The notes under the pieces were generated by a model that saw only the letters and a list, made by a program, of their open reading frames with translations, was not told the DNA's origin and did not search any database. A DNA stretch of 64,000 nt from sequence record NC_019411.1; one strand, written 5' to 3'. The position numbers and the translations under genes are program-made. Of the stretch, positions 1 to 64,000 are shown piece by piece (within the stretch, counting starts at the first letter, position 1; the number at the start of each line of letters is the position of its first letter).

Positions 1-630
1 GACGACAGGCTGATCACCTCGGAGATAGAGGGGATGGCGCGGGTGGCCGTCCTTGGACTTCCCAAGGCACTTGACCTCGACCCCGGTGATTTCCGCCTGC
101 TGGACCGCGCCATAATCCTGATCCTTGAACTCTCCATGCACGCCCCAGGCGGCGATCACGTCGGCGCCGGCGGTCATGGCATATTCGAACACGTGCTGGA
201 GGACGCGGGCGTTCATCGGCCCGATCGGGTCCTCGGCCGCCTTCATCGCCGCCGGAGAGGGCGAGCGAAAGGCGAAGAGATTGGCGACGATGATCCCGCC
301 ATAGTCATCCCGACGCGCAAAGCCCATGCAGCGGCGGATCGTCGGATCGTCCAGCCGCGCCGTCGCGGTCGACGGGTTCAGCATCAGGAAGATCAGCAGC
401 GGCTTGCCGGGGTCCCAGACCCGCATGAGGAGGTAGCGGAAGGTCTCGCACCGCGACAGCAGGGCGGCTTTGATCACGCCCTCCTCCACCACCGCGTCGC
501 CGTAGACGTCGGTCAGGTCGGGATCGAACACGGCCTCCAGCGAGGTTCCGTCCAGAACCTGGAGCAGGCCTTTCCAGGTGGCTTCCGCCACGTCGGCGTC
601 GATCTGGAGTGCTGTCGTCATTCCTGACAT
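1..630 (-). CDS. DUF1643 family protein (3' end runs off window)
   Basis: Hand translation: MSGMTTALQ...SRCETFRYLLMRVWDPGKPLLIFLMLNPSTA...DDPTIRRCMGFAR...VANLFAFRS...GHPRHPLY; classic DUF1643 motifs; absent from ORF track because no stop in window. Confidence 0.85.
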   Translation of the reverse strand, partial: MSGMTTALQIDADVAEATWKGLLQVLDGTSLEAVFDPDLTDVYGDAVVEEGVIKAALLSRCETFRYLLMRVWDPGKPLLIFLMLNPSTATARLDDPTIRRCMGFARRDDYGGIIVANLFAFRSPSPAAMKAAEDPIGPMNARVLQHVFEYAMTAGADVIAAWGVHGEFKDQDYGAVQQAEITGVEVKCLGKSKDGHPRHPLYLRGDQPVV

Positions 631-660
631 TTGCCCTGAAACGCCAGGGCCTGTCAACGC
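628..660 (-). promoter_or_regulatory. Sigma70-type promoter P1, probably leaderless
   Basis: TTGACA (652-657) with weak -10 (GCAAAT) ending just before ATG 630/621; follows a terminator. Confidence 0.5.
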
Positions 661-661
661 T

Positions 662-698
662 TGAAATCAAAAGGGCCGCCCCAGCGGGGCGGCCCTTT
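662..698 (-). terminator. Rho-independent terminator
   Basis: Perfect 13-bp IR AAAGGGCCGCCCC-3 nt-GGGGCGGCCCTTT followed on minus strand by TTTTGATTT. Confidence 0.9.
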
Positions 699-919
699 CT
701 CGATCTTGTCGAACTTCGCCGATCCGAAACCGGGGCTTCCCGGCGACCGCCTCGGAGTTCGACCTTGTAGCGCCTCTAACGCTTGCCCCGCATCGCGGCT
801 TGGGAGCACCGAGCCTTGACGCTGATCTAGTGGGCGGCAGGTGATCGCGGCGGTCATTGCCTCCTTCAAGGGCGAGGCCCTCTCATGCCCGCGCAGCTTA
901 GGCGGCGGCGCGGATCACG

Positions 920-1303
920 TCAATCCCCCGGATAGCTGGCGCAGACCTCGCGCAGGATCGAGCGCAGCGGCTCGCCCGGCACCGCCAGGGGCTTGAGCTT
1001 GCGGCTCTCGTCCCAGGCCATGGCGTTGGCGTGCAGGAGCCAGAGGACGAAGGCGCGCAGGTCCTTGGCCCCGTCGGGCAGCGGGATGGCGCGCGCGGTG
1101 GGGACGTGGAAGACTCGCCCATCATCCGTGTACGCGAGAACCTCGTCGAGCACCGTGGCCCGCTTCTTGGCCTCGGCGAGGACAGCGACACCTTTCTGGA
1201 ACTCACTGACCTGGATGAGCGCCCGACGCTCCTTAGGGAAGTGGGTCTTGGTCCACCAGGAGGGCTTGCTGTTTGAGGACACGGTTACGCTCCAGGAGGG
1301 CAC
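920..1303 (-). CDS. Hypothetical protein (start uncertain, possibly GTG 1282)
   Basis: ORF with phage-like codon usage in gene-dense strand. Confidence 0.65.
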   Translation of the reverse strand: MPSWSVTVSSNSKPSWWTKTHFPKERRALIQVSEFQKGVAVLAEAKKRATVLDEVLAYTDDGRVFHVPTARAIPLPDGAKDLRAFVLWLLHANAMAWDESRKLKPLAVPGEPLRSILREVCASYPGD

Positions 1304-1496
1304 GCAGCGAGGGGATGTCGCCGTCCGCCATCTGGTAGAGGCGGACGAACTCGTCGTAGTCGTACTCGTTGATGAGGTCCCGCATCGCCTGCGGGAGCTT
1401 GTCGATGGTCTTGAAGAGCCGGCGCCGATAGCGCTGGGCCTCCATGCGCCGGCGGATGGCGGCGTGGCGCGTCTTGGCCGCCCGAACGCGCCGCAT
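1233..1496 (-). CDS. Hypothetical protein (MRRVRAAK...)
   Basis: ATG overlaps TGA of upstream gene. Confidence 0.7.
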   Translation of the reverse strand: MRRVRAAKTRHAAIRRRMEAQRYRRRLFKTIDKLPQAMRDLINEYDYDEFVRLYQMADGDIPSLRALLERNRVLKQQALLVDQDPLP

Positions 1497-2005
1497 CAGG
1501 CCGCCGGGGCGATCCAGTCCTCGCGGTCGTCGGCGTAGAGCACCGCCGCCAGCTTCCCCGTGCCGATGTCGCACTTGGCCGCCGCCTCGACCGCCTGGGG
1601 CGCGGTGGCCCCCATGTGGAGCGCGCCCAGGGCCGACCACGTGCCCGAGCCGAAGGCGTAGAACGGCGCGCGCATGGTGTAGGCCGGCGCGCCGCTCTCG
1701 AACCGCAGGCAAAGACCATCGGGCAGGATGATGTAGCCGTTGGTCTCCTTGTCCGGCTTCTCGGGGCGCCCCATGTCGCAGTAGGCGTCGCGCCCGCCGC
1801 TGGCCAGCCACTCGTCGAAGGCCGGCGAGCGCACCCAGTCGTTGAAGATTTGGACGTAGGCCGATTCGCCCGCCGCGCCGAACAGCAGCGTGCCGCCAGG
1901 ACCCTTGCGCTTGCCGATCTTCTGGACATTCCCGCAGGGCGTCCAGAGGTCGAGAACCCGAGCATCGGCGGCCAGCACGCCGTCGCGATAGACGATACAC
2001 GTCAT
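1496..2005 (-). CDS. Proteasome beta/HslV-like Ntn-hydrolase peptidase
   Basis: M-T-CIVYRDGVLAAD N-terminus (Thr1), downstream QKI Lys, FGSG...ALGAL..GAT..QAVEAA..CD..TG. Confidence 0.7.
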   Translation of the reverse strand: MTCIVYRDGVLAADARVLDLWTPCGNVQKIGKRKGPGGTLLFGAAGESAYVQIFNDWVRSPAFDEWLASGGRDAYCDMGRPEKPDKETNGYIILPDGLCLRFESGAPAYTMRAPFYAFGSGTWSALGALHMGATAPQAVEAAAKCDIGTGKLAAVLYADDREDWIAPAA

Positions 2006-2035
2006 ACGTCCAAACTCCTCAAAAGCAACTTCAGA

Positions 2036-2728
2036 TCAGCGCGGGGCTTGCGGCAGGCGCTTGGCCGCCGGGTTCCGGGCCGAGCCCGTGGTCGGACCCG
2101 CCAGACGCCCGACCTTCTCGGCCTTGAAGCCCTCGGGGCGCAGGGGCGTGCGCGACTTGCCCGACGCGGCGGACCGCTCCTTGACGAGGTCATCGCCGCC
2201 CTGGGTCTGGGGCGTGGCGCCCTTGATCACGCCGCCCTTGCGGTTGACGTTCGGGGCGTTGACCGACTGGACCTGCCCGTTGGCGCCGGCCGCGATCTGA
2301 CGCGTCGTCAGATCGACCAGGGCGTCGGCGAAGGCCGACAGCAGGGCCAGGGCGGAGTCCTCGACCGGCTTGGCCGAGACGCCGGTGAAGCCGGTGTCCT
2401 CGTGCTTGGCCTTGCCGCTGATCCGCACCGAGATCAGCCGGGTCTTCTTGTTGCGGAACAGGCCCGAGACCTCCTCGCGGGTCGAGACGTCGACGCGGGC
2501 GCCGGGCGCGACCGTTTCCAGAAGGGCCAGGGTCGCGTAGTAGCTGTTGACGAAATTAAGGGCCGCGCCCTTGGGATGGCCGACGGCGGCGGCGATCTTG
2601 GCGAAGCCGTTGTCGATCACGGTGCTGGCGAGGCTGGTCGGATAGGACTCGGTCAGCAGATTGTTGACCTGGGTCTTCAGGGTCTTCAGTTGGTTGATGT
2701 CCAGGGTGAGGGCGCGCTTGGCGACCAT
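2036..2728 (-). CDS. Hypothetical protein, basic C-terminal tail
   Basis: ORF with AGGAGA SD. Confidence 0.8.
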   Translation of the reverse strand: MVAKRALTLDINQLKTLKTQVNNLLTESYPTSLASTVIDNGFAKIAAAVGHPKGAALNFVNSYYATLALLETVAPGARVDVSTREEVSGLFRNKKTRLISVRISGKAKHEDTGFTGVSAKPVEDSALALLSAFADALVDLTTRQIAAGANGQVQSVNAPNVNRKGGVIKGATPQTQGGDDLVKERSAASGKSRTPLRPEGFKAEKVGRLAGPTTGSARNPAAKRLPQAPR

Positions 2729-2738
2729 GGTCTTTCTC

Positions 2739-3275
2739 CTAGTCCTGCTCGTCGATCTGGCGAGCGCGTTGAGTGTTACCGTGGCGATAATCGTTCCAGT
2801 GGTCCATCTTGACGAACTTCCCGCCCACCGTGCGTTGGACGAAAATCCCGTCCGGGGAGACCAGCCCGTATTTCTCGTCCGCCTCGTTGATCATGCGGAA
2901 GAACTCCGCCTGCCAGGGGATCGGCATCTCCTGGAGCGACACGCGCGGCAGGCAGAGCCAGGAGGCGTAGGAGAGCCCGAAGAAGTAGCTCGACGGGGTG
3001 TCATGCAGCGGCACGTCGCCGGCGTAGTGCGTCACGTGCCCGGTCTTAGGATCGCGCGTCGAATGGCTCCAGGCGGCCCAGAGGTCGCGGCGGCTGGCCT
3101 CGGCGTCGGCCTGACCCCGGATGATCGCCTGGACGTCTGGCGTATAGCCCGAGAAGGCGGTGGTGTCGTTCTCGTCCAGGCAGTCGGCCAGGGCCGCGCG
3201 CAAGGCCGATCGCAGCTTGTCCTCGGTCAAGGTCGCGTCGGCGGCGATCTGGGCGATACGGTCGCGGAAGGTCAT
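2739..3275 (-). CDS. Hypothetical protein (MTFRDRIAQ...)
   Basis: ATGA overlap with upstream gene. Confidence 0.75.
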   Translation of the reverse strand: MTFRDRIAQIAADATLTEDKLRSALRAALADCLDENDTTAFSGYTPDVQAIIRGQADAEASRRDLWAAWSHSTRDPKTGHVTHYAGDVPLHDTPSSYFFGLSYASWLCLPRVSLQEMPIPWQAEFFRMINEADEKYGLVSPDGIFVQRTVGGKFVKMDHWNDYRHGNTQRARQIDEQD

Positions 3276-3700
3276 TGGCAGACGTCCTTGGCGTCGCGCG
3301 CGGTCACGGGCGACATGTAGGTGTCGGGGTCCCAGGCGCCGGGCGTGCTGCCGCCATAGACATAGTCGCCCGGCGCGGGCGGCGTCATCGACCCGCCGTT
3401 GCTGGCGACCTTGCCCGGATTGGCGTAGGCCGAGAGCCACAGGCGCCCGTCGCTGCCGCGCAGGACGAATTGGCCGTTCTGGCGGCAGACGCGAGCGATG
3501 GTCATGCGCCATGCGTAGTTGAGCTTGGCCTTCTTGGCGGCCTCGTCCCGCAACCACTGCTCATGCCCCAGACGCGCCCAGCGCGCCTTCTTGGCCACGA
3601 GGTCCTTGTGCTCCTGCGACCAGAGGGGGTGGTTGTACTCGTCGCACGCCGAGAGGCTGATCCCGGCGACGACGAGCAGGAGGAGAGCGCCGCGCCGCAT
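3272..3700 (-). CDS. Putative lipoprotein
   Basis: MRRGALLLLVVAGISLSA-C: signal peptide with lipobox LSAC. Confidence 0.75.
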   Translation of the reverse strand: MRRGALLLLVVAGISLSACDEYNHPLWSQEHKDLVAKKARWARLGHEQWLRDEAAKKAKLNYAWRMTIARVCRQNGQFVLRGSDGRLWLSAYANPGKVASNGGSMTPPAPGDYVYGGSTPGAWDPDTYMSPVTARDAKDVCQ

Positions 3701-5130
3701 CAGGCGATCTCGTAGCCGGCCGCGACCCGCTCGCGGATTTGGTCCAGGGTCGCCGGCTCCAGCACCTTGCCGGTGTTGAAGACCTCGTCCAGCAGGTCGT
3801 GCTCGATGACGTCGCCCTCGTGGACCGTGATGGTCTCGAAGCGGCCGTCCTCGGTCGTCACCAGGGCCAGCTTGCCCTTCTTGGAGACCTTGCCCGGATC
3901 GGTGATCGGGTCCTTGTAGATTTCGACCCACTCGCCGTTGATCTCCTGGGCCGAGGACTTCATCGCCCACTTGTTGGTGTCGCGGTCCAGGTCGCCCGTC
4001 GCCAGACCGCCGCCGGCGGCCGTGATGATGCTGTCGGGCGCGACGCCGATGTTGCGGGCCAGGATGAACGGGTCCATGTGGGTGTTCTCGTTCATGCCGT
4101 CGCCCTGGAGGACCTTGGCGCCCAGGTTCAGCACGTCCAGGCCGTGGCTGTTCTTCTGGGTCCCGAAACCGGCGGCCAGGGTCTGGACGACCGGCGGGAT
4201 GACCTTGAAGAGGTCGCCCGAGTCCGGGCGGCAGACCGGGGTCAGGTTCTTGTTGGCGATCAGTTCCTTGCGCTCGGTCAGCTTGCCGGCGAAGCGGAAG
4301 ATGTCCCAGGTGTCGCCGACCAGCGAGACGATCGAGCCGGGAGGCGCCTTGTTCAGGCAGTGGTCGATATAGTCGTCGTCGTTGTCGCGCCCGAACGCGC
4401 ACGAGATCGAGTGCTCCGAGGCCAGGACCGAATAGCCCGACATCTCGCTGAAGTAGTTGATGTTCGCCGCCCGCACGCCGGGGACGTTGTCCGAGCCCTG
4501 GAAGTGGAAGAGGTGGGCGATGCCGGCCAGAACCGAGTGGTCATAGCCCATGGTCCCGCGCGAGGAGAAGTCGAGGAAGGCGAACGGCGACATCGGGGTG
4601 TCGCTATTGGCTTCCCAGAAGCTCTTGATCCGCGTGGCGATGCCGTTGACGCGCGCGGCGATCGTCGAGGCCGTCCAGACGTCGCGCAGGATCATGGTCT
4701 CGAAGTAGGAGGTCAGCCAGGGCAGGCGCGGGTCGAGGTTCTCGACCGAGATCAGCGCGTTGCGGATCGGGATCATCACGCCCTCGGGCGCGGCCTTGAT
4801 CCGCAGCGGGAGATAGCCGCCGTACTCGTTCAGGATGATCTCCCAGCCGTCGCGGTTGAACGGCAGGCCGTGGGCCGGCACGAACGCGGCCATCTCCTCG
4901 ACGTCGGCGCGGGTGACCGGCTTGCCGAGCTTCTGGAAGAGCAGGCGCTGGAACGCCGCCAGCATCACCTTGGGATAACGCCCGCCCCGGCTCTCGATGT
5001 AGCTGTAGACGGTGGTGCAGCCGTCGCGATAGAGCACCCAGTGCCCCAGCTTGTAGCTGTCGGTGTCGGCGATCAGGTTATAGGTCTCGACGGGCGGCGT
5101 GCCGTCCCAGTTGGCGAGGTCAAAGGCCAT
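3700..5130 (-). CDS. nadV: Nicotinamide phosphoribosyltransferase (Nampt)
   Basis: DTDSYKLGH, DFSSRG, ASEHS, RPDSGD, QGDG motifs; 476 aa. Confidence 0.93.
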   Translation of the reverse strand: MAFDLANWDGTPPVETYNLIADTDSYKLGHWVLYRDGCTTVYSYIESRGGRYPKVMLAAFQRLLFQKLGKPVTRADVEEMAAFVPAHGLPFNRDGWEIILNEYGGYLPLRIKAAPEGVMIPIRNALISVENLDPRLPWLTSYFETMILRDVWTASTIAARVNGIATRIKSFWEANSDTPMSPFAFLDFSSRGTMGYDHSVLAGIAHLFHFQGSDNVPGVRAANINYFSEMSGYSVLASEHSISCAFGRDNDDDYIDHCLNKAPPGSIVSLVGDTWDIFRFAGKLTERKELIANKNLTPVCRPDSGDLFKVIPPVVQTLAAGFGTQKNSHGLDVLNLGAKVLQGDGMNENTHMDPFILARNIGVAPDSIITAAGGGLATGDLDRDTNKWAMKSSAQEINGEWVEIYKDPITDPGKVSKKGKLALVTTEDGRFETITVHEGDVIEHDLLDEVFNTGKVLEPATLDQIRERVAAGYEIA

Positions 5131-5144
5131 GATGAGGTCCCCCT

Positions 5145-6386
5145 TTAAGCGTTGAGGCTGAGCATGCGGTCCACGATGAAGGCGTGGTCCTCGAAGGTGT
5201 CGCCGGGGTCGATCTCCGAGATCGGGTCCCAGTCGGCGGCGGCGGCGTCGTCATGGCCCTGCACGTGCGGCAGACCCAGGCCCAGCGGCGGGGGCGGCAG
5301 GACGAAGTGGTAGGCCGTGGAGATGATGTGGGCGCGGCGCGAGCGGTGCGGGTCGTCGAACACCTGCGGATCGCCGATCTGATAGCGGCGCAGCAGGTGC
5401 ATCGCCTTCAGTACGCAGTCGGGCGCCGGCGGGGCGGCGGACTTGGTCTTCTCGGCCGCCTTGCACGCTTCCAGCCACGCGCGGTACTCCGGCAGATGGG
5501 CGGGCGGGATGAACAGCGCCGTCTCCTCGATCACCTCGCGCAGGCAGTTGTCCATCAGCGAGCGACCGGCGTTGACGAAACCGCCCGGCAGGGCTTTCAT
5601 CCCAAAGCCCTCGGGGCCGCCGCGCCGGATGCGCAGGATGTGGCCGGCGCACTCGACGACCGCGTCCACCGCCAGGAAGGGGCCAGCGCCCCAGCGTTCG
5701 CGATAGGCGTCCTCGGCCTTCTTCTGCGACATCAGATAGGCGTATTCCGGGCGGTCCCGGAACCGTTCCAGGAAATCGATCGTGCTCGGGTAGAGGAGAT
5801 CGGTCCAGGCGTAGCCGTTGTCGCTCCACGAGGTGTCGCGGAAGTTGACGGCGCCGGCGAAATAGGCCTTGCGCAGGGCGGTGGCGTTGACCCCGTTGTC
5901 CTCGACCGGGGTGTAGGGCCATTGCGGGAACCACGTCAGATATTCGCTGGTGGCGTCGCGGATGTTGCCGATCAGGGTGACGCGCGGACGCAGGACCTTG
6001 GAGGCGTTCTTGACGTGCTGCTGGACCTGGGCGATCCACTCGTTCTTCCCGTAGGGGCCGGTGTCATTGAGCGCGATCACCTCGGTGCGGCTCAGGAGGT
6101 CGAGCACGAGGGCGGCGTGATCGTCCACTCGGCTCTCGACGGTCTCGGCCTCGCGGCCGGCGTCGGCCTCTTCCTGGGCCAGATCGCTGAGCCCGTTCAG
6201 GATCATCTCCTGGCGTTCGCGGAAGGTGAAGGGATTGCGGGTGTCGCGGGCGAGATTGGCCGAACCGACGAACCACAGGACCTTGCGGGCCTTGCGGCGC
6301 GCGGCCTGGAAGAGGCGGAAGTGACCCATCCTGGTCACCAACTGCCCCCGCGTGATCAGCACCGCGATGTCGTATTCGAAGTCCAC
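5145..6386 (-). CDS. Bifunctional NMN adenylyltransferase / Nudix ADP-ribose pyrophosphatase (NadM-Nudix)
   Basis: N-terminal TRMGH (HxGH-like), GSAN...RNPFTFRERQEMI; C-terminal Nudix box LPGGFV...NCLREVIEET, R.HIISTAY, DDAAAADW, FEDHAFI. Confidence 0.9.
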   Translation of the reverse strand: MDFEYDIAVLITRGQLVTRMGHFRLFQAARRKARKVLWFVGSANLARDTRNPFTFRERQEMILNGLSDLAQEEADAGREAETVESRVDDHAALVLDLLSRTEVIALNDTGPYGKNEWIAQVQQHVKNASKVLRPRVTLIGNIRDATSEYLTWFPQWPYTPVEDNGVNATALRKAYFAGAVNFRDTSWSDNGYAWTDLLYPSTIDFLERFRDRPEYAYLMSQKKAEDAYRERWGAGPFLAVDAVVECAGHILRIRRGGPEGFGMKALPGGFVNAGRSLMDNCLREVIEETALFIPPAHLPEYRAWLEACKAAEKTKSAAPPAPDCVLKAMHLLRRYQIGDPQVFDDPHRSRRAHIISTAYHFVLPPPPLGLGLPHVQGHDDAAAADWDPISEIDPGDTFEDHAFIVDRMLSLNA

Positions 6387-6814
6387 TATCGCTTACCCCT
6401 CATTCTGAAGCCGGGCCGGATGCGCCGGATCGGCTTGTTCTCGTCCAGGGAGCGACCCCCATAGCCGCTCAACTCGCTGAAACCGTTCATGCGCACCGCG
6501 AACCGGCGCGTCTTGACGGTCAACTGGTCGCGCTCGAAACCGCGCTCGACCAGCGTCAGGTCGATGACGTCGCCGAACACCTCCCCGTGGAAGATGCGCC
6601 GCCGCGCCCAGGCGATCGCCGCCCCGAGGTGCGGAAATTCCCGGTGCCGCTCGGAGTCCCGGATCGAGACGCCGTCGGCATAGCTGGCGTCGACCCAGTC
6701 CAGTTTGACCTCGCGGCGCGGCGCGGTCACCTTCTTGAACTCGATCGGCGGCGACGGTTGGCCCAGGCCACCCGTCTCGATGTCAAAAACCGCGTAGGTG
6801 ATTGTCTCCGTCAT
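6386..6814 (-). CDS. Hypothetical protein
   Basis: ATG 6814 directly after promoter P2; TAG overlaps GTG of NadM-Nudix. Confidence 0.7.
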   Translation of the reverse strand: MTETITYAVFDIETGGLGQPSPPIEFKKVTAPRREVKLDWVDASYADGVSIRDSERHREFPHLGAAIAWARRRIFHGEVFGDVIDLTLVERGFERDQLTVKTRRFAVRMNGFSELSGYGGRSLDENKPIRRIRPGFRMRGKR

Positions 6815-6855
6815 GCCTCGCGACACTACGCTTTGGGTTCTTGTATTGTCAACAC
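6815..6855 (-). promoter_or_regulatory. Promoter P2 (near-leaderless)
   Basis: GTG-TTGACA-18 nt-TAGTGT-8 nt-ATG. Confidence 0.75.
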
Positions 6856-6856
6856 A

Positions 6857-7330
6857 TCACTTCAGGAGCTTGAGGGCCGGGGCGTGATATTTGAACCCCG
6901 CCTCGCTGATCGGCCCCACGCCCACGAAGGTGATGGTCGGCTTGCCGAACACCGTGCGGCCCGCGTCGAGGACGAGGGTCGCGCCGGCATGGTCGCGGAA
7001 CCGCTCATAGAGGGCTTCCAACTCGGCGTTGGTCCCGGCGTGGAGCGCGATCTTCACGGCCGACTGCGAGTAGCGGTATTGCCGCGCGATCCTGGGGAAC
7101 CGCTCCATGGCGTCCCACCACGCATGGAGGTAGGCGTGGCCGGCCTGAGCCGCGAGCTTGCCCAGGTTGAGGGATTTCTCGTCCGGCTTGCGGCGGTTCT
7201 TGGCCACGGTCATCGCGTCGAGCGCTTCCTGGCTCACGACGGCGTAGAGGCGCAGTTCGGCCTTAGGCTTGCCGGCGAAGACCGCCATCAGAGAGTCCCA
7301 GGCGTTGCGCCAAGCGTCGATCACGTTCAT
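6857..7330 (-). CDS. pth2: Peptidyl-tRNA hydrolase type 2 (Pth2) family protein
   Basis: LYAVV...GKLAAQAGHA...KIAL...LVLDAGRTVFGKPTITFVGVGP, hallmark PTH2 motifs. Confidence 0.85.
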   Translation of the reverse strand: MNVIDAWRNAWDSLMAVFAGKPKAELRLYAVVSQEALDAMTVAKNRRKPDEKSLNLGKLAAQAGHAYLHAWWDAMERFPRIARQYRYSQSAVKIALHAGTNAELEALYERFRDHAGATLVLDAGRTVFGKPTITFVGVGPISEAGFKYHAPALKLLK

Positions 7331-7770
7331 GAAAAGCGGCTTTCGTAGGAGGCCTCCAGGGCGATCGCCGCGTCGAAGGCGACGTCGATGAGGTCCTCGT
7401 GCATGAGAACATCGAAGGAGCGGTCGACCCGGAGGGCGAACTGGGCTTCCATCGAGCGGTTGAAGGCCAGGAGGTCCTTGTGGAGCCCTGCCATGCGGTC
7501 CAGGAGCTTGATCGCGTAGACGTCCGGCCCGAAGGTCCCTCGCGTCTGATGCAGGCGCTTCTTGACGTCGTTGATCGTCTCCCAGGACTTGACCTTCAAG
7601 TCCTCCATGAGGTCGGCCTGCTGCTCGACCCGGATCAGGTGACGCAGCAGCCGCCGGAGCCGGGCCTGGATTTGATCAGGCGGGGCCGACGGCGGAGGAG
7701 CGCGACACTCCTCCGCCTCGGTGGCGATCATCTGACGCGCCCGGTTGACGCAGTCGAGGATCGAAGCCAT
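7327..7770 (-). CDS. Hypothetical protein
   Basis: Coupled ORF. Confidence 0.7.
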   Translation of the reverse strand: MASILDCVNRARQMIATEAEECRAPPPSAPPDQIQARLRRLLRHLIRVEQQADLMEDLKVKSWETINDVKKRLHQTRGTFGPDVYAIKLLDRMAGLHKDLLAFNRSMEAQFALRVDRSFDVLMHEDLIDVAFDAAIALEASYESRFS

Positions 7771-8195
7771 CAGCCCTCGGCGGCCGGCGCTTCCGGCTCA
7801 GCGGTGGTCTTGCCCTTGCCCTTGCTCGCCGGCGCGGCCTGGGCTTCTTCCGCCGCCGGCTCGGCGATGGGCGCGGGGGCTTCCACCACCGGTTCGGCGT
7901 CCGCAGCCGCCTCGACCGGCGTGTAGTCGGCCTCGAACGCGGCCGGCTTCAGGATGGCGATCTCGTAGGCGTCCTCGCCGCGCGGGATGCGGACGATGTA
8001 GTCGTCCTGGGTCGCCGAGGCGATCTGGCCGTTGATCGGGACCAGGAGCTTGCCGACGGCGTCCTTGCCGACGTGCATGGTCCCCATGGCGGTGTAGCCC
8101 GAGTGCTGGGTCAGCCACGCCGGCAGGTCTTCCAGGCGCTGGAAGCTGTACTGGACGGCGTCCACGGTCACCGGTTGGCGGATATACTGGGTCAT
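7770..8195 (-). CDS. Conserved phage hypothetical (RQPVTVDAVQY...DDYIVR) with Ala/Glu/Pro-rich tail
   Basis: Resembles common phage KPVVIEA.Q...GDYIV family. Confidence 0.7.
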   Translation of the reverse strand: MTQYIRQPVTVDAVQYSFQRLEDLPAWLTQHSGYTAMGTMHVGKDAVGKLLVPINGQIASATQDDYIVRIPRGEDAYEIAILKPAAFEADYTPVEAAADAEPVVEAPAPIAEPAAEEAQAAPASKGKGKTTAEPEAPAAEG

Positions 8196-8794
8196 GCGGT
8201 CTCCTGCTGGAGGTTAGCCGGCGCCGGAATGGCGTCGGAAAGGGCTTGCTCGACCAGGGTCAGGATGTCCGTGACGAGCTTGGGATTGAGGTCGGGCTCG
8301 GTGAGCGCGGCGGCCAGGGCGTTGATCCGGAACCACGTCGGGTCGGCGTGCGGGATCAGATTGAGGTTATGCAGGTGCAGCAGCGTCGAGCCGTGGGAGG
8401 CGGTCCGCTCCGAAAGCTCGCGCAGCACGCGGGCGCCGGCGAGTTGGTCGGCCAGGACCTTGATCACGCTGCCCGAGGGAGCCAGGAGCAGGCGCATCCA
8501 GTCGCCGTTCGGATCGTCGGCTTGGCGCAGGTCCGGATGGTCCAGCGTCTTGCCCCAGATCACCTCGTGCGCCTTGGCGGCCAGCGAGCGGCGGTGGCGG
8601 GCGAGGTCTTCGGCGTCCTTGGCGGCGCGCAGGCTGGAAAGCATCGTGGCGATCAACACCGAGGGAAAGAGCGCGACGACAAAGAACGCGGCGCGCTCAA
8701 GTGGCGAGGCGTGCGAAGCCACGATATTCATGGCCGTGCCGATCAGCACCGTCGGATAGATCAAGCCGCCGTGGCGCTGGATGAACGAGATCAT
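8192..8794 (-). CDS. Membrane protein, two N-terminal hydrophobic segments
   Basis: Hydrophobic helices; first gene after P3. Confidence 0.75.
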   Translation of the reverse strand: MISFIQRHGGLIYPTVLIGTAMNIVASHASPLERAAFFVVALFPSVLIATMLSSLRAAKDAEDLARHRRSLAAKAHEVIWGKTLDHPDLRQADDPNGDWMRLLLAPSGSVIKVLADQLAGARVLRELSERTASHGSTLLHLHNLNLIPHADPTWFRINALAAALTEPDLNPKLVTDILTLVEQALSDAIPAPANLQQETA

Positions 8795-8869
8795 GAAAAG
8801 GGCCTCCGGCGTTGTCGTCTAAGGCCCTTCTAGCGAGTCGGTGTCAGGCTGTCAACACATGTCAGCCAA
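8795..8869 (-). promoter_or_regulatory. Promoter cassette P3
   Basis: TTGGC-9-TTGACA-17-TAGAAG-7-GACGACAACG-CCGGAGG-ATG. Confidence 0.9.
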
Positions 8870-8871
8870 GA

Positions 8872-9483
8872 TCAGGCGGCGTTCGTCACCAGGGTTTCCA
8901 GGCGATCAAAGCCCAGATCGAGGCGACCCCACATCGACGAGGGCGTATGCGGCTTGACCACCTCGGTGAACCGCGCGCGCTCCTTCAGATACATGCGGGC
9001 CATGGGGATGTTCGGCTGGCCGGTCGCCGGGTCCTTGATCGAGGCCTCGACATTGGCGATCCGGTCGGCGAGCTTGAGGATGCAGGCCTTGGGGTGCTCG
9101 CCCAGCTTGCGATAGATGTCCTCGTTGCGGGCCTTGCGGTTGGGGCCGATGCCCGAGACCGCCCAGACCAGCGCCGCGACGTCCTCGCCGAACTTTTCCT
9201 TGATCATCTCCAGCCGCTGCTCGGGCGTCATGTCGAGATGGGTGTCCTCGATCACGTCGTGCAGCTTGGCGGCGGCCGTCCAGGTAAAGCCCAGGAAGCC
9301 GTAGTCGTCGAGGATGCGCTCGACCTTCTGGAGATGGTAGAGATAGGGCTGGCCGGCGTACTGCTGGTCCCCGTGGGCGGCGATGGCGAATTCCGTCGGG
9401 TCTTCCTGGCGCAGCGGCGCGCCCGGCGCCGTCGGAAGGCCCGTCAGGATGGAGGCGAGTTGGTCGAGCGAGGCGTCAGACAT
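8872..9483 (-). CDS. RelA/SpoT-type HD-domain hydrolase (small alarmone hydrolase/Mesh1-like)
   Basis: FAIAAHGDQ..AGQPYLYHL..V...AAAKLHDVIEDT...KLADRIAN. Confidence 0.85.
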   Translation of the reverse strand: MSDASLDQLASILTGLPTAPGAPLRQEDPTEFAIAAHGDQQYAGQPYLYHLQKVERILDDYGFLGFTWTAAAKLHDVIEDTHLDMTPEQRLEMIKEKFGEDVAALVWAVSGIGPNRKARNEDIYRKLGEHPKACILKLADRIANVEASIKDPATGQPNIPMARMYLKERARFTEVVKPHTPSSMWGRLDLGFDRLETLVTNAA

Positions 9484-9889
9484 GGGGCTTCTCGGAGATC
9501 GGGGTGAAGACTTCCAGGCCGTCGACGATCTGCATCAGATGCGTCGGCGGGTGGGCGGGATTGTAGCGGATGTAGCCGGCGAGGCCGCCGTCGATCATCG
9601 CCCCGCCCCGCTCCTTGTAGTCGTGCCGGAAGCGCGAGACCAGGAATGAGCCGTCGGGCATCTCGATCGCCGAGAACTGGGCCTGTCGGATCGAGGCCGC
9701 CGAGGTGATGTAGAGCCCGCCGCCTAGCGGATGGGTGAAGAGCCCGAAGTAGTTGTCGTGGCCCTTCTCGCGGTCCGGCGTCTCGGTGTAGAAGACGTGG
9801 AACGGCCCCTCGCGGTCGGGCAGGTCGTAATAGCCGACGTACTTGGCTTTGTAGTGCTTTTCGGCCCCGGCGATGTTGATGCTGCTCAT
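9476..9889 (-). CDS. Hypothetical protein (MSSINIAG...)
   Basis: ATGA overlap; SRFRHDY...IDGG.GY motif of a common phage family. Confidence 0.75.
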   Translation of the reverse strand: MSSINIAGAEKHYKAKYVGYYDLPDREGPFHVFYTETPDREKGHDNYFGLFTHPLGGGLYITSAASIRQAQFSAIEMPDGSFLVSRFRHDYKERGGAMIDGGLAGYIRYNPAHPPTHLMQIVDGLEVFTPISEKPHV

Positions 9890-10389
9890 GCGACCCTCAG
9901 GAATTCTCCCCAGGCGGGGAGGGCGTGCTTCAGATAGGCGGCGTGCGCCTCGTCCGGCGTCGTGTAGCACCCGAGATAGCGGTACACCCCGTTGATCGTG
10001 ACCTGGGCCTGGAACGGCTTCGTCTTGCTCCGGCTCTTGGTCACGCCCTTGGGAAGCGCGCCGACGTTCGGGCGGTTCACGAGGTTCTGGGACCGCGTCG
10101 CCTTCCGGAGGTTCTTGATCCGATTGTTGCGCCGGTTCAAGTCCTTGTGGTCGACGTCGTGATCGGGCATCACCCCGTGATGGATCGCCCAGGCCACCTT
10201 GTGGGCGGCGATCTGAATTCGCCGGCCGCCATAGGAGACCTTCATCACCCGATAGCCGTCCTTGGTCACCGAGCCGCAGCGCTTGCGGGACTTGGAGCCC
10301 CGCACGGTGATGGCGCCGGTGGCGGGATCGTACTTGTAGCGCGCCCGGAGGAAGTCGACCGGGATCGAAAACTCTGCATCCCCCGACAT
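9886..10389 (-). CDS. HNH endonuclease with C-terminal AP2 domain (homing-endonuclease type)
   Basis: AHKVAWAIHHG...VDHKDLNRRNNRIKNLR..T.SQN; KGV...FQAQVTING..RYLGCY.T..EAHAAY. Confidence 0.88.
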   Translation of the reverse strand: MSGDAEFSIPVDFLRARYKYDPATGAITVRGSKSRKRCGSVTKDGYRVMKVSYGGRRIQIAAHKVAWAIHHGVMPDHDVDHKDLNRRNNRIKNLRKATRSQNLVNRPNVGALPKGVTKSRSKTKPFQAQVTINGVYRYLGCYTTPDEAHAAYLKHALPAWGEFLRVA

Positions 10390-10393
10390 AGGA

Positions 10394-10633
10394 TCAGTCC
10401 TTCTGGGCGTGCCGCTTGAAGAGGAGGTAGAAGCCGTAGGCGACGAGCACCGGAATCCAGAGCAGGATCAGGGCCACGGTCTGACCGAGGGTCATGAGGA
10501 AGAACGCGGCCTTCCAGTCGTTGTTGTACTGGTTGTCGCGCACCGCATGGACTTTCGGATAGTCGATCGCATAGCGGTAGCCGGCGCGCGCGAGGCCCAG
10601 AAGCAGGCCGATGATGAAGTAGAGATCGGTCAT
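10394..10633 (-). CDS. Small membrane protein
   Basis: Two hydrophobic segments. Confidence 0.7.
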   Translation of the reverse strand: MTDLYFIIGLLLGLARAGYRYAIDYPKVHAVRDNQYNNDWKAAFFLMTLGQTVALILLWIPVLVAYGFYLLFKRHAQKD

Positions 10634-10636
10634 GGC

Positions 10637-10903
10637 TTACTTCTCCGAGGCCTCGATCATCTTCTGGGCGCCGGCGTTCAGCTTCTTGCGCAGGAGCCAG
10701 AAGACCGGAATCCAGAACAGGGCGAACAGGCTGGCGGGCCAGAGGGCGCCGAGGACCAGACCGGTGATGAAGACGAACCAGCCGTAGATGCCGAATTCGT
10801 CGAGGGTCCTGATCCCCATCTCGCGGACGAAGGTCGGGACGATGGTCGCGCCGGCGACCCACCATCCGATGGCCAGGAAAAGGCCGACGAGCCAGTAGAA
10901 CAT
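10637..10903 (-). CDS. Small membrane protein
   Basis: Two hydrophobic segments. Confidence 0.7.
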   Translation of the reverse strand: MFYWLVGLFLAIGWWVAGATIVPTFVREMGIRTLDEFGIYGWFVFITGLVLGALWPASLFALFWIPVFWLLRKKLNAGAQKMIEASEK

Positions 10904-11205
10904 CAGGGTTGTTCCTTCTCAAGACCCACGTCGGGGTCGTATTTCAGGATGACGCCGTCCTCGTTCCGGTGCTCCATCAGCGGGAACCCCGAGACGAACT
11001 GCGGCACGAAGAGGTCGCGTCGCGGCTGCTGGAGCCAGATCAGGCCGGTCTCGGCGACCACCGCGCGCTCGGCCGGGGTAAGCTCCCAGCAGGAGATCAC
11101 GCCCTCGGGGCCGGTGTAGGTGTGGAGGGGCGCGACCGTGTCCTCGTTCCCCGGAGCGGGGTTCCAGACCTTGTTGGCGCCGGCGAAATTACGAGGAACG
11201 GCCAT
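10903..11205 (-). CDS. Hypothetical protein
   Basis: ISCWELTPAERAVV..TG.IWL motif of a phage family. Confidence 0.7.
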   Translation of the reverse strand: MAVPRNFAGANKVWNPAPGNEDTVAPLHTYTGPEGVISCWELTPAERAVVAETGLIWLQQPRRDLFVPQFVSGFPLMEHRNEDGVILKYDPDVGLEKEQP

Positions 11206-11440
11206 CGGCGTTCTTGCCCTTGTTGACGAAATACCAGATCGCCAGGGCGATCAGGAAGCCGGGGACGCCCAGCGGCCATGCGATGGCCATGCCCAGCGCG
11301 GTGAAGAAGCCCAGCGCCACCGCGCCCGCCGCGTCGGCGAGCTTCAGGACCCCGGTGCGGCTTTCGTGCTTGATCGTCCAGATGGTCGCGACAAGGCCGC
11401 TGACCACGCCCAGGATGATCGAGAAGATGATGTAATTCAA
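11189..11440 (-). CDS. Small membrane protein (TTG start, MNYIIFSIILG...)
   Basis: TTG overlaps upstream TGA; two hydrophobic segments. Confidence 0.65.
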   Translation of the reverse strand: MNYIIFSIILGVVSGLVATIWTIKHESRTGVLKLADAAGAVALGFFTALGMAIAWPLGVPGFLIALAIWYFVNKGKNADGRSS

Positions 11441-11820
11441 AGCAGACCCGCCGCCTGCTTGGCGGCCTCCTTGGCGCGGACCTTGTCGGGAGACAGGCTC
11501 TTCACGCGGTTGATCTCGTCGGCCTCGCAGCCGTCGGCGCTGATGCCGAGATTTTCGCAGAGGGTGTAGAGCGACAGCAGCAGCCCGCCGACCTCTTCCT
11601 TGACCTCGCCGACCGGCCGGCTGTAGGTCCAGTGCGCCTGCCGGATCACGTCCTCCAGGCTCAGGCCCTGGGTCTGGACGAGTTCCATGCACTCCTCCAG
11701 GGTGCGGAAGGCCTGGATGCGCCGGTTGAAGACGCGGCCCGTCAGGACCTCCTCGACCCACTTCCAGCACCACGTCTGGCGCTTGGCCCGGTGCTCATGA
11801 CAGGCGTCGACCTCGGTCAC
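11437..11820 (-). CDS. MazG-like NTP pyrophosphohydrolase
   Basis: RTLEECMELVQ...RPVGEVKEEVGGLLLSL..LC; GTG start with GGAGA SD. Confidence 0.6.
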   Translation of the reverse strand: MTEVDACHEHRAKRQTWCWKWVEEVLTGRVFNRRIQAFRTLEECMELVQTQGLSLEDVIRQAHWTYSRPVGEVKEEVGGLLLSLYTLCENLGISADGCEADEINRVKSLSPDKVRAKEAAKQAAGLL

Positions 11821-11963
11821 GATTTTCTCCAGTCGAACAGCGCCCAGAAGGCTTGGCGGGTGTCCCTGGTCCAGGACCAGGGACGGATCGCCAGGATGGA
11901 AAGGACGAGGGCGGCGGCGAGATAGATCAGCGCCGCCCGCGCCACGATGTCGAGGAATCCCAT
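11817..11963 (-). CDS. 48-aa membrane peptide (MGFLDIVARAALIYLAAALVLSILAIRPW...)
   Basis: Hand translation; fills gap between rtcB and MazG-like gene; GTGA overlap. Confidence 0.6.
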   Translation of the reverse strand: MGFLDIVARAALIYLAAALVLSILAIRPWSWTRDTRQAFWALFDWRKS

Positions 11964-11966
11964 GGC

Positions 11967-13199
11967 CTAGCCCTTCACGCAGAGGACTTGCTTGAGGGTG
12001 TGGACGATGTCCACGAGGTCCTTCTGGGCCTCCATGACCGCGTCGATGTCCTTGTAGGCCATCGGGATTTCGTCGATCACGCCGGCGTCCTTGCGGCACT
12101 CCACGCCCTCGGTGGCCTTGATCTGGTCCTCCAGGGTGAAGGTCGCCTTGGCCTGGGTCCGCGACATCGTCCGGCCCGCGCCGTGCGAGCACGAGCAGAA
12201 CGAGTCCGCGTTGCCCTTGCCGCGCACGATGTAGGACTTGGCCCCCATCGAGCCGGGGATGATCCCGAACTGGTCCTTCTGCGCCGACACCGCGCCCTTG
12301 CGGGTCACGAAGACCCACTCGTCGAAGTGGAATTCCTTCTGGACGTAGTTGTGGTGGCAGTTCACCGCTTCCTTGTCCGTCTTGAACGGCGGCAGGCCCG
12401 ACGCTCGCATGGCCTCCAGGACCCGGACCATCATCATCTCGCGGTTGATCCGCGCGAAGTCCTGGCCCCAGGCGACGGCTTCCACGTAGTCGTGGAACTC
12501 CGGCTCGCCTTCGCAGAGCCAAGCAAGGTCCTTGTCCAGCGGCTTACGCCCGTCACGGCGCAGCATCATCTCCTTGGCCTTCTCGATGAAGATGCGGCCG
12601 ATGGTGTTGCCGACGCCGCGCGAGCCCGAGTGGAGCATCACCCAGACGCGCTGGTCCTCGTCGAGGCAGACCTCGATGAAGTGGTTGCCGCCGCCCAGGG
12701 TGCCCAGTTGGACCACGCTGTTGGCGTTCTTCAGCGCCGGGTACTTCTCGCAGAGCTTGTCGAACCGCGCCTCCAGGCCCGAGTCGACCCACTTGCGCAG
12801 GATCGAGTTGGGGATGCCGCTGCGCCCGTTCCAGCCGCCCGACGGACCCGGCCCGCCGTGCGGGACGGCGTGCTCGATCAGCGAGCGAAGCTTGGCGAGG
12901 CTGTCGGGAAGGTCCGACGCGGTCAGGCTGGTGCGGACCGCCATCATGCCGCAGCCGATGTCGACGCCGACGGCGGCCGGGATGATCGCGCCCTTGGTCG
13001 GGATCACCGAGCCCACGGTCGAGCCGATGCCCATGTGGACATCCGGCATCAGGGCGACATGCGAGTGAATGAAGGGCAGGGCCGCGAGGTTGTGGGCCTG
13101 GACCTGAGCCGGTTGCTCGAAGTTCACGCCGCGAACCCAGGCCTTGATCACCCCGCCATTCCAGCCGTTGATCTCTTCGTAGTGGGTCTCGGCGGACAC
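11967..13199 (-). CDS. rtcB: RtcB RNA 2',3'-cyclic phosphate ligase
   Basis: ALMPDVHMG.G..VG, VGVDIGCGM, GTLGGGNHFIE, HSGSRG.G, HHNY, RKGA, IIPGSMG, SHGAGR.MSR, DEIP.AYKDI. Confidence 0.97.
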   Translation of the reverse strand: MSAETHYEEINGWNGGVIKAWVRGVNFEQPAQVQAHNLAALPFIHSHVALMPDVHMGIGSTVGSVIPTKGAIIPAAVGVDIGCGMMAVRTSLTASDLPDSLAKLRSLIEHAVPHGGPGPSGGWNGRSGIPNSILRKWVDSGLEARFDKLCEKYPALKNANSVVQLGTLGGGNHFIEVCLDEDQRVWVMLHSGSRGVGNTIGRIFIEKAKEMMLRRDGRKPLDKDLAWLCEGEPEFHDYVEAVAWGQDFARINREMMMVRVLEAMRASGLPPFKTDKEAVNCHHNYVQKEFHFDEWVFVTRKGAVSAQKDQFGIIPGSMGAKSYIVRGKGNADSFCSCSHGAGRTMSRTQAKATFTLEDQIKATEGVECRKDAGVIDEIPMAYKDIDAVMEAQKDLVDIVHTLKQVLCVKG

Positions 13200-13204
13200 G
13201 GCGG

Positions 13205-13265
13205 GCTCCTTCTGTGGTGTCGTGATTTACGACTTTTGACCATGCTCCTCGGACGGTGTCAACAC
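13205..13265 (-). promoter_or_regulatory. Promoter cassette P4 (rtcB), variant
   Basis: GTG-TTGACA-17-TCAAAA; leader ACGACACCACAGAAGGAG. Confidence 0.6.
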
Positions 13266-13433
13266 TTCTTCAACGGCGGTGATCTGAATTTGCAGCAGAC
13301 TGGCCGCCGGGTGGCTAGGCGGAAGAAGGGCCTCGGCCTGTTTCATGGCGTCCAGGGTGTCTTCCAACGCGGCGCGGAAGGTGTTGCGCTGCTCGGTGGT
13401 GGCGCGGACGGCGGAGGGAAATTCGAAGATCAT
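13227..13433 (-). CDS. Hypothetical protein
   Basis: Short ORF; 3' end contains P4. Confidence 0.6.
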   Translation of the reverse strand: MIFEFPSAVRATTEQRNTFRAALEDTLDAMKQAEALLPPSHPAASLLQIQITAVEEVLTPSEEHGQKS

Positions 13434-13456
13434 GGGATCACCTTGAGGGGTACGCT

Positions 13457-13495
13457 AAAACGAAAAACGCCGGCGAGGATGGCTCGCCGGCGTTT
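13457..13495 (-). terminator. Rho-independent terminator
   Basis: 13-bp IR AAACGCCGGCGAG-5 nt-CTCGCCGGCGTTT followed by TTTTTCGTTTT on minus strand. Confidence 0.88.
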
Positions 13496-13527
13496 CCTAG
13501 TCCAGGGCGGGGCCTAGAGCCGCCGCC

Positions 13528-14361
13528 TTACTTCACGTTGATGAACGGAACCGCGCCGGCGCCCATGGTCTGGGGCAGGTGCCCGTCCCACTTGTCGATC
13601 GCCCGCAGTTGAGCGACTTCCGGCGACGAACGGACCGATTCAGCCAGCAGACGGTTGGCTTCGGCGGTGCCGCGCGCTTCTTCGATCTTGGCGTCGGCCT
13701 CGGCCTTGGAAACCTGCACCCGCGCCTGGGCGGCCACGGTGTCGGCGTCGGCCTTGGTCTTGGCCTGGATCGAGTCGAGGATCACCTGCGGATAGCGGAT
13801 GGCGCCGATCCAGTCGAGTTGACTGATCGTCACCCCGTCCTTGGCCCACTTCTTCTGCACGGAGGCGAGCGCCTTCTGGATCACCTGCTGGCGTCCGCCT
13901 TTGTAGAGGAACTCGACCGAGACCAGTTCAGTCTCGCGGGCGATCGCCGAACGAACGTCGTTGCGGATCGGGCCTTCGAACAGTTGATCGAAGGTCAGGC
14001 GGTACTTCTTGTACAGCGCCGGCGCCGCGCCGGGCTCGACGCGCATGACGAGTTGGACGTCGGCGCTCATCGGCAGGGCGTTGTTGTCCGAGAACGTGAC
14101 TTCCTCGTTCTCGGAGCCGCGCTCGTCGGCGTCGCGGGTGTAGGTGTAGGTGCGCTGGATCGCCGGGTAGTCGACGATCTTCTCGCCCAGGCCGTTGAAG
14201 TGCATGCCCGAGGCCAGCGGCGTCGGATCGACGCCCGAGCCGCCCATGGTGCGAATCTTCACGCCGACATTGCCCGGCTCGACGGTATGGAAGCCGCAGG
14301 CCGACATGGTCGCCGCCATGCCCATCAGGGCGACGGCGGTCAGAAGGGACTTAATTTTCAA
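13528..14361 (-). CDS. SPFH/Band 7 (prohibitin-like) lipoprotein
   Basis: Lipobox MSAC; VEPGNVGV; AQARV...AEADAKIEEARGTAEANR.LAES...KWDG.LPQ. Confidence 0.9.
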   Translation of the reverse strand: MKIKSLLTAVALMGMAATMSACGFHTVEPGNVGVKIRTMGGSGVDPTPLASGMHFNGLGEKIVDYPAIQRTYTYTRDADERGSENEEVTFSDNNALPMSADVQLVMRVEPGAAPALYKKYRLTFDQLFEGPIRNDVRSAIARETELVSVEFLYKGGRQQVIQKALASVQKKWAKDGVTISQLDWIGAIRYPQVILDSIQAKTKADADTVAAQARVQVSKAEADAKIEEARGTAEANRLLAESVRSSPEVAQLRAIDKWDGHLPQTMGAGAVPFINVK

Positions 14362-14701
14362 GGGGTTGTTCCTTGTCTTGTTTCGGGGATTTGTGGAACG
14401 CTTTTGCGATGTCGCCAGCCAGCTTCATCGCGAACATCACGACCGTCGGCAGACCCAGGAACAGGACCGTGAAGGCCGCGAACGAGGCGCCGAAGAAGTG
14501 GGCTTCGGTGAGGGTCCAGGCAAAGCCCATGACGACCAGCGCGCCGGTCATGATCACGAGCATCGGATAGACCGAGAGGCGGTAGAAGAGCCCCGGAAGG
14601 CGCTTGTCCTTGAGGGCCGCGCTGGGGCCGCCCAGGGCGTTTACCAGGAAGAACACCATCAGGATCAGATAGATGGGGAAGAGCGGGAGGAAGACCCTCA
14701 T
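14351..14701 (-). CDS. Membrane protein (three hydrophobic segments)
   Basis: MRVFLPLFPIYLILMVFF... Confidence 0.7.
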   Translation of the reverse strand: MRVFLPLFPIYLILMVFFLVNALGGPSAALKDKRLPGLFYRLSVYPMLVIMTGALVVMGFAWTLTEAHFFGASFAAFTVLFLGLPTVVMFAMKLAGDIAKAFHKSPKQDKEQPLEN

Positions 14702-15441
14702 TGAGCACGTCCTTTCAGGAGCTTTTTGGCTCGACCCAGCAGGTTGGCCATGAACTCCTCGCCCAGGTCGGGGTTGATCTGCTGGTGGACGCGCTGATCG
14801 ACCGTCCGCAGGGCGTTGTAGAGTTCGCGCAGCATGGCCGTCTTCTGCTCGGTCGCGATGGCGGCCTGTTCCTCGATCGCCTCGACGATCGCGGCGACGA
14901 GGACTTCCTGGCGCACGCGCCAGCAGCCGTCGTCGCCGGCGTAGAACCACGTCGAGATGATGTTGTCGGCGCGGCTGTTGTCGGCGATCTTGCGGGCGGC
15001 GTGATAGGGGCCGTCATCGCGGCCGATCACCGTGCCTTGCGCCAGCGCCGCTTCGATGTCCTTGAAGCGCCCGGCGACCATCGGGAACCACGACTCGCGG
15101 TCCTTGAAGTCGTCGCGGGCGTTTTGGATGATGCGCAGGATCAGGGCGACGCGGGCGTCCGAGATCGGGCGGGACTCCACGAGCCGGCGCGCCGCCCATT
15201 TGACGCGTTCCAGCGGCGTGACCACCACCGGGGCGCCGGCGTCGACCAGCAGCTTGGCGACCTCGTTCTCGTAGGACTCGTACTCGCGACAGCGGGCTTC
15301 GAGGCGGCGGATCGTGGTGCGGTCCTCGATCGCCTGCTTGGTCATGTCGTCCAGGGCCTCGTGGGCTTCCCGCAGTTGCTCTTCCAGGGAAGCCACGCGC
15401 TGCACGACGCCGAGCGCCAGAGTTTCGGTCGCGTCAGCCAT
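14698..15441 (-). CDS. Hypothetical protein with N-terminal coiled coil
   Basis: TGATG coupling; MADATETLALG... Confidence 0.75.
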   Translation of the reverse strand: MADATETLALGVVQRVASLEEQLREAHEALDDMTKQAIEDRTTIRRLEARCREYESYENEVAKLLVDAGAPVVVTPLERVKWAARRLVESRPISDARVALILRIIQNARDDFKDRESWFPMVAGRFKDIEAALAQGTVIGRDDGPYHAARKIADNSRADNIISTWFYAGDDGCWRVRQEVLVAAIVEAIEEQAAIATEQKTAMLRELYNALRTVDQRVHQQINPDLGEEFMANLLGRAKKLLKGRAQ

Positions 15442-15728
15442 CAGGCCGCGAGCCCCCGCTGCTTCAAGGCGACGATCTGCTCGATCTCCTTGAGGATGTG
15501 GTCGGACAGGCGGTCGGTCCGCTCCTTGATGCCAGCCGGGACGCCGATCTTGCACTGACCGATCTCGTGCAGGCGGTCGGAGACGGCCTTCAGGTCGATC
15601 AGGGTGTCGCTGATCAGCACCTCGGCGAGGCCGATGGCCTCGGTCTGGATGGCGGCGATCCGCTGGGCGGTGGTCTGCGCCGATTGGCCCGCGACGAGGG
15701 CCAGGGCGGCGGTGTTCTTCTGGGTCAT
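15441..15728 (-). CDS. Hypothetical protein
   Basis: First gene after P5, AAGGAG SD. Confidence 0.8.
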   Translation of the reverse strand: MTQKNTAALALVAGQSAQTTAQRIAAIQTEAIGLAEVLISDTLIDLKAVSDRLHEIGQCKIGVPAGIKERTDRLSDHILKEIEQIVALKQRGLAA

Positions 15729-15734
15729 GGAGGT

Positions 15735-15790
15735 CTCCTTCGTTGTCGTCGGGCGTGACTTCTAGTTGGGTTCCTGGAGGCTGTCAACAC
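15735..15790 (-). promoter_or_regulatory. Promoter cassette P5
   Basis: GTG-TTGACA-17-TAGAAG-8-GACGACAACGAAGGAG-ATG. Confidence 0.9.
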
Positions 15791-16052
15791 TTTCGCTCAC
15801 CGGCGCGGCGCCGTAGTGCGCGACCAGGACAAGCCGGGCGCCGCAGGCGACCAGCGCGCCGCGCGCGTCGTAGATCAGCCGTCCGGCCTCCTCGCCGTTC
15901 TTGTCCAGGATGATGGCCTCCCTGGCGTAGGTCGGCTTGCCGCTCTTGCCCCGCTGGATGCGGATCGGAGGATCATCCGTGCCGCGCTTGGTGTTGCGGT
16001 CGATGACCTGCCGGTTGATGTTGAGGACGCAGGTCTTGCGGGTGATCTTCAT
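15762..16052 (-). CDS. Hypothetical protein (MKITRKTCVLNINRQVI...)
   Basis: Conserved phage family; stop codon is the TAG of the P5 -10. Confidence 0.75.
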   Translation of the reverse strand: MKITRKTCVLNINRQVIDRNTKRGTDDPPIRIQRGKSGKPTYAREAIILDKNGEEAGRLIYDARGALVACGARLVLVAHYGAAPVSESVDSLQEPN

Positions 16053-16357
16053 TTGGCGGCGGCCTCCATCCTGAGGGTGATGATTTCCTGGCGCAGGCGC
16101 TCGTTCTCGCTCCGCAGCCGTTCGAGAGGGTCGGTGATCGCCCGGACGCGCGCGTCGATCAGGGCCTTCTCCTCGGGCGAGCGCCACTGGTAGCCGTGAT
16201 AGAGGGCGCTCAGCAGGTTGACCTTGCCGCTGCCGGCGACGATCTTGCCCCGCGTCTTGAGCCATTCCGCCGCCGCCGCCTCATGCAGGAGCCAGGGCGT
16301 GGGATGCAGGGGAAGCAGGCGCGCCGGGATCGGCGCGCCATGGTGGTCCAGGATCAA
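16049..16357 (-). CDS. Hypothetical protein
   Basis: Coupled ORF. Confidence 0.7.
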   Translation of the reverse strand: MILDHHGAPIPARLLPLHPTPWLLHEAAAAEWLKTRGKIVAGSGKVNLLSALYHGYQWRSPEEKALIDARVRAITDPLERLRSENERLRQEIITLRMEAAAK

Positions 16358-17775
16358 ATCAGCGCTCCTTGGCTCGGATCGGCCGGCGCGTAGACGGCGC
16401 GGTTGATGGTGGTCTCCGGCTCGCCCGAGCGCTTGTTGGCGCCGTGACGCTTGATCGTGGCCCGGATGGCGTAGCGCTTGCCGGCCTCGGGACGGTACTT
16501 GCCGGTGTGGAAGTTCACCACCGCCGAGCCGTCGTCGCAGCGGATGGCCACGATGCAGGTCGTCTCGCCGAAGTCGTTGGTGTAGAGGTTGGTCCGCACG
16601 ACCTCGCCCACGAAGTCCACGCGCTGGCCCTCGGCGGCGTCGAGGTGCTTGGCAGGCGGGCGCTGGGGAGCGTCGGCCTTCTTGCGGGCGTCCTCCTCGC
16701 GCTCCAGGACGCGGCCGACCGACAGACCGACAGCGGCGACGATCACCCCGATGCGCTTGACCAGGACGAAATCTTCCTGGGCGAGCACCATCTTGATGTT
16801 CTCGTGGAACGGATTGCCCGGCTTCAGCGAGCGGATGTAGTCGGTGAAGCCCTCGCGGTCGAATTCCGGCTCGAAGCCCTTGTAGGAGTCGATGATCTCC
16901 TGGTTGCGCTTGTGCTCGTAGTCCGACAGGTCATAGCCCCGGTTGCCGAACATCAGCAGGCCGACATGCTTGCGCGAGTCTTCCTTGCTGTAGCCGCCGA
17001 GCCGGCGCGCCACGCGGTACGAGGTCCGCAGGAGTTCGCCCAGATCGACGTACTCCTCGCCCTTGCGCCAGCCGCCCGGATCACCCTTGAAGTTGTTCAG
17101 GTCATCCCAGAACGACAGCATGCGGACCGGATCGGCCCCCATATAGGCTTTCAGGCACGAGGCCCCGATCATCTTGATCCCGTCGGCGGTCTCGCAGACG
17201 AAGGTGTGTTTGCGGCGCTGGTTGACGCCGCAGTGGGCGCACTCGCCAGCGTGTACACGCATCCCTTCCACGACGTCGTTGGCGGTCTTGTCGACCAGCT
17301 TGAGGTAGTGCCCCGTCTTCTCGGCGGCTTCGTAGATGCCCAGGACGCGGCCCTTCTCGCCGACCATCGGCGGAACCGACAGGGTGATCTCGATGCGGCG
17401 CACCACCATGGCCTCGTCGCTCAGATAGGGCGAGGGAATGTCGACCACCTTACGCTCCAGGACCTCCAGGGTCTGGGCGCCGTGGGCGGCCCGCTTCTGG
17501 AGCTTGGCCAGCAGGCGCATGAAGCGTTCCTCGACGGCGAAGCCCATCATGAAGGTCAGGACGGCTTGGCCGTCGCGCACGCCTTCCTGGGCCTCCCACA
17601 TGGCGGTCCGGTGAGCCTCGCGCTCCTGCTCGTCCTCGAAGATCGACACGCCCCTGGCGGTCACGACCTCGACGCCGTCGACCAGCACGCTGGCCTGATC
17701 GGCGACCGTCTCGGGACGCTCGCCGTAGGTTTCCAGCATGTAGTCCTGGTAGCTGCCTTCGAATTCGCCAAACAT
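16354..17775 (-). CDS. Large hypothetical: CxxC..G.SC zinc motif and probable C-terminal OB-fold
   Basis: ECAHCGVNQRRK...IGASCL; C-terminal GQRV.F.GEV...ATIKRH...ETTINR. Confidence 0.75.
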   Translation of the reverse strand: MFGEFEGSYQDYMLETYGERPETVADQASVLVDGVEVVTARGVSIFEDEQEREAHRTAMWEAQEGVRDGQAVLTFMMGFAVEERFMRLLAKLQKRAAHGAQTLEVLERKVVDIPSPYLSDEAMVVRRIEITLSVPPMVGEKGRVLGIYEAAEKTGHYLKLVDKTANDVVEGMRVHAGECAHCGVNQRRKHTFVCETADGIKMIGASCLKAYMGADPVRMLSFWDDLNNFKGDPGGWRKGEEYVDLGELLRTSYRVARRLGGYSKEDSRKHVGLLMFGNRGYDLSDYEHKRNQEIIDSYKGFEPEFDREGFTDYIRSLKPGNPFHENIKMVLAQEDFVLVKRIGVIVAAVGLSVGRVLEREEDARKKADAPQRPPAKHLDAAEGQRVDFVGEVVRTNLYTNDFGETTCIVAIRCDDGSAVVNFHTGKYRPEAGKRYAIRATIKRHGANKRSGEPETTINRAVYAPADPSQGALI

Positions 17776-17781
17776 GATCGG

Positions 17782-17847
17782 CTCCTCTCGCTGTCGTGAG
17801 GGAGCTTGTACGGGCTCACGCCGATGCTGTCAACACTCTAACGCCAA
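17782..17847 (-). promoter_or_regulatory. Promoter cassette P6
   Basis: TTGGC-9-TTGACA-17-TACAAG-7-ACGACAGCGAGAGGAG-ATG. Confidence 0.85.
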
Positions 17848-17857
17848 CAAAGAATCG

Positions 17858-18178
17858 CTAGGCCGCGTCCTCGGGCGCTGCTTCGAGCGTCAGGGTGTAC
17901 ATGTCGTCGACCCCGATCGCCGGTTCGACCCCGACGATCACGCAGGTCCTGATCTTGCCGCTCTGGGCCTCGTAGATCACCGTGTCGCCCAGGCGCGGGC
18001 CTTGGCAGTGAACCATCACGCTGACGCGTTCGATCAGCAGGGGCTTCCTGAACCAACCGCGCTTGACCTTGCGCGGCGGCGCGATCTGGAACGTGCTGGC
18101 GTGGAGCGCGTGACCCCAGCCCTGCATCTTGGGCCGGAAGTCGAAGGTGCGCGGGCCGTTATCGAGGCGCAGGAGCAT
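17858..18178 (-). CDS. Hypothetical protein
   Basis: ORF with GAAGGA SD. Confidence 0.7.
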   Translation of the reverse strand: MLLRLDNGPRTFDFRPKMQGWGHALHASTFQIAPPRKVKRGWFRKPLLIERVSVMVHCQGPRLGDTVIYEAQSGKIRTCVIVGVEPAIGVDDMYTLTLEAAPEDAA

Positions 18179-18389
18179 GGCGGTCCTTCTCCAGGTTTCG
18201 GCGTTCGATCCGGCCGTGTCCGATCGAAGTTGACATGTCTTTGGCCTCGACCCGCGTCGGCATGTAGCCCCCGAAGAGTCGGTGAAGCGGGATGCGCCGC
18301 CACTTTGGATCGAAGCGGTACCATCGATAGCAGTTGTCGTTCCGTCGATGAGAGATCGCCAGGATCATGGGGATGATGCCCGGCGTCAC
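18159..18389 (-). CDS. Hypothetical protein
   Basis: GTGA overlap. Confidence 0.6.
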   Translation of the reverse strand: MTPGIIPMILAISHRRNDNCYRWYRFDPKWRRIPLHRLFGGYMPTRVEAKDMSTSIGHGRIERRNLEKDRHAPAPR

Positions 18390-18631
18390 GGATTGTCGCC
18401 CGACAGGACCGAGAAGGTCGCCACCGGCGTCTTGCCGTCCAGCGGATGGCCCAGGACCAGTTCGGGGTCCTCGTCGCCCTCGCGGTCCTTCCAGACCACC
18501 TTGCCGTGATAGGTCATCACGCCGGCCGGAAGGTTCTGGCTGACCAGCCGCAAGGTCTCGGCATAGACATGGGTCCAGTCGAACGGATTCACCTGGGCCG
18601 GATTGTTGGTCACGCTGACGATCAAGGGCAT
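18386..18631 (-). CDS. Hypothetical protein (MPLIVSVTNN...)
   Basis: TGATG overlap. Confidence 0.65.
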   Translation of the reverse strand: MPLIVSVTNNPAQVNPFDWTHVYAETLRLVSQNLPAGVMTYHGKVVWKDREGDEDPELVLGHPLDGKTPVATFSVLSGDNP

Positions 18632-19152
18632 CAGGAGGTCGAGCCTTTCAGATGGGTGTGGCCACGATGGAACATGGTGGCGGCTTGCTTTTCGGTCCGG
18701 CACGGCCCGAACCACAGGCTATCGCCCTGGCGGCGGGCGGCGATCCCGTATTCCCGCCGGGGTTCTTCGAGATAGGGAAGCGTCGTCAGGGCGCTCAGGA
18801 CCTCGTAGGGCGTCTCGTCCGGCTCGATCTGGTCGTCGGCCACGGCGATGTAGAAATAGAGGTCGCGGTCGGCCAGACCCAGCGGCGACTTGGCCCGGAA
18901 CGAGCGGTAGCTCGACCAGAACCAGCCTCGCCGCATCTCCAGGCCCCGGCGGACGCCGAGCAAGCCCTCCTGGGTCTCGCCCTCGGGCCAGCACCCGAGG
19001 ATCGAGGCGCTATAGGTCGCGCCCTGGGGCTCGCCGAGGTCGGCGCGGACAGCCGTCATGGCGATCGCCTTGGCCTCTTCCTCGTCGGCCGCCGCGATCT
19101 CGATCTCGGTGACCAGGGACTGGGAGACCTTGACCAGAAACCGCTCAGTCAC
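18631..19152 (-). CDS. Hypothetical protein
   Basis: Coupled ORF. Confidence 0.7.
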   Translation of the reverse strand: MTERFLVKVSQSLVTEIEIAAADEEEAKAIAMTAVRADLGEPQGATYSASILGCWPEGETQEGLLGVRRGLEMRRGWFWSSYRSFRAKSPLGLADRDLYFYIAVADDQIEPDETPYEVLSALTTLPYLEEPRREYGIAARRQGDSLWFGPCRTEKQAATMFHRGHTHLKGSTS

Positions 19153-19837
19153 GGAGACCTGCGAGTTGGAACGCCGTGGCGCCGACGGCCGCCGCCAGTT
19201 CTTGCTTCAGGTGCTCGACGTCCTCCTTCAATTCCTTGAAGTATGGCGTGTCGGCGAGCAGGTCCTGCATCTTCCAGGCCAGGGTGTAGGCCCGGTGGAC
19301 ATAGCCCGTCGGATCGTCCTCGACCATCTTGACGACGTCGATCGCCTTCAGTTCGATCAGGCCCTCGGGACCCTTGATGAACACCACGTCATGAGGCTCG
19401 ATGATCCGCACGCCGCCCGAGGCGAGGTTCTTCAGGACACGCTCGCGGTGCTCGCAGTGATCGACCACGCCGATCTCGCCGCGCAGGGCGTGCGGCGGGT
19501 TGTGGGTCACCATGACGACCCGGTCGCCCGGCTGGAACGCCCAGCGCACTTCGGGGTCGTTGAGGTGGTCGTCGACCATCTGTCGGATCGTCGCCAGGGA
19601 AGTGTGGCCGTAGCAGTCGCCGTGGAGGACGTAGTGGATGATCTTCCACTCCTTCTCGGTCGGCATCGGGATTTCCTTCCCGTCGCCGTCGCGGCCGTGA
19701 TAGTAGGCCGCCGTGCCCAGGCGATGGATGAGTTCGAAGGGCTCGCCCTCGTCGGTGACCTCCGGATGCTCGTCGAGCAGCGCGATCATCTTGGCGAGGC
19801 TGTAGGTGAGCGGTCGGGTGGCGGGGCGCTGGGTCAC
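19145..19837 (-). CDS. Hypothetical protein (MTQRPATR...)
   Basis: GTGA overlap, GGAG SD. Confidence 0.7.
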   Translation of the reverse strand: MTQRPATRPLTYSLAKMIALLDEHPEVTDEGEPFELIHRLGTAAYYHGRDGDGKEIPMPTEKEWKIIHYVLHGDCYGHTSLATIRQMVDDHLNDPEVRWAFQPGDRVVMVTHNPPHALRGEIGVVDHCEHRERVLKNLASGGVRIIEPHDVVFIKGPEGLIELKAIDVVKMVEDDPTGYVHRAYTLAWKMQDLLADTPYFKELKEDVEHLKQELAAAVGATAFQLAGLRD

Positions 19838-20718
19838 AGGTGCTTCTCCAGGCCCAGGTCGTCGATCACCGCCTGGGCGATCGCTTCCAGATTGAAGTGG
19901 CCGTCGATGACCGTGTCCTGCGCATCGTCGGCGTCGACATAGTTGGACCGCGTCGGCGCCGGGGCTTCCAGGATCGCACGCTTCAGGGCGTCGGCCAGGA
20001 TGACCGCCGGGGTCCGCTTGACCTTGGCCTTCTTGACCTTCCAGTTGAGGTCCTGGAGGCGCACGACGCGGCGATCGCCATCGACGATCTCCTTGAAGGC
20101 GCCGGCCTTGATCAGCCGCTCGACCGTGTCGTCGCTGAAATGCGGGTTGGCCTCGTCGACCGGGAAGGTTGTCCAGCAGTCCTGGCCCAGTTGGGTCAGG
20201 GTGCGCGAGGCGTTGTTCGCCGCGACGATGGCGTGGTACTCGTCGGCGAGCATGAACTGCTCGTAGCCAGGGCCGCAGAGCGTGCCCCGATCGTTCAGGA
20301 CCTCGACATAGCAGTTCTCGCCGTTCCAAGAATCGGAGAGGTAGCACTTGACCAGGGTGTAGGTCTTGCCGACGGTGTAGTTCTCGTTGCCGCCGACATA
20401 GACCGCCTGGGCGTTCTGCGGGAACGGCCAGCGATACTGCTCGTGGTCGGGATCGAACGCCTCCAGGACCTTCAGGATCGAGTCCAGGCTCACCTCGTCG
20501 GGGGTGAAGCGCTTGTACTTGCCGTCGGCGTCGCGGCCGTGGAAGAGGTCCTGGCACTCGCGCACGATGTCGTACTCGAACGGCCAGATCGCGCCACCGC
20601 GATAGTCCGAGAGGACCTTGTCGAACTCGGCGACCGAGGCGCCCGACGCGGCCATGGCAAGCAGCGTCTGGAGGATTTCGGCCGGCGGGCGGGCGTAGGC
20701 GTGGGGCTGTCGGATCAT
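19834..20718 (-). CDS. Hypothetical protein
   Basis: 294-aa ORF, typical codon usage. Confidence 0.75.
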   Translation of the reverse strand: MIRQPHAYARPPAEILQTLLAMAASGASVAEFDKVLSDYRGGAIWPFEYDIVRECQDLFHGRDADGKYKRFTPDEVSLDSILKVLEAFDPDHEQYRWPFPQNAQAVYVGGNENYTVGKTYTLVKCYLSDSWNGENCYVEVLNDRGTLCGPGYEQFMLADEYHAIVAANNASRTLTQLGQDCWTTFPVDEANPHFSDDTVERLIKAGAFKEIVDGDRRVVRLQDLNWKVKKAKVKRTPAVILADALKRAILEAPAPTRSNYVDADDAQDTVIDGHFNLEAIAQAVIDDLGLEKHL

Positions 20719-21077
20719 TGGTCCGACACCTTCGCCAGTTGCTTTTCCAGTTCGGCGCGCAGTTCGGCGGTGCTCAGGCCCAGGCGCTCCTTCATGAACG
20801 CCACCGCCTCGGCGGCGGTCTCGAACGAGCGGGTCTCGGCATCGGTGCTGTCACGCAGGCCGAGGATTTCGACCACGCCCCAGATCGTCGCCCAGGCGAC
20901 GGCGATCAAGGCCGCCACCGTGATGGCAAAGCCGAAGTTGAACTGGCGCGCGGCGCTCAGTTCCACCGCCTCGGCCGCCGTCCAGGCCACTGCGACCATG
21001 CTCACGGAGGCGAGATGGAGCAGGGCGCCCCTGCGGGTGTGGGTCGGGCGGACGGTCAGGGTCATCTTGTCTTGCAC
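20715..21077 (-). CDS. Membrane protein
   Basis: First gene after P7; two hydrophobic segments. Confidence 0.7.
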   Translation of the reverse strand: MQDKMTLTVRPTHTRRGALLHLASVSMVAVAWTAAEAVELSAARQFNFGFAITVAALIAVAWATIWGVVEILGLRDSTDAETRSFETAAEAVAFMKERLGLSTAELRAELEKQLAKVSDQ

Positions 21078-21083
21078 GAGGGT

Positions 21084-21151
21084 CTCCTCTGCGGTTGTCG
21101 TCGCCCGCCTCTTAGGCCAAGGCCGAAGCCTTGTCAACACATTCAAGCCAA
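21084..21151 (-). promoter_or_regulatory. Promoter cassette P7
   Basis: TTGGC-9-TTGACA-17-TAAGAG-6-GACGACAACCGCAGAGGAG-GTG. Confidence 0.88.
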
Positions 21152-22276
21152 CGTGACACCGAGCGTCGTGGCCATCTTCTGGAGCGCCGCGCGCTGGGTC
21201 TTGATCTGCTCGTCGAACTTGTCGAACGCGGTCAGGACGTCGGTCTCCAGCTTGCCGAGCGCTTCCCATTGCTTCTTGAGTTCGGCGCCAGCCAGTTCCG
21301 CCGCCTCGTTGCGTTCGGGGCCATAGACACGCTCGCGCATCTCGGCGACCCAGGCCCAGGGCAGGCTCAGGTCCTCGGCGACCTTCTTGTCGGTCCAGGT
21401 CCCGATGTAGCGCTGCTGGATCGTGTTGTAGTGGACGTCGAGGGCCTCGATGATCCGGCGGTTCTCGGCCGGCGTCGCCGTGCGCGGCGGATCGGCGAGA
21501 GGAACAGGCGTGGCGACGGCGGCTGCGGTGGCGGGCACGGGGGCGATCTCCGAAACAGGGTTGGGGGCGTCCGGGGCAAGCTTGCCCTGGCGGATCAGAC
21601 GGTTGCGGGCGGCGTTCTTCTGCCGCTGGGAGCGTTCCTCGGGGGTCATCGACTCCCAGTAGCGGCGAGACGCCGCGCCCTGCTTGGCGGCGGTCTCGGC
21701 CTTCTTGGCGGCGGCGCGCTCGCGGCGCGTGGCGTGACCCTTGGCGGTGGCGGCCGAGCGCTGTTCGGGGGTCATGGCGCTCTGGACCCGGCGCAGGCGC
21801 TCGGCGTCCCCGCGCCCGCTCTTGGCCTTGAGGCCGCTCTTGACCATCGCCGCCTCCACGAGGGCGGCGCCGACGGTGGTCGAGGCGTTGGCGGGATTGG
21901 GCTTGGGTTCCACGATCTCTTCCTCTGGAATGATCTCGAATTTTGAAAGGGCGTTCGAGACGGTGTAGACGGCCGCGTCGAGCAGGATGTCGTGTTGGTT
22001 CTCGGGCGGCTGCGAGGCGGCCTTGGCCAGCCCATGGCAGGCGGGGCAGACGTCCTTGGTGCGCGAGCCGCCGACGGCCCAGCCGCGCTTGCGGAACATC
22101 CTGGCGGCGAACTCCGCCGGGATATGGGGTGAGCGGGTGGTGATGGGGATGGCGTCCTCGGCCGGGCACTTGCGGCAGACGATGACGACGTGGTTCTGTC
22201 GCTTGGACAGATCGCCGTTCAGGGGACGCATCTCGACCCGGAACGCATCCCGTGTCGCCAGTTTTGTCGTGCTCAT
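21143..22276 (-). CDS. Zn-finger (CxxC...CxxC) protein with MTPE(Q/E)RS repeats and C-terminal HTH-like segment
   Basis: VCRKC...VCPAC; SAMTPEQRS / ESMTPEERS; WTDKKVAEDL..PWAWV..MRE..YGP. Confidence 0.75.
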   Translation of the reverse strand: MSTTKLATRDAFRVEMRPLNGDLSKRQNHVVIVCRKCPAEDAIPITTRSPHIPAEFAARMFRKRGWAVGGSRTKDVCPACHGLAKAASQPPENQHDILLDAAVYTVSNALSKFEIIPEEEIVEPKPNPANASTTVGAALVEAAMVKSGLKAKSGRGDAERLRRVQSAMTPEQRSAATAKGHATRRERAAAKKAETAAKQGAASRRYWESMTPEERSQRQKNAARNRLIRQGKLAPDAPNPVSEIAPVPATAAAVATPVPLADPPRTATPAENRRIIEALDVHYNTIQQRYIGTWTDKKVAEDLSLPWAWVAEMRERVYGPERNEAAELAGAELKKQWEALGKLETDVLTAFDKFDEQIKTQRAALQKMATTLGVTLA

Positions 22277-22285
22277 CTTATGGGT

Positions 22286-22525
22286 TCACCGACATGAGAA
22301 GCACACCTCATCCTCTAACTCGGACGGATCGCACCAGTGGTCGCAGACCTCGCACTTCCAGACCTTGCGGTCGAGGAAGGTGAAGAAGGCGTCCGGGGCG
22401 TCGTAGTAGCCGAACGGGAAGCCGGCGTTGTCGACGGCCTCCTGGACGTCGATCGTCGTGCCGATCATCTTTGGCGCCAGACGCAGCGCCATGGCCATCA
22501 GTTCGGGGCCGCCGGGCTCAGCCAT
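22286..22525 (-). CDS. Small Zn-ribbon protein
   Basis: C-terminal CEVCDHWC...CFSC. Confidence 0.65.
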   Translation of the reverse strand: MAEPGGPELMAMALRLAPKMIGTTIDVQEAVDNAGFPFGYYDAPDAFFTFLDRKVWKCEVCDHWCDPSELEDEVCFSCR

Positions 22526-22856
22526 GGGCCTTCGCCTTTCTCGGGCGGTTCTCGTCCCACCAGACATGCCACTCGGCCTTGGTCATCCACGGCTGCTTGC
22601 GGCGGTCGTTATAGACCCCGAGGCCCTCACGCGTGACCTGATAGCGCTTGGAGCCGCGCGTCATGAAGGGCAGGCGCTGCTCGGAGATCACGTAGCCGCG
22701 CTTCTCCAGCTTGGCCAGCGTCGCCGAGTGGTGCGAGCCGTTCGAGCCGCCGACTTCCATCGGCGTATGCCAGCGGATCGGCTCATCGCGGAAGGTTGGG
22801 ATGAGACAGCCCAGGACCTCCCAGTCGCGATCGGTGAGCGGACGCAGACGGCTCAT
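22518..22856 (-). CDS. Winged-helix-like protein
   Basis: LT.RD.EVL...SATLAKLEKRGYV...KRYQVT.EG. Confidence 0.65.
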   Translation of the reverse strand: MSRLRPLTDRDWEVLGCLIPTFRDEPIRWHTPMEVGGSNGSHHSATLAKLEKRGYVISEQRLPFMTRGSKRYQVTREGLGVYNDRRKQPWMTKAEWHVWWDENRPRKAKAHG

Positions 22857-23026
22857 CGCAGTAGCTCTCCGTCGGCGATCCGGATGTCGCTCAGGGGATA
22901 GTCCTGGAAGAAGGCGCGCAGCCGCTGGCGCAGCATCCCCTCGACAGGCTCGGCGTTGTTCAAGGTCTCGAAGAGGTCCTCGAACATCTGGCGCTCATTG
23001 GCGCGTAAGGGTCGGGTCTTCGGCAC
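22853..23026 (-). CDS. 57-aa hypothetical (MPKTRPLRANERQMF...)
   Basis: Hand translation; GTG after P8 SD AAGGAGG; ATGA overlap. Confidence 0.7.
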   Translation of the reverse strand: MPKTRPLRANERQMFEDLFETLNNAEPVEGMLRQRLRAFFQDYPLSDIRIADGELLR

Positions 23027-23031
23027 GGGAC

Positions 23032-23096
23032 CTCCTTCGTTGTCGTCATGCGGCTTCTAGGGCGACTTTACCGGATTGTCAACACATTCCAGCCAG
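23032..23096 (-). promoter_or_regulatory. Promoter cassette P8
   Basis: CTGGC-9-TTGACA-17-TAGAAG-6-GACGACAACGAAGGAGG-GTG. Confidence 0.9.
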
Positions 23097-23408
23097 CCGG
23101 GCAATGTAGTCCCGCATCGCCGCGCTGGACGCATAGCGCCATGTCCACGGGACCTGCTCGGGTCGCGCGCCGTTGAACTGGCAGAGCCAGAGAAAGGCCG
23201 CCTCGGAATGGGGCCAGTTCTCGGCGTCGGCCGAGAAACCGGTCATGCGGAAGCACGCCGCGACCTCGGCCGGCGTCAGGTTCGGGTCGCGCACGGCCTT
23301 GAGCTTGACCTTCACCTCCTCGGGCGGCGCGGGTGGCGGGGGCTCGACCTCGTAGCCGGCCTTTCGCAGGAGCTTGATCGCGGCGGCGATCTCAGGACTC
23401 GGTTTCAG
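23079..23408 (-). CDS. Hypothetical protein (possible CTG start 23408; alternative GTG 23315)
   Basis: Open frame extends upstream of GTG to a CTG preceded by GGGGAG. Confidence 0.55.
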   Translation of the reverse strand: MKPSPEIAAAIKLLRKAGYEVEPPPPAPPEEVKVKLKAVRDPNLTPAEVAACFRMTGFSADAENWPHSEAAFLWLCQFNGARPEQVPWTWRYASSAAMRDYIARLAGMC

Positions 23409-23640
23409 GTTTCCACTCCCCGCACCAGGAATTCATGTGGACCAGCGGGAATTCCGCCCAGCCGATCTGGTCGGGCGGGTTGTCCCCGTGGAAGCTGCCG
23501 CCCGTTCGCGCGGGGTGGTAGCGCGACGGGCCGACCTTGATCGAGGGCGGGAAGCGCCGGCAGTCGCCGTGCATCTGGACCGCGCCCGTCTCAAGGAAGA
23601 ATCGGCAGGTCTTGCAGGATTGACCTTCGGGCTGTCTCAT
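23392..23640 (-). CDS. Small Cys-rich protein (CxxC...C...C)
   Basis: SCKTCRFF...GDCRRFPP...FPLV...WCGEW. Confidence 0.7.
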   Translation of the reverse strand: MRQPEGQSCKTCRFFLETGAVQMHGDCRRFPPSIKVGPSRYHPARTGGSFHGDNPPDQIGWAEFPLVHMNSWCGEWKPETES

Positions 23641-23903
23641 GCGGGAACCCTGCCCGCGCTGACGGCCGCGCGCCACGCGGCGACGTCGCCCAAGAGCGCG
23701 CCGCCCAGGAAGCGGTCCTCATGGATCGGCACGTCGCCGTCGGCCAGCGCCAGCAGATCGAGTTGGGCGTCGATCCACTGCTGCTCGCTCATATAGGGCT
23801 GGTGGCGCGCCGTGGCGCGGATGCCGTATTGCAGGCGCTTGTCGTAGAGGGTGAGGCGCAGGCCCGCGTGGTCGCGCTCGATCCAGATGTCAGGCCGCTG
23901 CAT
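23637..23903 (-). CDS. Hypothetical protein
   Basis: Coupled ORF. Confidence 0.65.
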   Translation of the reverse strand: MQRPDIWIERDHAGLRLTLYDKRLQYGIRATARHQPYMSEQQWIDAQLDLLALADGDVPIHEDRFLGGALLGDVAAWRAAVSAGRVPA

Positions 23904-24921
23904 CGGCGACCTCCTCGACCTCTTCCTCGCTCGGGGCGATCGTCGAGCCCGAATATTCCTGGAGGTGGTCGACCGCCTTCTGGGCCAGCGACGCGGCGGT
24001 GAAGATGAAGCGCTTGTCGCCCTTCAGGACCTTCAGCCAGGAGGCGACATAGGAGGCGTGGTCTTCGCGGACTTCCGGGGTCAGGCCGAGGATGGCGCAG
24101 AGGAAGGCCGAGCCCAGTTCGGCGACCAGTTCCTCGGCGGCGTAGGCCTCGTCACCGAAGCGCTTGCCGAACTCGCGGTTCAGGCGGTCCTCGCGGCCGG
24201 TCCAGTGGACGAACTCGTGGCCGAGGGTGGCGTAGTAGCTCTCCTCGTCGCGGAAGGCGTCGAACTGGGGCATCTGGATGAAGTCCAGGTGCGGCGAGAA
24301 GAAGGCCCGGTGACCGCCGTGGCGCACCTCGGCGCCCGTGGCGGCGAAGAACTTCTCGACCGCCGCGTTGCGCTCCAGGACCCGCTTGGCTTCCTCGGCG
24401 GGCGTCGCCGGCGCCGGGGCGGGCTTCTGGTAGAAGCGCTCGGGCAGGCCGTCGATCTGCTCGACATTGAACACCAGATAGGACTTCAGGAACGGGATCA
24501 TCCGTTCGACGTCCTTGCCGTTGGCGTCCTTCTCGGTCTTCTTGAACTTCGAGGCGTAGACGATCAGTTCGGACTTCTCGCCCTTGCGGACCTGACCACC
24601 CAGGTCCCTGGCTTGGTTGTAGGTCATCCAGGTCGGGTTGGTGTAGCCGCGCTCCTGGGCGGCGGCCCACAGGAGGACCACGTTGATCCCGGTGTAGCGC
24701 TGGCCGGTCACCCGGCGGGGATAGATCGCCATGCCGGCCGAGGCGCCGCCGGGAGCCGACCACGGCTTCAACCAGGGACGCACGCCAGCGTCGAGCGCGG
24801 CGACGATCTTGTCGGTGATCTTCTGATAGAGGTCGACCTTCACGGTTTCGGTCGAGGCCTTGCCGGTCTCCTTGGTGGAGCGCTTGGCGGGCTTCTTCTT
24901 GGCGGCGGTGGTCTTGGTCAT
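23890..24921 (-). CDS. ardC: ArdC-family antirestriction protein (DUF1738 ssDNA-binding + zincin domain)
   Basis: YQKITDKIVAALDAGVRPWLKPW, Y.GINV..LW, WMTYNQA..LGGQVRKGEK, VFNVEQIDGL, YYATLGHE..HWTG...RLNR, YA.EELVAELGSAFL. Confidence 0.93.
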   Translation of the reverse strand: MTKTTAAKKKPAKRSTKETGKASTETVKVDLYQKITDKIVAALDAGVRPWLKPWSAPGGASAGMAIYPRRVTGQRYTGINVVLLWAAAQERGYTNPTWMTYNQARDLGGQVRKGEKSELIVYASKFKKTEKDANGKDVERMIPFLKSYLVFNVEQIDGLPERFYQKPAPAPATPAEEAKRVLERNAAVEKFFAATGAEVRHGGHRAFFSPHLDFIQMPQFDAFRDEESYYATLGHEFVHWTGREDRLNREFGKRFGDEAYAAEELVAELGSAFLCAILGLTPEVREDHASYVASWLKVLKGDKRFIFTAASLAQKAVDHLQEYSGSTIAPSEEEVEEVADAAA

Positions 24922-24925
24922 CAGG

Positions 24926-24991
24926 GCCTCCTCGTTGTCGTCGAGGGGGTTCTAGCCGGCGACCGCGACCTTGTCAACACTCTCGCGCCAG
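24926..24991 (-). promoter_or_regulatory. Promoter cassette P9 (ardC)
   Basis: CTGGC-9-TTGACA-17-TAGAAC-6-GACGACAACGAGGAGG-ATG. Confidence 0.9.
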
Positions 24992-25188
24992 TTCTTAATC
25001 GCTTGGCGTTCCGCGAAGGTGGGCTGGCGCTCCCAGCAGGCATACTGCTCCGAGCCTCGGGTACAGTTCTCACGGATGATCTCGCCATCCGCGTTGTGCA
25101 GCGGCGTGTAGGGCTTCTTCATGCAGTGCCCGAGATACTGCCCCACCCAGGGGTGCCAGAGGCGGCAGTTGCCGCAGACCTGCCTCAT
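24952..25188 (-). CDS. Small Cys-rich protein
   Basis: CGNC...GHC...C..W; stop is TAG of P9 -10. Confidence 0.65.
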   Translation of the reverse strand: MRQVCGNCRLWHPWVGQYLGHCMKKPYTPLHNADGEIIRENCTRGSEQYACWERQPTFAERQAIKNWRESVDKVAVAG

Positions 25189-25427
25189 CAGGCGCTCATT
25201 ATCGCCGCGCAGAGGATCATCACCACCAGCCCGCCGACGATCGGGCAGACGATCAGCGACATGCAGAACGTCAAGGTCGGGTGGTCGATGAAATAGAACA
25301 GGTAGGGAGGCGGTTGGGGCTGGTTATAGAGAACGGCCGCGCCCAGCGCCAGCGCGATGGCGCCGATGATCCAGGCCAGTCCATACCAGAAGGCACCCTG
25401 GAGAAGCGTTTCGACTTTCGGGTTCAT
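25188..25427 (-). CDS. Small membrane protein
   Basis: Two hydrophobic segments. Confidence 0.7.
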   Translation of the reverse strand: MNPKVETLLQGAFWYGLAWIIGAIALALGAAVLYNQPQPPPYLFYFIDHPTLTFCMSLIVCPIVGGLVVMILCAAIMSA

Positions 25428-25744
25428 CGGCGGTTGTTCTCCAGGTCCCAGATGCGGTTGCGAAGGTGACGAATGGTCTCTTCCAGGTCACGGACCTTGC
25501 GATAATGCTGATCCTCGGTTTCCTGGGTGTCGCGCCTGTAGCGCCGCTCGCGCTCGTCCATCTCCGTCCGGAGCGGATTGGGGATCACGTCATGACCGTG
25601 GGCCATGCCGTAGTTCTCGAACGAGCCCTCGATCCCTTCGGCGATGCTCCGGCGCTTTTCCAGCGGGATGCCGTTCCAGAGGTCGAAGAGACCTTCGCCG
25701 TCGAACGAGGCGTCCAGGCTTTCGAGCCAGTAGTCAGTCGCCAT
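25424..25744 (-). CDS. Hypothetical protein
   Basis: Coupled ORF. Confidence 0.7.
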   Translation of the reverse strand: MATDYWLESLDASFDGEGLFDLWNGIPLEKRRSIAEGIEGSFENYGMAHGHDVIPNPLRTEMDERERRYRRDTQETEDQHYRKVRDLEETIRHLRNRIWDLENNRR

Positions 25745-26117
25745 GATGCCCGCCCTCCCCGGCCCGGACGCATTGGATCGGGCCTCCGTCGCCCTCTTCG
25801 GTGTAGCGCACGAGACTGCCGGCCTTGATCAGCATCTGGACCGTCTCGTCGCTGACCGTGACGTCGCGCCCCGGCGGGCTCCAGGAGCGGCCGTCATCCA
25901 TCAGGATCAGACCTTCGCGCCGGATCGCCAGGGACATCGCCTGGGCCGCGCGCTGGGCGGCGCTGGTCGCGCCCTCGACCAGGACCTTGAGGTCCTCGAT
26001 CGGGAAGCACTCCAGGAACCGAGTGCGGACCTCCAGGCGCTCGGCCGGCGGCAGGCGCATGATGTCGCCCACCAGGATGTCGGCGTACTCCTCGGCGGTC
26101 TTGGGGGCGTCGGTCAT
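25734..26117 (-). CDS. Hypothetical protein
   Basis: Coupled ORF. Confidence 0.7.
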   Translation of the reverse strand: MTDAPKTAEEYADILVGDIMRLPPAERLEVRTRFLECFPIEDLKVLVEGATSAAQRAAQAMSLAIRREGLILMDDGRSWSPPGRDVTVSDETVQMLIKAGSLVRYTEEGDGGPIQCVRAGEGGHHGD

Positions 26118-26371
26118 GACTTGAGGCTCTGGCAGGCGAACGTGATCACGTCGCCGAGGGTGTTGAAATCCTCGGGGAACTGGACCGGCTCAGGGACGGC
26201 GAAGTCCTCCTCCAGGCACATCATCAACTCGATGATGTCCAGGCTGTCGAGGCCCAGATCATCTTCCAGCCGTAGCCCCTCGTCCATATCGTCGAGGGTG
26301 TACGACCGGTCGGTGATCGCATGGGCGTAGTCGAAGGTCGCCGCCTTGATCTCGTCGCGCGTGAAGGTCAC
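26114..26371 (-). CDS. acpP: Acyl carrier protein-like protein
   Basis: 85 aa, acidic; L.EDDLGLDSLDIIELMMCLEEDF...F.TLGDVI matches ACP incl. phosphopantetheine Ser in DSL. Confidence 0.85.
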   Translation of the reverse strand: MTFTRDEIKAATFDYAHAITDRSYTLDDMDEGLRLEDDLGLDSLDIIELMMCLEEDFAVPEPVQFPEDFNTLGDVITFACQSLKS

Positions 26372-27102
26372 GGCTCTCCCCCTGGTGTCGTTTCGGCGCT
26401 TCTAGCCCTCCCAAGCAGAGCCGTCAACACATCAGCGCCACGCCAGACCCAGGATAGGCTCAGGATGAGGTCGCGGTCCTCGTAGGCGGCGCTGCGCCCG
26501 GTGATCACCTTGATCGCCGAGAGCGGGCCAAACCGCCAGAAGATGACCGTGCGCGAGTCGTTACGGCCCGGCAGATGCTCCAGCAGCACGCGGCGCTTGA
26601 TCGCCAAATGTCGCTGCTCCCTGTGGAGGACGAGCGCGACCTTGCGCGTCGGGTCAGACCCGAACCACCGGCGCCAGTAGCCCGGATTGTCGATGTTGTC
26701 GAACAGCCGGCCGATCCGCTTGCTGACGGGGCGAAGCCCAGGCTCGCGCCGGCGCACGCTCAGCGGCGGAAAGGTGCAAGGCGGCCACTCCGGAAGCAGG
26801 CGCAGGCGCAGCCTCCGGAATTCCCACGCCGGCATGGCGTTGTCCTTGGTGTTGTTGCACGCCACGCAGGCCGCCGCCAGATTGCTCTCGTGGTTCGATC
26901 CGCCCTCGGCCCTAGCCTCCAGGTGCTCGATCGTCACCTCGTCGGGCTCCAGCTTGCCACCGCCCCGGCCGATCCGCCGGCGATAGGCCATCTGCCCCGT
27001 GCAATAGGTGCAGAGGCCACCCGCCTCCAGGAAGAGGCGGTGGCGGCGGTTCGGCGCGGCGGGCGGTAGCGGGTCCTGGACCAGCACCTCAGATGAGGAC
27101 AT
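26368..27102 (-). CDS. HNH endonuclease
   Basis: CTYC...TIEHL..R..GGSN..SNLAAAC..CN..K. Confidence 0.85.
   Translation of the reverse strand: MSSSEVLVQDPLPPAAPNRRHRLFLEAGGLCTYCTGQMAYRRRIGRGGGKLEPDEVTIEHLEARAEGGSNHESNLAAACVACNNTKDNAMPAWEFRRLRLRLLPEWPPCTFPPLSVRRREPGLRPVSKRIGRLFDNIDNPGYWRRWFGSDPTRKVALVLHREQRHLAIKRRVLLEHLPGRNDSRTVIFWRFGPLSAIKVITGRSAAYEDRDLILSLSWVWRGADVLTALLGRARSAETTPGGEP
26376..26441 (-). promoter_or_regulatory. Promoter cassette P10 (ACP), inside HNH 3' end
   Basis: GTGGC-9-TTGACG-17-TAGAAG-ACGACACC-GGGGGAG-GTG. Confidence 0.75.
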
Positions 27103-27535
27103 AGCCGTCCTTGCCGTTGTCGAAGATCAGATCGGAGAAGCGCAGCGTCTCCAGGGCGGTGTTGAAGGCCGCCTCGGAGCCACCCACCCGCGCCCAGACC
27201 GTGCGTCCGCCCATGACGACATGGAAGAGGTCCGGCGCCGTCTGGGAGCGCACCACCGAGGCGGCGTTGTCGACCAGCACCCGATAGGCCGCGCCGGCGA
27301 CCGTCAGGCGGTCGCGCGTGTCGAGCAGGCCCAGACCCCGCAGGTCGGCGAGATAGTCGCTCAGCCCCTGCACCGTGACGCCGGCCGCCAGGGCAAGCGT
27401 GGTCGGGTTGGTGTTGGCGCCCAAGGCCTTAAGGACCTCGACCCGGCGCAGGATCGCCTCCTCGCGGGTCTCGACCTCGATCTGGTCGTCGGTCTTCTGG
27501 GCGCCCTGAATGGTCTTGCGCAGCGGTTGCAGCAT
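27089..27535 (-). CDS. Winged-helix-like protein
   Basis: TLALAAGVT...LSDYLADLRGLGLL...LT.AG. Confidence 0.6.
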   Translation of the reverse strand: MLQPLRKTIQGAQKTDDQIEVETREEAILRRVEVLKALGANTNPTTLALAAGVTVQGLSDYLADLRGLGLLDTRDRLTVAGAAYRVLVDNAASVVRSQTAPDLFHVVMGGRTVWARVGGSEAAFNTALETLRFSDLIFDNGKDGYVLI

Positions 27536-27544
27536 GGTCGATCC

Positions 27545-27928
27545 TTAACGAATGAGGCTCCAGGCCTCTTGGGTTTTGCCGTAGGGTTCGGGGAAGATAT
27601 AGCCCCGGTGGTGGAGGTCGGCCAAGATCGCCTCGGTGTGCGGAAGGTAGGCCTCTTCGCTCCCGGTATAGGGCGTCTCCTGGTTCCTGGCTCGCCAGAA
27701 GAGGCGGTGGTTCAGCCGCAGAGCCGTGCGCTCGAACGCTCGGCGCGGATTGATCTCGCAGGCCAGGATGTGGCAAATCCAGCCCGCCTCGGTGTGGCGC
27801 ACCCGCCCGCCCTGCAAGGCGAAGAAGCCCTCGTCCTTAAGCGCCATGAACTCCGCCTGGAGTTCCGGCAGGAAGCGCACGAGGCGCCCGAACGCGTCAT
27901 GGAAGACGACGACGCGGCGATCATACAT
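27545..27928 (-). CDS. Hypothetical protein
   Basis: Coupled ORF. Confidence 0.7.
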   Translation of the reverse strand: MYDRRVVVFHDAFGRLVRFLPELQAEFMALKDEGFFALQGGRVRHTEAGWICHILACEINPRRAFERTALRLNHRLFWRARNQETPYTGSEEAYLPHTEAILADLHHRGYIFPEPYGKTQEAWSLIR

Positions 27929-28280
27929 CGGCTTGATAGCCCAGGAACGGGCGCAGAAAGCCCATCAGGTCCTTGTCGATGCGGATCGCCTTGAGTTCCG
28001 AGCAGCGGGCGTTCTCGGCGACGGTGCGCAGCCACTTCGCCCGCTCGTAATAGGTCGGGGCATGATCCCACCAGCGATAGCTGCTCTGGCGGATAGCCTC
28101 GGCTTCCTTCTCGGTCGGCGGGCGTCGCTTGAAACGCCACCACGGCCCGTCCTGGACGGTGTCCACCGTCATGATCTTGGCCAGGGTCTCGTTGCGGGTC
28201 GCATCGCCCAAGGCCTGCGCTTCCTCGGCCGCCTTGAGAGCGGCTTCGAGCAGGACGAGGCGATCGACTTCGGCGGACAT
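27921..28280 (-). CDS. Hypothetical protein (MSAEVDRL...)
   Basis: Trimmed start. Confidence 0.7.
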   Translation of the reverse strand: MSAEVDRLVLLEAALKAAEEAQALGDATRNETLAKIMTVDTVQDGPWWRFKRRPPTEKEAEAIRQSSYRWWDHAPTYYERAKWLRTVAENARCSELKAIRIDKDLMGFLRPFLGYQADV

Positions 28281-28282
28281 GC

Positions 28283-28552
28283 TCACTTCAGCTTCTCCCC
28301 AATATAGACGTCCAGGAACCGCGCTTGCGCATCTTGGTCCTGGAACATCCAGATCGCGTACTTGGTGCGCGGGAACGGCTGGCGGAAGAACTCCACCGGG
28401 CCAAGGAGGTCCTTGGCGCCGTGCGGCGTCGGCGCGACCAGCGGCGTCTTGACCACGAACGGGAAGCGTTCGAGGCGCTTGATCACCGCCATCGAACAGT
28501 CGCGCTCGCGCGTCGTCTTTTCGGGCAGGTCGCGGGTCCAGGTCGTGGTCAT
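28283..28552 (-). CDS. Hypothetical protein
   Basis: TGATG coupling. Confidence 0.7.
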   Translation of the reverse strand: MTTTWTRDLPEKTTRERDCSMAVIKRLERFPFVVKTPLVAPTPHGAKDLLGPVEFFRQPFPRTKYAIWMFQDQDAQARFLDVYIGEKLK

Positions 28553-28851
28553 CAGGCTTGCACCTCGAAGGCGTTGATCTTGTGGGCGTCATACCACCAG
28601 CGCCGGCCCTGACAGGCCTTGCAGGTGACGTCGTCCCAGCCCTCGGCGAAGGCGAGGGGCTTGAGGGTATGGGCCGGCACCGTCTTGATCGTCGAGCGCA
28701 CCCCGCCGTTCTTCAGGTAGGCGGTGCGGCCATGGACCGTCTCGGGCACGGCGATCGTCTTGTCCGGCGACCAGCGATTGCAGACCGTGTAGCGCCCTTC
28801 GCCGCCGTTGCGGAACGGGCGCGGGGCATGGGCGGTGGCGGGCTTAGACAC
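28552..28851 (-). CDS. Hypothetical protein with CxxC
   Basis: VTCKAC. Confidence 0.65.
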   Translation of the reverse strand: MSKPATAHAPRPFRNGGEGRYTVCNRWSPDKTIAVPETVHGRTAYLKNGGVRSTIKTVPAHTLKPLAFAEGWDDVTCKACQGRRWWYDAHKINAFEVQA

Positions 28852-29002
28852 GGGCCTTCTCCGAGGTCCGGATGATCAGGGCGACCAGCAGGATCGCGAT
28901 GATCACCGCCGTCGTCATCGGGGGCTGGCGATTGTAGCCGTCGATGAAGCCAAGCACGGTCCCCGCCAGCATCGCCGCCCCATAGGCGCTCCAGAACTTC
29001 AA
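28844..29002 (-). CDS. Small membrane protein (TTG start)
   Basis: TTGA overlap; two hydrophobic segments. Confidence 0.6.
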   Translation of the reverse strand: MKFWSAYGAAMLAGTVLGFIDGYNRQPPMTTAVIIAILLVALIIRTSEKARV

Positions 29003-29586
29003 GCCTCGATCTCCTCGAACCGCCCATCCATGAATTCGGCCTCGCGCCGCCCCCACATCTGGCCCTCGGCATCGAGGTAGGTCAGCAGGGTCTCGTCATC
29101 GAGCACCGGGGTCTCGCACTGGATGCGGATCGTCCCGACCAGGGCGTATTCGCCGCCGCGCTTCTTGTGGCGGAAGCGCCGCATGCCGCGCGGAAGCTCC
29201 GCCAGGAAGGCCTTCAGGGCGTCCGCCACCTTGGCGACGCCGTGCGGGAAGTGCGAGCCCGGCCCGCGCACCCATTGATAGATCGTCGCCAGGGCGAAGC
29301 GCCCGGCGGCGATCTCGCCCGTGGGGTCCTTGCGGATCATGTCCGGCGCGTAGTCTTCGAGATAGTTCGTTCCGAGGATCGCCATGCAGCGGGCCTCCTC
29401 CACCGAGGTCGGCAGACGCAGGTGATCGCGATCCAGGCGGTCGGCCTCGGCGAGCGACTTGATCACCCCGACCAGGATCGCCGCCTTCTCGGCGTGCCAC
29501 TGCCGGCCACCGGGCTCTGCGGCGCGCTCGGCGTGGTAGAGGTGGTAGTCCAGTATCTCGTGGACGTCTTCGCTCTGGCGGGACAT
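28999..29586 (-). CDS. Hypothetical protein with C-terminal DUF1653-like segment
   Basis: RRFRHKKRGGEY.LVG...TY...WGR...EF.DGRF. Confidence 0.7.
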   Translation of the reverse strand: MSRQSEDVHEILDYHLYHAERAAEPGGRQWHAEKAAILVGVIKSLAEADRLDRDHLRLPTSVEEARCMAILGTNYLEDYAPDMIRKDPTGEIAAGRFALATIYQWVRGPGSHFPHGVAKVADALKAFLAELPRGMRRFRHKKRGGEYALVGTIRIQCETPVLDDETLLTYLDAEGQMWGRREAEFMDGRFEEIEA

Positions 29587-29591
29587 AAGGT

Positions 29592-29647
29592 TCCTTCCGT
29601 TGTCGTCACCCGCGACACTAGATGGTCGCGGGTGCGCGTGTCAACAC
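29592..29647 (-). promoter_or_regulatory. Promoter cassette P11
   Basis: GTG-TTGACA-18-TAGTGT-7-GACGACAACGGAAGGAA-ATG; -10 sits in the loop of a 10-bp IR. Confidence 0.85.
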
Positions 29648-29648
29648 T

Positions 29649-30164
29649 TCACGTCAGAGCTAGACGGCGACGATAGAACAGGCGCCGGCCGTTGAAGAAC
29701 AGACGGATGCGGAATTCCTCGTCGAGGGTCCCGATGTCGAGGCTAAAGCCCAGGAGGCCCAGGCTGACATAGGCATGGCGCCCGAAGCTCCCCGGAATGG
29801 CGTCCATGCCGCCGGCGACGAACCGGATGAGCCAGAGCCAGCCCAGGTCGAATCGCTTGAAGCCCTGCCATTCGATCGAGCGCCAGGAGAAGCCGCCGCC
29901 CAGCAGGGTGATGTCGATGTCCAGGTTCCAGCCGTCGGCCAGCGGATCGCGGCGGCGGTGGTAGCGCAGGCGCAAGAAGCCGCCGTCGAGGTCGAAGTTC
30001 GGGATCACGCCCAAGGCCAGACGGCGCAGACGCGCCAGAACGTAGCCGACCGGGAAGATCACCAGGGCGTAGAGACTCAGGAGGAAGACCAGGGCCACGG
30101 CGCACCACAGGCCATGCCAGAAGAACCCGAGCATCATCCCAAGCTTTGGCGAATGGTCAGGCAT
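29649..30164 (-). CDS. Membrane-anchored hypothetical protein
   Basis: N-terminal hydrophobic helix, aromatic-rich C-terminus. Confidence 0.65.
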   Translation of the reverse strand: MPDHSPKLGMMLGFFWHGLWCAVALVFLLSLYALVIFPVGYVLARLRRLALGVIPNFDLDGGFLRLRYHRRRDPLADGWNLDIDITLLGGGFSWRSIEWQGFKRFDLGWLWLIRFVAGGMDAIPGSFGRHAYVSLGLLGFSLDIGTLDEEFRIRLFFNGRRLFYRRRLALT

Positions 30165-30166
30165 GG

Positions 30167-30805
30167 TCAGGTCCCCTTGGCGAAGTCACCGGCCCGGCCG
30201 ATGACATGGAAATAGGCGTAGGCCTCGCCGGGCGTGTGCCGGTCGCGATTATCGACGACCGGGAGGTCCTCGGCGTAGCGGGCGAACCACGCGGCCTTGC
30301 GCGCCGCCCAGGCGGCGGGGTCCTCGTCGTGATCCCAGCCGAACAGTCCGCGCCCATTTTCCCGACCCTTGCGCAGGTGGGCCACTGGCTGGTTGGTCCC
30401 GATGTAGCGGGTGTAGGCCTCGGGCGCTTCGCCGTGCTGGGTCGGGCGGCCGTCGCCATGGTGGTCGACGAAGGCCAGATCGTTTTTGGAGAGGTCCTGG
30501 GCGATCCAGCCGCGACGGTCCTTGACGAAGGGATCGACCAGGATGGTGATCTCGCGATAGATGTTCGCGCCGACGATCATGGCCCAGGCCTCGTTATCGG
30601 CACGTTCCTTGCCGCCATCGCGCAGGGAGATCAGGTAAGCGCAGCCGTCCTGGATGGACTTGCCCTCCAGGAGGGCCGCCCAGTTCATGCAGATGTCGCC
30701 CCACTTCTTGGCGGCCAGGACGTCCCAGGCGGTGCGCTGCTTGGCGTCGCGGTCATAGTAGACCTGGGCGGCGGCGCGCAGGTGGTCGGAGAAAGTCTGG
30801 GTCAT
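30167..30805 (-). CDS. Hypothetical protein
   Basis: ATGA overlap. Confidence 0.75.
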   Translation of the reverse strand: MTQTFSDHLRAAAQVYYDRDAKQRTAWDVLAAKKWGDICMNWAALLEGKSIQDGCAYLISLRDGGKERADNEAWAMIVGANIYREITILVDPFVKDRRGWIAQDLSKNDLAFVDHHGDGRPTQHGEAPEAYTRYIGTNQPVAHLRKGRENGRGLFGWDHDEDPAAWAARKAAWFARYAEDLPVVDNRDRHTPGEAYAYFHVIGRAGDFAKGT

Positions 30806-31452
30806 CGAGCCTCCTGCAAGCGATAGAGAATGTCGCGGGCCTTGTCCTCCTTGGCGAAGCGGCCTTTGATCGACTTGGCGCCGGCGGCCTCCTTGAGGAG
30901 CTTCGCCGCCGCGATGAGTTGTTCGGCTTCGGCCAGGAGTTTGGTCGACTGGGTCGTGTCGCCCCGCAAGGCCTGCTCCTCGATGACGTCGCCCGTGCGG
31001 ATGTCCACGATCCGGAACTTCGTCGGGTAGCCCGTCGAATCACAGGGGTCCTCGTTGACCATGTAGGTCAGCCATGCCCTGGCCTCCTTGAGGGAGGAAA
31101 TCGGCCCAGAGTGGTTGCCCCACCCGGCCTTATTATGCCCGTGACGAGGGCGGTAGGATTCGACCTGAAAGGTGGGGATTTCTCGGCCGTCCTCGGTCGC
31201 CTTCTCCCCCGCCATGGAGGCGGGGTAGACCACCAGACCCGTGCGGATGTCGATGACCCGCCAGGACCGGTCGTCCGTCTTGCCGACGCCGCAGTCGACG
31301 TCCAGGGCGGCTTCGGTCAGGTTGGGGAATTTGGAGTGGAGCTTCCACGTCCGCTCGGCGTCTGGAATCGACGCCCGGTTGCCGTAGTAACGGTTGTTCG
31401 GAAGGGGATAGAACCCCTGGAGCCAGAACGGATCGTGAGCCTGGGCGCTCAA
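30802..31452 (-). CDS. Hypothetical protein with internal repeat (RVIDIRTG / RIVDIRTG)
   Basis: TTGA overlap; duplicated motif. Confidence 0.7.
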   Translation of the reverse strand: MSAQAHDPFWLQGFYPLPNNRYYGNRASIPDAERTWKLHSKFPNLTEAALDVDCGVGKTDDRSWRVIDIRTGLVVYPASMAGEKATEDGREIPTFQVESYRPRHGHNKAGWGNHSGPISSLKEARAWLTYMVNEDPCDSTGYPTKFRIVDIRTGDVIEEQALRGDTTQSTKLLAEAEQLIAAAKLLKEAAGAKSIKGRFAKEDKARDILYRLQEAR

Positions 31453-31739
31453 CGGTGATCCTCGCGCTTGAAGCGGCCGTTCTCGTCATAGCGATCGGGA
31501 TTGGCGCCGGGGGCGTGGAAGCCCGCCATCGAGCCGATCTCCATGGCCGCGCGCTGCGCCGGCGTGACGCCCATGCGCTGGTTCATGGCGGTGACGGCGG
31601 CCTCGCCCTGGACCCCGTAGTCGGTCGCGTAGTAGCCGGTCTCATCCTTCTTCAGGATGACCGTCTCGCCCGTCTCGATGTTGATCGAGTAGCAGAGGTC
31701 GGGCAGGGCCGCGAGATTGATCTGGCGTTGGGTCAGCAT
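31449..31739 (-). CDS. Conserved mobile-element hypothetical
   Basis: LPDLCY...TGE...ETGYY...N.RMGVT..Q..AM..GSM.G...PGA.P..YDENG. Confidence 0.75.
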   Translation of the reverse strand: MLTQRQINLAALPDLCYSINIETGETVILKKDETGYYATDYGVQGEAAVTAMNQRMGVTPAQRAAMEIGSMAGFHAPGANPDRYDENGRFKREDHR

Positions 31740-31744
31740 GGAGG

Positions 31745-31811
31745 CCTCCTTGTTGTCGTCGAGGATGGCTTCTAGCCGGCCCAGGTCACGTTGTCAACAC
31801 TCGACAGCCAA
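31745..31811 (-). promoter_or_regulatory. Promoter cassette P12
   Basis: TTGGC-9-TTGACA-17-TAGAAG-8-GACGACAACAAGGAGG-ATG. Confidence 0.9.
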
Positions 31812-32114
31812 GTAGACGTTGCGGCGCGGCTCATAGGGGAGATCGTTGGCGATCGCCATCAGCCAGCCGGCGTGGCAGCGCTTGGGAGCGCAGTGGCAGA
31901 CGAGATGGAAGCCCTTGAAGTTGGCCTTGACCCAGGCGACGAACGCCTCGTCCTTGGACTTCAGGGCGATGTACTTGTCGATCACTGTGTCGCGATCGCC
32001 ATCCTGACCGATGCGGAACTCGTTGCCCGCCGGGGTCCCCCGGCCGACGTACTTGGACATCGGCGGGAGATGGCCTGGGAACTCGCTTCGGCTGAGAACG
32101 CGCAGTTCGATCAT
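31794..32114 (-). CDS. DUF4326 family protein
   Basis: YVGRGTP.GN.F.IG.DGDRD.VI.KY...L.CHCAPK.CH..L..IAN. Confidence 0.85.
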   Translation of the reverse strand: MIELRVLSRSEFPGHLPPMSKYVGRGTPAGNEFRIGQDGDRDTVIDKYIALKSKDEAFVAWVKANFKGFHLVCHCAPKRCHAGWLMAIANDLPYEPRRNVYLAVEC

Positions 32115-32755
32115 GCCGCCCGGCTCTCCACGTAGTCGGCGAGGATCGCCAGGGTGTCCTCGGCCGAGGTGTGGAGGATCGAGAAGCCCCCAGCCCGGTT
32201 CCAGGCCACGCAGTTGGCGACGCGGTCGTCGATCAGGATTTGGTGGTCGGAGTGCTTGCGGTGCATGAATTCCTGCTTCTTGGCCGAGGTCGTGCAGATG
32301 AAGCGGTGGTCCTCGATCCGGATGCGATCGGGCACCATGCCGGCCACGGCCTCGTCCCCGGAGAACATCTTGGAGAACGCCTCGGGCAGAAGCGTCTCCT
32401 CGATCCAGCGCCGCTTGCCATAGGCCGCGCCCAGCCAGTAGGGGTGGATCAGGAAGTCCTCGTCCGTCGCCCCGAACTTGGGCGAGGCGGTCAGGATGAT
32501 CGGATCGGCCTCGAACACCGCCGTGTAGAGGTCGACGGCGCCGGGCATGAACGGCAGGGTCTCGAAGAAGTTCGTGCCCTCGATCTTGCGGTACATCCCC
32601 TGCTTCCAGAGGTTGGCTTCGTCGTCCATCGCGTGGCTCGACTTGTTGTACTCGGGATCGGGCTCGAACCCGAGCCGGCGGATGCCCGCGTCGAAATCGG
32701 CCAGGACGCCGTCCATGTCGAGATAGATGGCGAAGTTCTTCAGGTTCATGGTCAC
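32111..32755 (-). CDS. 5'(3')-deoxyribonucleotidase (HAD/NT5C family)
   Basis: IYLDMDGVLADF, FF..L..MPGA, ILTA, K..W, ILIDDR..N...W...GG..ILH. Confidence 0.85.
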   Translation of the reverse strand: MTMNLKNFAIYLDMDGVLADFDAGIRRLGFEPDPEYNKSSHAMDDEANLWKQGMYRKIEGTNFFETLPFMPGAVDLYTAVFEADPIILTASPKFGATDEDFLIHPYWLGAAYGKRRWIEETLLPEAFSKMFSGDEAVAGMVPDRIRIEDHRFICTTSAKKQEFMHRKHSDHQILIDDRVANCVAWNRAGGFSILHTSAEDTLAILADYVESRAA

Positions 32756-32952
32756 TCCGGAAATTGCGCGTGCAGCCCCATGGCGATGCGCGCCAGTTCG
32801 TAGGCGGTCTTGGTCTCCAACTCGCGGGTCGGCGTGCGCTCGATCTTGAGTTGGTCGCTCATCATGTGGATGGCGTGGATGATGTCGCTCTTGCGCCTCT
32901 TCTCGTAGTAGCGGTGCGACGCGGTGGCGCGGATTTCGACGATCGCCATCAC
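32752..32952 (-). CDS. Hypothetical protein
   Basis: Coupled ORF. Confidence 0.65.
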   Translation of the reverse strand: MMAIVEIRATASHRYYEKRRKSDIIHAIHMMSDQLKIERTPTRELETKTAYELARIAMGLHAQFPE

Positions 32953-33311
32953 AGGGCTCCCGCGCAGGCCAGAGCCATCGCCCAGCCGCGCTCGGTCGGC
33001 TCGAAGCGGGCGATCGGCCCCTTGACGTTCGGATCGTCGGAGAAATGCGGGTCGAGCCAGCCCTTGTTGGCGTGGATCACCTCGTCGAGCGAGCGCGCCT
33101 CATAGACCAGGATTTTGCGGCCCTCGTAGTTGAGGGCGTCGGGGTACATGATCTCGACCACCGTGCAGCGGCCGACCTCCTGGCCCCGGATGAGCCTCCA
33201 GCGCGCCGGGTCGGGATCGCCCGGCGTCAGCGTCACGGGAGACTGCCCGCCGGAGAAAAGCCGCATCTTGCTGGGCTCACGCGCCGAGCGTCCGGTCGAG
33301 AACAATCGCAT
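32949..33311 (-). CDS. Hypothetical protein (MRLFS duplicated at N-terminus)
   Basis: Two in-frame MRLFS starts 45 nt apart. Confidence 0.65.
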   Translation of the reverse strand: MRLFSTGRSAREPSKMRLFSGGQSPVTLTPGDPDPARWRLIRGQEVGRCTVVEIMYPDALNYEGRKILVYEARSLDEVIHANKGWLDPHFSDDPNVKGPIARFEPTERGWAMALACAGAL

Positions 33312-33318
33312 CCCCACC

Positions 33319-33705
33319 CTAGTCTCCCAGGCCCTGCATGGCGTTGTCGCGACTGTCCTCGGCGTCGGGCCGAGACGCCAGGGCCGCCAGAAGGTCAACC
33401 GAGAGGTGGCGGTTGTAGATCGCCACGCCCTTATACTTGAAAAGCTCGCTGGCCTCGTGAATCAGCGCCCGCTCAACCGCCGCCCAGGCCGTCTGGACGA
33501 TCTCGGTGTCGGTGGCGTAGTAGGAGAGCTTCCACTTGCGCCCCTTCCACATCTCCGGCTCGCCGGTGACGGTGTTGACCCCGTCCTTGCAGACGATCTG
33601 GAGCCAGACCTCCGTGCGGCTGGTCCCGAGTCGGAACTCGAAGCCAGGATAGCTCAGGCGGTCGACGATGGTGCGGATCGATTGGGCGCTGCGACGATTC
33701 GCCAT
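33319..33705 (-). CDS. Conserved phage hypothetical
   Basis: W.GRKW.LS...T..EIVQTA..A......HEA.E.FKYKG..IY. Confidence 0.75.
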   Translation of the reverse strand: MANRRSAQSIRTIVDRLSYPGFEFRLGTSRTEVWLQIVCKDGVNTVTGEPEMWKGRKWKLSYYATDTEIVQTAWAAVERALIHEASELFKYKGVAIYNRHLSVDLLAALASRPDAEDSRDNAMQGLGD

Positions 33706-33707
33706 GC

Positions 33708-34169
33708 TCAGGGCCTCGACTTGATCAGCTTCTTCTTGCGTCGGGGCGGGCGCGGCGCGAGCGGGAAGCCGTGATCCGCGTACACGGGTTCGGGCGGCGG
33801 GGCGGGGAGGTCCGCCGGGCGTTCCAGGCTAAAGGCGTCCGCGTCGAGGTCGTAGATCGACACCCGATCGCTGTAGCCGTAGCGGTTGTCATGGTAGGTG
33901 ATCCCGACGTCTCCCAGGCTGGAGACCATGATCACCCGGCAGGCCTTGCCCTTGTAGCGGCCGTAGAGCTTCGGCATGAAGCCGGCCTCCTCGATCGCCA
34001 GGGTCTCGGTGGCGTTGCCGGCGTTCAGCGCCAGAAAGCCCCGCACGATGGCCGGCAGCTTGTAGTCGCAGATCGCGCGGCTGTTGCTGACCTCGTAGGG
34101 CATGCCGATCTTGCCCTCCATCAAGGCGCCCAGGACCTCGGCGTCGCTCAGGGTTTCAGTCTCGGCCAT
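33708..34169 (-). CDS. Hypothetical protein (MAETETLS...)
   Basis: Trimmed start. Confidence 0.7.
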   Translation of the reverse strand: MAETETLSDAEVLGALMEGKIGMPYEVSNSRAICDYKLPAIVRGFLALNAGNATETLAIEEAGFMPKLYGRYKGKACRVIMVSSLGDVGITYHDNRYGYSDRVSIYDLDADAFSLERPADLPAPPPEPVYADHGFPLAPRPPRRKKKLIKSRP

Positions 34170-34425
34170 AGGTGATCCTGTACGGGAGCCCGCCGACGCA
34201 GATTTTCCCGCGTCGGCCGTCGGCGGTGGTGAAGCGGAAGCCCTGGCGGCTCTTGGTGCCGGCGCAGGACCACCATGCGCGGTGGAAGCTGACGACCTCG
34301 ACGCCGGTGTCGCGCTCGACCAGATGTCGAGCATGACGTCCCTCCCAGGTGTAGGCCCAGACCCCGATGGCGAAGAAGACCAGAGTCAGGGAGCCATAGA
34401 CGGCCCCTTTGACATAGTCCTCCAT
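34156..34425 (-). CDS. Membrane-anchored hypothetical
   Basis: N-terminal TM helix; C..C pair. Confidence 0.65.
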   Translation of the reverse strand: MEDYVKGAVYGSLTLVFFAIGVWAYTWEGRHARHLVERDTGVEVVSFHRAWWSCAGTKSRQGFRFTTADGRRGKICVGGLPYRITYGRD

Positions 34426-34802
34426 CAGGCCGCCACGAGCCCGGTGATCACGTCGGTGACGATGCGACGCTTCTCGGCCGGCATGCCCGCCAGCGCCAGG
34501 ATCGTCTTGGCGCCGATCTCGGCGACGGCGGTCTCGACGTCGGCCCGGCCGTCGGTCAGGAACGCCGGATCGTCGACCGGCGGATAGAAATGCCCGATGT
34601 CCTTCTTCAGGAACTGGGCCGCCTCATAGAGCTTCGAGGACGAGATGCGGTTATGCCCGCGCTCGTATTTCTGGACCTGCTGGAAGGTCACGCCGATCGC
34701 CTCGGCGAGTTGGCCTTGCGAGAAGCCGGCCGTCTTGCGGGTGTCGCGCAGCTTGCGCCCCACATAGACGTCGACGGGGTGCGGGGTCTTGTCGTCAGCC
34801 AT
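34425..34802 (-). CDS. XRE-family HTH transcriptional regulator (alphaproteobacterial type)
   Basis: PHPVDVYVGRKLR..R...G.SQ..LA..IGVTFQQVQKYERG.NRIS.SKL. Confidence 0.92.
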   Translation of the reverse strand: MADDKTPHPVDVYVGRKLRDTRKTAGFSQGQLAEAIGVTFQQVQKYERGHNRISSSKLYEAAQFLKKDIGHFYPPVDDPAFLTDGRADVETAVAEIGAKTILALAGMPAEKRRIVTDVITGLVAA

Positions 34803-35781
34803 GAGCGGCTTCCTCCTTCTGCTTCTTGGACCGCAGGTCGCGGCGGTGTTTAAAGGCCGCGCGCAGGGCCTGGGTGGTGTCGTCGTGCATGCCCAGGTCC
34901 GCCCCATCGGGCGCGACCACGCTGTTCTGGAGACCGAACCGATAGCCCTCGGCCGTCAGTTCATAGACCGCCTGCTCCTCGTGCATCTGGGCGAGGTGGC
35001 GATAATATTCGGCCAGCGCCAGTTCGTAGTCGCCCAGGAAGAGGCGCGCGTTGCGCTCGACGCCGGCGACCTCGGCGCGGAAGGTCAGCAGGAACCGCCC
35101 AGGCCCGACATGCGTCAGATTGTAGCCGTGTTCGGCCAGCACCTCGTCGACGGTCTTGGTGACCGTGTAGATGTGGAAGGTGTAGACGGCTTCGATGTGG
35201 GTGTCGTCGTAGAGATACTCGGACCGGTTTTGATGCTCGCCGATGTAGGGACCCCACTTGTGGTAGCGCCAGCCGCCGGACGCGGGCTGGTGCTCACGCC
35301 GGACTTCCACCATCGAGATGAAGTAGGGCGTGTCCGGATCGTCGATCAGGTCGGGGATGCAGGCGAGAAGCTGCTCGGGGCTGTCGCAGACGCCGTAGCT
35401 TTCGACCAGATAGGGGATGCGCCTATAGCCCTCGGGGACCGGCGGGACCTCGTCCAGGTACTCGGTGTCGAGCACCTCGATCTTGTACTTGTCGTGGAGC
35501 AGCTTGATCCGCGCCTCGCGGCGGTCTCCGTCGGCCTTGATCCAGGCCCGGACCGCAGCGCTGCGTTCCTCCTCGGTCTGCCCGCGTTCGTAGGGCGGAC
35601 CCCACTTGCTGTCGAGGTCCTCGATCTTTTCGACGATCTCGTACTCGGGATTCCAGGAGCCCATCGAGTAGACGCCCTGGTGGAGGCGAATGGGCTTGCG
35701 GGCGCGGTTGTTCATTTCCGCGATCATCTTGGCGATCGGGTCGACTTCCGAGGTGGGGCGCAGGGTGATGTCGTAGAGCAT
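34795..35781 (-). CDS. Hypothetical protein
   Basis: 328 aa; GGWR.HKWG.YIG motif. Confidence 0.75.
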   Translation of the reverse strand: MLYDITLRPTSEVDPIAKMIAEMNNRARKPIRLHQGVYSMGSWNPEYEIVEKIEDLDSKWGPPYERGQTEEERSAAVRAWIKADGDRREARIKLLHDKYKIEVLDTEYLDEVPPVPEGYRRIPYLVESYGVCDSPEQLLACIPDLIDDPDTPYFISMVEVRREHQPASGGWRYHKWGPYIGEHQNRSEYLYDDTHIEAVYTFHIYTVTKTVDEVLAEHGYNLTHVGPGRFLLTFRAEVAGVERNARLFLGDYELALAEYYRHLAQMHEEQAVYELTAEGYRFGLQNSVVAPDGADLGMHDDTTQALRAAFKHRRDLRSKKQKEEAAHG

Positions 35782-36062
35782 CAGGCGGCGCCCTGGGCGA
35801 TTTCGTAGGTGATCTTCGAGACGCCGATATCGACCACGAACCGGTCGGGCGAGCCGTCGAACACGTAGTTGGCCTGACACCCGATCGGCATCATCTTGCC
35901 GTTGTCCATCCAGATCGCGTCCGGCGTGGCCTCGACCACGCCGCGCACCTGCGCCTGGGCCGGAGAAGGTTGCATTTCCACGCCGCCCACGGTGATCGCC
36001 ACGGCCGCGAGACGCGCGCCCGGCTGGTTCAACTTGGCGATCAGGTCCTGGATCGAGTTCAC
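35781..36062 (-). CDS. Hypothetical protein (MNSIQDLI...)
   Basis: GTG after P13 SD AAGGAGG. Confidence 0.75.
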   Translation of the reverse strand: MNSIQDLIAKLNQPGARLAAVAITVGGVEMQPSPAQAQVRGVVEATPDAIWMDNGKMMPIGCQANYVFDGSPDRFVVDIGVSKITYEIAQGAA

Positions 36063-36066
36063 GCGG

Positions 36067-36136
36067 CCTCCTTCTGTCGTTGTGTCGACATAAGCTCTAG
36101 CCGTGGTTTTCCGGCCTGTCAACACACAACCGCCAA
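36067..36136 (-). promoter_or_regulatory. Promoter cassette P13
   Basis: TTGGC-9-TTGACA-17-TAGAGC; leader GACACAACGACAGAAGGAGG. Confidence 0.85.
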
Positions 36137-36141
36137 GGGTC

Positions 36142-36173
36142 AAAAGAAAACCGCCGCCCCGAAGGACGGCGGT
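36142..36173 (-). terminator. Rho-independent terminator
   Basis: ACCGCCGTCC-TTCG-GGGCGGCGGT then TTTCTTTT on minus strand. Confidence 0.9.
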
Positions 36174-36199
36174 CATGACAGAGCATGTCAGGAGGGACG

Positions 36200-38323
36200 T
36201 CAGACGTCCAGAGCGAAGACCGGCGGGGAGACGTCCGGCTTCTGAATGATGAATCCCCGATCCAAGAGGGGCGGGAAGACCTGCTTGAGCACGCCGGCCG
36301 CGACCCCGGCTTCCTCGGCGATTTCGGCGAACGTGAAGGCCTCGCGCTGACCGGCGCTGGCGACAAACAGATCGTTGAGCGCCAGGATCACCGCGCCCGC
36401 CGGACTGATCTCGTAGGCCATGTCGAAATTCGGGTCTTCCGATAGCCGCAGCAGGCCTTCCGCCTCCAGGTTCGCGATGAGCGCCTTGAGTTGGTCGACC
36501 TTGACCGCGCCAAGATGGGTTTGGATTTCCCAGGGCGTCGCCGGCTCCTCGGCGCGCACGGCTTGCAGCGTCGCGATCAAGGCGATCGCCGGCATGGCCC
36601 GCACGATCATCTCGTCGCCAACCGTCAGGTCCGGGGCGTTGACCAGCAGGTCATTGATCACCGCGTCGCCGTGGGTCTCGACATAGGTCCGCAGCCGCTT
36701 GAGGGCGACCAGGAAATCGTCCTTGGTGATCGGCTCGATGCGGAAGGTCAGGAGCGGGTCGGTCGGAATCTCCGAGAAGTAGGCCCGACCCCGGTGGCTC
36801 CAGCCCTCGACCACATGCAGGAAGAGATCGATCGGCATGGCGACGGCGCCAAAGCCCAGTCGCGCATCGTCCGTCGCCTCCTCGACCTGCGCCAAGGCGT
36901 TGTCGATCGCTTCGAGCGTGAAGCCCCCGACAAGGCCGTTTTCCGCCGCGTCCAGCACGTTGGCCGCTTCTTCGGTGCCGAGCCCTTCGACGACCATTTC
37001 CGAGGCCTCCTGAGCCGTTTCCTGCGGCAGGGCGTCGGCGAGCTTGCTCATCGCCTCGGCGACGCCGCTCGTATCGAGTTCCAGCTTCAGGGCCAGCTTC
37101 TCGGGACGCGCCGAGTAGGGCACGCCCTGGATCACCACGGCGCCCAGGTCGCCGACGACGCGCTTGGTCACTTCCAGATAGGCGTAGCGCGAGGCGGCGT
37201 TGAGCAACGACAGCCGTTCGAAGACGATCTGCTGCTCCTGCTCGCGCGACAGGATGCCCGTCTCCAGGATGAACAGCGGCTCGGAGCCATCCAGCGGGGG
37301 CTTGGCCTCGCCGTCGTCTTCCGGAAGGTCCTCGTCGAAATCGGCGCCGCTGATCGGCTCGCTCTCCGGCGGGGTGAAGCGGATGCCCGGCTCGCGGGGC
37401 GGTTCGGCGGGAGTGGCGTCGTCGAGAGGCATGTCGGTCCTTTGAGGCTTGGAGGTGATGAAGAGCGTGGTGAGATCGACGTCCCAGACCCCGCGCCCGT
37501 CGGTGAAGAGCGCCATGAAGGTCCCCAGGCGCGCATCCCAGCGGATGGTCTGGATCACGCCGTTGACGTCGCCATAGACGCCGGTCGCCCCCACGAGTTC
37601 ATCGCGCAGGACCTCCGCATGGTCGTGGCACTCGCCGAGCGTCGCCGGGCGCACGGCGTGGAACGGGTATTGCTGGTAGGCGCCCGGCGGCGAGACGAGG
37701 CGGACATTGACGTAGAGCGGCCCCAGATAGGTGTGGGCGTCGCGCAGGAAGCCGACCACGGTCTCCCCGTCGTTCTGGGTCGCCACCACGGGCATGCCGG
37801 CGCAGTTAGCCGTCAGGACCGCCGGATAGTCCTGGGGATAGGCCACGGCGTACAGGTGGAGATGATCACCCCGGCGCTGGGCCTTCCAGTCGGCGACACA
37901 CCAAGCCGCCACCCGCGTGGCCCCGAACTCCGGCGTCTCCTCGATCAAGACGCCGCCGTCCGGAAGGTCCGCCTGCCCGACGTAAGGAACGACCTCGCTA
38001 TGGCTGACGCTCCAGGCGGGCTTGGGAAATTGCGGGGTGATCATGAGCTTCTCGGTGAAGGTGAGATTGATGGCGTCGGCGTAGTGAACATACGGGCCGA
38101 CCGGGGTAGTCCAGGGCGGATCACCCTTGCGGATGTCCGACAGCGGCACCGCGACGTGCCTGCCGTTGGGCTGGACGATGTCGGCCAGGATGCGCGGCGG
38201 CTGGTGCATCAGGGTCACGACGTGCCCCTCGCCCGCCTCGAAGGTGCGGCTCTTGGGCCACCAGACCTTGGACCCGGTCCAGTGGATCGACTGGATGACG
38301 AGGTCTTGTTCGGTCCCGATCAT
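36200..38323 (-). CDS. Large multidomain hypothetical, acidic centre, two C-terminal winged-helix-like segments
   Basis: 707 aa; LIANLEAEGLL...YEISPAG and TFAEIAEEAGV...LLDRGFI. Confidence 0.75.
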   Translation of the reverse strand: MIGTEQDLVIQSIHWTGSKVWWPKSRTFEAGEGHVVTLMHQPPRILADIVQPNGRHVAVPLSDIRKGDPPWTTPVGPYVHYADAINLTFTEKLMITPQFPKPAWSVSHSEVVPYVGQADLPDGGVLIEETPEFGATRVAAWCVADWKAQRRGDHLHLYAVAYPQDYPAVLTANCAGMPVVATQNDGETVVGFLRDAHTYLGPLYVNVRLVSPPGAYQQYPFHAVRPATLGECHDHAEVLRDELVGATGVYGDVNGVIQTIRWDARLGTFMALFTDGRGVWDVDLTTLFITSKPQRTDMPLDDATPAEPPREPGIRFTPPESEPISGADFDEDLPEDDGEAKPPLDGSEPLFILETGILSREQEQQIVFERLSLLNAASRYAYLEVTKRVVGDLGAVVIQGVPYSARPEKLALKLELDTSGVAEAMSKLADALPQETAQEASEMVVEGLGTEEAANVLDAAENGLVGGFTLEAIDNALAQVEEATDDARLGFGAVAMPIDLFLHVVEGWSHRGRAYFSEIPTDPLLTFRIEPITKDDFLVALKRLRTYVETHGDAVINDLLVNAPDLTVGDEMIVRAMPAIALIATLQAVRAEEPATPWEIQTHLGAVKVDQLKALIANLEAEGLLRLSEDPNFDMAYEISPAGAVILALNDLFVASAGQREAFTFAEIAEEAGVAAGVLKQVFPPLLDRGFIIQKPDVSPPVFALDV

Positions 38324-38745
38324 GCGGACGCCGCCGCGCCGGCCGGCGTCAAGCCGTAGATGGTGGGGCCGCGCGGCGACTTGCCGAGCGCGACCACTTC
38401 CAGATAGCCCATATTATTCAAAGCCTTGGCTGTTTCATGATCGGGGTGATCGTTGAAGACGTTGAGGCGCCCGCCCTCGCCCATCGCCTGGGCGGCGCGC
38501 AGAAGACTCGCCTCGGCTTCGGTCAGGGTGACCAAGGCGACGTCCTCCAGCGCCACGTCGATCACGCAGGTCTGACCCTGGTGAACGAACTCGATGATCG
38601 CCAGCCGGCGATAGGTCCCCGGCAGGACCGCGAGGCAGACGCCTCGGACCTCGACCTTCTGGCGGGCGGTGATCGGGAGATAGAGGCTCGTCTTGACGGC
38701 CTTGCCCTTGAGGGACAGATGCTCGTGCGTCGCCAGCGGGATCAT
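38320..38745 (-). CDS. Hypothetical protein with C-terminal winged-helix-like segment
   Basis: LT.AE..LL...AKALNNMGYL...YGLTPAG. Confidence 0.65.
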   Translation of the reverse strand: MIPLATHEHLSLKGKAVKTSLYLPITARQKVEVRGVCLAVLPGTYRRLAIIEFVHQGQTCVIDVALEDVALVTLTEAEASLLRAAQAMGEGGRLNVFNDHPDHETAKALNNMGYLEVVALGKSPRGPTIYGLTPAGAAASA

Positions 38746-38987
38746 GGCTCGACCTTCCGGACAGTGTAGGAGAATTCGTCGTGGACGCGACCGTCGAAAC
38801 TAGCCTCGTAGCCGGGGCCGAGTTCGGCCAGGATGCGCGCCTCGATCTCGGCGAAGTCGATGTTCGCCATCGCCTGTTCGGCCGCCCGCATCTGCTGGAG
38901 GAAGCCGTCCTTGATCTGGCGCCCCGCCTCGGTGCGGATCGGGATGTTCTGGATCGGCGGCTCGGATTTCGACAGACGCTCGCCCAT
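38742..38987 (-). CDS. Miniature family-A DNA polymerase palm-like protein (81 aa)
   Basis: [28 protein letters not shown] ~ Pol I [40 protein letters not shown] ~ motif A ADYSQIELRIMA; RVHDEF ~ motif C QVHDEL; coupled on both sides (TGATG, ATGA). Confidence 0.75.
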   Translation of the reverse strand: [81 protein letters not shown]

Positions 38988-39535
38988 CAGGCCCTCCGGC
39001 GATAGACCCGCACCGGGCGGGTGGGGAGGCGTTTCTCGGGCGGCTTGTAGGCGACCAGGGCATGGCTGATGCAGTAGACGCCTGCCTCGGCGCGGCACCC
39101 GCAATGGCCAAAGTCCGGCGAGTTCGGGTCGCCATAGGGCCAGCGGCACATTCCGCGCTTGAGTTCGGCCGTCGCGAACAGCCGCGCCGGGCGCGGCGGG
39201 ATGACCGCCGTTCCTTCGGGGACCAGGGCGAGCTTGGGCTTGGCCGGCGGAGCGGGCTTTTCGACCTTCTTGGGCTTGCGCGCCGTGGCCTTCTTGACCT
39301 TGCGGACCTGGATGCCCAGGCCGCGCGTCTTCTTGCGGCGGGCGGTCGGAGGCGGAACCTTCTCGCCCAGTTCGCCGGCGGCCTTCAGTCGGTCGGCCTT
39401 GCCGCAGACGGCGCTCTTGGTGCGCGGCACGCTCAGGCGCTGACCGATCTCCTTGGTCCCGACCGGCTCCGCCCAGAGCTTCTTGAGCAGGGCGATGTCC
39501 TCGTCCGGCCAGTCGGAATTCCGCTTCTTCACCAC
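38987..39535 (-). CDS. gcrA: GcrA cell-cycle regulator homologue
   Basis: W.DE.I..LKKLW......EI...L....TKSAV.GK..RL; C-terminal EL....CRWP.GDP...DF..CG.......YC..H...AY. Confidence 0.92.
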   Translation of the reverse strand: MVKKRNSDWPDEDIALLKKLWAEPVGTKEIGQRLSVPRTKSAVCGKADRLKAAGELGEKVPPPTARRKKTRGLGIQVRKVKKATARKPKKVEKPAPPAKPKLALVPEGTAVIPPRPARLFATAELKRGMCRWPYGDPNSPDFGHCGCRAEAGVYCISHALVAYKPPEKRLPTRPVRVYRRRA

Positions 39536-39542
39536 GCTTGCA

Positions 39543-39722
39543 CTACTCCTTGATCTCGACGCTCTTGGGCGGATTGGGATGAGGAACGAAGACCAGGGCC
39601 ACGTCCTGACCGCCGGTATAGCGCGTGCGCCGACTGTAGAGCCAGCCGCCTTCCACCGCCAACCGCTCGGTCACCTGACCATCGGCTTCGTCGATCTTTT
39701 CCCACTTGGACTTCTTAGCCAT
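39543..39722 (-). CDS. 59-aa hypothetical (MAKKSKWEKID...RLAVEGGWLY...LVFVP)
   Basis: Hand translation; GAGGGG SD; first gene of left arm. Confidence 0.75.
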   Translation of the reverse strand: MAKKSKWEKIDEADGQVTERLAVEGGWLYSRRTRYTGGQDVALVFVPHPNPPKSVEIKE

Positions 39723-39743
39723 CTTCCCCTCGAATTTGGCGGC

Positions 39744-39772
39744 ACCCTAGAGGAGCGTTCGAGTGTTGACAA
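39744..39772 (-). promoter_or_regulatory. Leftward promoter P14
   Basis: TTGTCA-17-TAGGGT on minus strand, using the first TTGACAA copy backwards. Confidence 0.65.
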
Positions 39773-39806
39773 GCACCAATGTCGCTGGCTTTCGAGTGTT
39801 GACAAG
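39758..39806. repeat. Tandem 16-nt direct repeat TTCGAGTGTTGACAAG x2 at the strand-switch point
   Basis: Identical copies at 39758-39773 and 39791-39806. Confidence 0.9.
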
Positions 39807-39851
39807 TCCGGTGCTCGTCTATAGGGGAGACCGGGACGACAACGAAAGGAG
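39785..39851 (+). promoter_or_regulatory. Promoter cassette P15
   Basis: CTGGC-9-TTGACA-17-TAGGGG-7-GACGACAACGAAAGGAG-ATG. Confidence 0.88.
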
Positions 39852-39857
39852 CCTGCC

Positions 39858-40166
39858 ATGCGCTATGTGCTCGACTATGCCGACGACCGGGACAAGCCGG
39901 TCTACACCGATTTCCAGGCCGGCGACCGCAAGGCGGCCATCGCCAAGGCCAAGCGCCTGCTCGCCAAGGCGATCAAGACCGTCGATTTCTCGCTCCACGG
40001 GGCCTACATCTTCGTCGATCCGACGGGCGTCGCCCGCGACGTCGACGACATGATCCCGTTCGGGATGCTGAGCACGATGGCCTACGCCAGCATCGTCACC
40101 CCGTCGATGATCTCGTTCGACGACCGCGACGCCAAGGCCGCGATCGCCACGAGGCTCGCCCAATGA
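39858..40166 (+). CDS. Hypothetical protein
   Basis: First gene of right arm, AAGGAG SD. Confidence 0.8.
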   Translation: MRYVLDYADDRDKPVYTDFQAGDRKAAIAKAKRLLAKAIKTVDFSLHGAYIFVDPTGVARDVDDMIPFGMLSTMAYASIVTPSMISFDDRDAKAAIATRLAQ

Positions 40167-40375
40167 TGGATCGTCAGGACGTCCAGCCCGGCTTCATCTA
40201 TCGCGGCGGCAAGAACGGAACCCTGCGTCAGATCGTGAGCTATGGGGCGACCGAGGATTTCGTCTGCTGGGCCAATCCCCACGACCGCCTGCCCTACGGC
40301 GGCTTCATCTCCACCATCTGCACGTCCAGGACGTCGTTCGCCCGCTGGGCCGACAAGATCGAGGAAGAGGTCTGA
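40163..40375 (+). CDS. Hypothetical protein
   Basis: ATGA overlap. Confidence 0.7.
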   Translation: MMDRQDVQPGFIYRGGKNGTLRQIVSYGATEDFVCWANPHDRLPYGGFISTICTSRTSFARWADKIEEEV

Positions 40376-40647
40376 TGAACACCTTCTTCCTCCGGCAGAC
40401 CAAGCGGGACGAGCAGGGTCGACGCTACTTCGAGTTCGTCGATCCTGACCTGACCCAGCGCCTCTATGTCCGCAAGCCGCCGGACGAATGGTCCGAGGGC
40501 TTCCCGATCGTCCTGGAGGACTTCGTCAATGGCAAGCCCGCCGGCTCCATCATCTGCCCGGCCGGAAAGAAGCGGGGCCACGGCTTCGCGGCCTTCTTCA
40601 AGGCCAACCCCAAGGATTTCCGCAAGCTCAAGAAAGGCCGCCTATGA
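40375..40647 (+). CDS. Hypothetical protein
   Basis: TGATG overlap. Confidence 0.7.
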   Translation: MNTFFLRQTKRDEQGRRYFEFVDPDLTQRLYVRKPPDEWSEGFPIVLEDFVNGKPAGSIICPAGKKRGHGFAAFFKANPKDFRKLKKGRL

Positions 40648-40910
40648 GGATTCCCCAGCCCGTCGAATTCACCGTGGCCGACCTCATCGCCCACCTTGCG
40701 ACCCTTCCCCAGGACGCCAAGGTTGGCGTGCGTGGCGGGTTCGGGGGCTTCCGGCCGCTCGACGAGATCGCCCCGATCGAACTCGTCACCCTCTATGGCG
40801 AGGACGAGACTGACCGGCTGACCCTGGCGACCGCCGATCCCATCGCCCAGAAGTGGATGGCCCAGGAGTCCCGCGCTGGCGAGCCCTTCACCGCCATCAT
40901 TCTCGACTAG
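40644..40910 (+). CDS. Hypothetical protein (MRIPQPVEF...)
   Basis: ATGA overlap. Confidence 0.7.
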   Translation: MRIPQPVEFTVADLIAHLATLPQDAKVGVRGGFGGFRPLDEIAPIELVTLYGEDETDRLTLATADPIAQKWMAQESRAGEPFTAIILD

Positions 40911-40918
40911 GAGGACCC

Positions 40919-41158
40919 ATGACGAACCGTGTCTGGATTGAACTCGAACCGTCCGCGACCGAGGGGCACGCCCGCGCCGCCGCCGCGTCGGCCATGCTGA
41001 AGCGCCTGGGTGTCGACGTCGGCGTCCACAAGCCGGTGTTCTGGCACGAGCGCAATGAGCGCTACTGCTTCACGCTCGACGCCTCGGGCGTCTACGTCGA
41101 GGCCGACGACCACGGCCACTGGTACAACCTCGATTTCCTGGCGGGCGCCGATGTCTGA
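40919..41158 (+). CDS. Hypothetical protein (MTNRVWIE...)
   Basis: AGGAGG SD. Confidence 0.7.
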   Translation: MTNRVWIELEPSATEGHARAAAASAMLKRLGVDVGVHKPVFWHERNERYCFTLDASGVYVEADDHGHWYNLDFLAGADV

Positions 41159-41546
41159 GGTCTTCCCGCCGATCCGCCCCCGCGAGGCCAGGGACGAGGA
41201 AATCCACGGCTTCGTCGTCCGCTACGGCTGGTTCTGGAACGTGACCCTGCTGAACGGCACGATCCTGGCCTTCGATCCCGACGATGTCGACCCCTGCCGC
41301 TACGGCGTGACGGGCAAGGACGACTTTCGCAACCTCGCCGGCGCGCCTGAGACGATCGCGGCCTACGAGTGCGTCCAGGGCTGGCACGCCAAGGCCAAGC
41401 ACCTCTCGGGCTGGACCGAACGTCACGACGACCGGCTCGAAGCCCTGCGGACGGCTTATCGCCGCCTGGAGGAGCAGCGCGAGCGCAACAGCCGCGCCCT
41501 GGAGGAGCACGGCGGCATCTTCAAGTTTCTGGAAGGTCAGGACTGA
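41151..41546 (+). CDS. Hypothetical protein (MSEVFPP...)
   Basis: Overlap coupling. Confidence 0.7.
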   Translation: MSEVFPPIRPREARDEEIHGFVVRYGWFWNVTLLNGTILAFDPDDVDPCRYGVTGKDDFRNLAGAPETIAAYECVQGWHAKAKHLSGWTERHDDRLEALRTAYRRLEEQRERNSRALEEHGGIFKFLEGQD

Positions 41547-41788
41547 TGCAGAGGACCCTCCATTCGACCGGCCAGGAACTTTCGGTCAAGTTCAAGTTCC
41601 CGAGTGAAAACCTGACCTTAACCGTGCATGCCGAACAGGACAGCCCGATGGCGTTCCTTTGGGTCGAAGGCCGCTCGGTCGACTATTTCGAGAAGCTCCT
41701 GAGCTTCGAGCCGGCCGATCTCGATCTCCTGATCGCCACCCTGTCCGAGGCGCGCAAGATGATCCGCGAGCGCGAGCCGCAGGACTGA
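41546..41788 (+). CDS. Hypothetical protein (MQRTLH...)
   Basis: TGATG overlap. Confidence 0.65.
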   Translation: MQRTLHSTGQELSVKFKFPSENLTLTVHAEQDSPMAFLWVEGRSVDYFEKLLSFEPADLDLLIATLSEARKMIREREPQD

Positions 41789-41789
41789 C

Positions 41790-42044
41790 ATGCTGACCAA
41801 GGACGAGATCACCTTCGCGGGCCTGATCAAGGCCATGGAGGACGCCCGACGCACCGCCAAGGCGGCGGGCGATCTCGTCAGCACGGCCGAGATCGACCGC
41901 TGGTTCAAGGAACACGCGCCGATCATCCGGGAGGTCCGCGACAAAGCCGAGGCCGACGAATTCGACGCTGGCGCGAGAGTGTTGACAGCCTCTGAGGAAG
42001 GGGCTAAAGACACCCTCGACGACAGCGAAAGGAGCCTGCCTTGA
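41790..42044 (+). CDS. Hypothetical protein; 3' end carries P16
   Basis: ORF track; AGGA SD. Confidence 0.65.
   Translation: MLTKDEITFAGLIKAMEDARRTAKAAGDLVSTAEIDRWFKEHAPIIREVRDKAEADEFDAGARVLTASEEGAKDTLDDSERSLP
41968..42034 (+). promoter_or_regulatory. Promoter cassette P16
   Basis: CTGGC-9-TTGACA-17-TAAAGA-7-GACGACAGCGAAAGGAG-TTG. Confidence 0.88.
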
Positions 42045-43060
42045 CCGACTTCCCGATCATCCGCGCCGCCATCTCGCCCCGCCGGGCCGCCCAGTTCGAC
42101 GCCGCCCTGGCGAACGTGAAGGCCTTCACCGAGGAAGGCGTCCTGATCAAGGCCGAGTGGAACGACATCAAGGACACGTTCAGCCGCGCGATCGCCGAGA
42201 CCTGGGACGCGTTCAAGGACAAGGAATACTACCCCCGCGCCCGCCAGGGCGAGCACGAGAACGTCGGCAAGCTCTACTGGGAGCTTCTGAGCCCCTACCC
42301 CCATGTGCTGGCCGGCTATCTGAAGAAGGTCCAGAACGCCAAGAACATCGAGCCGGCGATCCTGCGCGACTTCCCGATCGCCTTCTTCACCGAGGCCCTG
42401 CCGCTCAACGACATGCTGGTCGCCCTGAAGCCGCTGATCGGCAAGCGCGCGCCGAAGAAGACCAAGGTCCAGATCGAGCGCGAGGGCAAGGAGCGGACCT
42501 GTCAGGTCTGCGGTCGCGGCATCCTGGCCGAGAACGGCCGGATCGCCCACCACGGCTATCAGCGCCCCGGCATGGGCTATCAGACCCCCTCGTGCAGCGG
42601 CGCCCTGGAACTGCCCTTCGAGATCAGCCGCGACGCCTTGGGCGCCGACATCGAGAACCTGAAGGCCTACCGCGCCCGCCGCCAGACCTATCGCTCCGAC
42701 GTCAACCTCGAACTGGTCAGCCTGCCGGTCAAGTATCAGGTCTCCGAGCAGGACCCGCGCCGCGCGCCGGGTTTCAAGCACGTGGTCGACAAGATGATCC
42801 ACGTCACCCGCGCCGACTGGGACGCCCAGAAAGCTGAAACCCCCGAGGCCTTCGCCGGCAAGTACGGGCCGCGCAAGCCCAACTACACCTACGAGCCCTT
42901 CACCTTCGACGCCCTGAAGACCCAGGTCCTGGGCATGGTCGACGGCGAGATCGAGTTCATCACCGGCACGATCCGGGCGCAGCAGAAGCGCTATGACGAC
43001 TGGAAGCAGACGATGGAGTTCGTCGACGGCCAGTATCGGATGCTGGAGGTCGCGGCTTGA
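42041..43060 (+). CDS. Hypothetical protein with Zn-binding motif
   Basis: RTCQVC...IAHHGYQRP..G.QT.SC.G. Confidence 0.8.
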   Translation: MTDFPIIRAAISPRRAAQFDAALANVKAFTEEGVLIKAEWNDIKDTFSRAIAETWDAFKDKEYYPRARQGEHENVGKLYWELLSPYPHVLAGYLKKVQNAKNIEPAILRDFPIAFFTEALPLNDMLVALKPLIGKRAPKKTKVQIEREGKERTCQVCGRGILAENGRIAHHGYQRPGMGYQTPSCSGALELPFEISRDALGADIENLKAYRARRQTYRSDVNLELVSLPVKYQVSEQDPRRAPGFKHVVDKMIHVTRADWDAQKAETPEAFAGKYGPRKPNYTYEPFTFDALKTQVLGMVDGEIEFITGTIRAQQKRYDDWKQTMEFVDGQYRMLEVAA

Positions 43061-43245
43061 CTATCACCGCCCACGCAGAATCCGTCCTGGCGCTCCAGGC
43101 GCAGGCCGCCGACACCCTCAATCGGGTGATCGGAGAGCGCAACGCCGCCACGGGCGCGAAGAAAACGCGCCTGCGCCGCCTGACCCTGATCCTTGAAGAC
43201 GTGATGGGCGCCTGCAACGACGCCGTGGAGGAGATGCGCCGGTGA
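43057..43245 (+). CDS. Hypothetical protein
   Basis: TTGA overlap. Confidence 0.6.
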   Translation: MTITAHAESVLALQAQAADTLNRVIGERNAATGAKKTRLRRLTLILEDVMGACNDAVEEMRR

Positions 43246-43637
43246 TCTTCAGTTCCAAAACCCAGCCCCACTGCCGCTGCTGCGCCAAGCCGATCAAGAA
43301 GCACACCCGCCGCCACTATTTCGGCTCCAGGGAAGCCAAGGACAACGGCTGGTCGCTCGACCGGATCGAGACCCCGATGTCGGAGGACGAACTGCGCCGG
43401 CTGGTGAACGGTCATATCGTCTCGTTCGCCTGGAGCCACGACGTCACCTACGACGCCAACTACAAGGCCGTGCGGAAGAAGACCCACATCGCCTGGGCCA
43501 ACGTCTGGGACGGCGAGACCTACGAGGACGGTTATTTCTGCACCCTGCGGTGCGCCGCCGCGTTCGGGAGCATGGTCGCCGAGCACTATCCCGATATCCA
43601 CACCCAGGCCTACGCCGACTTCAAGGACAAGCGATGA
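43242..43637 (+). CDS. Hypothetical protein with Cys motifs
   Basis: HCRCC...YFCTLRCA. Confidence 0.7.
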   Translation: MIFSSKTQPHCRCCAKPIKKHTRRHYFGSREAKDNGWSLDRIETPMSEDELRRLVNGHIVSFAWSHDVTYDANYKAVRKKTHIAWANVWDGETYEDGYFCTLRCAAAFGSMVAEHYPDIHTQAYADFKDKR

Positions 43638-44356
43638 ACGACGAGATCAAGAGAACCCACGAGGCCTACGGGATCATCGGCTATAGCCACACCCAGGGCG
43701 ACACCGATCTGGTCGGCGTCGACTACGCCCAGGGCCACTATGTGACCCTGACGATCAAGACGGCCGTCGCCTATGAGGGCGAGACCCATGACCGCTTCCA
43801 CGGCGACAAGTACATCTGCAAGGTGGCGATGAGCGAGGTCCAGTGGGCCGCCTTCATCGCCAATCCGAACCGGGGCGACGGCGTGCCTTGCACCTTGCAG
43901 TTCTATCGCGATCCGCTGACCGGCGAGACCAAGCACCCAAAGTATCATCGCGAGCAAATGACCCGCGTCGAGCGCACCCGCGAGGCCGTCACCGCCCGCG
44001 CCAAGGCCCTGTCGACCAAGGTCAAGGAGGCCCAGGCCGAGCTTCAGAGGTTGATGGACGGCGGCCCGATCAAGAAGGGTGATCTGAAGACGCTCAAGGA
44101 CCTGCTCTACTTCGCCAACCAGGACATGGAGTCGAACCTCGGCTACTTCGTCGAGCGGGTGGAAGAGACCATCGACAAGGCGGTGGTCGACGCCAAGGCC
44201 CAAGTCGACGCCCATCTCGACTTCGTGGTTCGCGAACTGGGGGTGCGGGCTCTGGGCGCGCGGCTCCAGGAGGCCATCGACGCGGGGCATGATCCTGGCT
44301 CCGTGGGGCAGGCCCTGATCGGGCTCGTGGCGCCGCCGGAGGCAGACCCGACGTGA
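43634..44356 (+). CDS. Conserved phage hypothetical (MNDEIKRTH...)
   Basis: V.MSE.QWAAFI...N.GDGVPCTL. Confidence 0.75.
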   Translation: MNDEIKRTHEAYGIIGYSHTQGDTDLVGVDYAQGHYVTLTIKTAVAYEGETHDRFHGDKYICKVAMSEVQWAAFIANPNRGDGVPCTLQFYRDPLTGETKHPKYHREQMTRVERTREAVTARAKALSTKVKEAQAELQRLMDGGPIKKGDLKTLKDLLYFANQDMESNLGYFVERVEETIDKAVVDAKAQVDAHLDFVVRELGVRALGARLQEAIDAGHDPGSVGQALIGLVAPPEADPT

Positions 44357-44598
44357 GCCGCCGGTTCCTCAACCGCTGGGCCGAGGCGGTCGACGGCTCG
44401 CCCCAGTCCAAGCCCTTCCGGACCAAGGGCCTGTCGTTCGCCCATGCCCGCAGGACGGCGCGGGAGACCCAAGGGGTCGTCGCCGTCGAACACCAAGAAC
44501 CCGTCAGCGACGCCTCGCCCAACTGGGCGGTGATCGAGCGCTGGGAATTCTATCCCGACGGCCGTGAGCGCCGCACCCTCAAGCTGGAGACCGTCTGA
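44353..44598 (+). CDS. Hypothetical protein
   Basis: GTGA overlap. Confidence 0.65.
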   Translation: MSRRFLNRWAEAVDGSPQSKPFRTKGLSFAHARRTARETQGVVAVEHQEPVSDASPNWAVIERWEFYPDGRERRTLKLETV

Positions 44599-44599
44599 C

Positions 44600-45097
44600 A
44601 TGACCCGCAGCACCGCCGACATCATCGCCCGCATCAAGGTCCTGGAGGAGGACCCCACCGACTTCTTCGGCTTCCAGGCCAATGATCTGGTCTGCTACCT
44701 GCCGTTCGAGGCCGCCAAGCCTTGGCTGAATGAAAACGCAACGCCCGAGGTCTGGACGCCCAACGTCAACACTCCCGAGGCGATCAAGCAGGTCATCCTC
44801 GACTACATGGAGTTCGCCTGGGATAAGGCCAACAACCGGCGCGGCCTGTCGGCCGGGCGCTCGCTCGACCACATGAAGGCGTGGCTCTGGATGCTGGACG
44901 AGGACGCGGCCTGGGTCGCGGCCCTGAAGCTCTCCGACTACACCCACTACGGCAAGCCGCAGCTTCGCGCGATCTGCAAGCGTTTCGGCTGGGACTGGAC
45001 CGCCTGGGACGACGGCGCCTGGGGCAACAGCGAACACCGCGAAATCGACGTCAGGCCCGAGGACGTCCCCGAGGTCGGGATCGTCGAGCCGGCCTGA
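44600..45097 (+). CDS. Hypothetical protein (MTRSTADII...)
   Basis: Y..FAW.KA...RG.SA.RS motif; typical codon usage. Confidence 0.75.
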   Translation: MTRSTADIIARIKVLEEDPTDFFGFQANDLVCYLPFEAAKPWLNENATPEVWTPNVNTPEAIKQVILDYMEFAWDKANNRRGLSAGRSLDHMKAWLWMLDEDAAWVAALKLSDYTHYGKPQLRAICKRFGWDWTAWDDGAWGNSEHREIDVRPEDVPEVGIVEPA

Positions 45098-45104
45098 ATC
45101 TTTC

Positions 45105-45172
45105 CTGGCGCGAAAGTGTTGACAAGGTTCTGGGAACTCCTCTATACCCACGCTCGACGACAACGAGAGGAG
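45105..45172 (+). promoter_or_regulatory. Promoter cassette P17
   Basis: CTGGC-9-TTGACA-18-TATACC-7-GACGACAACGAGAGGAG-ATG. Confidence 0.88.
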
Positions 45173-45177
45173 TTCCC

Positions 45178-46938
45178 ATGGCCGAGACCATGTCCCTGAG
45201 TTTCCGGATCGAAGGCGCCGCCCTGGTGGAACGGGCGCGCGATCGCGTCATCGAAGGTAACTGGGAGCACGGCCTGCGCATCCTGGTCGAGGGCCTGCAC
45301 GGCATGTCCTACGAACTCGCGATCGACATCCTGCTCGGCAAGCACACCCTGGGCGGCTGGTCCTCGGACCCCGAGGGCGTCTATCTCACCGACCAGGACC
45401 CGGAGGACGAGACTTTCAAGCGCTACAAGGAAACCCTCGACTACCAGTTCGCCGGCGTCTTCAAGCTGGACGACGGCCGGATCATGCGCCCCTACGCGGT
45501 GGTCGACAGCTTCTCCAAGATCGACTTCGACTCTAGGGTCCGCTTCCTGCGGCTGGCCCAGGGCTCGGACCCGGTGTTCTCGCGCCCCAAGCGCTATCAC
45601 GACCCCCGCGCCGAGATCAACGGCGAGGAGATCGACTGGGCCTATCGCGCCCTGCACTACGCCGACGAGCCGACCCAGGACATCGTCCGTCTGGTCCGCA
45701 TGGAGGGCTTCCACCCCACGATCCGCGCGGCGGTCCTGTTCAAGGAAGTCCGCGACTACCCCAAGCTCCTGCTCCCGAAGGTCGAGACCGACGCCCAGAA
45801 GGCCGTCGACGTGGCGATCAAGGCCCAGCGCGGCCTCTCCAAGCGCGGGCACGTCTACGAGTATGGCGCTGGTCAGGACTTCGACAAGGAGCACTACAAG
45901 ACCACCATGGGGATCGATCAGGTCCCCACCGCGTGGTCCGTGCGCAATCCGAAGTACGTCGATCCCGACGCCAAGTTCGTGAAGGACACCCTGGCCGAGA
46001 TCGACGGCGACAAGCGCCCGGCGCCGGCCGGTGATTACGCCGGCGCCATGAACCGGATGATCAAGGATGAGATGGACGGCGGCATGGACATCAGCGCGGC
46101 CGTCGCCATGACCCAGGCCAAGATGGCGCTGCTGGGCGGCATGGCCGAGGACCCCGAGCAGCGCCTGCGGGCGATCAACGACGCCTACGCCGCCAAGTAC
46201 GAGAAGGCCGAGGGCCGCAGCGTCGAGGAGTACCGCAAGGCCATCATCGCCCAGGCCGGCGATGATTTCTTCGATCTCGCGTACACGGATGTGAACGGCA
46301 AGGACGTCGTCCTGAAGGTCCCGACCGCGCCGTTCGAGCAATGGGCGCTCTGGCGCACGGCCGGCTCCCACCTCGCCAAGCCCTGGAAGCGGGTGACCTA
46401 CACCGGCTTCAAGACGTTCGGCGATGATCCCTATCACACCGACTGGGTGCTGGGCGCTGGGCTCAATCCCGAAGATTGGCCGATCATCGAGGCCGACAAC
46501 CCGCCGCTCCATAAGGCCGCCTGGGACAAGCGCTTCCGGCTGGCCGAGGAGAAGCTGGGCGGCAACATGCGCGTCCTGCTCGGCAAGGGCTTCGTGACCG
46601 GCAAGATCGTGATGCTCAAGCCGGGCGAGGCCCTGTCACCGGGCGAGATCGGTGTGATCCGCAACGCCGGCCCCGACTACGTTCAGGCCGCCCAGAGCGC
46701 GATCGAGCACAACACCGCCTTGATCTGCGAGAACGGCGGCAGCGTCGCCCACCTCGTGGTCGAGTACCTGGACAAGCCCCTGCGCCTGACCCGGATCGAG
46801 AACGCGCGCAAGATTTTCAAGGACGGCATGACCGTCTACCTCGACTTTGACAAGTCGACGCGAGAGATCGCCAAGGGCGGCCTGGGGCCGAGCCCTGCCG
46901 ATCTTGGCCTCGACACGGAATGGGAGATTTTCGAATGA
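45178..46938 (+). CDS. 586-aa protein with C-terminal PEP-utilising-enzyme mobile (phosphohistidine swivel) domain
   Basis: G.G.V.GK....L..GEI.V....GPDY..A....ALICENGGSVAHL..........I.NA.....DG..V.LD. Confidence 0.7.
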   Translation: MAETMSLSFRIEGAALVERARDRVIEGNWEHGLRILVEGLHGMSYELAIDILLGKHTLGGWSSDPEGVYLTDQDPEDETFKRYKETLDYQFAGVFKLDDGRIMRPYAVVDSFSKIDFDSRVRFLRLAQGSDPVFSRPKRYHDPRAEINGEEIDWAYRALHYADEPTQDIVRLVRMEGFHPTIRAAVLFKEVRDYPKLLLPKVETDAQKAVDVAIKAQRGLSKRGHVYEYGAGQDFDKEHYKTTMGIDQVPTAWSVRNPKYVDPDAKFVKDTLAEIDGDKRPAPAGDYAGAMNRMIKDEMDGGMDISAAVAMTQAKMALLGGMAEDPEQRLRAINDAYAAKYEKAEGRSVEEYRKAIIAQAGDDFFDLAYTDVNGKDVVLKVPTAPFEQWALWRTAGSHLAKPWKRVTYTGFKTFGDDPYHTDWVLGAGLNPEDWPIIEADNPPLHKAAWDKRFRLAEEKLGGNMRVLLGKGFVTGKIVMLKPGEALSPGEIGVIRNAGPDYVQAAQSAIEHNTALICENGGSVAHLVVEYLDKPLRLTRIENARKIFKDGMTVYLDFDKSTREIAKGGLGPSPADLGLDTEWEIFE

Positions 46939-47231
46939 GCGAGAAGTGGCAACCGGTGGAGGAAGCCGCCAATAACCTCTCCGGCTGGAACGTGCGCTCG
47001 GCCCAGATGGCGGTCGCCGGCGGGACCCTCTATCGGACGATCGTCTCGCGCGACAGCCAGGGCGCCGCGCCGGCGGTGAGCACCACCTTCATCCCGGACG
47101 CCCCGCCGCAGTTCACCGTCCAGGTCACCGACGAGGACCTCCGGAGCCTTGCCGAGTGCAAGGACGTCGCCAGGGCGCGCAGCCTGTTCCGGGGCATCCT
47201 GAAGGCCCACGGCCTGGAGATCATCGCCTAG
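46935..47231 (+). CDS. Hypothetical protein (MSEKWQP...VAGGTLY...TFIP)
   Basis: ATGA overlap. Confidence 0.7.
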   Translation: MSEKWQPVEEAANNLSGWNVRSAQMAVAGGTLYRTIVSRDSQGAAPAVSTTFIPDAPPQFTVQVTDEDLRSLAECKDVARARSLFRGILKAHGLEIIA

Positions 47232-47456
47232 ATGCCGGTCTACGAACTCTCCGTCACCGCGATCCACCGCGACACCGTCACGATCGAGGCTGATAGCGAG
47301 GAGGCGGCCCGCGCCCGCATCCTCGAAGAAGGCTATGCCAATGGGGACGACATAAAGTCGGTTCACCACGATGTCGATCCGGAGATCGAGATCGGCGACG
47401 CGCGCGACGTGACGGACGAGCAGTGGATCATCAGCACCTCGGACGAGGAGGACTAA
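47232..47456 (+). CDS. Small acidic hypothetical
   Basis: V.IEA.SEE.A motif. Confidence 0.7.
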   Translation: MPVYELSVTAIHRDTVTIEADSEEAARARILEEGYANGDDIKSVHHDVDPEIEIGDARDVTDEQWIISTSDEED

Positions 47457-47963
47457 ATGGCCGACTTCAGCCGCGCCCGCCGCTCCATGGAGACCGCCGA
47501 CCTGATCGAACGCCTCAAGGCCCTCTACGACCTGGAGGACGCCCGCGATATCCCAGACGAGGAGACCAAGGCCGCCTTGAAGGAGGCGGTGGTCCAACTC
47601 GGCTATCTTCACGAGCAGGTCGAGTTTGGAGAGAGCCTCCAAAAGTCCTATCAGAACCTGATCAACTACTACAAGACCGACGCCCTGGCCTCGTCCCAGG
47701 AGCCGGACTTCAAGCGCGCCGCCCGTGAGCTTCATCTGATCGAGTCCTACCCGCCCAGACTGCGGCTGGCGGTCGGTGGTTTCCGTAAGGCCATGGACGA
47801 GCAGGGCTTCTTGAGTGGTGAGAATGGCCGCGCGATCAGCCGACTGATCAGCAAGCATCTCGATCATGATCTGGCGGGCGTGCTGGGCTCGGAGATTAAC
47901 TACTATACCCGCAAAGCCATCGGGGCGCTGCGGGGTCTGGCCCCCGAGGAACCCAAAGCATGA
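47457..47963 (+). CDS. Hypothetical protein
   Basis: GAGGAGG SD. Confidence 0.7.
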   Translation: MADFSRARRSMETADLIERLKALYDLEDARDIPDEETKAALKEAVVQLGYLHEQVEFGESLQKSYQNLINYYKTDALASSQEPDFKRAARELHLIESYPPRLRLAVGGFRKAMDEQGFLSGENGRAISRLISKHLDHDLAGVLGSEINYYTRKAIGALRGLAPEEPKA

Positions 47964-48532
47964 TCGATCCGAAAGCCAAACTCGCTGACCAAGTCGCCGG
48001 CCTCGGCCGTGACGGCGCTCGCCTCTGCGCCGAGGTGCAGGAACGCTGCGCCAGCAACATCGCCGACGCCGTGCTGGAATTCGTCGCCGACGCCGAGACG
48101 ATCATCGAGCGCCAGCAAAAGCGCGTCGATGAACTCCAGGTCTCGACGGCGCGGCGGATGCACGTCGAGCGGGCCTATCTGCGGGTGATCCAGGAGTTCA
48201 TCGCCGCCAAGCGCCTGCCGAGCCTGACGGCGTTCCATGATGCGGTCGGCATGCTCCAGGCCCAGACCGAGCAGATGAACGGCGACATCGAGCGGCTCGC
48301 GACCTATCTGCGCGGACTGGACCGCCGCGCCATGGACCCCAAGCTGAAGGACCTCGTGGAGCACCTGGACTTCTACATCTTCCACGAGTTGATGCGGAAG
48401 ATACACTATATCGAGCATTTCGTCCTGCGAGACGCCCGCCTCGCCCTGGTCAGCCTGACCGAGGCCGACTTCGGGCGGATAGGGCTGGGCGAGCGGCCCG
48501 AGCCCCCGGTCAGCCAGGACATGCCGTCATGA
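47960..48532 (+). CDS. Coiled-coil hypothetical
   Basis: ATGA overlap. Confidence 0.7.
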   Translation: MIDPKAKLADQVAGLGRDGARLCAEVQERCASNIADAVLEFVADAETIIERQQKRVDELQVSTARRMHVERAYLRVIQEFIAAKRLPSLTAFHDAVGMLQAQTEQMNGDIERLATYLRGLDRRAMDPKLKDLVEHLDFYIFHELMRKIHYIEHFVLRDARLALVSLTEADFGRIGLGERPEPPVSQDMPS

Positions 48533-48759
48533 TCGAGCACGTCTGGCGCCGTGATCCGCGCGGTCCCGCCTATGGCTTCCAGCGCCTGGACCTGGACGAG
48601 GCCCTGAAGATTGTCGCGGTCGAAAAGCAGGACTTCCTCCTCCATCTGGTCGCGGTCCTGCACGAGAACAACCTCCTGCGCGACGCGGACGTCATGGAAC
48701 TGCTCGGCAAGGGCTGGGCGCTCGACTCCTACGACCTCCATCACATCGAAGACGATTAG
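48529..48759 (+). CDS. Hypothetical protein
   Basis: ATGA overlap. Confidence 0.65.
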   Translation: MIEHVWRRDPRGPAYGFQRLDLDEALKIVAVEKQDFLLHLVAVLHENNLLRDADVMELLGKGWALDSYDLHHIEDD

Positions 48760-48762
48760 GCG

Positions 48763-48814
48763 TTGACAACACTTTCGCGCCAACATAGAACCGCCCTCGA
48801 CGACAACGAGGAGG
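48763..48814 (+). promoter_or_regulatory. Promoter cassette P18 (upstream element inverted into spacer)
   Basis: TTGACA-17-TAGAAC-7-GACGACAACGAGGAGG-ATG; minus strand of spacer reads TTGGC-9-TTGTCA. Confidence 0.88.
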
Positions 48815-48819
48815 CTTCG

Positions 48820-49203
48820 ATGAAGCTCGCGACCCAAGACCGCACCGATCCGCGCCTGAACATGCGCTACCGCCTCGCCAAGGCGGTGTTCTATTACGGC
48901 GGCCCGCACGAGTACCCGATCCACCTGAACGACTGGTGGAACGAGGTGACGCCGGCCGACGTCGAGGACCGCATCTCCGAACTCTGCCGCGAACTGTCCA
49001 AGCTGTCGGGCCAGACCCTGGCGCCGGCGACCTTCTACGAGCGGATGAAGCTGGGCTTCGTCGACCTCCCGGAAGTGAAGGACGAGGACTTCGCCGCCCT
49101 GTCGGAGACGACTCGCAACAACCTGCTCGCCATGCAGGACCGCTTCTCGGTCCACGGGAGCGGCTTCATGCTCTACTGGAACATCGTCAAAGAGGAGGCC
49201 TGA
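48820..49203 (+). CDS. Hypothetical protein (MKLATQD...)
   Basis: ATG after P18 SD. Confidence 0.75.
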   Translation: MKLATQDRTDPRLNMRYRLAKAVFYYGGPHEYPIHLNDWWNEVTPADVEDRISELCRELSKLSGQTLAPATFYERMKLGFVDLPEVKDEDFAALSETTRNNLLAMQDRFSVHGSGFMLYWNIVKEEA

Positions 49204-49206
49204 GCC

Positions 49207-49566
49207 TTGGATCGCAACGACCCCGCCAAGCCCCTGTGCAAGATCGCCGTCCTGGCCGGCCCCTTGTGGGAGGTCGACACCGACAACTGCGAGACCCTGC
49301 TGGTCCCGGTCAAGGATGTCCCTCACCCCTGCGCCGAGAATTTCCAGGACGAGATCGACATGGCCTTCAACATGAGCGGCGAGGCCATGGACTGGCGCCG
49401 CGTCGAGGGCTACGCCGCCGTCCTGCGCGATCCGCGCGGCGCGGACATGTCGCCCGTCGAGGGGCCGTTCGCGACCGCCGAGGAGGCTTTCGCCTACGTC
49501 AAGGACCAGTGGAGCGACCGCATCCCTGGTTCGATGGGGCTGGCGCCCTACGAGGCCCCGCAATGA
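49207..49566 (+). CDS. Hypothetical protein
   Basis: TTG start with GAGGAGG SD. Confidence 0.7.
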   Translation: MDRNDPAKPLCKIAVLAGPLWEVDTDNCETLLVPVKDVPHPCAENFQDEIDMAFNMSGEAMDWRRVEGYAAVLRDPRGADMSPVEGPFATAEEAFAYVKDQWSDRIPGSMGLAPYEAPQ

Positions 49567-49832
49567 TCAAGGTGACGCGCGGCATGACCTGGGCTGACGC
49601 CGGCCGCTGCTCCAAGACCGATTGGACCGCGTGGCTCATCCCCGCCGGCCCGCTGATCGCGGCGCTGCCCTTCGCCGCCCTGACCGGCGCGTGCCTGTCG
49701 ATCAAGGACCCGACCCACACCAATCTGGCCATCGCCTTGCTGCCCGGCGCGGCGATGCTCTTCAACGGCTGGATGGCGACGTTCGCCTTCGATCAGTTCC
49801 TGCGCGGGCGGGCCGGCGAGGAGTTGCGCTGA
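49563..49832 (+). CDS. Small membrane protein
   Basis: Two hydrophobic segments. Confidence 0.7.
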   Translation: MIKVTRGMTWADAGRCSKTDWTAWLIPAGPLIAALPFAALTGACLSIKDPTHTNLAIALLPGAAMLFNGWMATFAFDQFLRGRAGEELR

Positions 49833-49833
49833 C

Positions 49834-50262
49834 ATGAAGCTCTTCATCATCATCCTGGCGGCGATCCTGTGGCTGGGTGACACCGCCCGCGCCCAGTCCC
49901 TGCCGTTCCGCCTGACCCAGCCGCTGAACTACGGCAGTGATCTCCACTACACCGAGACGCGCGACGCGTCCGCCTCGCGCGAGCCGCTCAAGCGGGTGAT
50001 CGTCGACCTGTCGCGCTCGTCCACGGTGGTCATCGAACGGGCCTGGACCTATGCCGAACTCGCCGGCGCCCAGACGACCTGCGGCGAGATCGTCCTGAAC
50101 GGCCGCCGTCAGAGGTTCGTCCTCCAGGAAGGCCCCAAGACCGCCGTGATCGGCCCGGCGGTGCCCGCCTACTTCTGGTCGCTTGACGTGCCGGACTACC
50201 AGTTCCGCAACGCCGGGTGCCTGCGCGACCGCGCCGCCCTGATCATCCCTCCGAGGTTCTGA
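49834..50262 (+). CDS. Secreted hypothetical (signal peptide)
   Basis: MKLFIIILAAILWLGDTARA-Q. Confidence 0.7.
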   Translation: MKLFIIILAAILWLGDTARAQSLPFRLTQPLNYGSDLHYTETRDASASREPLKRVIVDLSRSSTVVIERAWTYAELAGAQTTCGEIVLNGRRQRFVLQEGPKTAVIGPAVPAYFWSLDVPDYQFRNAGCLRDRAALIIPPRF

Positions 50263-50264
50263 TC

Positions 50265-50329
50265 CTGGCGTTCTTGTGTTGACAAGGCCGGCGCCGCTGG
50301 CCTAGAACGTCGTGGACGACAACAGGAGG
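50265..50329 (+). promoter_or_regulatory. Promoter cassette P19
   Basis: CTGGC-9-TTGACA-18-TAGAAC-6-GACGACAACAGGAGG-ATG. Confidence 0.88.
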
Positions 50330-50333
50330 GACC

Positions 50334-50690
50334 ATGCCGCTCTACGACTTTCCGACCGGACCGACCACGATGGAGGACATCGAGGCGTTCGTCGCCGGCG
50401 CCCAGGCGGTGGTGACCGCCCAACTGGCCAAGGCCTTTCCCGGCGTGTCCGCGCCGGTGCTGGAGATCGCGCCGGTTCACCCGAGCAGCCAGTTCGCCAA
50501 AATCGTCGCGGTCGACGCCAGCCAGCGCTCGGCCTGGGCGTTCGTCCGGCTGGAGAACGGCCTGATCTACAAGCCCTCGTCGTGGAAGGTGCCGGCCAAA
50601 CATGCGCGTGGCACGATCCACACCGCCGCGCACGGCGCCGAGTACGTCGACTGGACCGGCCCGCGCTACGTGAAGGACCTGCGTCGATGA
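50334..50690 (+). CDS. Conserved phage hypothetical
   Basis: S.WAFV...G.IYKP.SWK.PAKH.RG.I. Confidence 0.8.
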   Translation: MPLYDFPTGPTTMEDIEAFVAGAQAVVTAQLAKAFPGVSAPVLEIAPVHPSSQFAKIVAVDASQRSAWAFVRLENGLIYKPSSWKVPAKHARGTIHTAAHGAEYVDWTGPRYVKDLRR

Positions 50691-50953
50691 GGAACTTCTC
50701 CGTTCTCCTGTCGCTGCATGACGAGCGCCGCCTCTACGTGGTCGAGGCGTCGGACCCCGGCAAGGCGGTGGCCTTCGCCAAGCGCGTGGCGGCGGCGCAC
50801 GACACCGTCGGCTCCAACTGGGAGATGGAAGTCGTCTTCCACGGCGCTTCCTACCTCGCCATGAAGGGCGCTTCCGTCAAGGTCATCGATCTGCGCTCCA
50901 GCGCGCAGGAACAGGAACCGGTGCCGCACGCTCAGCGTGGGGGTGGCTGCTGA
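50687..50953 (+). CDS. Hypothetical protein (MRNFSVLL...)
   Basis: ATGA overlap. Confidence 0.6.
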   Translation: MRNFSVLLSLHDERRLYVVEASDPGKAVAFAKRVAAAHDTVGSNWEMEVVFHGASYLAMKGASVKVIDLRSSAQEQEPVPHAQRGGGC

Positions 50954-51366
50954 TGCGCGTCGAGGACGGAAAGGCCATCGTCGATGACGTCTGGGCGGTG
51001 GTCAAGGGCCACCTGCCCGGCGCCATCCATTTCGTGCGCCTCAACTGGGCCGGTCGCCTGCTGCACGGCGGCGACATGCTCCACTACTGGGGCATCCAAC
51101 AGCCGACCCAGATTCCCGGCGTCGCCTATGTCTGGGACGACGAGACCAATGACGGCCCGCTCGGTGGCTGGATGGGTCCGGAGACCAAGATCATCGCCCG
51201 CTTCGCCGACCAGCGCCAGGGCCTGGACGTCCTGCGCGCGGCGATGGAGACCAAGGCGCGCTTCGACGCCCTGGTCCGCCAGGGCGAGGACCTGCTGCTC
51301 GCCCTCAAGGTCCAGCGTGACCAAGCCCTGTTCGCGGCCCTGACCCAGGGGGTTTCCGAGGCATGA
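50953..51366 (+). CDS. Hypothetical protein
   Basis: TGATG overlap. Confidence 0.7.
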   Translation: MRVEDGKAIVDDVWAVVKGHLPGAIHFVRLNWAGRLLHGGDMLHYWGIQQPTQIPGVAYVWDDETNDGPLGGWMGPETKIIARFADQRQGLDVLRAAMETKARFDALVRQGEDLLLALKVQRDQALFAALTQGVSEA

Positions 51367-51773
51367 GCTTTGCGATCCGCTACTTCCCCGGCCCGCGTCT
51401 GGGCTATGGCAAGGTCGTTTCCCGGCATGGGATGCACGTCCTCTTTCAGGCCTATGTCGGGAATGAGCCCCAGCCTGGGACCCTGCCCGAGGTCGTTCAC
51501 TGGGACGACATCATCGAAGGTCGCTTTGCCTCGGTCGCCAAGGTCATCCTGGCGATCGACGAATCCATGCGCTGGTTCAAGGCCCTGGAAGCCGAACGCG
51601 GCGCCGAGCAGTCCGCCGAGGTCCTCATGACGCATCTGCGGCGCTATGAGCGCGACGACTGCGAGGTTTGCCACGGCGCGCGCGGCGGGGTGCGGGGCAA
51701 CGAGAACATCGTCGATGGCAAGGTGGTCTGCGACTACTGCACCATGGATATCCTCGACGCGAGGAAAAGCTGA
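51363..51773 (+). CDS. Hypothetical with C-terminal Zn-ribbon
   Basis: CEVC.G..GG..GNEN......CDYC. Confidence 0.7.
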   Translation: MSFAIRYFPGPRLGYGKVVSRHGMHVLFQAYVGNEPQPGTLPEVVHWDDIIEGRFASVAKVILAIDESMRWFKALEAERGAEQSAEVLMTHLRRYERDDCEVCHGARGGVRGNENIVDGKVVCDYCTMDILDARKS

Positions 51774-51988
51774 TGGGGGCCTACGCCTACTGCCAGAACC
51801 CTCAGTGCGGCGCGCCACAGGATCGCCCGACGGCCCGCGAGGTCGTGGAGCGCGATCGCCGCTGCTACGCCTGCGGCAAGGCCGTCCCGGTCTATGACGA
51901 CTTGGCCGACGTCCTCGAACGGATTGAGAGCCGGATCGACGATCTGGAAGCCGAGGTCAAAGCCCTGAAGGAAGGCGGAACCCAATGA
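51773..51988 (+). CDS. Small Zn-ribbon protein
   Basis: CQNPQC...CYAC. Confidence 0.65.
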   Translation: MGAYAYCQNPQCGAPQDRPTAREVVERDRRCYACGKAVPVYDDLADVLERIESRIDDLEAEVKALKEGGTQ

Positions 51989-52386
51989 CCGCGTCACGCC
52001 AAGAGATCAAGGACGTCCTCGACCGCGTGGCGAACCTGCGCGAGCCTGACCGTGATGTCGAGCTTGCCGTCTGGAACGTCGTCAGCACCCAGGGCCGCTG
52101 GGCGTGGCACGCTCGCCACGAGACGATCCACCAGATCGCCAGCAGCGATGGGCGGTACGGCTATGGCATCTGCTCGCTGGAGCGCCTGACCTCGTCGATC
52201 AACGACGTGCTGTCGTTCGCCCACTATGCCGATCTCCATTCTCTCGAACTCCTGGAGAAGGGGCTGGCGCGGGTCAAGTTGCTTCCGCGCCATCTCTACG
52301 ACCAGGACTATGACGTCCAATTCTTCCTCTGCCGCGACATGCTCATGGTGATCCTGGAGCATTGTCTTGAGAAAGCCAGCGCATGA
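51985..52386 (+). CDS. Hypothetical protein
   Basis: ATGA overlap. Confidence 0.7.
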   Translation: MTASRQEIKDVLDRVANLREPDRDVELAVWNVVSTQGRWAWHARHETIHQIASSDGRYGYGICSLERLTSSINDVLSFAHYADLHSLELLEKGLARVKLLPRHLYDQDYDVQFFLCRDMLMVILEHCLEKASA

Positions 52387-52772
52387 GCTTCGTCTATCTT
52401 GCGATCCCCTACACCTCCCAACTGGAGGACGAGGCCGAAGCCAAGGCCGAGCGTGACGCCCGGATGGTCGAGTTCTGGAAGGCCGCCGCCTTCCTGATCG
52501 ATCGCGGCGATCACGTTGTCTCGCCCATGACCTTGGAGCCGGCCCTGGTCGCCGTGCCCGACATGCCCTACCGCTGGGAGCACTGGAAGGAATACTCGAT
52601 CAAGATGATCGGGATTTCATCGAAGCTGGTGGTCCTGCAACTGCCCGGCTGGTCGACCAGCCGGGGTGTCATCGGCGAGATGCACGCGGCGGGACAAGCC
52701 GGCATCGAGATCGAGTTCCTGACCCTTCAGACGGTCGCGACGTGGTTGAGCACCAGGGAGATTGAAGCGTGA
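52383..52772 (+). CDS. DUF1937/DUF4406-like protein (nucleoside 2-deoxyribosyltransferase-like fold)
   Basis: VYLAIPYT...V.SP...W...I.....LVVLQLPGW..S.GV..E...A...GI.I. Confidence 0.75.
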   Translation: MSFVYLAIPYTSQLEDEAEAKAERDARMVEFWKAAAFLIDRGDHVVSPMTLEPALVAVPDMPYRWEHWKEYSIKMIGISSKLVVLQLPGWSTSRGVIGEMHAAGQAGIEIEFLTLQTVATWLSTREIEA

Positions 52773-53224
52773 TCCAGTTCCTCAAGGACATCACGGGCAT
52801 CACCGCGCGCGCCGAAGCCCTGGAGCGCGCAAAAGCCAAGGCCCTGCATGCCGACCGGCTGGCCCAGGCGCGCAAGGTCGGGGAATTTCAGGTGGTGCAG
52901 GAAGACCGCAAACTCTTCCACTATCAACTGTTTCTCACCCCCTCCACGCTCGACGGGTCTTGGTTTTACCTGGGGAGCTACGGCCACATCTGTAGCCGGG
53001 TCAACGCCCACTCCTTCTCGTCTCTGGAAGAGGCCAAGGCGGCGGGCGCGGCGGCGGGCGCTCAATGCCGCGAGCGCATCTCCGGCGAGATGGAGCGCCA
53101 GCAGCAGTTCCGCAACATCTACGCCCCGCCGGAGTTCCTGGCCAAATCCGTCAACGCCTTCAAGTCGAGTGAGGACCTGCTGATCGAGGTCGCTCAGGCG
53201 GTGTCCCAGAGGTACCAGCGATGA
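52769..53224 (+). CDS. Hypothetical protein
   Basis: GTGA overlap. Confidence 0.65.
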   Translation: MIQFLKDITGITARAEALERAKAKALHADRLAQARKVGEFQVVQEDRKLFHYQLFLTPSTLDGSWFYLGSYGHICSRVNAHSFSSLEEAKAAGAAAGAQCRERISGEMERQQQFRNIYAPPEFLAKSVNAFKSSEDLLIEVAQAVSQRYQR

Positions 53225-53487
53225 GCGGCGTTGACCTGAAGTTCGACACGCTCGCCGACGCCGAGATGGCGGTCGCCCAGGCGCTCTATGAGCACTGGGT
53301 GCGGAGCGAGCGCGCTCGTCATGTAACCTGGAACCTCCCCGGCTGGGTCGAGCCGCCCGCCTGGGCGGACATGAACTGGACCGAGCGCACCCACTGGCTG
53401 GTCGAGGCCGGCCTCGTCGTCGACTGCCTGCTCGAATTCGTCAAGAACAATCCCGGCGCCTATGGAGAGAGCCATGAACCGTCGTGA
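53221..53487 (+). CDS. Hypothetical protein
   Basis: ATGA overlap. Confidence 0.65.
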   Translation: MSGVDLKFDTLADAEMAVAQALYEHWVRSERARHVTWNLPGWVEPPAWADMNWTERTHWLVEAGLVVDCLLEFVKNNPGAYGESHEPS

Positions 53488-54094
53488 ACTGATCCTGGGC
53501 GCCGGCGCGGTCGTCGCGGCCTCGGCCCTGCCGAGCGTGGTCGAGGCCGCGCGCATAAAGCCCATTCGACGCTTGCTCCTGGAGAGCGGCTTCGTCCAGC
53601 ACGAGACCTTCGCCACCTCCTGGATGGCGACCTGGACGGAAGACTCCCACGCCTCGCGGCATGCCGAGGTCGTGCGCGCCTGGATCGACGAAACGGTCCA
53701 GAGCGGCTATCTCAAGTGCGGCGGCGAGACCCTCATCCTCGATAAGCACGTGCGGCTTCCGCAGGTGGACTTCACGATCTCGCCGGCCGACAAGGTCTGG
53801 TCGCACTGGTCGGGCTGGGTCGAGGAGGAGGGGCTGAAGGTCGTCGTGCGCGTGCTCGCGTCCGATCCCCAGGTCGATGCGACCTTCGATCCGGTCTATC
53901 TGATGAAGACCCGTTGGCAGGCCGACGGGACCCAGGCCCCGGAGGAGACCCGCTACCTCGTCCGCCGCCCGCTTCTGCGCTACCACGAGGAGCGCGAGCT
54001 TCGCTACGCCCTCGGGGACACCGCCGGCTACTCGCCGAACTCGTTGGTCGAGTTCGACAATAGCTGGCTCCTGGATATGGCGAAGACCGCATGA
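53474..54094 (+). CDS. Protein with twin-arginine (Tat)-like signal peptide
   Basis: MNRRELILGAGAVVAASALPSVVEAA. Confidence 0.65.
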   Translation: MNRRELILGAGAVVAASALPSVVEAARIKPIRRLLLESGFVQHETFATSWMATWTEDSHASRHAEVVRAWIDETVQSGYLKCGGETLILDKHVRLPQVDFTISPADKVWSHWSGWVEEEGLKVVVRVLASDPQVDATFDPVYLMKTRWQADGTQAPEETRYLVRRPLLRYHEERELRYALGDTAGYSPNSLVEFDNSWLLDMAKTA

Positions 54095-54594
54095 TCCGCT
54101 CGACCGGAGAAGCGCCCGAGACCCGCGCCGGCCGTCTTGCCGAGGGCTATGCCGTGCAGAAAGCCGCGATCAAGAAGCTGCTGGACAGTCCGCCCGAGGT
54201 GGTGAACGCCCATTGGCAGCACCTGAGCGCGATGATCTGGGCGCACTGTGATCTGCGGGTCCTCGGGGAGTGGCAGGAACGGCCGGTCCGGGGCTGGATC
54301 GCCGAGCACATCAACGCCCCGTTCGACATCTGCCTTTCCCAGGACGGGAACGGCCGCACGATCAGCGATACTGATCTGGCGATCTCGATGATCTCCAATC
54401 TGCTCCCGACGGCCTCGATCGAAATTCGAAAGTGGCCTCCCGGCGGAATCCAAATGCCCTGGGAGTTGAAGCTGGACACGCGCTTCAGCGCCGGCCGCCA
54501 CCAGGGCCTTCTCTGGGGTTTCGGCCACAACATCGCCCAGGCCGCTTGGCGCGCCTATTTCAGCTACGTCAACAAGGAGCCCACCGATGTCTGA
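54091..54594 (+). CDS. Hypothetical protein
   Basis: ATGA overlap. Confidence 0.7.
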   Translation: MIRSTGEAPETRAGRLAEGYAVQKAAIKKLLDSPPEVVNAHWQHLSAMIWAHCDLRVLGEWQERPVRGWIAEHINAPFDICLSQDGNGRTISDTDLAISMISNLLPTASIEIRKWPPGGIQMPWELKLDTRFSAGRHQGLLWGFGHNIAQAAWRAYFSYVNKEPTDV

Positions 54595-54805
54595 CGTCTT
54601 CGACGAGGTCGAGCGCCGCCTGAACCGCCGGCGTCCTGGCTTCTGGATTCACAAGGTCGCCATCGCGATCATCGTGGTGATCGGCCTGTTGGTCGTCGCC
54701 GGCGCCGCCGTCCAGGTCTTCAACCCGACCCTGGCTGTCCAGTGGCAGGCCAAGCAGGACGCGGCCTATGACCGCGCCTACGAAGAAGCCCGGCGGGCCG
54801 AGTGA
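54587..54805 (+). CDS. Small single-pass membrane protein
   Basis: AAGGAG SD; one TM helix. Confidence 0.7.
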   Translation: MSDVFDEVERRLNRRRPGFWIHKVAIAIIVVIGLLVVAGAAVQVFNPTLAVQWQAKQDAAYDRAYEEARRAE

Positions 54806-55296
54806 TGGCGATCTTCGCGCCTGAATACACCTGGGAGGCGATCGGCACCGATGTCGCCGTTGGCCTGACCGAGGCGGTGATCCGGGGCGAGGCCGCGCCG
54901 GTCTGCGTCGGCTCCTCGCTGCACGCCATGGAATTCCACGTCATCTGGCGCGGCGATCTCTACCGGGCCTTCACCGGCATGGGGAGCGATCCCGACTGGA
55001 CCTGCGCCGAGAAGGGCGTGCGGGTCCCCCATCCGCTGGACGGCAAGAAGATCGACGAGATCGAGAAGGACCGGCATCGCGACGAGGAACGCTACCGCCG
55101 CGAGATCGAGACCATGCCCGGCCGGCACCTCTACATCTGCCGTAAGACCGATGACCTCCAGGACATCCTCGCCCGCATCCCGATGGACCTGCGGATGCGC
55201 CACGAGATGTCGAACATGATCACCCTCCTGGCCCGGATGATGCTGGTCCAGAACTCCACCCGCACGCTTTCCCGCTCCAAACTCGACCGGTTCTGA
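54805..55296 (+). CDS. Hypothetical protein
   Basis: TGATG overlap. Confidence 0.7.
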   Translation: MAIFAPEYTWEAIGTDVAVGLTEAVIRGEAAPVCVGSSLHAMEFHVIWRGDLYRAFTGMGSDPDWTCAEKGVRVPHPLDGKKIDEIEKDRHRDEERYRREIETMPGRHLYICRKTDDLQDILARIPMDLRMRHEMSNMITLLARMMLVQNSTRTLSRSKLDRF

Positions 55297-55297
55297 C

Positions 55298-55819
55298 ATG
55301 ACCACCCAACGCCTCGATTTCTCCAGCGACGTCAACTGGCCCCCGAAGGTCGACTTCGATCTCAAGAAGCTGCGCTACGACGTGGCGGTCGAAATCCTGG
55401 AGACCCTGTGGCCCAAGCACCGCCACGACAAGCGCCACGACCTGTCGCTGCTGGGCTCGCTCTGCAAGGTCAAGTTCGGCGCGGCGGGCTTCAAGGCCGA
55501 CGACATCAAGGAGCAGACCCTGGCGGTCATGCGCACGCTCGAAGCGGCCAACTTCGTGCGCAACGACGGCGGCGACTGGCACCTGACGGCGACCGGGGCG
55601 ATCTGGGTCCTGGTGGCCCGGACCGCGCCCTCGGGCTGGGCGACCGAGAGCGCCCTGCTCCACCACATCGAACTGGCGACCTTCCCCGCCGCCGAGATCA
55701 TCTGGGCGGTCGAGTCCTGCCCCTATTTCCACGTCCGCAAGGGAAGCCTGTTCGACGACAAGGTCTTCGATCTCCAGGCCTACCAGCAGCCGCTCGATGG
55801 ATGGAACGGATGGCGCTGA
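55298..55819 (+). CDS. Winged-helix-like protein
   Basis: TL.VMRTLE...FV.....WHLTATG. Confidence 0.6.
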   Translation: MTTQRLDFSSDVNWPPKVDFDLKKLRYDVAVEILETLWPKHRHDKRHDLSLLGSLCKVKFGAAGFKADDIKEQTLAVMRTLEAANFVRNDGGDWHLTATGAIWVLVARTAPSGWATESALLHHIELATFPAAEIIWAVESCPYFHVRKGSLFDDKVFDLQAYQQPLDGWNGWR

Positions 55820-56346
55820 CCCCCGAGGCCTGGGACAGCCTGATTCTCGACCTGCGGACCGCCGCCGAGGACAAGGACCGCGAGGCCTGGGACGACGCCG
55901 TCCAGGCTCTGGAAGCCGCCTTCGATGAGCATGTCGAGGGACCGCTGGAGAGCCATCCCAACACCCTGGCCTGGAAGAAGAGCCTCGAAGAGAAGACGCG
56001 GTTCATGGCCGGCTGGCGCCACTGGGGCGGCGGGGCGCGCGACGTCCCCGACGCCTACCGGGGCGACCCGCACTTCAACCGGGGCCGGGCCGGCGCGGCG
56101 ATCGCCCAGGACATGAGCGCCGTGAAGGACCTTGACGCGTGTCACCATCCGGTCAAGCATCGGATCGCCGGCGGGGATAATCAGGTCCTGCCGCGCCACC
56201 CGGCCGTCTACGGCTCCTACGCGGTCGAAATCTGCCGCCTCTGCCGGGGGTGGACCCTGGTTCAGCACGGGACGCCCCGGTGGCGTCCTGGTCCGTACTA
56301 TGACGCCTACGAGAAGGCGACGCGCGAGGAAGAGGAGCGCTGCTGA
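55810..56346 (+). CDS. Hypothetical protein (MALTPEAW...)
   Basis: Overlap coupling; C-terminal C.H...C..C. Confidence 0.7.
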   Translation: MALTPEAWDSLILDLRTAAEDKDREAWDDAVQALEAAFDEHVEGPLESHPNTLAWKKSLEEKTRFMAGWRHWGGGARDVPDAYRGDPHFNRGRAGAAIAQDMSAVKDLDACHHPVKHRIAGGDNQVLPRHPAVYGSYAVEICRLCRGWTLVQHGTPRWRPGPYYDAYEKATREEEERC

Positions 56347-57041
56347 TGCTCTATGTGTTCGGGGATATCCACGGCCGCCTCGACCTCCTGGAGAAGGCGC
56401 GACACGAAATCCGTGTACGCGGCGACTGCACGCAGATGATCTTCCTCGGGGACTATGTCGATCGCGGTCCCGAGAGCAAGGGCGTCGTCGAGGCCGTGAT
56501 GGCGCTTCAGGCCCAGGGCGAGATCGCCCTGATGGGCAACCACGAGGAAATGATGCTGATCGCCTGTCAGATCAAGTCCTACAACGCCATGTCCAAGCTC
56601 TGGGTGTCGAACGGCGGCAAGCAGACCCTGAAGTCCTACGGGGCCGGCGACAATGCCTGGAACGCCAAATGGGACCTGATCCCCCAGGAGCACGTCGACT
56701 GGCTGGCGCGGCTCAAGCCGATCCACGAGACGCCGGGGCGGGTGTTCGTCCACGCGGGCCTCGCGCCGGGGGTGGCGATCAAGATGCAGGAGGAGGAACA
56801 CCTTCTCTGGATCAGGGACAAGTTCCTCAACGCCTCGGCCGACCAGTTCGAAAAGCACGTCGTCCACGGCCACACCCACACCCATGCGCGCAAGAAGATC
56901 GAAGAGCCCGAGCTTCTCGCGCATCGGACCAACCTCGACACCGGGGCCTTCTACACGGGCGTCCTGGCCGTCGGGGTGTTCGACCCGGACGGCTACGGCG
57001 GACCCGAGGAGGTGCTGTTGATCCGCGAGGACGACGCATGA
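56346..57041 (+). CDS. Calcineurin-like metallophosphoesterase (Ser/Thr protein phosphatase PphA type)
   Basis: GDIHG, LGDYVDRG, LMGNHE, FVHAG, VVHGHT, NLDTGA. Confidence 0.93.
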   Translation: MLYVFGDIHGRLDLLEKARHEIRVRGDCTQMIFLGDYVDRGPESKGVVEAVMALQAQGEIALMGNHEEMMLIACQIKSYNAMSKLWVSNGGKQTLKSYGAGDNAWNAKWDLIPQEHVDWLARLKPIHETPGRVFVHAGLAPGVAIKMQEEEHLLWIRDKFLNASADQFEKHVVHGHTHTHARKKIEEPELLAHRTNLDTGAFYTGVLAVGVFDPDGYGGPEEVLLIREDDA

Positions 57042-57622
57042 TCCCCGACTTCGTCCAGAAGGCTCGCAAGCTCCTGGGCCTCTATGGGGACAAGCCGAAG
57101 GTCAAGCCGGTCGATCCCGCCGCGCCGCTGGGCGGGGCGATCGTCGGCCAGGGCTTCGGCTTCCCAGTCCCGCAGGTCCCTTCCGGGAGCAGCCACGGTG
57201 CCTTGGGCGGCCCTGGCGGCGGATCGATCCACACCGGCTCGGGTCGCGGCGTCATCATGATGGGGGCAGGCGGTGGCGGCTCGGCCCAAATCCTGGTCTA
57301 TAACGGCGCGACGACGACGTGGGCGCCAATGCCCGAGGCCGTGGTCAAGACGGTCGAGAAGCCCAAGACGCGGCCGGGTCTGACGGCGGGAGAGGACGAG
57401 GTCATCACGACCATGGTTCGCTATGGCGATGTCGAACTGGTCCTGGAGCGCGACCGCAGGTTCGCCTTCGTCCGTTTCGGCCTGGAGCTTGCCTATCCCC
57501 GCGTCTCGGGCCGGATGCTCAAGTCCTTGATCAAGAAGGGCTATCTGAAAGCTATCGAGCATGACGAGATGGGCGGGCCGCAGGTGGTGGTGGTCGTGGC
57601 GGGCAAGGTCGCGGTCTGCTGA
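57038..57622 (+). CDS. Hypothetical protein with Gly-rich centre
   Basis: ATGA overlap; C-terminal VSGRMLKSLIKKGYL. Confidence 0.65.
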   Translation: MIPDFVQKARKLLGLYGDKPKVKPVDPAAPLGGAIVGQGFGFPVPQVPSGSSHGALGGPGGGSIHTGSGRGVIMMGAGGGGSAQILVYNGATTTWAPMPEAVVKTVEKPKTRPGLTAGEDEVITTMVRYGDVELVLERDRRFAFVRFGLELAYPRVSGRMLKSLIKKGYLKAIEHDEMGGPQVVVVVAGKVAVC

Positions 57623-57628
57623 ATTTTG

Positions 57629-57693
57629 TTGGCGTTAGAACGTTGACAGCCTCGGCGTGATGTCATAAAAGCCTCCTCGACGACAACGAGGAG
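57629..57693 (+). promoter_or_regulatory. Promoter cassette P20
   Basis: TTGGC-9-TTGACA-17-TAAAAG-7-GACGACAACGAGGAGG-ATG. Confidence 0.9.
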
Positions 57694-57699
57694 GCCCAC

Positions 57700-58119
57700 A
57701 TGGCTTACGCAATTCCGGACCTGAGCACGTTCACGTTCCACGACCCCAAGGTCGAACGGTTCGCCAAGGCGATGATCTCGACGATCGAGACTGCTCAGAC
57801 CATCCTCACGGCCTTCGCCAACGATCTCGCCGACAATCCTCTTCAGGCGTTCGAGCATAGCTACGGCGCCAAGATGGCCGCCGCCCACAGGGACGTCGCC
57901 AAGGGGCTGCTCAACGAGGTTCTCGACGCGCTGCTGCACGGTCAGGACAAGACCTGGGCCTACATCGGCCAGGACCTGCGCGAGCGGCTGATGTATCGCG
58001 TGATCTACGCGGCCTCGAACCCGCCGCGCTCGACCAACGTCGAAGGCAACGACATGGCCCGCTTCGTCCTGCGCGCCGAGGCCGACATGCTCGACCGCAT
58101 GACCAAGAGCCGCTTCTGA
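57700..58119 (+). CDS. Hypothetical protein
   Basis: First gene after P20. Confidence 0.8.
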   Translation: MAYAIPDLSTFTFHDPKVERFAKAMISTIETAQTILTAFANDLADNPLQAFEHSYGAKMAAAHRDVAKGLLNEVLDALLHGQDKTWAYIGQDLRERLMYRVIYAASNPPRSTNVEGNDMARFVLRAEADMLDRMTKSRF

Positions 58120-58433
58120 TGCGGATCGTCGACTTCGCGACGTTCGTGACGCTTCCGGCTGGGACCCTCTACCAGGAGATCGACCAGTACGGGAGCCCCA
58201 TCAGCGCCCTGGCGATCCGCCACGACGTGCTGTTCGACGGCGATCGCCCGTTCGACTTCATCTACGAGGAAATCCTCTACCAGACGGCCGACGGCTTCCT
58301 GGGCGACCCGCCGAAGCTGGCCGAGTTGGGGACCAAGCGCTGGGGGCTCTTCGATGACGAGACCCTGTTCATCGTCTACGAGACGCAGGACCGCGCCCGG
58401 CTGGCCAAGATCATCCTGGGAGACGCCGCATGA
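58119..58433 (+). CDS. Hypothetical protein
   Basis: TGATG overlap. Confidence 0.7.
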   Translation: MRIVDFATFVTLPAGTLYQEIDQYGSPISALAIRHDVLFDGDRPFDFIYEEILYQTADGFLGDPPKLAELGTKRWGLFDDETLFIVYETQDRARLAKIILGDAA

Positions 58434-58651
58434 AGCCGCAGACCCAGAGGACCTTCATCCTGTCCGGCGTGGGCTTCTTCCTCGGCTTCCTGCTGGTGTT
58501 TGGCTTCATGAGCGCCACGCAGGCCTCCTACAACCGAGGCTATCGAGACGCCAAGGCCGACACGCGCCGGGACGAGCCGGCATGCTTCGTCACCGAGCGC
58601 TGCTATCTGGGCCAGGACGCCGACGGGCGGTGGTTCATCGAGCCGAAATAG
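58430..58651 (+). CDS. Small membrane-anchored protein
   Basis: N-terminal TM helix; Y.RGY.DAK. Confidence 0.7.
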   Translation: MKPQTQRTFILSGVGFFLGFLLVFGFMSATQASYNRGYRDAKADTRRDEPACFVTERCYLGQDADGRWFIEPK

Positions 58652-58717
58652 TTGGCGTTCAAGTGTTGCCAAAGCTGATCTGATCAGCTAGAACCCTCGC
58701 CGACGACAACGAGGAGG
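58652..58717 (+). promoter_or_regulatory. Promoter cassette P21
   Basis: TTGGC-9-TTGCCA-17-TAGAAC-7-GACGACAACGAGGAGG-ATG; spacer holds IR AGCTGATC-T-GATCAGCT. Confidence 0.88.
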
Positions 58718-58721
58718 CCCC

Positions 58722-58916
58722 ATGCCGCACCTGAGCAAGACGCCGTTCGACTTCGACTTCACCAGTGACGCTTTGGCGGCAACGCTGGAATTCGAGCGCA
58801 ACACGACCGAGTTCTACCGCTACGAGACAGTCTTCACATCCGGTCGTGCGGCAACTCACGTTCTCGTCATGGAAGAAGACGGGAATTTCGTCGGCTTCGT
58901 CTCGGGTGAAGCCTGA
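58722..58916 (+). CDS. Hypothetical protein
   Basis: First gene after P21. Confidence 0.75.
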   Translation: MPHLSKTPFDFDFTSDALAATLEFERNTTEFYRYETVFTSGRAATHVLVMEEDGNFVGFVSGEA

Positions 58917-59284
58917 TGCAGCACCTCGACCCCCGCATCGGCGTCCTGAACTCGGGCGTCTACTACGCCTTCGTCGACGGCTACGACAAGCCCGAGACGC
59001 GCGGCACGCTCGAAGAGGTCGAGATCGCCCTGGGCCTGCGCGCTGCGAAGCCGGCTCCGACCAAGCGCATCGTCGCCGCCCAGCCGGCCGTCAAGACCTA
59101 CTCGGTCCACATGCGGTTCGAATATCCGGGCTGGAGCTATACCGACGGCATCACCTACGAGGGCATGCTCGGTCGCACGAAGGCCGAAGCGATCCGCAAC
59201 GCCCGCGCCCAGGCCTTTGCCGACGGTCACCTCGGCGTCGGCCAGGGTCGTGTGTGGTTCAAGGCCACGGAAGAGGACGCCTAG
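58916..59284 (+). CDS. Hypothetical protein
   Basis: TGATG overlap. Confidence 0.7.
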   Translation: MQHLDPRIGVLNSGVYYAFVDGYDKPETRGTLEEVEIALGLRAAKPAPTKRIVAAQPAVKTYSVHMRFEYPGWSYTDGITYEGMLGRTKAEAIRNARAQAFADGHLGVGQGRVWFKATEEDA

Positions 59285-59518
59285 ATGAGCCGCATCCGTG
59301 TCATCGACCGCGACGGGTTCATGCAGGGCTGGGTCGACGCCCGCGTCGGCCTGCCGACCTATTCCGGCCCCGTCACCCGCTGGACCGAAAAGGGCTCGTT
59401 CTGGACCACCGGCTCGGACGGCGAGGAGCGCCTGTGGAAGGCCGGTAATCACCAGCCCTGCGTCTACAAGAGCAAGCTCCGCAAGAGCGACATCATCCAC
59501 GAGCGACGGGAGGGCTGA
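59285..59518 (+). CDS. Hypothetical protein
   Basis: GAGGA SD. Confidence 0.7.
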   Translation: MSRIRVIDRDGFMQGWVDARVGLPTYSGPVTRWTEKGSFWTTGSDGEERLWKAGNHQPCVYKSKLRKSDIIHERREG

Positions 59519-59519
59519 C

Positions 59520-59837
59520 ATGGGCCTGCTGAGCATCTATCTGACGGGCGCGGCGCTCACCGGCGTGGCGACGGGCGTCTACCTTTTCAAGTTCCGGGCG
59601 CCCGCGACGCATGAGACCTACACCACCACCTGGGGCTATGTCGAAACCGATAACGTCGCCGAGACCGGCAACCACCTGGGGGCCATCCTCCTGATGGCGC
59701 TCTTCTGGTTCGTCATGGTCCCGATGGCGACCGTCATGTTGCTCTGGCACCTCCTGGTCCGCACCGTCGACAAGGCTTGGCGCCGCCGCACGTCGCGCCG
59801 CGAGAAGACGCACGTCGGCACCCATCGCTATCTGTGA
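59520..59837 (+). CDS. Membrane protein
   Basis: Two hydrophobic segments; GGGAGG SD. Confidence 0.7.
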   Translation: MGLLSIYLTGAALTGVATGVYLFKFRAPATHETYTTTWGYVETDNVAETGNHLGAILLMALFWFVMVPMATVMLLWHLLVRTVDKAWRRRTSRREKTHVGTHRYL

Positions 59838-59852
59838 CCGCCGCCAGCCTCG

Positions 59853-59895
59853 CTGGCTTCAGTGTGTTGACGGCGCGTCGATCGCCCGCTAAGAA
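59853..59895 (+). promoter_or_regulatory. Promoter P22 (no GACGACAAC leader)
   Basis: CTGGC-9-TTGACG-17-TAAGAA. Confidence 0.75.
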
Positions 59896-59953
59896 GGGCT
59901 GACGGTCACGCTCTGGCTGCATGAATTTTCAATCCGAAAGGGGCCTTAAGTCC

Positions 59954-61984
59954 ATGGATTTCCACGTCTTTAAGACGGCTGTCGCCAAGCAGTGGGCCGC
60001 GATGACCAAGGGTGACGCGACCTTGTTCCGCGTCGACGTCGACAAGGACCTCCTGTGGTCGACCTACCTGAAGGCGTTCCCGGCCGGGACCGATCCGATC
60101 TTCCGCGAGCGCTCCGAGCACGACTGCTCGTGCTGCCGCAACTTCATCCGAAACGCCGGCGACGCCGTGGCGGTGGTCAACGGCCAGATCGTCACGATCT
60201 GGGACTGGCCGATCGAGGGCGAGCCGGCCTATCAGCAGGTCTCCCAGACCCTGGCGGCCCTGGTCCGCTCGCGCCCGGTGCGCGACATCTTCCTGCACGA
60301 CCAGAAGACCATCGGGACCGACAAGAACGTCGAGACCATGCTGGGCGGCGACGTCACCTGGAACCACTTCTTCGTCAATGTCCCCTCGCGCTTCGTCAAG
60401 AAGGGCAAGGACATCCCGACCGCGCTCCACATCCCGCGCACCGCGCAGGAGACGCTTCTGCGCGCCGTGACCGAGATCACCGACGAGGCGATCGACACGG
60501 TGCTGGACCTGATCGCCCAGAACGCGCTCTATCGCGGGGCCGAGCACAAGTCGGCGGTGGTGGCGTTCCAGAAGGCCAAGAAGACCTTCGAGGGCCTGCC
60601 GGCGGCCGACAAGGCGCTGAAGGCCTGGGTCAACGTCACCAACGGCGAAATCTGGGGCTCGGTCTCGGGCATCCGGAGCACGGTGATCGGTTCGCTGCTG
60701 GTCGACCTGTCGGCTGACGTCGACCTGGAGGACGCGGTCAAGAAGTTCGAGGCAAAGGTCGCGCCGCACAACTACAAGCGCACGACCGCCCTGGTGACCA
60801 AGAAGCAGATCGAGAACGCCAAGAAGACGATCTCCGACCTGGGCCTGACCTCGGCCCTGGAGCGCCGCTACGCCGTCCTCAAGGACGTGTCGATCAACGA
60901 CGTGCTGTTCGCCGACCGCGACGCCAAGTCGGTGATGAACGACGTCTTCGACGATCTGGCCGCCGACGTCGCCGAGAAGGCCAAGTCCTACGACAAGGTC
61001 GAGGAGGTCTCGATCGACAAGTTCCTGTCCGACATCCTCCCGAGGGTGTCGAGCGTCGAGGCCCTGGTCGAGAACCGCCTGACGAGCAATTTCGTCAGCC
61101 TGATCGCGCCGGTCGATCCGACCGCCGGCTCCCTCTTCAAGTGGGGGAACAACTTCTCCTGGTCCTATGCCGGGGAGGTGGCGGACTCGATCAAGGCCCG
61201 CGTCAAGGCGGCCGGCGGCAACGTCACCGGCGATCTCTGCTGCCGTCTGGCGTGGTTCAACTATGACGACCTCGACTTCCACATGAAGGAGCCGGGCGGC
61301 AACCTGATCTACTTCCGCCAGAAGTCCTCGCCTTACACGGGCGGGCGCCTCGACGTCGACATGAACGCCGGTGGGGGCCATACCCGCGAGCCGGTCGAGA
61401 ACATCTTCTACGGCGACCGCCGGACGATGAAGGAAGGCGTCTACGAACTGATGGTCCATCAGTACAGCAAGCGCGAGTCCAGCAACGTCGGCTTCGAGGT
61501 GGAGATCGACTACCTGGGCTCGGTCACCCGCTACGCCTACACCACGGCCCTGCGCCAGGATCAGGTCGTCAAGGTGGCGCAGTTCAAGTACAGCCACGCG
61601 CGCGGCATCGAGTTCATCTCCTCGCTCCCGGCCTCGTCGGCGAGCAAGGACGTCTGGGGCGTCAAGACCGAGACCTTCCGCAGGGTCAACGTCATCATGC
61701 TCTCGCCCAACCACTGGGAAGGCGAGCCGGGCGTGGGGAACAAGCACTGGTTCTTCATGCTGGACGGGGGCGTCAACGAGGACGGCGCCCGTGGCTTCTA
61801 CAACGAGTTCCTGAAGGACAGCCTCACGCCCCACCGTCGCGTCTTCGAGATGCTGGGGTCCAAGCTGAAGCCCGCGCCGGCGGCTGAACAACTCTCCGGC
61901 CTGGGCTTCTCCTCGACCAAGCGCGACGAACTTGTCGTGCGCGTCAAGGGGGCCTTCACCCGTACCCTCAAGATCAAATTCTAA
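59954..61984 (+). CDS. Large conserved phage protein containing a YfaP/DUF2135-like domain
   Basis: HDC.CC..FI near N-terminus; LAW.N.DDLD.H..EP.G..IYF.......GG.LDVD.N.GG.....PVENI......G.Y...VH.Y. Confidence 0.75.
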   Translation: MDFHVFKTAVAKQWAAMTKGDATLFRVDVDKDLLWSTYLKAFPAGTDPIFRERSEHDCSCCRNFIRNAGDAVAVVNGQIVTIWDWPIEGEPAYQQVSQTLAALVRSRPVRDIFLHDQKTIGTDKNVETMLGGDVTWNHFFVNVPSRFVKKGKDIPTALHIPRTAQETLLRAVTEITDEAIDTVLDLIAQNALYRGAEHKSAVVAFQKAKKTFEGLPAADKALKAWVNVTNGEIWGSVSGIRSTVIGSLLVDLSADVDLEDAVKKFEAKVAPHNYKRTTALVTKKQIENAKKTISDLGLTSALERRYAVLKDVSINDVLFADRDAKSVMNDVFDDLAADVAEKAKSYDKVEEVSIDKFLSDILPRVSSVEALVENRLTSNFVSLIAPVDPTAGSLFKWGNNFSWSYAGEVADSIKARVKAAGGNVTGDLCCRLAWFNYDDLDFHMKEPGGNLIYFRQKSSPYTGGRLDVDMNAGGGHTREPVENIFYGDRRTMKEGVYELMVHQYSKRESSNVGFEVEIDYLGSVTRYAYTTALRQDQVVKVAQFKYSHARGIEFISSLPASSASKDVWGVKTETFRRVNVIMLSPNHWEGEPGVGNKHWFFMLDGGVNEDGARGFYNEFLKDSLTPHRRVFEMLGSKLKPAPAAEQLSGLGFSSTKRDELVVRVKGAFTRTLKIKF

Positions 61985-62003
61985 CGGAAGGACCTGAAAG
62001 ACC

Positions 62004-62426
62004 ATGAGCACCGATCTCTTCGAAATCGCCGCGCGCGAGAAGTTCCGCTTCGAGAGCCCCAAAGGCCTCCTGGGCGTGGAAGAACTGTTCGACCTGCCGC
62101 TGACCAGCACCGTCGCCGGCAAGGCCAACCTGAACGACATCGCCGTCGACCTGTTCAAGCAGATCAAGGACCTCGACAACATCTCGTTCGTCACGCCCAA
62201 GAAGGTCGACCCCTCGATCGGTCAGCGCCTGGACATCGTCAAGCGGGTGATCGAGATCAAGCAGGCCGAGAACGCGGCCAAGCTGAAGACCGCCCAGGAC
62301 AAGGAAACCCTGCGCATCCTCGACGAGGCGATCGCCGCCAAGAAGTCCGAGAAGATCGCCGGCACCTCGCTGGAAGACCTGGAAGCCCAGCGCGCGGCCC
62401 TGCTCTCGGGCGGCGCCTCGGCCTAA
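62004..62426 (+). CDS. Conserved hypothetical partner of upstream gene
   Basis: FE.A.R.K.RF.S.KG.L..E.LFDLPL...LN.IA; C-terminal coiled coil. Confidence 0.75.
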   Translation: MSTDLFEIAAREKFRFESPKGLLGVEELFDLPLTSTVAGKANLNDIAVDLFKQIKDLDNISFVTPKKVDPSIGQRLDIVKRVIEIKQAENAAKLKTAQDKETLRILDEAIAAKKSEKIAGTSLEDLEAQRAALLSGGASA

Positions 62427-62452
62427 GCCTCCGGGCGGGCTGACATAGGCGC

Positions 62453-62513
62453 TTGACAACACTCTCGCGCCAACATAGAAGGGCCTCCGACGACAACGCC
62501 GGAGGCCCTTTTC
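62453..62513 (+). promoter_or_regulatory. Promoter cassette P23 (apparent P18/P3 chimera)
   Basis: TTGACA-17-TAGAAG-7-GACGACAACG-CCGGAGG-ATG. Confidence 0.9.
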
Positions 62514-62822
62514 ATGACCGAGATTAGCTGCACCACGCCGGTTCCGAATAATCCGCGCTACGTGATTGTTACCGTCGATGGTCGGAAATATCGTTTCTCA
62601 GCGGCTGAGCGACGCCGACGCGGCGATGTCGTGATCAACTATGTGCTCGGAAGTCGAAAGGGCAAATGGGGCCAGTCGACCGATTGGGTCTCCCTGCCCC
62701 AAGGCCCCAAGCGCCGGACGGTGGTCTCCTCGGCCGCCGAGTTCCTCGCTTCGTCCCCAGACATTCCGGCTGAAGAACAGTCGGTCTGGGCCGGCGTCGC
62801 CTTTGCGAACCTCGCCCAATGA
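62514..62822 (+). CDS. Hypothetical protein, lower GC than neighbours
   Basis: First gene after P23; 67 G+C in a hand-counted 120-nt stretch. Confidence 0.65.
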   Translation: MTEISCTTPVPNNPRYVIVTVDGRKYRFSAAERRRRGDVVINYVLGSRKGKWGQSTDWVSLPQGPKRRTVVSSAAEFLASSPDIPAEEQSVWAGVAFANLAQ

Positions 62823-63271
62823 CCTATCCCATCCAGATCGACCCCGCGATCCTCGCCCTGGGCGCCGCCTGGAAGGCGGCTGACATCCTGGAGCGCGACC
62901 TGCGCGCCAAATGGACCTACGACAGCCACGACCGCGCCACCTACGAGGCCTGGAAGCTCGCCGACGACGCGCGCAACGCCGCCTTCAAGGCGATGACCAG
63001 CGCCCTGCCCGATCCGGGCAAGCCGGTGTTCATCAGTCCCACCGACTGGCTGGCCCAGCAGGACAACTGGCGCACCTACTATGCGCCGGTGAAGGCCTGG
63101 AACTCGGCGCCGCACTGGAACAACTGGTACCCGTGCCTGGGCCACTATGAGTTCAACGCCCGCACCGGCGAGCACTTCTACCGTGGGGCCGAGATGTACG
63201 ACCGCTGCATCGAGGAGGCCGTCCGGCGCAATGCCGAGTACGCGGCATACTACGCCAAGAAGGCCGCCTGA
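62819..63271 (+). CDS. Hypothetical protein
   Basis: ATGA overlap. Confidence 0.75.
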   Translation: MTYPIQIDPAILALGAAWKAADILERDLRAKWTYDSHDRATYEAWKLADDARNAAFKAMTSALPDPGKPVFISPTDWLAQQDNWRTYYAPVKAWNSAPHWNNWYPCLGHYEFNARTGEHFYRGAEMYDRCIEEAVRRNAEYAAYYAKKAA

Positions 63272-63272
63272 C

Positions 63273-63521
63273 ATGACCAAGTCCGTCCAGGTCCAGCGCG
63301 GCAAGACCACCTACCACGTCACCTTCGACGAGGCCGGGCAGGTCTCGTCGATCATCGGCGTCGCGGTGGTCGGCAAGGTCCCGCGCTACAAGGGCGGGAC
63401 GCGGCGCGTCACCTATTCCGGCGCCGGCAACGGCTGGCACGCCAGCGCCGGCCGCCCCATCCCCATGCAGCTTCGCCCGATCGCGGACGAGGCGTTCCAG
63501 ATCAAGGAGGCCCAGTCTTGA
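63273..63521 (+). CDS. Hypothetical protein (MTKSVQV...)
   Basis: ATG 1 nt after upstream stop. Confidence 0.7.
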   Translation: MTKSVQVQRGKTTYHVTFDEAGQVSSIIGVAVVGKVPRYKGGTRRVTYSGAGNGWHASAGRPIPMQLRPIADEAFQIKEAQS

Positions 63522-64000
63522 GCGACTTCCAGCTTTCCGCCCAGCACCAGCGGATCGTCAACAACACGATCGACGCGCTGGACTATCTCTTCCGGCGCAA
63601 CGGCGAGCCGTCCTCGGGCGGCGAGATGCCGTTCAACCGGCTCGATCTCGGGAGCATCGCCGACAACATCTCGGCCGTCCTGGCGGTGCTCCCCAGCCAC
63701 GCCGACATCCTGACGAAGTACCTCTTCATCGCCCAGGGGCTGCTTCGCGAGATCGCCAACTACCACGCGGCCAAGCCTGACGAACTGCGCCGGATGGCGC
63801 AGGCCCTGCGCCCCTTCTACAAGACCCGCGCCGCCGCTGGTCTGTCGCCGGCGGCCCAGCAGACCCTCGATTTCATGGTCGAAGGCCTGCGCTTCCTGGC
63901 CGAGAACGACTGCGAGCCTCCGTCAGGTGGCGAGCAGATGTACAACCGCATCTCGCTTCTGAGCCGCACCGGCTCGGACGCCAAGCGCCTGCGCCAGGAG
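63518..64000 (+). CDS. Hypothetical repeat protein (runs off window)
   Basis: TTG start with AAGGAGG SD; hand translation shows two similar ~40-aa units. Confidence 0.7.
   Translation, partial: MSDFQLSAQHQRIVNNTIDALDYLFRRNGEPSSGGEMPFNRLDLGSIADNISAVLAVLPSHADILTKYLFIAQGLLREIANYHAAKPDELRRMAQALRPFYKTRAAAGLSPAAQQTLDFMVEGLRFLAENDCEPPSGGEQMYNRISLLSRTGSDAKRLRQE

Follow-up and report, generated by a model that had tools for sequence, protein, structure and literature searches.

Does the pentamer YTGGC, which an earlier note placed exactly 9 nt before the -35 box of 15 promoters, represent a genuine element of phage early transcription and, if so, what might read it? The stretch of DNA analysed here (the window, 64,000 nt) corresponds to positions 124001-188000 of CcrSwift, a Caulobacter jumbo phage and relative of phiCbK. 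Within it TGGC-N9-TTGAC occurs 14 times as an exact match, compared to 0.32 +/- 0.51 expected from 100 dinucleotide-preserving shuffles (maximum 2), so the motif is far from equally frequent in shuffled sequence, the objection that the earlier note had raised against itself. A 15th site carries TTGCCA as its -35, and all 15 sites span positions 8849-59873. When the 123 TTGAC sites were analysed for spacings of 0-30, TGGC was enriched at a distance of 9 only (14 cases versus 0-3 at each other spacing). The leading pyrimidine is present at 14/15 sites, and N9, described before as usually ending in GTG, does so in 14 of the 15, the exception being ACG at 57643. An arm-only matrix devoid of -35 information located 16 arms in the window that directly abut a TTGWCR core on its 5' side, and none in 200 shuffles. 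The TGGC-N9-TTGAC pattern at phage early promoters is real. In the whole CcrSwift genome 21 TGGC-N9-TTGMCR sites were found, of which 20 are promoter-like, lying almost wholly within the early arms (113-193 kb). The same scan revealed no site in the terminal repeats and, except for one by the tRNA cluster, none in the structural and lysis operons; the element is restricted to early-type promoters.

The information profile revealed a single contiguous element that spans -49 to -29 and is sharply delimited at its 5' end. This 21-bp box, Y-TGGC-K-N3-R-W-GTG-TTGACA-R (also written Y-TGGC-K-N3-R-W-GTG-TTG(A/T)CAA), overlaps the -35 hexamer. Its arm, located upstream of the hexamer in the 15 class-1 promoters (Table 1), is G+C-rich, and among paralogues TGGC and WGTG are invariant while the intervening bases vary. 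The box is asymmetric, without an internal dyad beyond TTGKC...GWCAA, and inverted repeats flanking it were not enriched in CcrSwift or in the related phage CcrRogue.

Table 1. Boxes, related promoters and genes of formerly proposed readers in the window (window coordinates).
Feature	Position	Strand	Arm PWM score	Remarks
Class-1 box (-49..-29), promoter of gp256	8849..8869	-	15.6	-35 TTGACA
Class-1 box, promoter of gp238	17827..17847	-	20.7	
Class-1 box, promoter of gp231	21131..21151	-	19.9	
Class-1 box, promoter of gp227 + gp228 operon	23076..23096	-	17.4	gp228 winged-helix
Class-1 box, promoter of anti-restriction gene gp223	24971..24991	-	16.7	within gp222 3' end
Class-1 box, promoter of gp218	26421..26441	-	13.0	-35 TTGACG
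Class-1 box	31791..31811	-	17.9	within gp205 3' end; gp205 stop TGA inside -35 hexamer
Class-1 box, promoter of gp196-gp197-gp198 operon	36116..36136	-	16.3	gp198, tgrL orthologue
Class-1 box, promoter of gp190	39785..39805	+	18.7	first rightward promoter at divergence point
Class-1 box, promoter of gp182	41968..41988	+	16.7	within annotated gp183
Class-1 box, promoter of gp176	45105..45125	+	17.2	
Class-1 box, promoter of gp166	50265..50285	+	16.4	
Class-1 box, promoter of gp149	57629..57649	+	14.2	ACG for GTG; class-2 at CcrRogue orthologue
Class-1 box, promoter of gp146	58652..58672	+	19.7	-35 TTGCCA
Class-1 box, upstream of gp142	59853..59873	+	16.7	-35 TTGACG; without typical leader
Class-2 box, promoter of gp170	48763..48783	-	18.1	arm on - strand
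Class-2 box, promoter of gp140	62453..62473	-	17.6	reversed in spacer of + strand promoter
Leftward promoter, gp191/GcrA-like operon	39744..39772	-		conserved in CcrRogue and Bajun
Half-box promoter	15773..15793	-		RW-GTG-TTGACA kept, TGGC -> GTGA; identical in CcrRogue
gp198 (tgrL orthologue), XRE HTH_3 protein	34425..34802	-		candidate reader in the earlier note
gp192, GcrA-family protein	38987..39535	-		PF07750, E = 5e-25; candidate reader in the earlier note

A sigma54 promoter consists of TGGCAC-N5-TTGCW, with GG and GC 10 bp apart and no -10/-35 pair. The earlier note had set this type aside, rightly: the spacing at the box is 9 instead of 7, it leads to TTGAC, a sigma70-type -10 follows, and TGGC-N7-TTGC has merely 4 occurrences in the window. 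Likewise, no CtrA-regulated promoter of the type TTAA-N7-TTAA was found in the window; those reported for phiCbK are located within its terminal repeat. The -35 reads TTGACA/G at 14/15 sites and TTGCCA at one, and in 15/17 class-1 and class-2 sites a TAGAAG-like -10 hexamer, usually preceded by GC, is located 17 (15-18) bp downstream of the -35. Both hexamers and their spacing agree with the Caulobacter RpoD (sigma73) consensus, -35 TTGaCgS and -10 GCtANAWC (PMC8144410). Since the -35, the 17-bp spacer and the -10 already appear close to this consensus, an activator, one of the roles that the earlier note had offered, seems unnecessary. The boxed promoters each precede a conserved leader (CGACGACAACGAGGAGG leader), and the entire unit between -49 and the start codon recurs as a cassette in about 20 copies.

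Copies embedded in genes occur in three reading frames, with the T of TGGC at codon position 2 (gp205), 1 (gp222) or 3 (gp183). Comparison of CcrSwift with CcrRogue showed that TGGC is kept at 11/12 orthologous promoters and that identity reaches 0.75-0.93 in the arm, whereas it is 0.58 for the class-1 spacer and 0.43-0.45 for the flanks. Because of the three reading frames and this phylogenetic footprint, the box is under selection at the level of DNA and not of protein, in line with what had been proposed.

In a second class of promoters the arm was found as its reverse complement, between the -35 and the -10. At gp170 it fills the spacer (-28 to -15) of a + strand promoter with TTGACA at 48763-48768 as its -35 and TAGAAC as its -10. 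CcrSwift has three class-2 copies (48783 and 62473 in the window, 189073 in the genome, all on the - strand) and CcrRogue five. Their arms score as well as those of class 1 (16.5-19.2) and without exception keep the same register relative to TTGWCAA, the near-palindromic core. In class 1 the spacer is variable and in class 2 the upstream flank is, hence the arm is retained on one side or the other. At one orthologous gene the classes are even swapped, class 1 in CcrSwift (181643) standing against class 2 in CcrRogue (183465). The reversed arm and the class swap argue against an UP-type element of RNA polymerase and for a discrete protein operator. The suggested binding site near -48 thus gains as a regulator site, but not as a separate one, the 21-bp element including the -35. 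Related promoters carry variant or partial versions. The gp191 operon promoter (-35 TTGTCA, 39772-39767; -10 TAGGGT, 39749-39744) has a class-2-like spacer with the arm variant GAGC, and half-boxes similar to that listed in Table 1 have their -35 at 6852, 13262 and 29644 (all - strand).

The identical consensus is present in the Brevundimonas phages Bajun and Kabachok, although early proteins, candidate HTH proteins included, are only 30-47% identical among phages sharing it. A metagenomic 225-kb phage harbors the related YGGS-N9-TTGACAA, with T-rich tracts upstream; there, box-type promoters drive the terminase-proximal region corresponding to the terminal repeat of CcrSwift. When one genome per species was scanned with the consensus, 7 matches were obtained in 185,579 genomes, none of them in the Caulobacter genomes covered, and one 'Brevundimonas' match is a phage contig. 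The box has one exact copy in the chromosome of Brevundimonas vesicularis and another in the MAG of an unclassified proteobacterium; both lie in unrelated flanking sequence. We found no earlier description of the box in the literature, and it apparently is a new cis-element.

We tentatively interpret the 21-bp box as the operator of a sequence-specific, most likely phage-encoded repressor that would time or shut off the early promoters. YTGGC would be the distal end and the -35 hexamer the proximal end of one asymmetric cis-element serving strong, host RpoD (sigma73)-type early promoters. A protein bound to the box would reach over the -35 hexamer, in class 1 from upstream and in class 2 from within the spacer, and so compete with RNA polymerase; about 20 early promoters could be timed or shut off as one regulon, and those with the proximal half-box alone might escape more easily. 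Candidates for binding are gp316 and gp275, XRE/CI-like HTH proteins that occur throughout the subfamily, two of three XRE/HTH_3 family proteins encoded by the phage. Each of them (HTH_3) was encountered in every box-bearing phage examined, and the promoter of gp316 itself bears the box. The enrichment and strict spacing, sharp boundaries, two orientations and CcrSwift/CcrRogue footprint support a repressor, as do the -35, spacer and -10 that already fit the RpoD consensus, the consensus box in Brevundimonas phages, the absence from late operons and terminal repeats, the presence of gp316 and gp275 in box-bearing phages and the lack of a class-2 spacer among host RpoD sites and of a consensus match in Caulobacter. 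Like a repressor operator, the box is a conserved sequence that overlaps the -35 independently of RNA polymerase geometry, but it lacks dyad symmetry, a typical though not obligatory trait. Its asymmetry, without enriched flanking inverted repeats, is unusual for dimeric HTH repressors and counts against this interpretation. So does TgrL, the one phage regulator whose motif has been measured: in the best fixed register on the box its published ChIP-seq matrix averages 0.4 bits, with a maximum of 2.0 of 18.8. The XRE protein that the earlier note had named in the window is therefore a poor candidate. The idea of an early regulon fares better and is plausible, since tgrL is an early gene in phiCbK, with published expression at 15 min (PMC10688885), and its orthologue sits in the operon of the boxed promoter 36122(-).

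Operators with part of these properties are known from other phages. Those of the repressor gp71 of mycobacteriophage L5 (Cluster A), together with its 'stoperators', were reportedly described by Brown et al. in 1997. The gp71 sites are asymmetric, roughly 13-bp sequences with a TTGACA-like sequence inside, present in tens of copies scattered over the genome; one overlaps the -35 hexamer of the early promoter, and one protein silences many transcription units. The CcrSwift box is similarly asymmetric, TTGACA-containing, present in many copies and overlapping the -35. However, L5 is temperate, and most of its stoperators are situated outside promoters, have a fixed orientation and act by stopping elongation, whereas every CcrSwift copy is at a promoter, measures 21 bp and occurs in both orientations about the -35. 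With the operators of lambda/P22-type CI and Cro it shares the overlap with promoter hexamers of early promoters used by host RNA polymerase, and the early-made regulators there belong to the XRE/HTH_3 family, of which CcrSwift encodes three members. Yet CI and Cro recognize 17-bp dyads, found at two or three promoters, in contrast to an asymmetric box at about 20 promoters of a phage without integrated lysogeny. It is a speculative and rather doubtful extension that a single regulator of this mirror-usable box could shut down virtually every early promoter of Dolichocephalovirinae phages at once, acting as the switch behind the episomal 'pseudolysogeny' recently reported in several host genera by way of an unusual asymmetric operator that works whichever side of a palindromic -35 core it lies on.

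Instead of a repressor, a positive factor, the phage GcrA-like protein or some pre-early protein, might bind the box and aid RNA polymerase at phage promoters, which we consider unlikely. A GcrA-family protein is encoded by all box-bearing phages checked (CcrSwift gp192, beside the divergent early promoters; CcrRogue gp204; Bajun BAJUN_00520). Host GcrA is a sigma70 cofactor whose DNA-binding domain is separate from its sigma-binding domain, and as the two are flexibly linked, the protein might accept a site upstream as well as downstream of the -35. GcrA binds RNA polymerase and sits at sigma70 promoters (PMC4647560), and the swarmer cells infected by phiCbK lack host GcrA (Gill 2012), both of which favor a phage GcrA factor. 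The boxed promoters resemble the GcrA promoters of Caulobacter, with CcrM-methylated GANTC, in being of sigma70 type, but they are already near consensus and do not look activator-dependent, and GANTC was found in 0/17 boxes and, at varying positions, in 3/17 promoter regions. The promoter of the GcrA operon itself bears a variant box, so that the factor would have to precede itself. Further, the GcrA proteins of CcrSwift and Bajun are about 30% identical despite an identical box, and in the metagenomic relative the terminase-proximal box-type promoters would, given an inferred T5-like entry, be transcribed before any phage protein is made. The GcrA homologue is thus hardly the reader that the earlier note had envisaged.

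We likewise doubt that the arm is intrinsic to RNA polymerase, that is, a G+C-rich UP analogue or extended -35 which alpha-CTD or sigma region 4 would recognize and which would make early promoters very strong in several host genera. The strict spacing to the -35 would fit such an element, as in T4 early promoters and E. coli UP elements (alpha-CTD sites), where conservation also extends upstream of the -35 at fixed spacing. An identical consensus alongside divergent phage proteins in Caulobacter and Brevundimonas phages, which also counts against a phage-encoded repressor, would be easier to reconcile with RNA polymerase or another host reader that evolves slowly than with a phage protein. 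In addition, T-rich tracts (-59 to -50), which only some copies have, often lie just upstream of intergenic copies and recur in the metagenomic relative, and GTG at -38 to -36 is found even in promoters without TGGC. However, UP elements are A/T-rich, lie at -40 to -60 and act from upstream only; the invariant bases of the G+C-rich arm are TGGC and GTG, which bears out the earlier distinction from UP elements. An upstream contact cannot explain the reversed arm in the class-2 spacer, which is more conserved than any class-1 spacer. The 1,666 host RpoD sites of the Zhou 2015 list yielded TTG and -10 motifs only, with a class-2-type spacer in none, and the consensus is missing from every Caulobacter genome scanned.

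Still less probable is a conserved reader from the host, a transcription factor or a nucleoid protein, through which the phage would couple early transcription to the state of the host. The consensus shared across phages of two host genera and the exact copies in the B. vesicularis chromosome and the proteobacterial MAG would agree with it, and host XRE factors promote phiCbK production (PMC10688885). Against it stand the rarity of matches in bacterial genomes, the missing CtrA box and GANTC, and the ChIP-seq matrices of RtrA, RtrB, CdxA, CdxB and TgrL (core ACAASC), which score boxed promoter regions no higher than random 100-bp regions.

Finally, it is very improbable that there is no reader and that the boxes resemble each other only because the repeated promoter-leader cassette has been duplicated or gene-converted, a process put forward for promoter-stem-loop modules in T4-type phages: class swaps between phages show that cassettes move, but the invariant TGGC and WGTG enclose bases that vary among paralogues, the arm persists in orthologues whose flanks and spacers have diverged, and the box is retained in a distant phage family with a different leader. 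The leader has a counterpart of its own. Cluster K mycobacteriophages carry short, conserved start-associated sequences (SAS/ESAS), including the ribosome-binding site, before many genes; these are comparable to the CGACGACAACGAGGAGG leader of CcrSwift and not to the TGGC box.

The window matches positions 124001-188000 of CcrSwift (NC_019411.1), a phiCbK-like jumbo siphophage (Shapirovirus, Dolichocephalovirinae), at 100% identity. Small genes, mostly unannotated, form two gene arms with a divergence point at about 39750; among them are gp192, of the GcrA family, and the XRE gene gp198, the latter being the orthologue of phiCbK tgrL as judged by primer identity. The earlier note had described YTGGC exactly 9 nt upstream of the -35 hexamer in 15 promoters. 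This spacing is real and statistically strong: among 123 TTGAC sites TGGC was enriched at 9 nt alone (14 occurrences, versus 0-3 at every other spacing), and the 14 exact TGGC-N9-TTGAC matches compare with 0.32 expected and with at most two in shuffled sequence. The fifteenth site carries TTGCCA as its -35. A pyrimidine precedes TGGC, and GTG directly precedes the -35, each in 14 of the 15 sites. Three embedded copies lie in three different reading frames, exactly as had been claimed. Across the whole CcrSwift genome, 20 promoter-linked sites were found; they lie in the early arms (113-193 kb), and the tRNA-proximal gp341 and the HTH gene gp316 are each preceded by one copy. The terminal repeats, structural operons and lysis operons contained none. 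Several promoters lie wholly within an annotated upstream gene (gp222, gp183), and at one site the TGA of TTGACA is the stop codon of gp205.

In the information profile a single uninterrupted element (the box) spans -49 to -29 and begins abruptly on its 5' side; within it, TGGC, W-39, GTG and the hexamer are near-invariant and positions -43 to -40 are weakly constrained. What had been placed at -48 is thus the distal end of the box, and the -35 hexamer is its proximal end. The complete cassette reads Y-TGGC-K-N3-R-W-GTG-TTGACA-R, a 17-bp spacer, (GC)TAGAAG, about 8 nt, CGACGACAACGAGGAGG, about 5 nt and the start codon. Both the -35 and the -10 agree with the Caulobacter RpoD consensus, TTGaCgS / GCtANAWC (PMC8144410). 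The leader CGACGACAACGAGGAGG begins close to the predicted transcription start, includes the Shine-Dalgarno sequence and, in every cassette, covers approximately +1 to +25; the window has 16 occurrences of ACGACAAC. The leader is reminiscent of the 'start-associated sequences' found in some mycobacteriophages. The ChIP matrix of the host regulator RtrB weakly matches the leader, not the box, at several promoters (10-13.6 bits, where 11.2 bits is the 95th percentile of random regions). Other promoters keep only the proximal part of the box and lack TGGC (half-box promoters, see table).

A matrix built from the distal arm only (-49 to -36), and hence free of -35 information, gave 20 matches of at least 12.5 bits in the window versus about three in shuffles. 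TTG(A/T)CA or TTGCCA directly followed 17 of these 20, and 16 arms stood directly 5' of a TTGWCR core, compared with none in 200 shuffles. Two of the best matches, at 18.1 and 17.6 bits, run against the direction of transcription, within the spacers of plus-strand promoters that have no upstream box. We refer to promoters with the arm upstream of the -35 as class 1 and to those with the arm reverse-complemented between -35 and -10 as class 2. Reverse-complementing the class-1 consensus TGGCGCGAGAGTG gives the class-2 spacer, whose arm is in register with a 7-bp near-palindrome, TTGACAA, that contains the -35. A third class-2 copy was found in CcrSwift and five in CcrRogue, one on the leftward arm. 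The possibility that these copies are divergent promoters was rejected because the opposite strand has no -10 at the right distance. The promoter of the leftward gp191/GcrA operon is class-2-like, with the arm variant GAGC and the -35 TTGTCA, and is conserved in CcrRogue and in the Brevundimonas phage Bajun. At the divergence point two boxes in the same orientation lie 33 bp apart, one serving as class 1 for the rightward genes and the other as class 2 for the gp191/GcrA operon. These mirror-image copies strengthen the earlier, reasonable suggestion that a regulator's site marks out an early regulon; the extent of the site, which is 21 bp, had been underestimated. One further arm (16.0 bits), conserved in CcrRogue, lacks a TTGACA core and lies within a gene on the opposite strand; it probably reflects coding conservation rather than a site.

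Positions of promoter elements and neighbouring features (window coordinates unless another sequence is named)
Feature	Position	Strand	Sequence or remark
Class-2 promoter	48763	+	TTGACA-ACACTTTCGCGCCAACA-TAGAAC
Class-2 promoter	62453	+	TTGACA-ACACTCTCGCGCCAACA-TAGAAG
Half-box promoter	6852
Half-box promoter	13262
Half-box promoter	15787
Half-box promoter	29644
Class-1 box	57629-57649 (57643)		class 2 in CcrRogue (183465)
Box pair at divergence point	39744-39805
Leader (example)	24925-24950	-
-35 overlapping gp205 stop	31794-31799		TTGACA
Arm without core	9843-9856	+	CcrRogue 137245
gp193	38742-38987	-
Box copy, Brevundimonas vesicularis chromosome (L142)	3263-3283
Box copy, proteobacterial MAG (L139)	3698-3716

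CcrRogue is about 78% identical over the region of the window and, within 95 kb of examined sequence, contains 16 TGGC-N9 sites. In 11 orthologous class-1 pairs, CcrSwift/CcrRogue identity was 0.43-0.45 in the 50 bp upstream and 0.58 in the spacer, versus 0.75 at -44 to -40, 0.89 at -39 to -36 and 0.92 in the hexamer. TGGC is kept in 11 of the 12 CcrSwift class-1 promoters that have a CcrRogue orthologue; the remaining one is class 2 in CcrRogue upstream of the same orthologous gene, showing that relatives exchange promoter cassettes. Class-2 spacers hardly vary, either among copies or among phages, in contrast to class-1 spacers. Bajun shares the consensus, with TGGC or TGTC, boxed promoters are present in the Brevundimonas phage Kabachok, and the 312-357-kb Brevundimonas phages contain exact or at least 95% matches of 19-21 nt within -49 to -29, the three exact 21-nt matches covering precisely this interval. 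Early proteins of CcrSwift and the Brevundimonas phages are only 30-55% identical. An IMG/VR scan with a 14-base pattern returned mostly chance hits among the matches listed, the only informative ones being phiCbK-like contigs and a distantly related metagenomic phage (L040/L097, a 225,611-bp contig). In the latter, T-rich tracts at -59 to -50 are followed by YGGS-N9-TTGACAA, and the conserved leader differs (AAACCGGAGTCGCAAATG). Long inverted repeats flank some of its -35 sites, and at two places a single palindromic -35 serves both of two back-to-back promoters.

The box is not common in bacterial genomes: a scan covering 185,579 species, with one genome for each, matched the strict consensus seven times, and Caulobacter gave no match. 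Of the two Brevundimonas matches, one is a lone copy on the chromosome, within an accessory region, and the other lies on a 210,414-bp contig (L141) binned as a Brevundimonas MAG. This contig, which carries homologues of CcrSwift gp103 and the Holliday-junction resolvase gp100 in conserved order, is probably a Dolichocephalovirinae phage genome and not host DNA. Once it is set aside, the loci at the two remaining alphaproteobacterial matches encode unannotated proteins and a transposase. Exact 21-bp box copies in L142 and L139 (see table) include an additional G-T before TGGC, in accessory regions that are otherwise unrelated; a transposase and a weak HTH_3 gene lie nearby, and each copy is followed, about 50 bp downstream, by another TTGAC promoter-like site. 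Nor is the box a general feature of host promoters: a published search for motifs at 1,666 host start sites yielded only TTG and a -10 (PMC4287350), and the class-2 spacer was not found in any listed host RpoD site.

Several known elements were rejected as identities of the box. The earlier note had set aside sigma54 sites and UP elements. Here, too, a sigma54 site was rejected, since the spacing is wrong and a -10 is present, and so was a classical UP element, since the arm is G+C-rich and occurs in the spacer too. No CtrA box and no CcrM/GcrA GANTC site is present, the latter speaking against the GcrA homologue that the note had offered as reader; CtrA sites were placed in the phage terminal repeat by the study of CtrA in phages. 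The note's other candidate, the XRE protein TgrL, found no support either: the TgrL matrix scored a mean of 0.4 of 18.8 bits on the box in the best fixed register. Matrices for TgrL, RtrA, RtrB, CdxA and CdxB (S2 Table of PMC10688885) scored promoter regions no better than random DNA, and TgrL and the host XRE regulators were therefore rejected as readers. A hairpin or cruciform around the -35 was rejected for CcrSwift, as flanking inverted repeats are not enriched there or in CcrRogue (longest arm-spacer repeat versus permuted partners, 3.56 versus 3.70 and 4.06 versus 3.91, respectively). Both arms are present in some copies of Bajun, Kabachok and the metagenomic phage.

The system appears to be an operator-bearing phage early promoter, the operator being putative. 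The arm is retained either upstream of the -35 or in the spacer, with equal conservation in both placements. Contacts of RNA polymerase reaching upstream cannot explain an arm in the spacer, while a separate DNA-binding protein recognizing arm plus core could. Given a near-consensus core promoter and a box that always overlaps the -35, the simplest action of such a protein would be competition with RNA polymerase at the -35. We tentatively suggest that a repressor may in this way time or shut off the early regulon, which we regard as quite possible; promoters keeping the proximal half only would be weaker operators. In phiCbK, expression of about 41% of the genes reaches its peak within 15 min and declines thereafter (PMC10688885). 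By their distribution, the XRE/CI-like proteins gp316 and gp275 are candidate readers, although this is suggestive only. The 266-aa gp316 has a boxed promoter of its own, and both proteins are conserved as far as the Brevundimonas phages, CcrPW and CcrColossus. In phylogenetic profiling gp316, gp275 and TgrL-like proteins are found together with the box, yet are only 28-47% identical; gp228 and gp117 are limited to Caulobacter phages, and GcrA is too divergent for tblastn. The main argument against a repressor is that the consensus is identical across phages with strongly diverged regulators; a host protein reading the box, perhaps RNA polymerase itself, would fit this. An element intrinsic to the polymerase is unlikely. 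Binding of a positive factor, such as phage GcrA, seems equally improbable, and a host factor reading the box is more doubtful still. That the box has no function is very improbable.

In the openly accessible literature, no description of the motif was found in the phiCbK genomics paper (PMC3556154), the TgrL paper (PMC10688885), the study of CtrA in phages or related phage papers, and neither a promoter consensus nor an operator was found in the first three. Phages of the phiCbK type serve as standard tools in Caulobacter cell biology, yet have an almost uncharacterized transcription programme. The box defines a regulon of about 20 CcrSwift promoters, provides the exact bases to mutate and a shortlist of candidate readers, and predicts three grades of promoter: those with the full box upstream, those with the box in the spacer and those with a half box. 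Dolichocephalovirinae have recently been reported to be maintained as episomal pseudolysogens in hosts of several genera (PMC12195562), which makes a regulon-wide early-promoter operator worth testing. If the reader is a repressor, it would explain early shut-off and perhaps this episomal persistence; if it is RNA polymerase, the box would be a G+C-rich upstream promoter element, the first of its kind to be described in Alphaproteobacteria. Either reading would offer compact, strong and portable promoters for Caulobacter and Brevundimonas. Adjoining the GcrA-like gene, gp193 is an 81-aa fragment that matches a family A DNA polymerase model at residues 120-170 only; it may represent either a gene remnant or a small domain protein.

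What the first reader, a model, noticed from the sequence alone, without database searches (positions are those of the whole stretch)
8810..62498. Standardised 5' mRNA leader GACGACAACG at the predicted start of 16 early transcripts
Seen: 6-8 nt after the -10 hexamer comes (G)ACGACA(A/G)C followed almost at once by an AGGAG-type SD and the start codon. This holds at P3, P5, P6, P7, P8, P9, P11, P12, P15-P21 and P23, with variants ACGACACC (P4, P10) and ACAACGACAG (P13). Established: sigma70 transcription starts about 6-8 nt past the -10, so this would be the +1 to +10 sequence. Inference: a phage barcode on mRNA 5' ends. It could allow selective translation or protection during host shut-off, fast promoter escape, antitermination loading for the very long operons, or binding of a repressor over +1.
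Basis: partly seen in the sequence, partly recalled or inferred. Interest (0 to 1): 0.75.

Follow-up and report, generated by a model that had tools for sequence, protein, structure and literature searches.

The report
Conserved start sequence of phage early promoters
About twenty strong early promoters of the Caulobacter phage CcrSwift all begin their transcripts with nearly the same ten bases (GACGACAACG) just ahead of the ribosome-binding site; the pattern is real, conserved and apparently undescribed, but its job is still unproven.

Summary
The window is Caulobacter phage CcrSwift, bases 124001-188000. ACGACARC occurs 23 times against 4.6 expected. Sixteen copies, plus the three named variants, lie 6-9 nt after the -10 of one promoter cassette: YTGGCG-N5-GTGTTGACA-N17-cTAGAA-N6-7-GACGACAACG-AGGAGG-N5-ATG.

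The hexamers match the Caulobacter RpoD consensus. Canonical spacing, and two leaderless genes behind sister promoters, put +1 on the conserved G. The decamer goes with the promoter, not the SD. In Swift-Rogue orthologous pairs it is as conserved as the hexamers (91% against 61% for spacers). A GACGA core recurs at the same place in CcrColossus and in a Brevundimonas phage.

New here: the untranscribed bases just upstream of +1 are complementary to the SD. Read-through RNA therefore folds into a hairpin with the decamer as its loop, and two copies are annotated terminators. RNA started at +1 stays open.

The most likely reading is a cis-acting start-site, initial-transcribed and leader element of the early promoter class, and I hold it loosely. 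A factor-read 5' tag or an operator at +1 is not excluded. TgrL binding, a motif shared with middle promoters, and PeSL-type shuffling found no support. No transcription start sites have been mapped.

The parts
8792..8858 (-). Class-A early promoter module upstream of gp165: -35 at 8850-8855, leader GACGACAACG at 8810-8819, ATG at 8794.
   Evidence: gene table
8796..8831 (-). Hairpin that forms only in read-through RNA, followed by UUUU. The leader is its loop and the SD lies in its 3' arm. The depositors annotated 8800-8827 as a rho-independent terminator.
   Evidence: annotation; -17.8 kcal/mol, z -3.8
13197..13265 (-). Class-A module upstream of the RtcB-like gene gp175. Variant leader cACGACACCA at 13215-13224; the -10 is atypical.
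15726..15790 (-). Class-A module upstream of gp180: leader GACGACAACG at 15741-15750.
17773..17836 (-). Class-A module upstream of gp183: leader CACGACAGCG at 17789-17798. The upstream arm GCTCCCTC pairs with GAGAGGAGC.
21075..21140 (-). Class-A module upstream of gp190: leader GACGACAACC at 21093-21102.
23024..23085 (-). Class-A module: leader GACGACAACG at 23038-23047. It points to the GTG at 23026 as the start of gp194.
24919..24980 (-). Class-A module upstream of the ArdC-like gene gp198: leader GACGACAACG at 24933-24942.
26369..26430 (-). Class-A module upstream of gp203: variant leader AACGACACCA at 26383-26392, -35 TTGACG.
29584..29647 (-). Class-A module upstream of gp211: leader GACGACAACG at 29598-29607.
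31737..31800 (-). Class-A module upstream of gp215: leader GACGACAACA at 31751-31760.
36060..36125 (-). Class-A module upstream of gp225. It heads the operon that holds the early gene tgrL (34425-34802). Variant leader CACAACGACA at 36075-36084.
   Evidence: tgrL identified from the primer in PMC10688885 S5
39796..39860 (+). Class-A module upstream of gp231, the first of the plus-strand arm: leader GACGACAACG at 39835-39844.
41979..42043 (+). Class-A module upstream of gp239: leader GACGACAGCG at 42018-42027. The Colossus orthologue carries GACGACAACG.
45116..45180 (+). Class-A module upstream of gp245: leader GACGACAACG at 45156-45165.
48760..48822 (+). Class-A module upstream of gp251: leader GACGACAACG at 48799-48808. 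The spacer holds the inverted TTGGCGCGAAAGTGT block.
50276..50336 (+). Class-A module upstream of gp255: leader GACGACAACA at 50315-50324.
57640..57702 (+). Class-A module upstream of gp272: leader GACGACAACG at 57679-57688. In read-through RNA a 9-bp hairpin forms at 57671-57695 (GCCUCCUCG / CGAGGAGGC) with loop ACGACAA.
   Evidence: (-17.5 kcal/mol, z -6.7; RNA from +1: z +1.4)
58663..58724 (+). Class-A module upstream of gp275: leader GACGACAACG at 58702-58711, -35 TTGCCA.
62450..62516 (+). Class-A module upstream of gp281: leader GACGACAACG at 62489-62498.
62477..62512 (+). Terminator-type hairpin that forms only in read-through RNA (GGGCCUCCG ... CGGAGGCCC then UUUU). The leader is its loop. 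The depositors annotated 62484-62511 as a rho-independent terminator.
   Evidence: annotation; -25.8 kcal/mol, z -6.3; RNA from +1: z +0.8
6812..6855 (-). Sister promoter without the leader (GTGTTGACA-N17-TAGTGT). The ATG of gp161 lies 8 nt after the -10, so a leaderless mRNA is predicted. It serves as an internal yardstick for +1.

Best explanation
The decamer is the transcription start site, the initial transcribed sequence and the 5' leader of one class of about 24 near-consensus promoters of the host RpoD (sigma-73) type. These promoters drive the early gene arms of CcrSwift and its relatives.

Shown from sequence: the cassette is fixed as GTGTTGACA-N17-cTAGAA-N6-7-(Y)GACGACAACG-AGGAGG-N5-ATG. 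The decamer is as conserved as the -35 and -10 hexamers, while the spacers drift. It goes with the promoter, not with the SD.

Inferred: RNA polymerase starts at the conserved G. The first ten bases are purine-rich, lack U and do not pair, so they act in cis in three ways. They fix the start site, they ease escape from a very tightly bound consensus promoter, and they hand the ribosome a short open leader of 19-25 nt with a perfect SD.

A second layer is shown as complementarity and inferred as function. The untranscribed discriminator just upstream of +1 is an anti-SD. RNA reading through from an upstream unit therefore folds into a hairpin with the decamer as its loop and the SD in the 3' arm. 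That hairpin masks the SD, or terminates where a U-tract follows. RNA initiated at the promoter lacks the 5' arm and stays open.
For: - **Enrichment and position:**
- **Promoter type:** the hexamers match the Caulobacter RpoD consensus. The spacer is 17 nt in 15 of 18 modules, the discriminator is 6-7 nt in 15 of 18, and there is a Y before the G in 19 of 24.
- **Yardstick for +1:** two sister promoters have an ATG at the same distance from the -10.
- **Linked to the promoter, not the SD:** at Swift 189090 the decamer is at +1, but a hairpin insert pushes the SD about 45 nt downstream. No copy precedes an internal gene.
- **Selection:** in 10 orthologous Swift-Rogue pairs, identity is 99% for the -35, 91% for the leader, 85% for the -10, 66% for the discriminator and 61% for the spacer.
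- **Depth of conservation:** the GACGA core sits at the same distance from the -10 in Colossus, where GACGATCA occurs in 11 of 16 promoters although the -10 region differs (TTTCTTTACA). It also occurs in Brevundimonas phage Bajun as GACGAC followed by variable bases. This fits a constraint set by the shared host machinery.
- **Open leader:** the RBS opening energy is 6.5 kcal/mol with the native leader and 7.6 with random 9-mers, lower in 19 of 21 transcripts (Wilcoxon p = 2e-4).
- **Anti-SD:** pairing of the upstream 11 nt with the SD region beats shuffled arms in Swift, Rogue and Colossus; no set of shuffled arms paired as well as the native arms (0 of 500 in each phage).
- **Start site decides the fold:** read-through RNA folds at z -6.3, -3.8 and -6.7, while RNA from +1 folds at z +0.8 and +1.4. 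Two sites were independently annotated as terminators.
- **Early timing:** tgrL lies in one of these operons and is an early gene. About 41% of phiCbK genes are early (PMC10688885).
Against: - No TSS has been mapped, so +1 is inferred from geometry.
- A purely cis-acting effect on escape or accessibility rarely demands one exact 8-10-mer. The accessibility gain is modest (mean 30th percentile among random 9-mers) and cannot explain near-invariance.
- The discriminator length varies from 6 to 9 nt, so the motif cannot start at exactly +1 everywhere.
- A few orthologous promoters have lost the motif and presumably still work (Rogue 144701 and 153400).
- The promoter-specific part of the anti-SD pairing is only marginal (partner permutation p = 0.09, 0.02, 0.12). 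Only 2 of 18 hairpins in the window carry a U-tract.
- Host promoters could not be surveyed.
Confidence: 0.45

Rival explanations
1. The decamer is a 5'-terminal RNA tag read in trans. A phage or host protein, nuclease or RNA recognises 5'-GACGACAACG on early transcripts. It then stabilises them, translates them preferentially, or later silences or cleaves them as a class. The functional analogues are T4 RegA and RegB acting on early mRNAs.
For: Near-invariance of 8-10 specific bases is typical of sequence-specific recognition. The motif is confined to the early promoter class and is absent from the roughly 20 class-B promoters of the structural and replication modules. It is predicted to be single-stranded at the extreme 5' end. 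Early transcripts fall after 15 min (PMC10688885).
Against: No candidate reader was identified. The sequence after GACGA differs between genera, so any reader would have to co-evolve or read only 5 nt. Nothing in Rfam matches. No complementary RNA was seen.
Confidence: 0.2
2. The decamer is a DNA operator over +1. A phage-encoded DNA-binding protein made early or in the middle period sits on ACGACAAC and switches the whole early promoter class off. It works like an asymmetric stoperator or like Cro-type repression.
For: A position over +1 is ideal for repression. The site is asymmetric, has one orientation and has many copies, like mycobacteriophage stoperators. The phage encodes several HTH or winged-helix proteins, namely gp105, gp145, gp146, gp193 and TgrL. 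The early class declines after 15 min.
Against: The TgrL position weight matrix scores the leaders at -4 to +3 bits, below the 99.9th percentile of the window at 6.7 bits. The ACGACA / TGTCGT resemblance to the class-B upstream element does not covary in Colossus, where the pair is TGCCAG against GACGATCA. There are no copies away from +1. Conservation of the GACGA core across host genera, while the -10 region changes, fits host machinery better than a phage repressor.
Confidence: 0.15
3. The primary function is the hairpin. The cassette is a composite terminator/attenuator plus promoter, of the PeSL type. The decamer is conserved as its loop, for example as a processing or recombination site, and the cassettes also mediate modular gene shuffling.
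For: Anti-SD/SD complementarity is present in three genera. The hairpins are strong, and two are annotated terminators. The cassettes punctuate a region of small genes of unknown function.
Against: Most stems are short (0-5 bp in about two thirds of modules) and lack a U-tract. The loop is better conserved than the arms. The one clean indel examined (phiCbK lacks window 20165-23752) has both break points inside genes, not in cassettes. In PeSLs the stem-loop lies upstream of the promoter rather than across +1 (PMC2839356).
Confidence: 0.12
4. The decamer has no function of its own. It persists because the cassettes are recent copies of one another, or are homogenised by gene conversion.
For: The cassettes are repeated and similar. 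Two of them (8792-8858 and 62450-62516) are nearly identical from the -10 to the ATG.
Against: Within cassettes the spacer and discriminator have diverged freely, while the decamer and hexamers have not. The core persists in genera whose -10 region differs.
Confidence: 0.05

Closest known systems
Conserved downstream (initial transcribed) region of coliphage T5 early promoters such as P_N25
   Same: These are very strong promoters read by host sigma-70. The sequence from +1 to about +20 is class-specific and purine-rich, and it governs promoter escape and output rather than polymerase binding.
   Different: Here the conserved stretch is shorter (8-10 nt) and almost invariant. It is GC-rich and fused directly to a standard SD. 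It is preceded by an untranscribed anti-SD. Any effect on escape is untested.
PeSLs, the promoter-early stem-loop cassettes of T4-type phages (PMC2839356, PMC4122927)
   Same: These are repeated composite cassettes that join a near-consensus early promoter to a stem-loop blocking transcription from upstream. They are concentrated among small early genes of unknown function.
   Different: In PeSLs the stem-loop lies upstream of the promoter and has no conserved loop or leader. Here the hairpin straddles +1 and its 3' arm is the SD. No link to indel junctions was found in the one case tested.
Start-associated sequences (SAS/ESAS) of Cluster K mycobacteriophages (PMC3203893)
   Same: This is an asymmetric, single-orientation repeat of about 13 bp that includes the SD. 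It sits just upstream of start codons in the non-structural half of the genome, is conserved across subclusters, and has no known function.
   Different: SAS is tied to the start codon (3-7 bp away) and is not described as part of a promoter. The decamer here is tied to the promoter and TSS, and can be separated from the SD.
Stoperators of mycobacteriophage L5 and Cluster A (named in PMC3203893; details from my own knowledge)
   Same: These are many copies of an asymmetric site in one orientation relative to transcription.
   Different: Stoperators are bound by the immunity repressor of a temperate phage and lie throughout operons. Here the phage is virulent, all copies are at +1, and no binder is known.
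T4 RegB and RegA control of early mRNAs (reviewed in PMC3014915; details from my own knowledge)
   Same: This is class-wide post-transcriptional control of early messages through sequences at or next to the SD.
   Different: No RegA or RegB homologue was sought or found, and no cleavage or binding has been shown. The resemblance is functional and speculative only.

Membership tests
Caulobacter RpoD (sigma-73 / sigma-70 type) promoter | -35 TTGaCgS and -10 GCtANAWC at the proper spacing | tested here: met
   The -35 is (GTG)TTGACA and the -10 is (G)CTAGAAS. The hexamer spacer is 17-18 nt in 18 of 18 modules. The consensus is taken from PMC8144410.
Caulobacter RpoD (sigma-73 / sigma-70 type) promoter | Transcription starts about 7 nt after the -10, at the conserved G or A | not testable with these tools
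   This rests on geometry only, plus the yardstick of two leaderless sister promoters. No TSS data were found.
Initial-transcribed-sequence element controlling promoter escape (T5 N25 type) | Changing +1 to +20 alters the productive/abortive ratio without changing polymerase binding | not testable with these tools
   This needs in vitro transcription with Caulobacter RNA polymerase.
PeSL composite promoter/terminator cassette | Near-consensus early promoter repeated among small early genes | tested here: met
PeSL composite promoter/terminator cassette | Adjacent stem-loop that terminates upstream transcription | tested here: inconclusive
   Complementarity is significant in three phages. Only 2 of 18 window copies have a U-tract. 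The stem straddles +1 instead of preceding the promoter.
PeSL composite promoter/terminator cassette | Indel and replacement junctions coincide with cassettes | tested here: not met
   The phiCbK deletion of window 20165-23752 ends inside gp189 and gp197. A Ccr29 insertion lies near, but not in, the 21137 cassette. Only these two events were examined.
Start-associated sequence (SAS) | Repeat lies a fixed 3-7 bp from start codons, independent of promoters | tested here: not met
   The decamer is always 6-9 nt after a -10. One copy lies about 55 nt from the start codon. None precedes an internal gene.
Intrinsic (rho-independent) terminator | GC-rich hairpin followed by a U-tract | tested here: met
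   Met only for 8796-8831(-) and 62477-62512(+), at -17.8 and -25.8 kcal/mol with UUUU, both annotated by the depositors. Not met for the other 16 copies.
TgrL / XRE-family operator | Match to the ChIP-seq-derived TgrL position weight matrix | tested here: not met
   The leaders score -3.8 to +3.2 bits, while the 99.9th percentile of the window is 6.7 bits. The matrix comes from the S2 Table of PMC10688885.
Stoperator-type repressor site | A specific repressor binds the asymmetric site, and copies also lie inside operons | tested here: not met
   The copy-distribution part is not met: all promoter-independent copies are at chance level. Binding cannot be tested with these tools.
Known structured RNA family (Rfam), including antitermination RNAs | Covariance-model match at gathering score | tested here: not met
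   There are 0 matches in the whole window.

The most novel reading that the evidence does not exclude
The first 5-10 nt (GACGA[C]...) form a class-specific 5'-end identity tag on the early transcripts of Dolichocephalovirinae. A trans-acting host or phage factor would read it to coordinate the fate of about 24 transcription units at once, for example by selective translation or protection during host shut-off followed by class-wide silencing. The anti-SD upstream of +1 would ensure that only RNAs started at the promoter display the tag and an open SD.
Probability: 0.2. Interest if true: 0.75.

Novelty: new variant of a known kind. Interest (0 to 1): 0.45.

Why it matters
phiCbK is the standard phage of the Caulobacter cell-cycle field, yet its promoters have not been described in the literature I could search. 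This cassette defines the early transcription units of a subfamily of phages of 200-350 kb. It predicts about 24 start sites to the base and corrects at least one gene start.

It also offers compact, strong, standardised promoter/5'-UTR parts for Caulobacter engineering. The design in which the start site decides the fold is a neat way to insulate tandem units: the same DNA gives a hairpin or terminator in read-through RNA and an open leader in RNA initiated at the promoter.

If the decamer proves to be read by a factor, it would be a simple handle on class-wide control of early mRNAs in a phage that relies on host RNA polymerase.

Tried and rejected
- **TgrL operator.** I scanned the window with the published TgrL matrix. 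The leaders score far below the top sites, so this was rejected.
- **One protein acting at both promoter classes.** The idea was a protein that represses early promoters at ACGACA (+1) and activates class-B promoters at TGTCGT (-45). It was suggested by the reverse-complement match in Swift. In Colossus the class-B element is TGCCAGGAATC while the early start is GACGATCA, so there is no covariation. Rejected as a likely coincidence, although only two Colossus class-B sites were seen.
- **Symmetric operator CCTCG-N7-CGAGG.** The arms are less conserved than the centre, and the arm spacing varies from 7 to 27 nt. Rejected.
- **Sigma-54 reading of the upstream TGGCG-N5-GTGTTG.** The GG/GC spacing does not fit by inspection. 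Rejected.
- **MotA-type middle activator.** gp145 is 49% identical to a Brevundimonas phage protein annotated as MotA. Pfam and PHROGs give no MotA domain. A low-confidence model (pLDDT 62) resembles PadR/MarR winged helices only weakly, with TM about 0.35. It remains an uncharacterised DNA-binding candidate.
- **PeSL-type shuffling.** Of two indels examined, one is clearly not cassette-mediated.
- **Host and other-genome survey.** The viral scan found multi-copy loci only in Karma, Rogue and CcrBL10, plus chance-level singletons.
- **Per-gene expression classes.** The phiCbK table (S3 of PMC10688885) is cut off in the stored copy.
- **E. coli-type promoter scan.** It finds none of these promoters, because it demands T at the last -10 position.
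- **GcrA rules.** The GAATC in class-B promoters does not fit YGAKTCK or the preferred positions.
Full report
**Identity of the window.** The window is 100% identical to Caulobacter phage CcrSwift (JX100809.1), bases 124001-188000. This is a phiCbK-like siphophage of the Dolichocephalovirinae. The region consists of two divergent arms of small, mostly uncharacterised genes: a minus arm up to about 39.7 kb and a plus arm after it. I fetched the rest of the genome in pieces for comparison.

**Check of the observation.** ACGACARC occurs 23 times, against 4.55 +/- 2.09 in shuffles. GACGACAACG with one mismatch or fewer occurs 30 times against 6.96. Sixteen exact copies lie in the same place within one promoter cassette, eight on each strand, always pointing with the local genes. 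The seven remaining copies are inside genes and match the chance expectation.

The cassette reads YTGGCG-N5-GTGTTGACA-N17-cTAGAA-N6-7-(Y)GACGACAACG-AGGAGG-N5-ATG. In 18 modules parsed automatically:
- the spacer is 17 nt (15 modules) or 18 nt (3);
- the discriminator is 6-7 nt in 15 modules (range 6-9);
- the predicted 5' UTR is 19-25 nt.

Genome-wide there are about 24 such cassettes, between genome positions 113.6 and 193 kb, plus one variant at about genome position 10.2 kb, just past the left terminal repeat. About seven promoters of the same -35/-10 type lack the decamer.

**Where transcription starts.** The hexamers match the Caulobacter RpoD consensus TTGaCgS / GCtANAWC (PMC8144410). 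An E. coli-type scan misses them because the -10 ends in G or C. Canonical geometry puts +1 on the conserved G, which is preceded by a pyrimidine in 19 of 24 cassettes. Two sister promoters have the start codon itself 8 nt after CTAGAN: window 6852(-) for gp161, and genome 200250(+). They therefore predict leaderless mRNAs, which calibrates +1 to the same position. No TSS mapping for any phiCbK-like phage was found, so +1 remains an inference.

**The decamer belongs to the promoter, not to the SD.** At genome 189090 the decamer sits at the usual distance from the -10. A conserved hairpin is inserted after it, and the SD follows about 45 nt later. The Rogue orthologue of this promoter carries the same insert. 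No copy precedes any of the many internal genes.

**Selection.** In ten orthologous Swift-Rogue promoter pairs (the genomes are about 78-82% identical in the aligned parts), identity by segment is as follows:

| Segment | Identity |
|---|---|
| -35 | 99% |
| leader decamer | 91% |
| -10 | 85% |
| upstream element | 74% |
| discriminator | 66% |
| spacer | 61% |
| bases after the leader | 59% |

Rogue has about 20 copies. A viral-collection scan found multi-copy loci only in Karma, Rogue and CcrBL10.

More distant relatives keep only a core. CcrColossus uses TTGACG-N11-TTTCTTTACA-N7-GACGATCA in 11 of 16 promoters, GACGAAC in 3 and GACGACAACG in 1. Brevundimonas phage Bajun uses GACGAC followed by variable bases. 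GACGA at +1 is therefore the deep feature, and CAACG is specific to the lineage.

The 11 nt upstream of +1 are complementary to the SD region. Mean duplex energies are:

| Phage | Native (kcal/mol) | Shuffled arms (kcal/mol) |
|---|---|---|
| Swift | -8.4 | -6.2 |
| Rogue | -9.4 | -6.2 |
| Colossus | -8.0 | -5.4 |

In none of 500 shuffle sets per phage did the shuffled arms pair as well as the native arms. Permuting partners between promoters gives p = 0.09, 0.02 and 0.12, so part of the signal is promoter-specific and part lies in the consensus CCTCG-ACGACAA-CGAGG.

RNA that includes the discriminator folds strongly at 62476-62513 (-25.8 kcal/mol, z -6.3), at 8795-8832 (-17.8, z -3.8) and at 57666-57699 (-17.5, z -6.7). 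RNA starting at the predicted +1 is less structured than shuffles (z +0.8 and +1.4). Two of these hairpins carry UUUU and were annotated by the depositors as rho-independent terminators. So the same DNA gives a hairpin or terminator in read-through RNA and an open leader in RNA initiated at the promoter.

**Leader accessibility.** I replaced the nine bases after the initiating nucleotide with random 9-mers of genome composition. This raises the energy needed to open the SD-start region in 19 of 21 transcripts (6.5 against 7.6 kcal/mol, Wilcoxon p = 2e-4). The native leader ranks only at the 30th percentile on average. Openness explains its A/C-rich, U-free composition but not its exact sequence.

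**Candidate binders and rival ideas tested.**
- TgrL, the early XRE repressor, is encoded at window 34425-34802 in one of these operons. Its published ChIP-seq matrix scores the leaders at -4 to +3 bits, below the 99.9th percentile of the window at 6.7 bits.
- A second promoter class (TGTCGTGAATC abutting TTGACA, about 20 copies in the structural, lysis and replication modules) contains the reverse complement of ACGACA. The Colossus counterpart is TGCCAGGAATC, so the resemblance does not covary with the early start.
- gp145, whose Brevundimonas phage homologue is annotated as MotA, shows no MotA domain and only a weak PadR/MarR-type fold.
- The one clean indel examined has break points inside genes, not in cassettes.
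- Rfam finds nothing in the window.
- The bacterial-genome scan gave only scattered singletons and was truncated, so host use of the motif remains unknown.

**Interpretation.** What is shown: there is a real, strongly selected, promoter-linked element of 8-10 nt at the predicted +1 of the early promoter class; it has a core conserved across genera; and it is coupled to an anti-SD just upstream.

What is inferred: it acts in cis to fix the start, aid escape from a near-consensus promoter and provide a short open leader, while the anti-SD masks or terminates read-through. I give this 0.45. Near-invariance of one exact sequence is more than such effects usually require. For that reason a trans-acting reader of the RNA 5' end (0.2) or a DNA operator at +1 (0.15) stays open. 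A hairpin-first, PeSL-like reading gets 0.12, and mere hitch-hiking gets 0.05.

**Comparison with what is known.**
- The element works most like the class-specific downstream region of T5 early promoters (from my own knowledge).
- It resembles PeSL cassettes in joining an early promoter to a stem-loop (PMC2839356, PMC4122927).
- It resembles Cluster K start-associated sequences in being an asymmetric repeat next to the SD of non-structural genes (PMC3203893).
- It fails the defining position rules of both PeSLs and SAS.

I therefore rate it a new variant of a known kind, of moderate interest. It is useful for annotation, for phiCbK biology and as a parts source. It would become more interesting if a factor turns out to read the tag.

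Noticed in passing
CcrSwift genome outside the window: L004 18704, 21675, 24756, 29741, 32488, 46659 (+); L005 (genome 56054, 64956, 71093, 77653 +; 86239, 93309 -); L006 (genome 100561, 106586 -; 112614, 115033 +); L003 (genome 203999 +): A second promoter class of about 20 copies has (A)TGTCGTGAATC directly abutting TTGACA. It heads the structural, lysis and replication units and contains a CcrM GANTC site. Four or five copies form a CACGAC-N7-GTCGTG palindrome, and many are followed by GTTAACC, which resembles a CtrA half-site. The Colossus equivalent is TGCCAGGAATCTTGACA. This is probably the middle/late promoter class with an activator site.
   Followed up: partly
window 48763-48790 (+), 62453-62480 (+); L003 about 1053-1080 (genome 189053): Most early cassettes have YTGGCG-N5 upstream of GTGTTGACA. 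In three promoters the same block lies inverted inside the -35/-10 spacer (TTGACAACACTYTCGCGCCAACATAGAA), and the upstream copy is missing.
   Followed up: no
window 6812-6855 (-); L003 about 12250-12290 (genome 200250, +): Two promoters of the early type place an ATG 8 nt after the -10, which predicts leaderless mRNAs (gp161 and gp313). Both genes begin ATGACGG.
   Followed up: partly
window 22987-23047 (-): The cassette at 23082 and its SD point to the GTG at 23026 as the start of gp194. That is 39 nt upstream of the annotated start at 22987.
   Followed up: partly
L003 1098-1131 (genome 189098-189131); Rogue L050 about 30618-30650: A conserved hairpin (GTCCGAAAT ... ATTTCGGAC) is inserted between the decamer and the SD of gp287. 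The stems are conserved between Swift and Rogue while the loop differs. It may be a regulatory 5' UTR element.
   Followed up: no
L004 1834-1935 (left terminal repeat; repeated at genome 211079-211180): Four direct repeats of GCGTTTTGACG lie about 16-38 nt apart in the terminal repeat. The arrangement looks like iterons or a protein-binding array.
   Followed up: no
L006 19290-19889 (genome 119290-119889, gp145): This conserved 199-aa protein is 49% identical to a Brevundimonas phage Bajun protein annotated as 'middle transcription regulatory protein MotA'. Pfam and PHROGs give no MotA domain. The AF2 model (pLDDT 62) has a winged-helix core that matches PadR/MarR regulators weakly.
   Followed up: partly
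window 20165-23752: phiCbK (JX100813) lacks this 3.6-kb stretch, which holds gp190-gp196 and two early cassettes. The break points lie inside gp189 and gp197. Ccr29 carries an extra stretch of about 0.9 kb next to the 21137 cassette.
   Followed up: partly
window 59864-59955 (+): A promoter of the same -35/-10 type (GTGTTGACG-N17-TAAGAA) upstream of gp279 lacks the decamer. It has GACGGTCACG instead, followed by a long leader.
   Followed up: no
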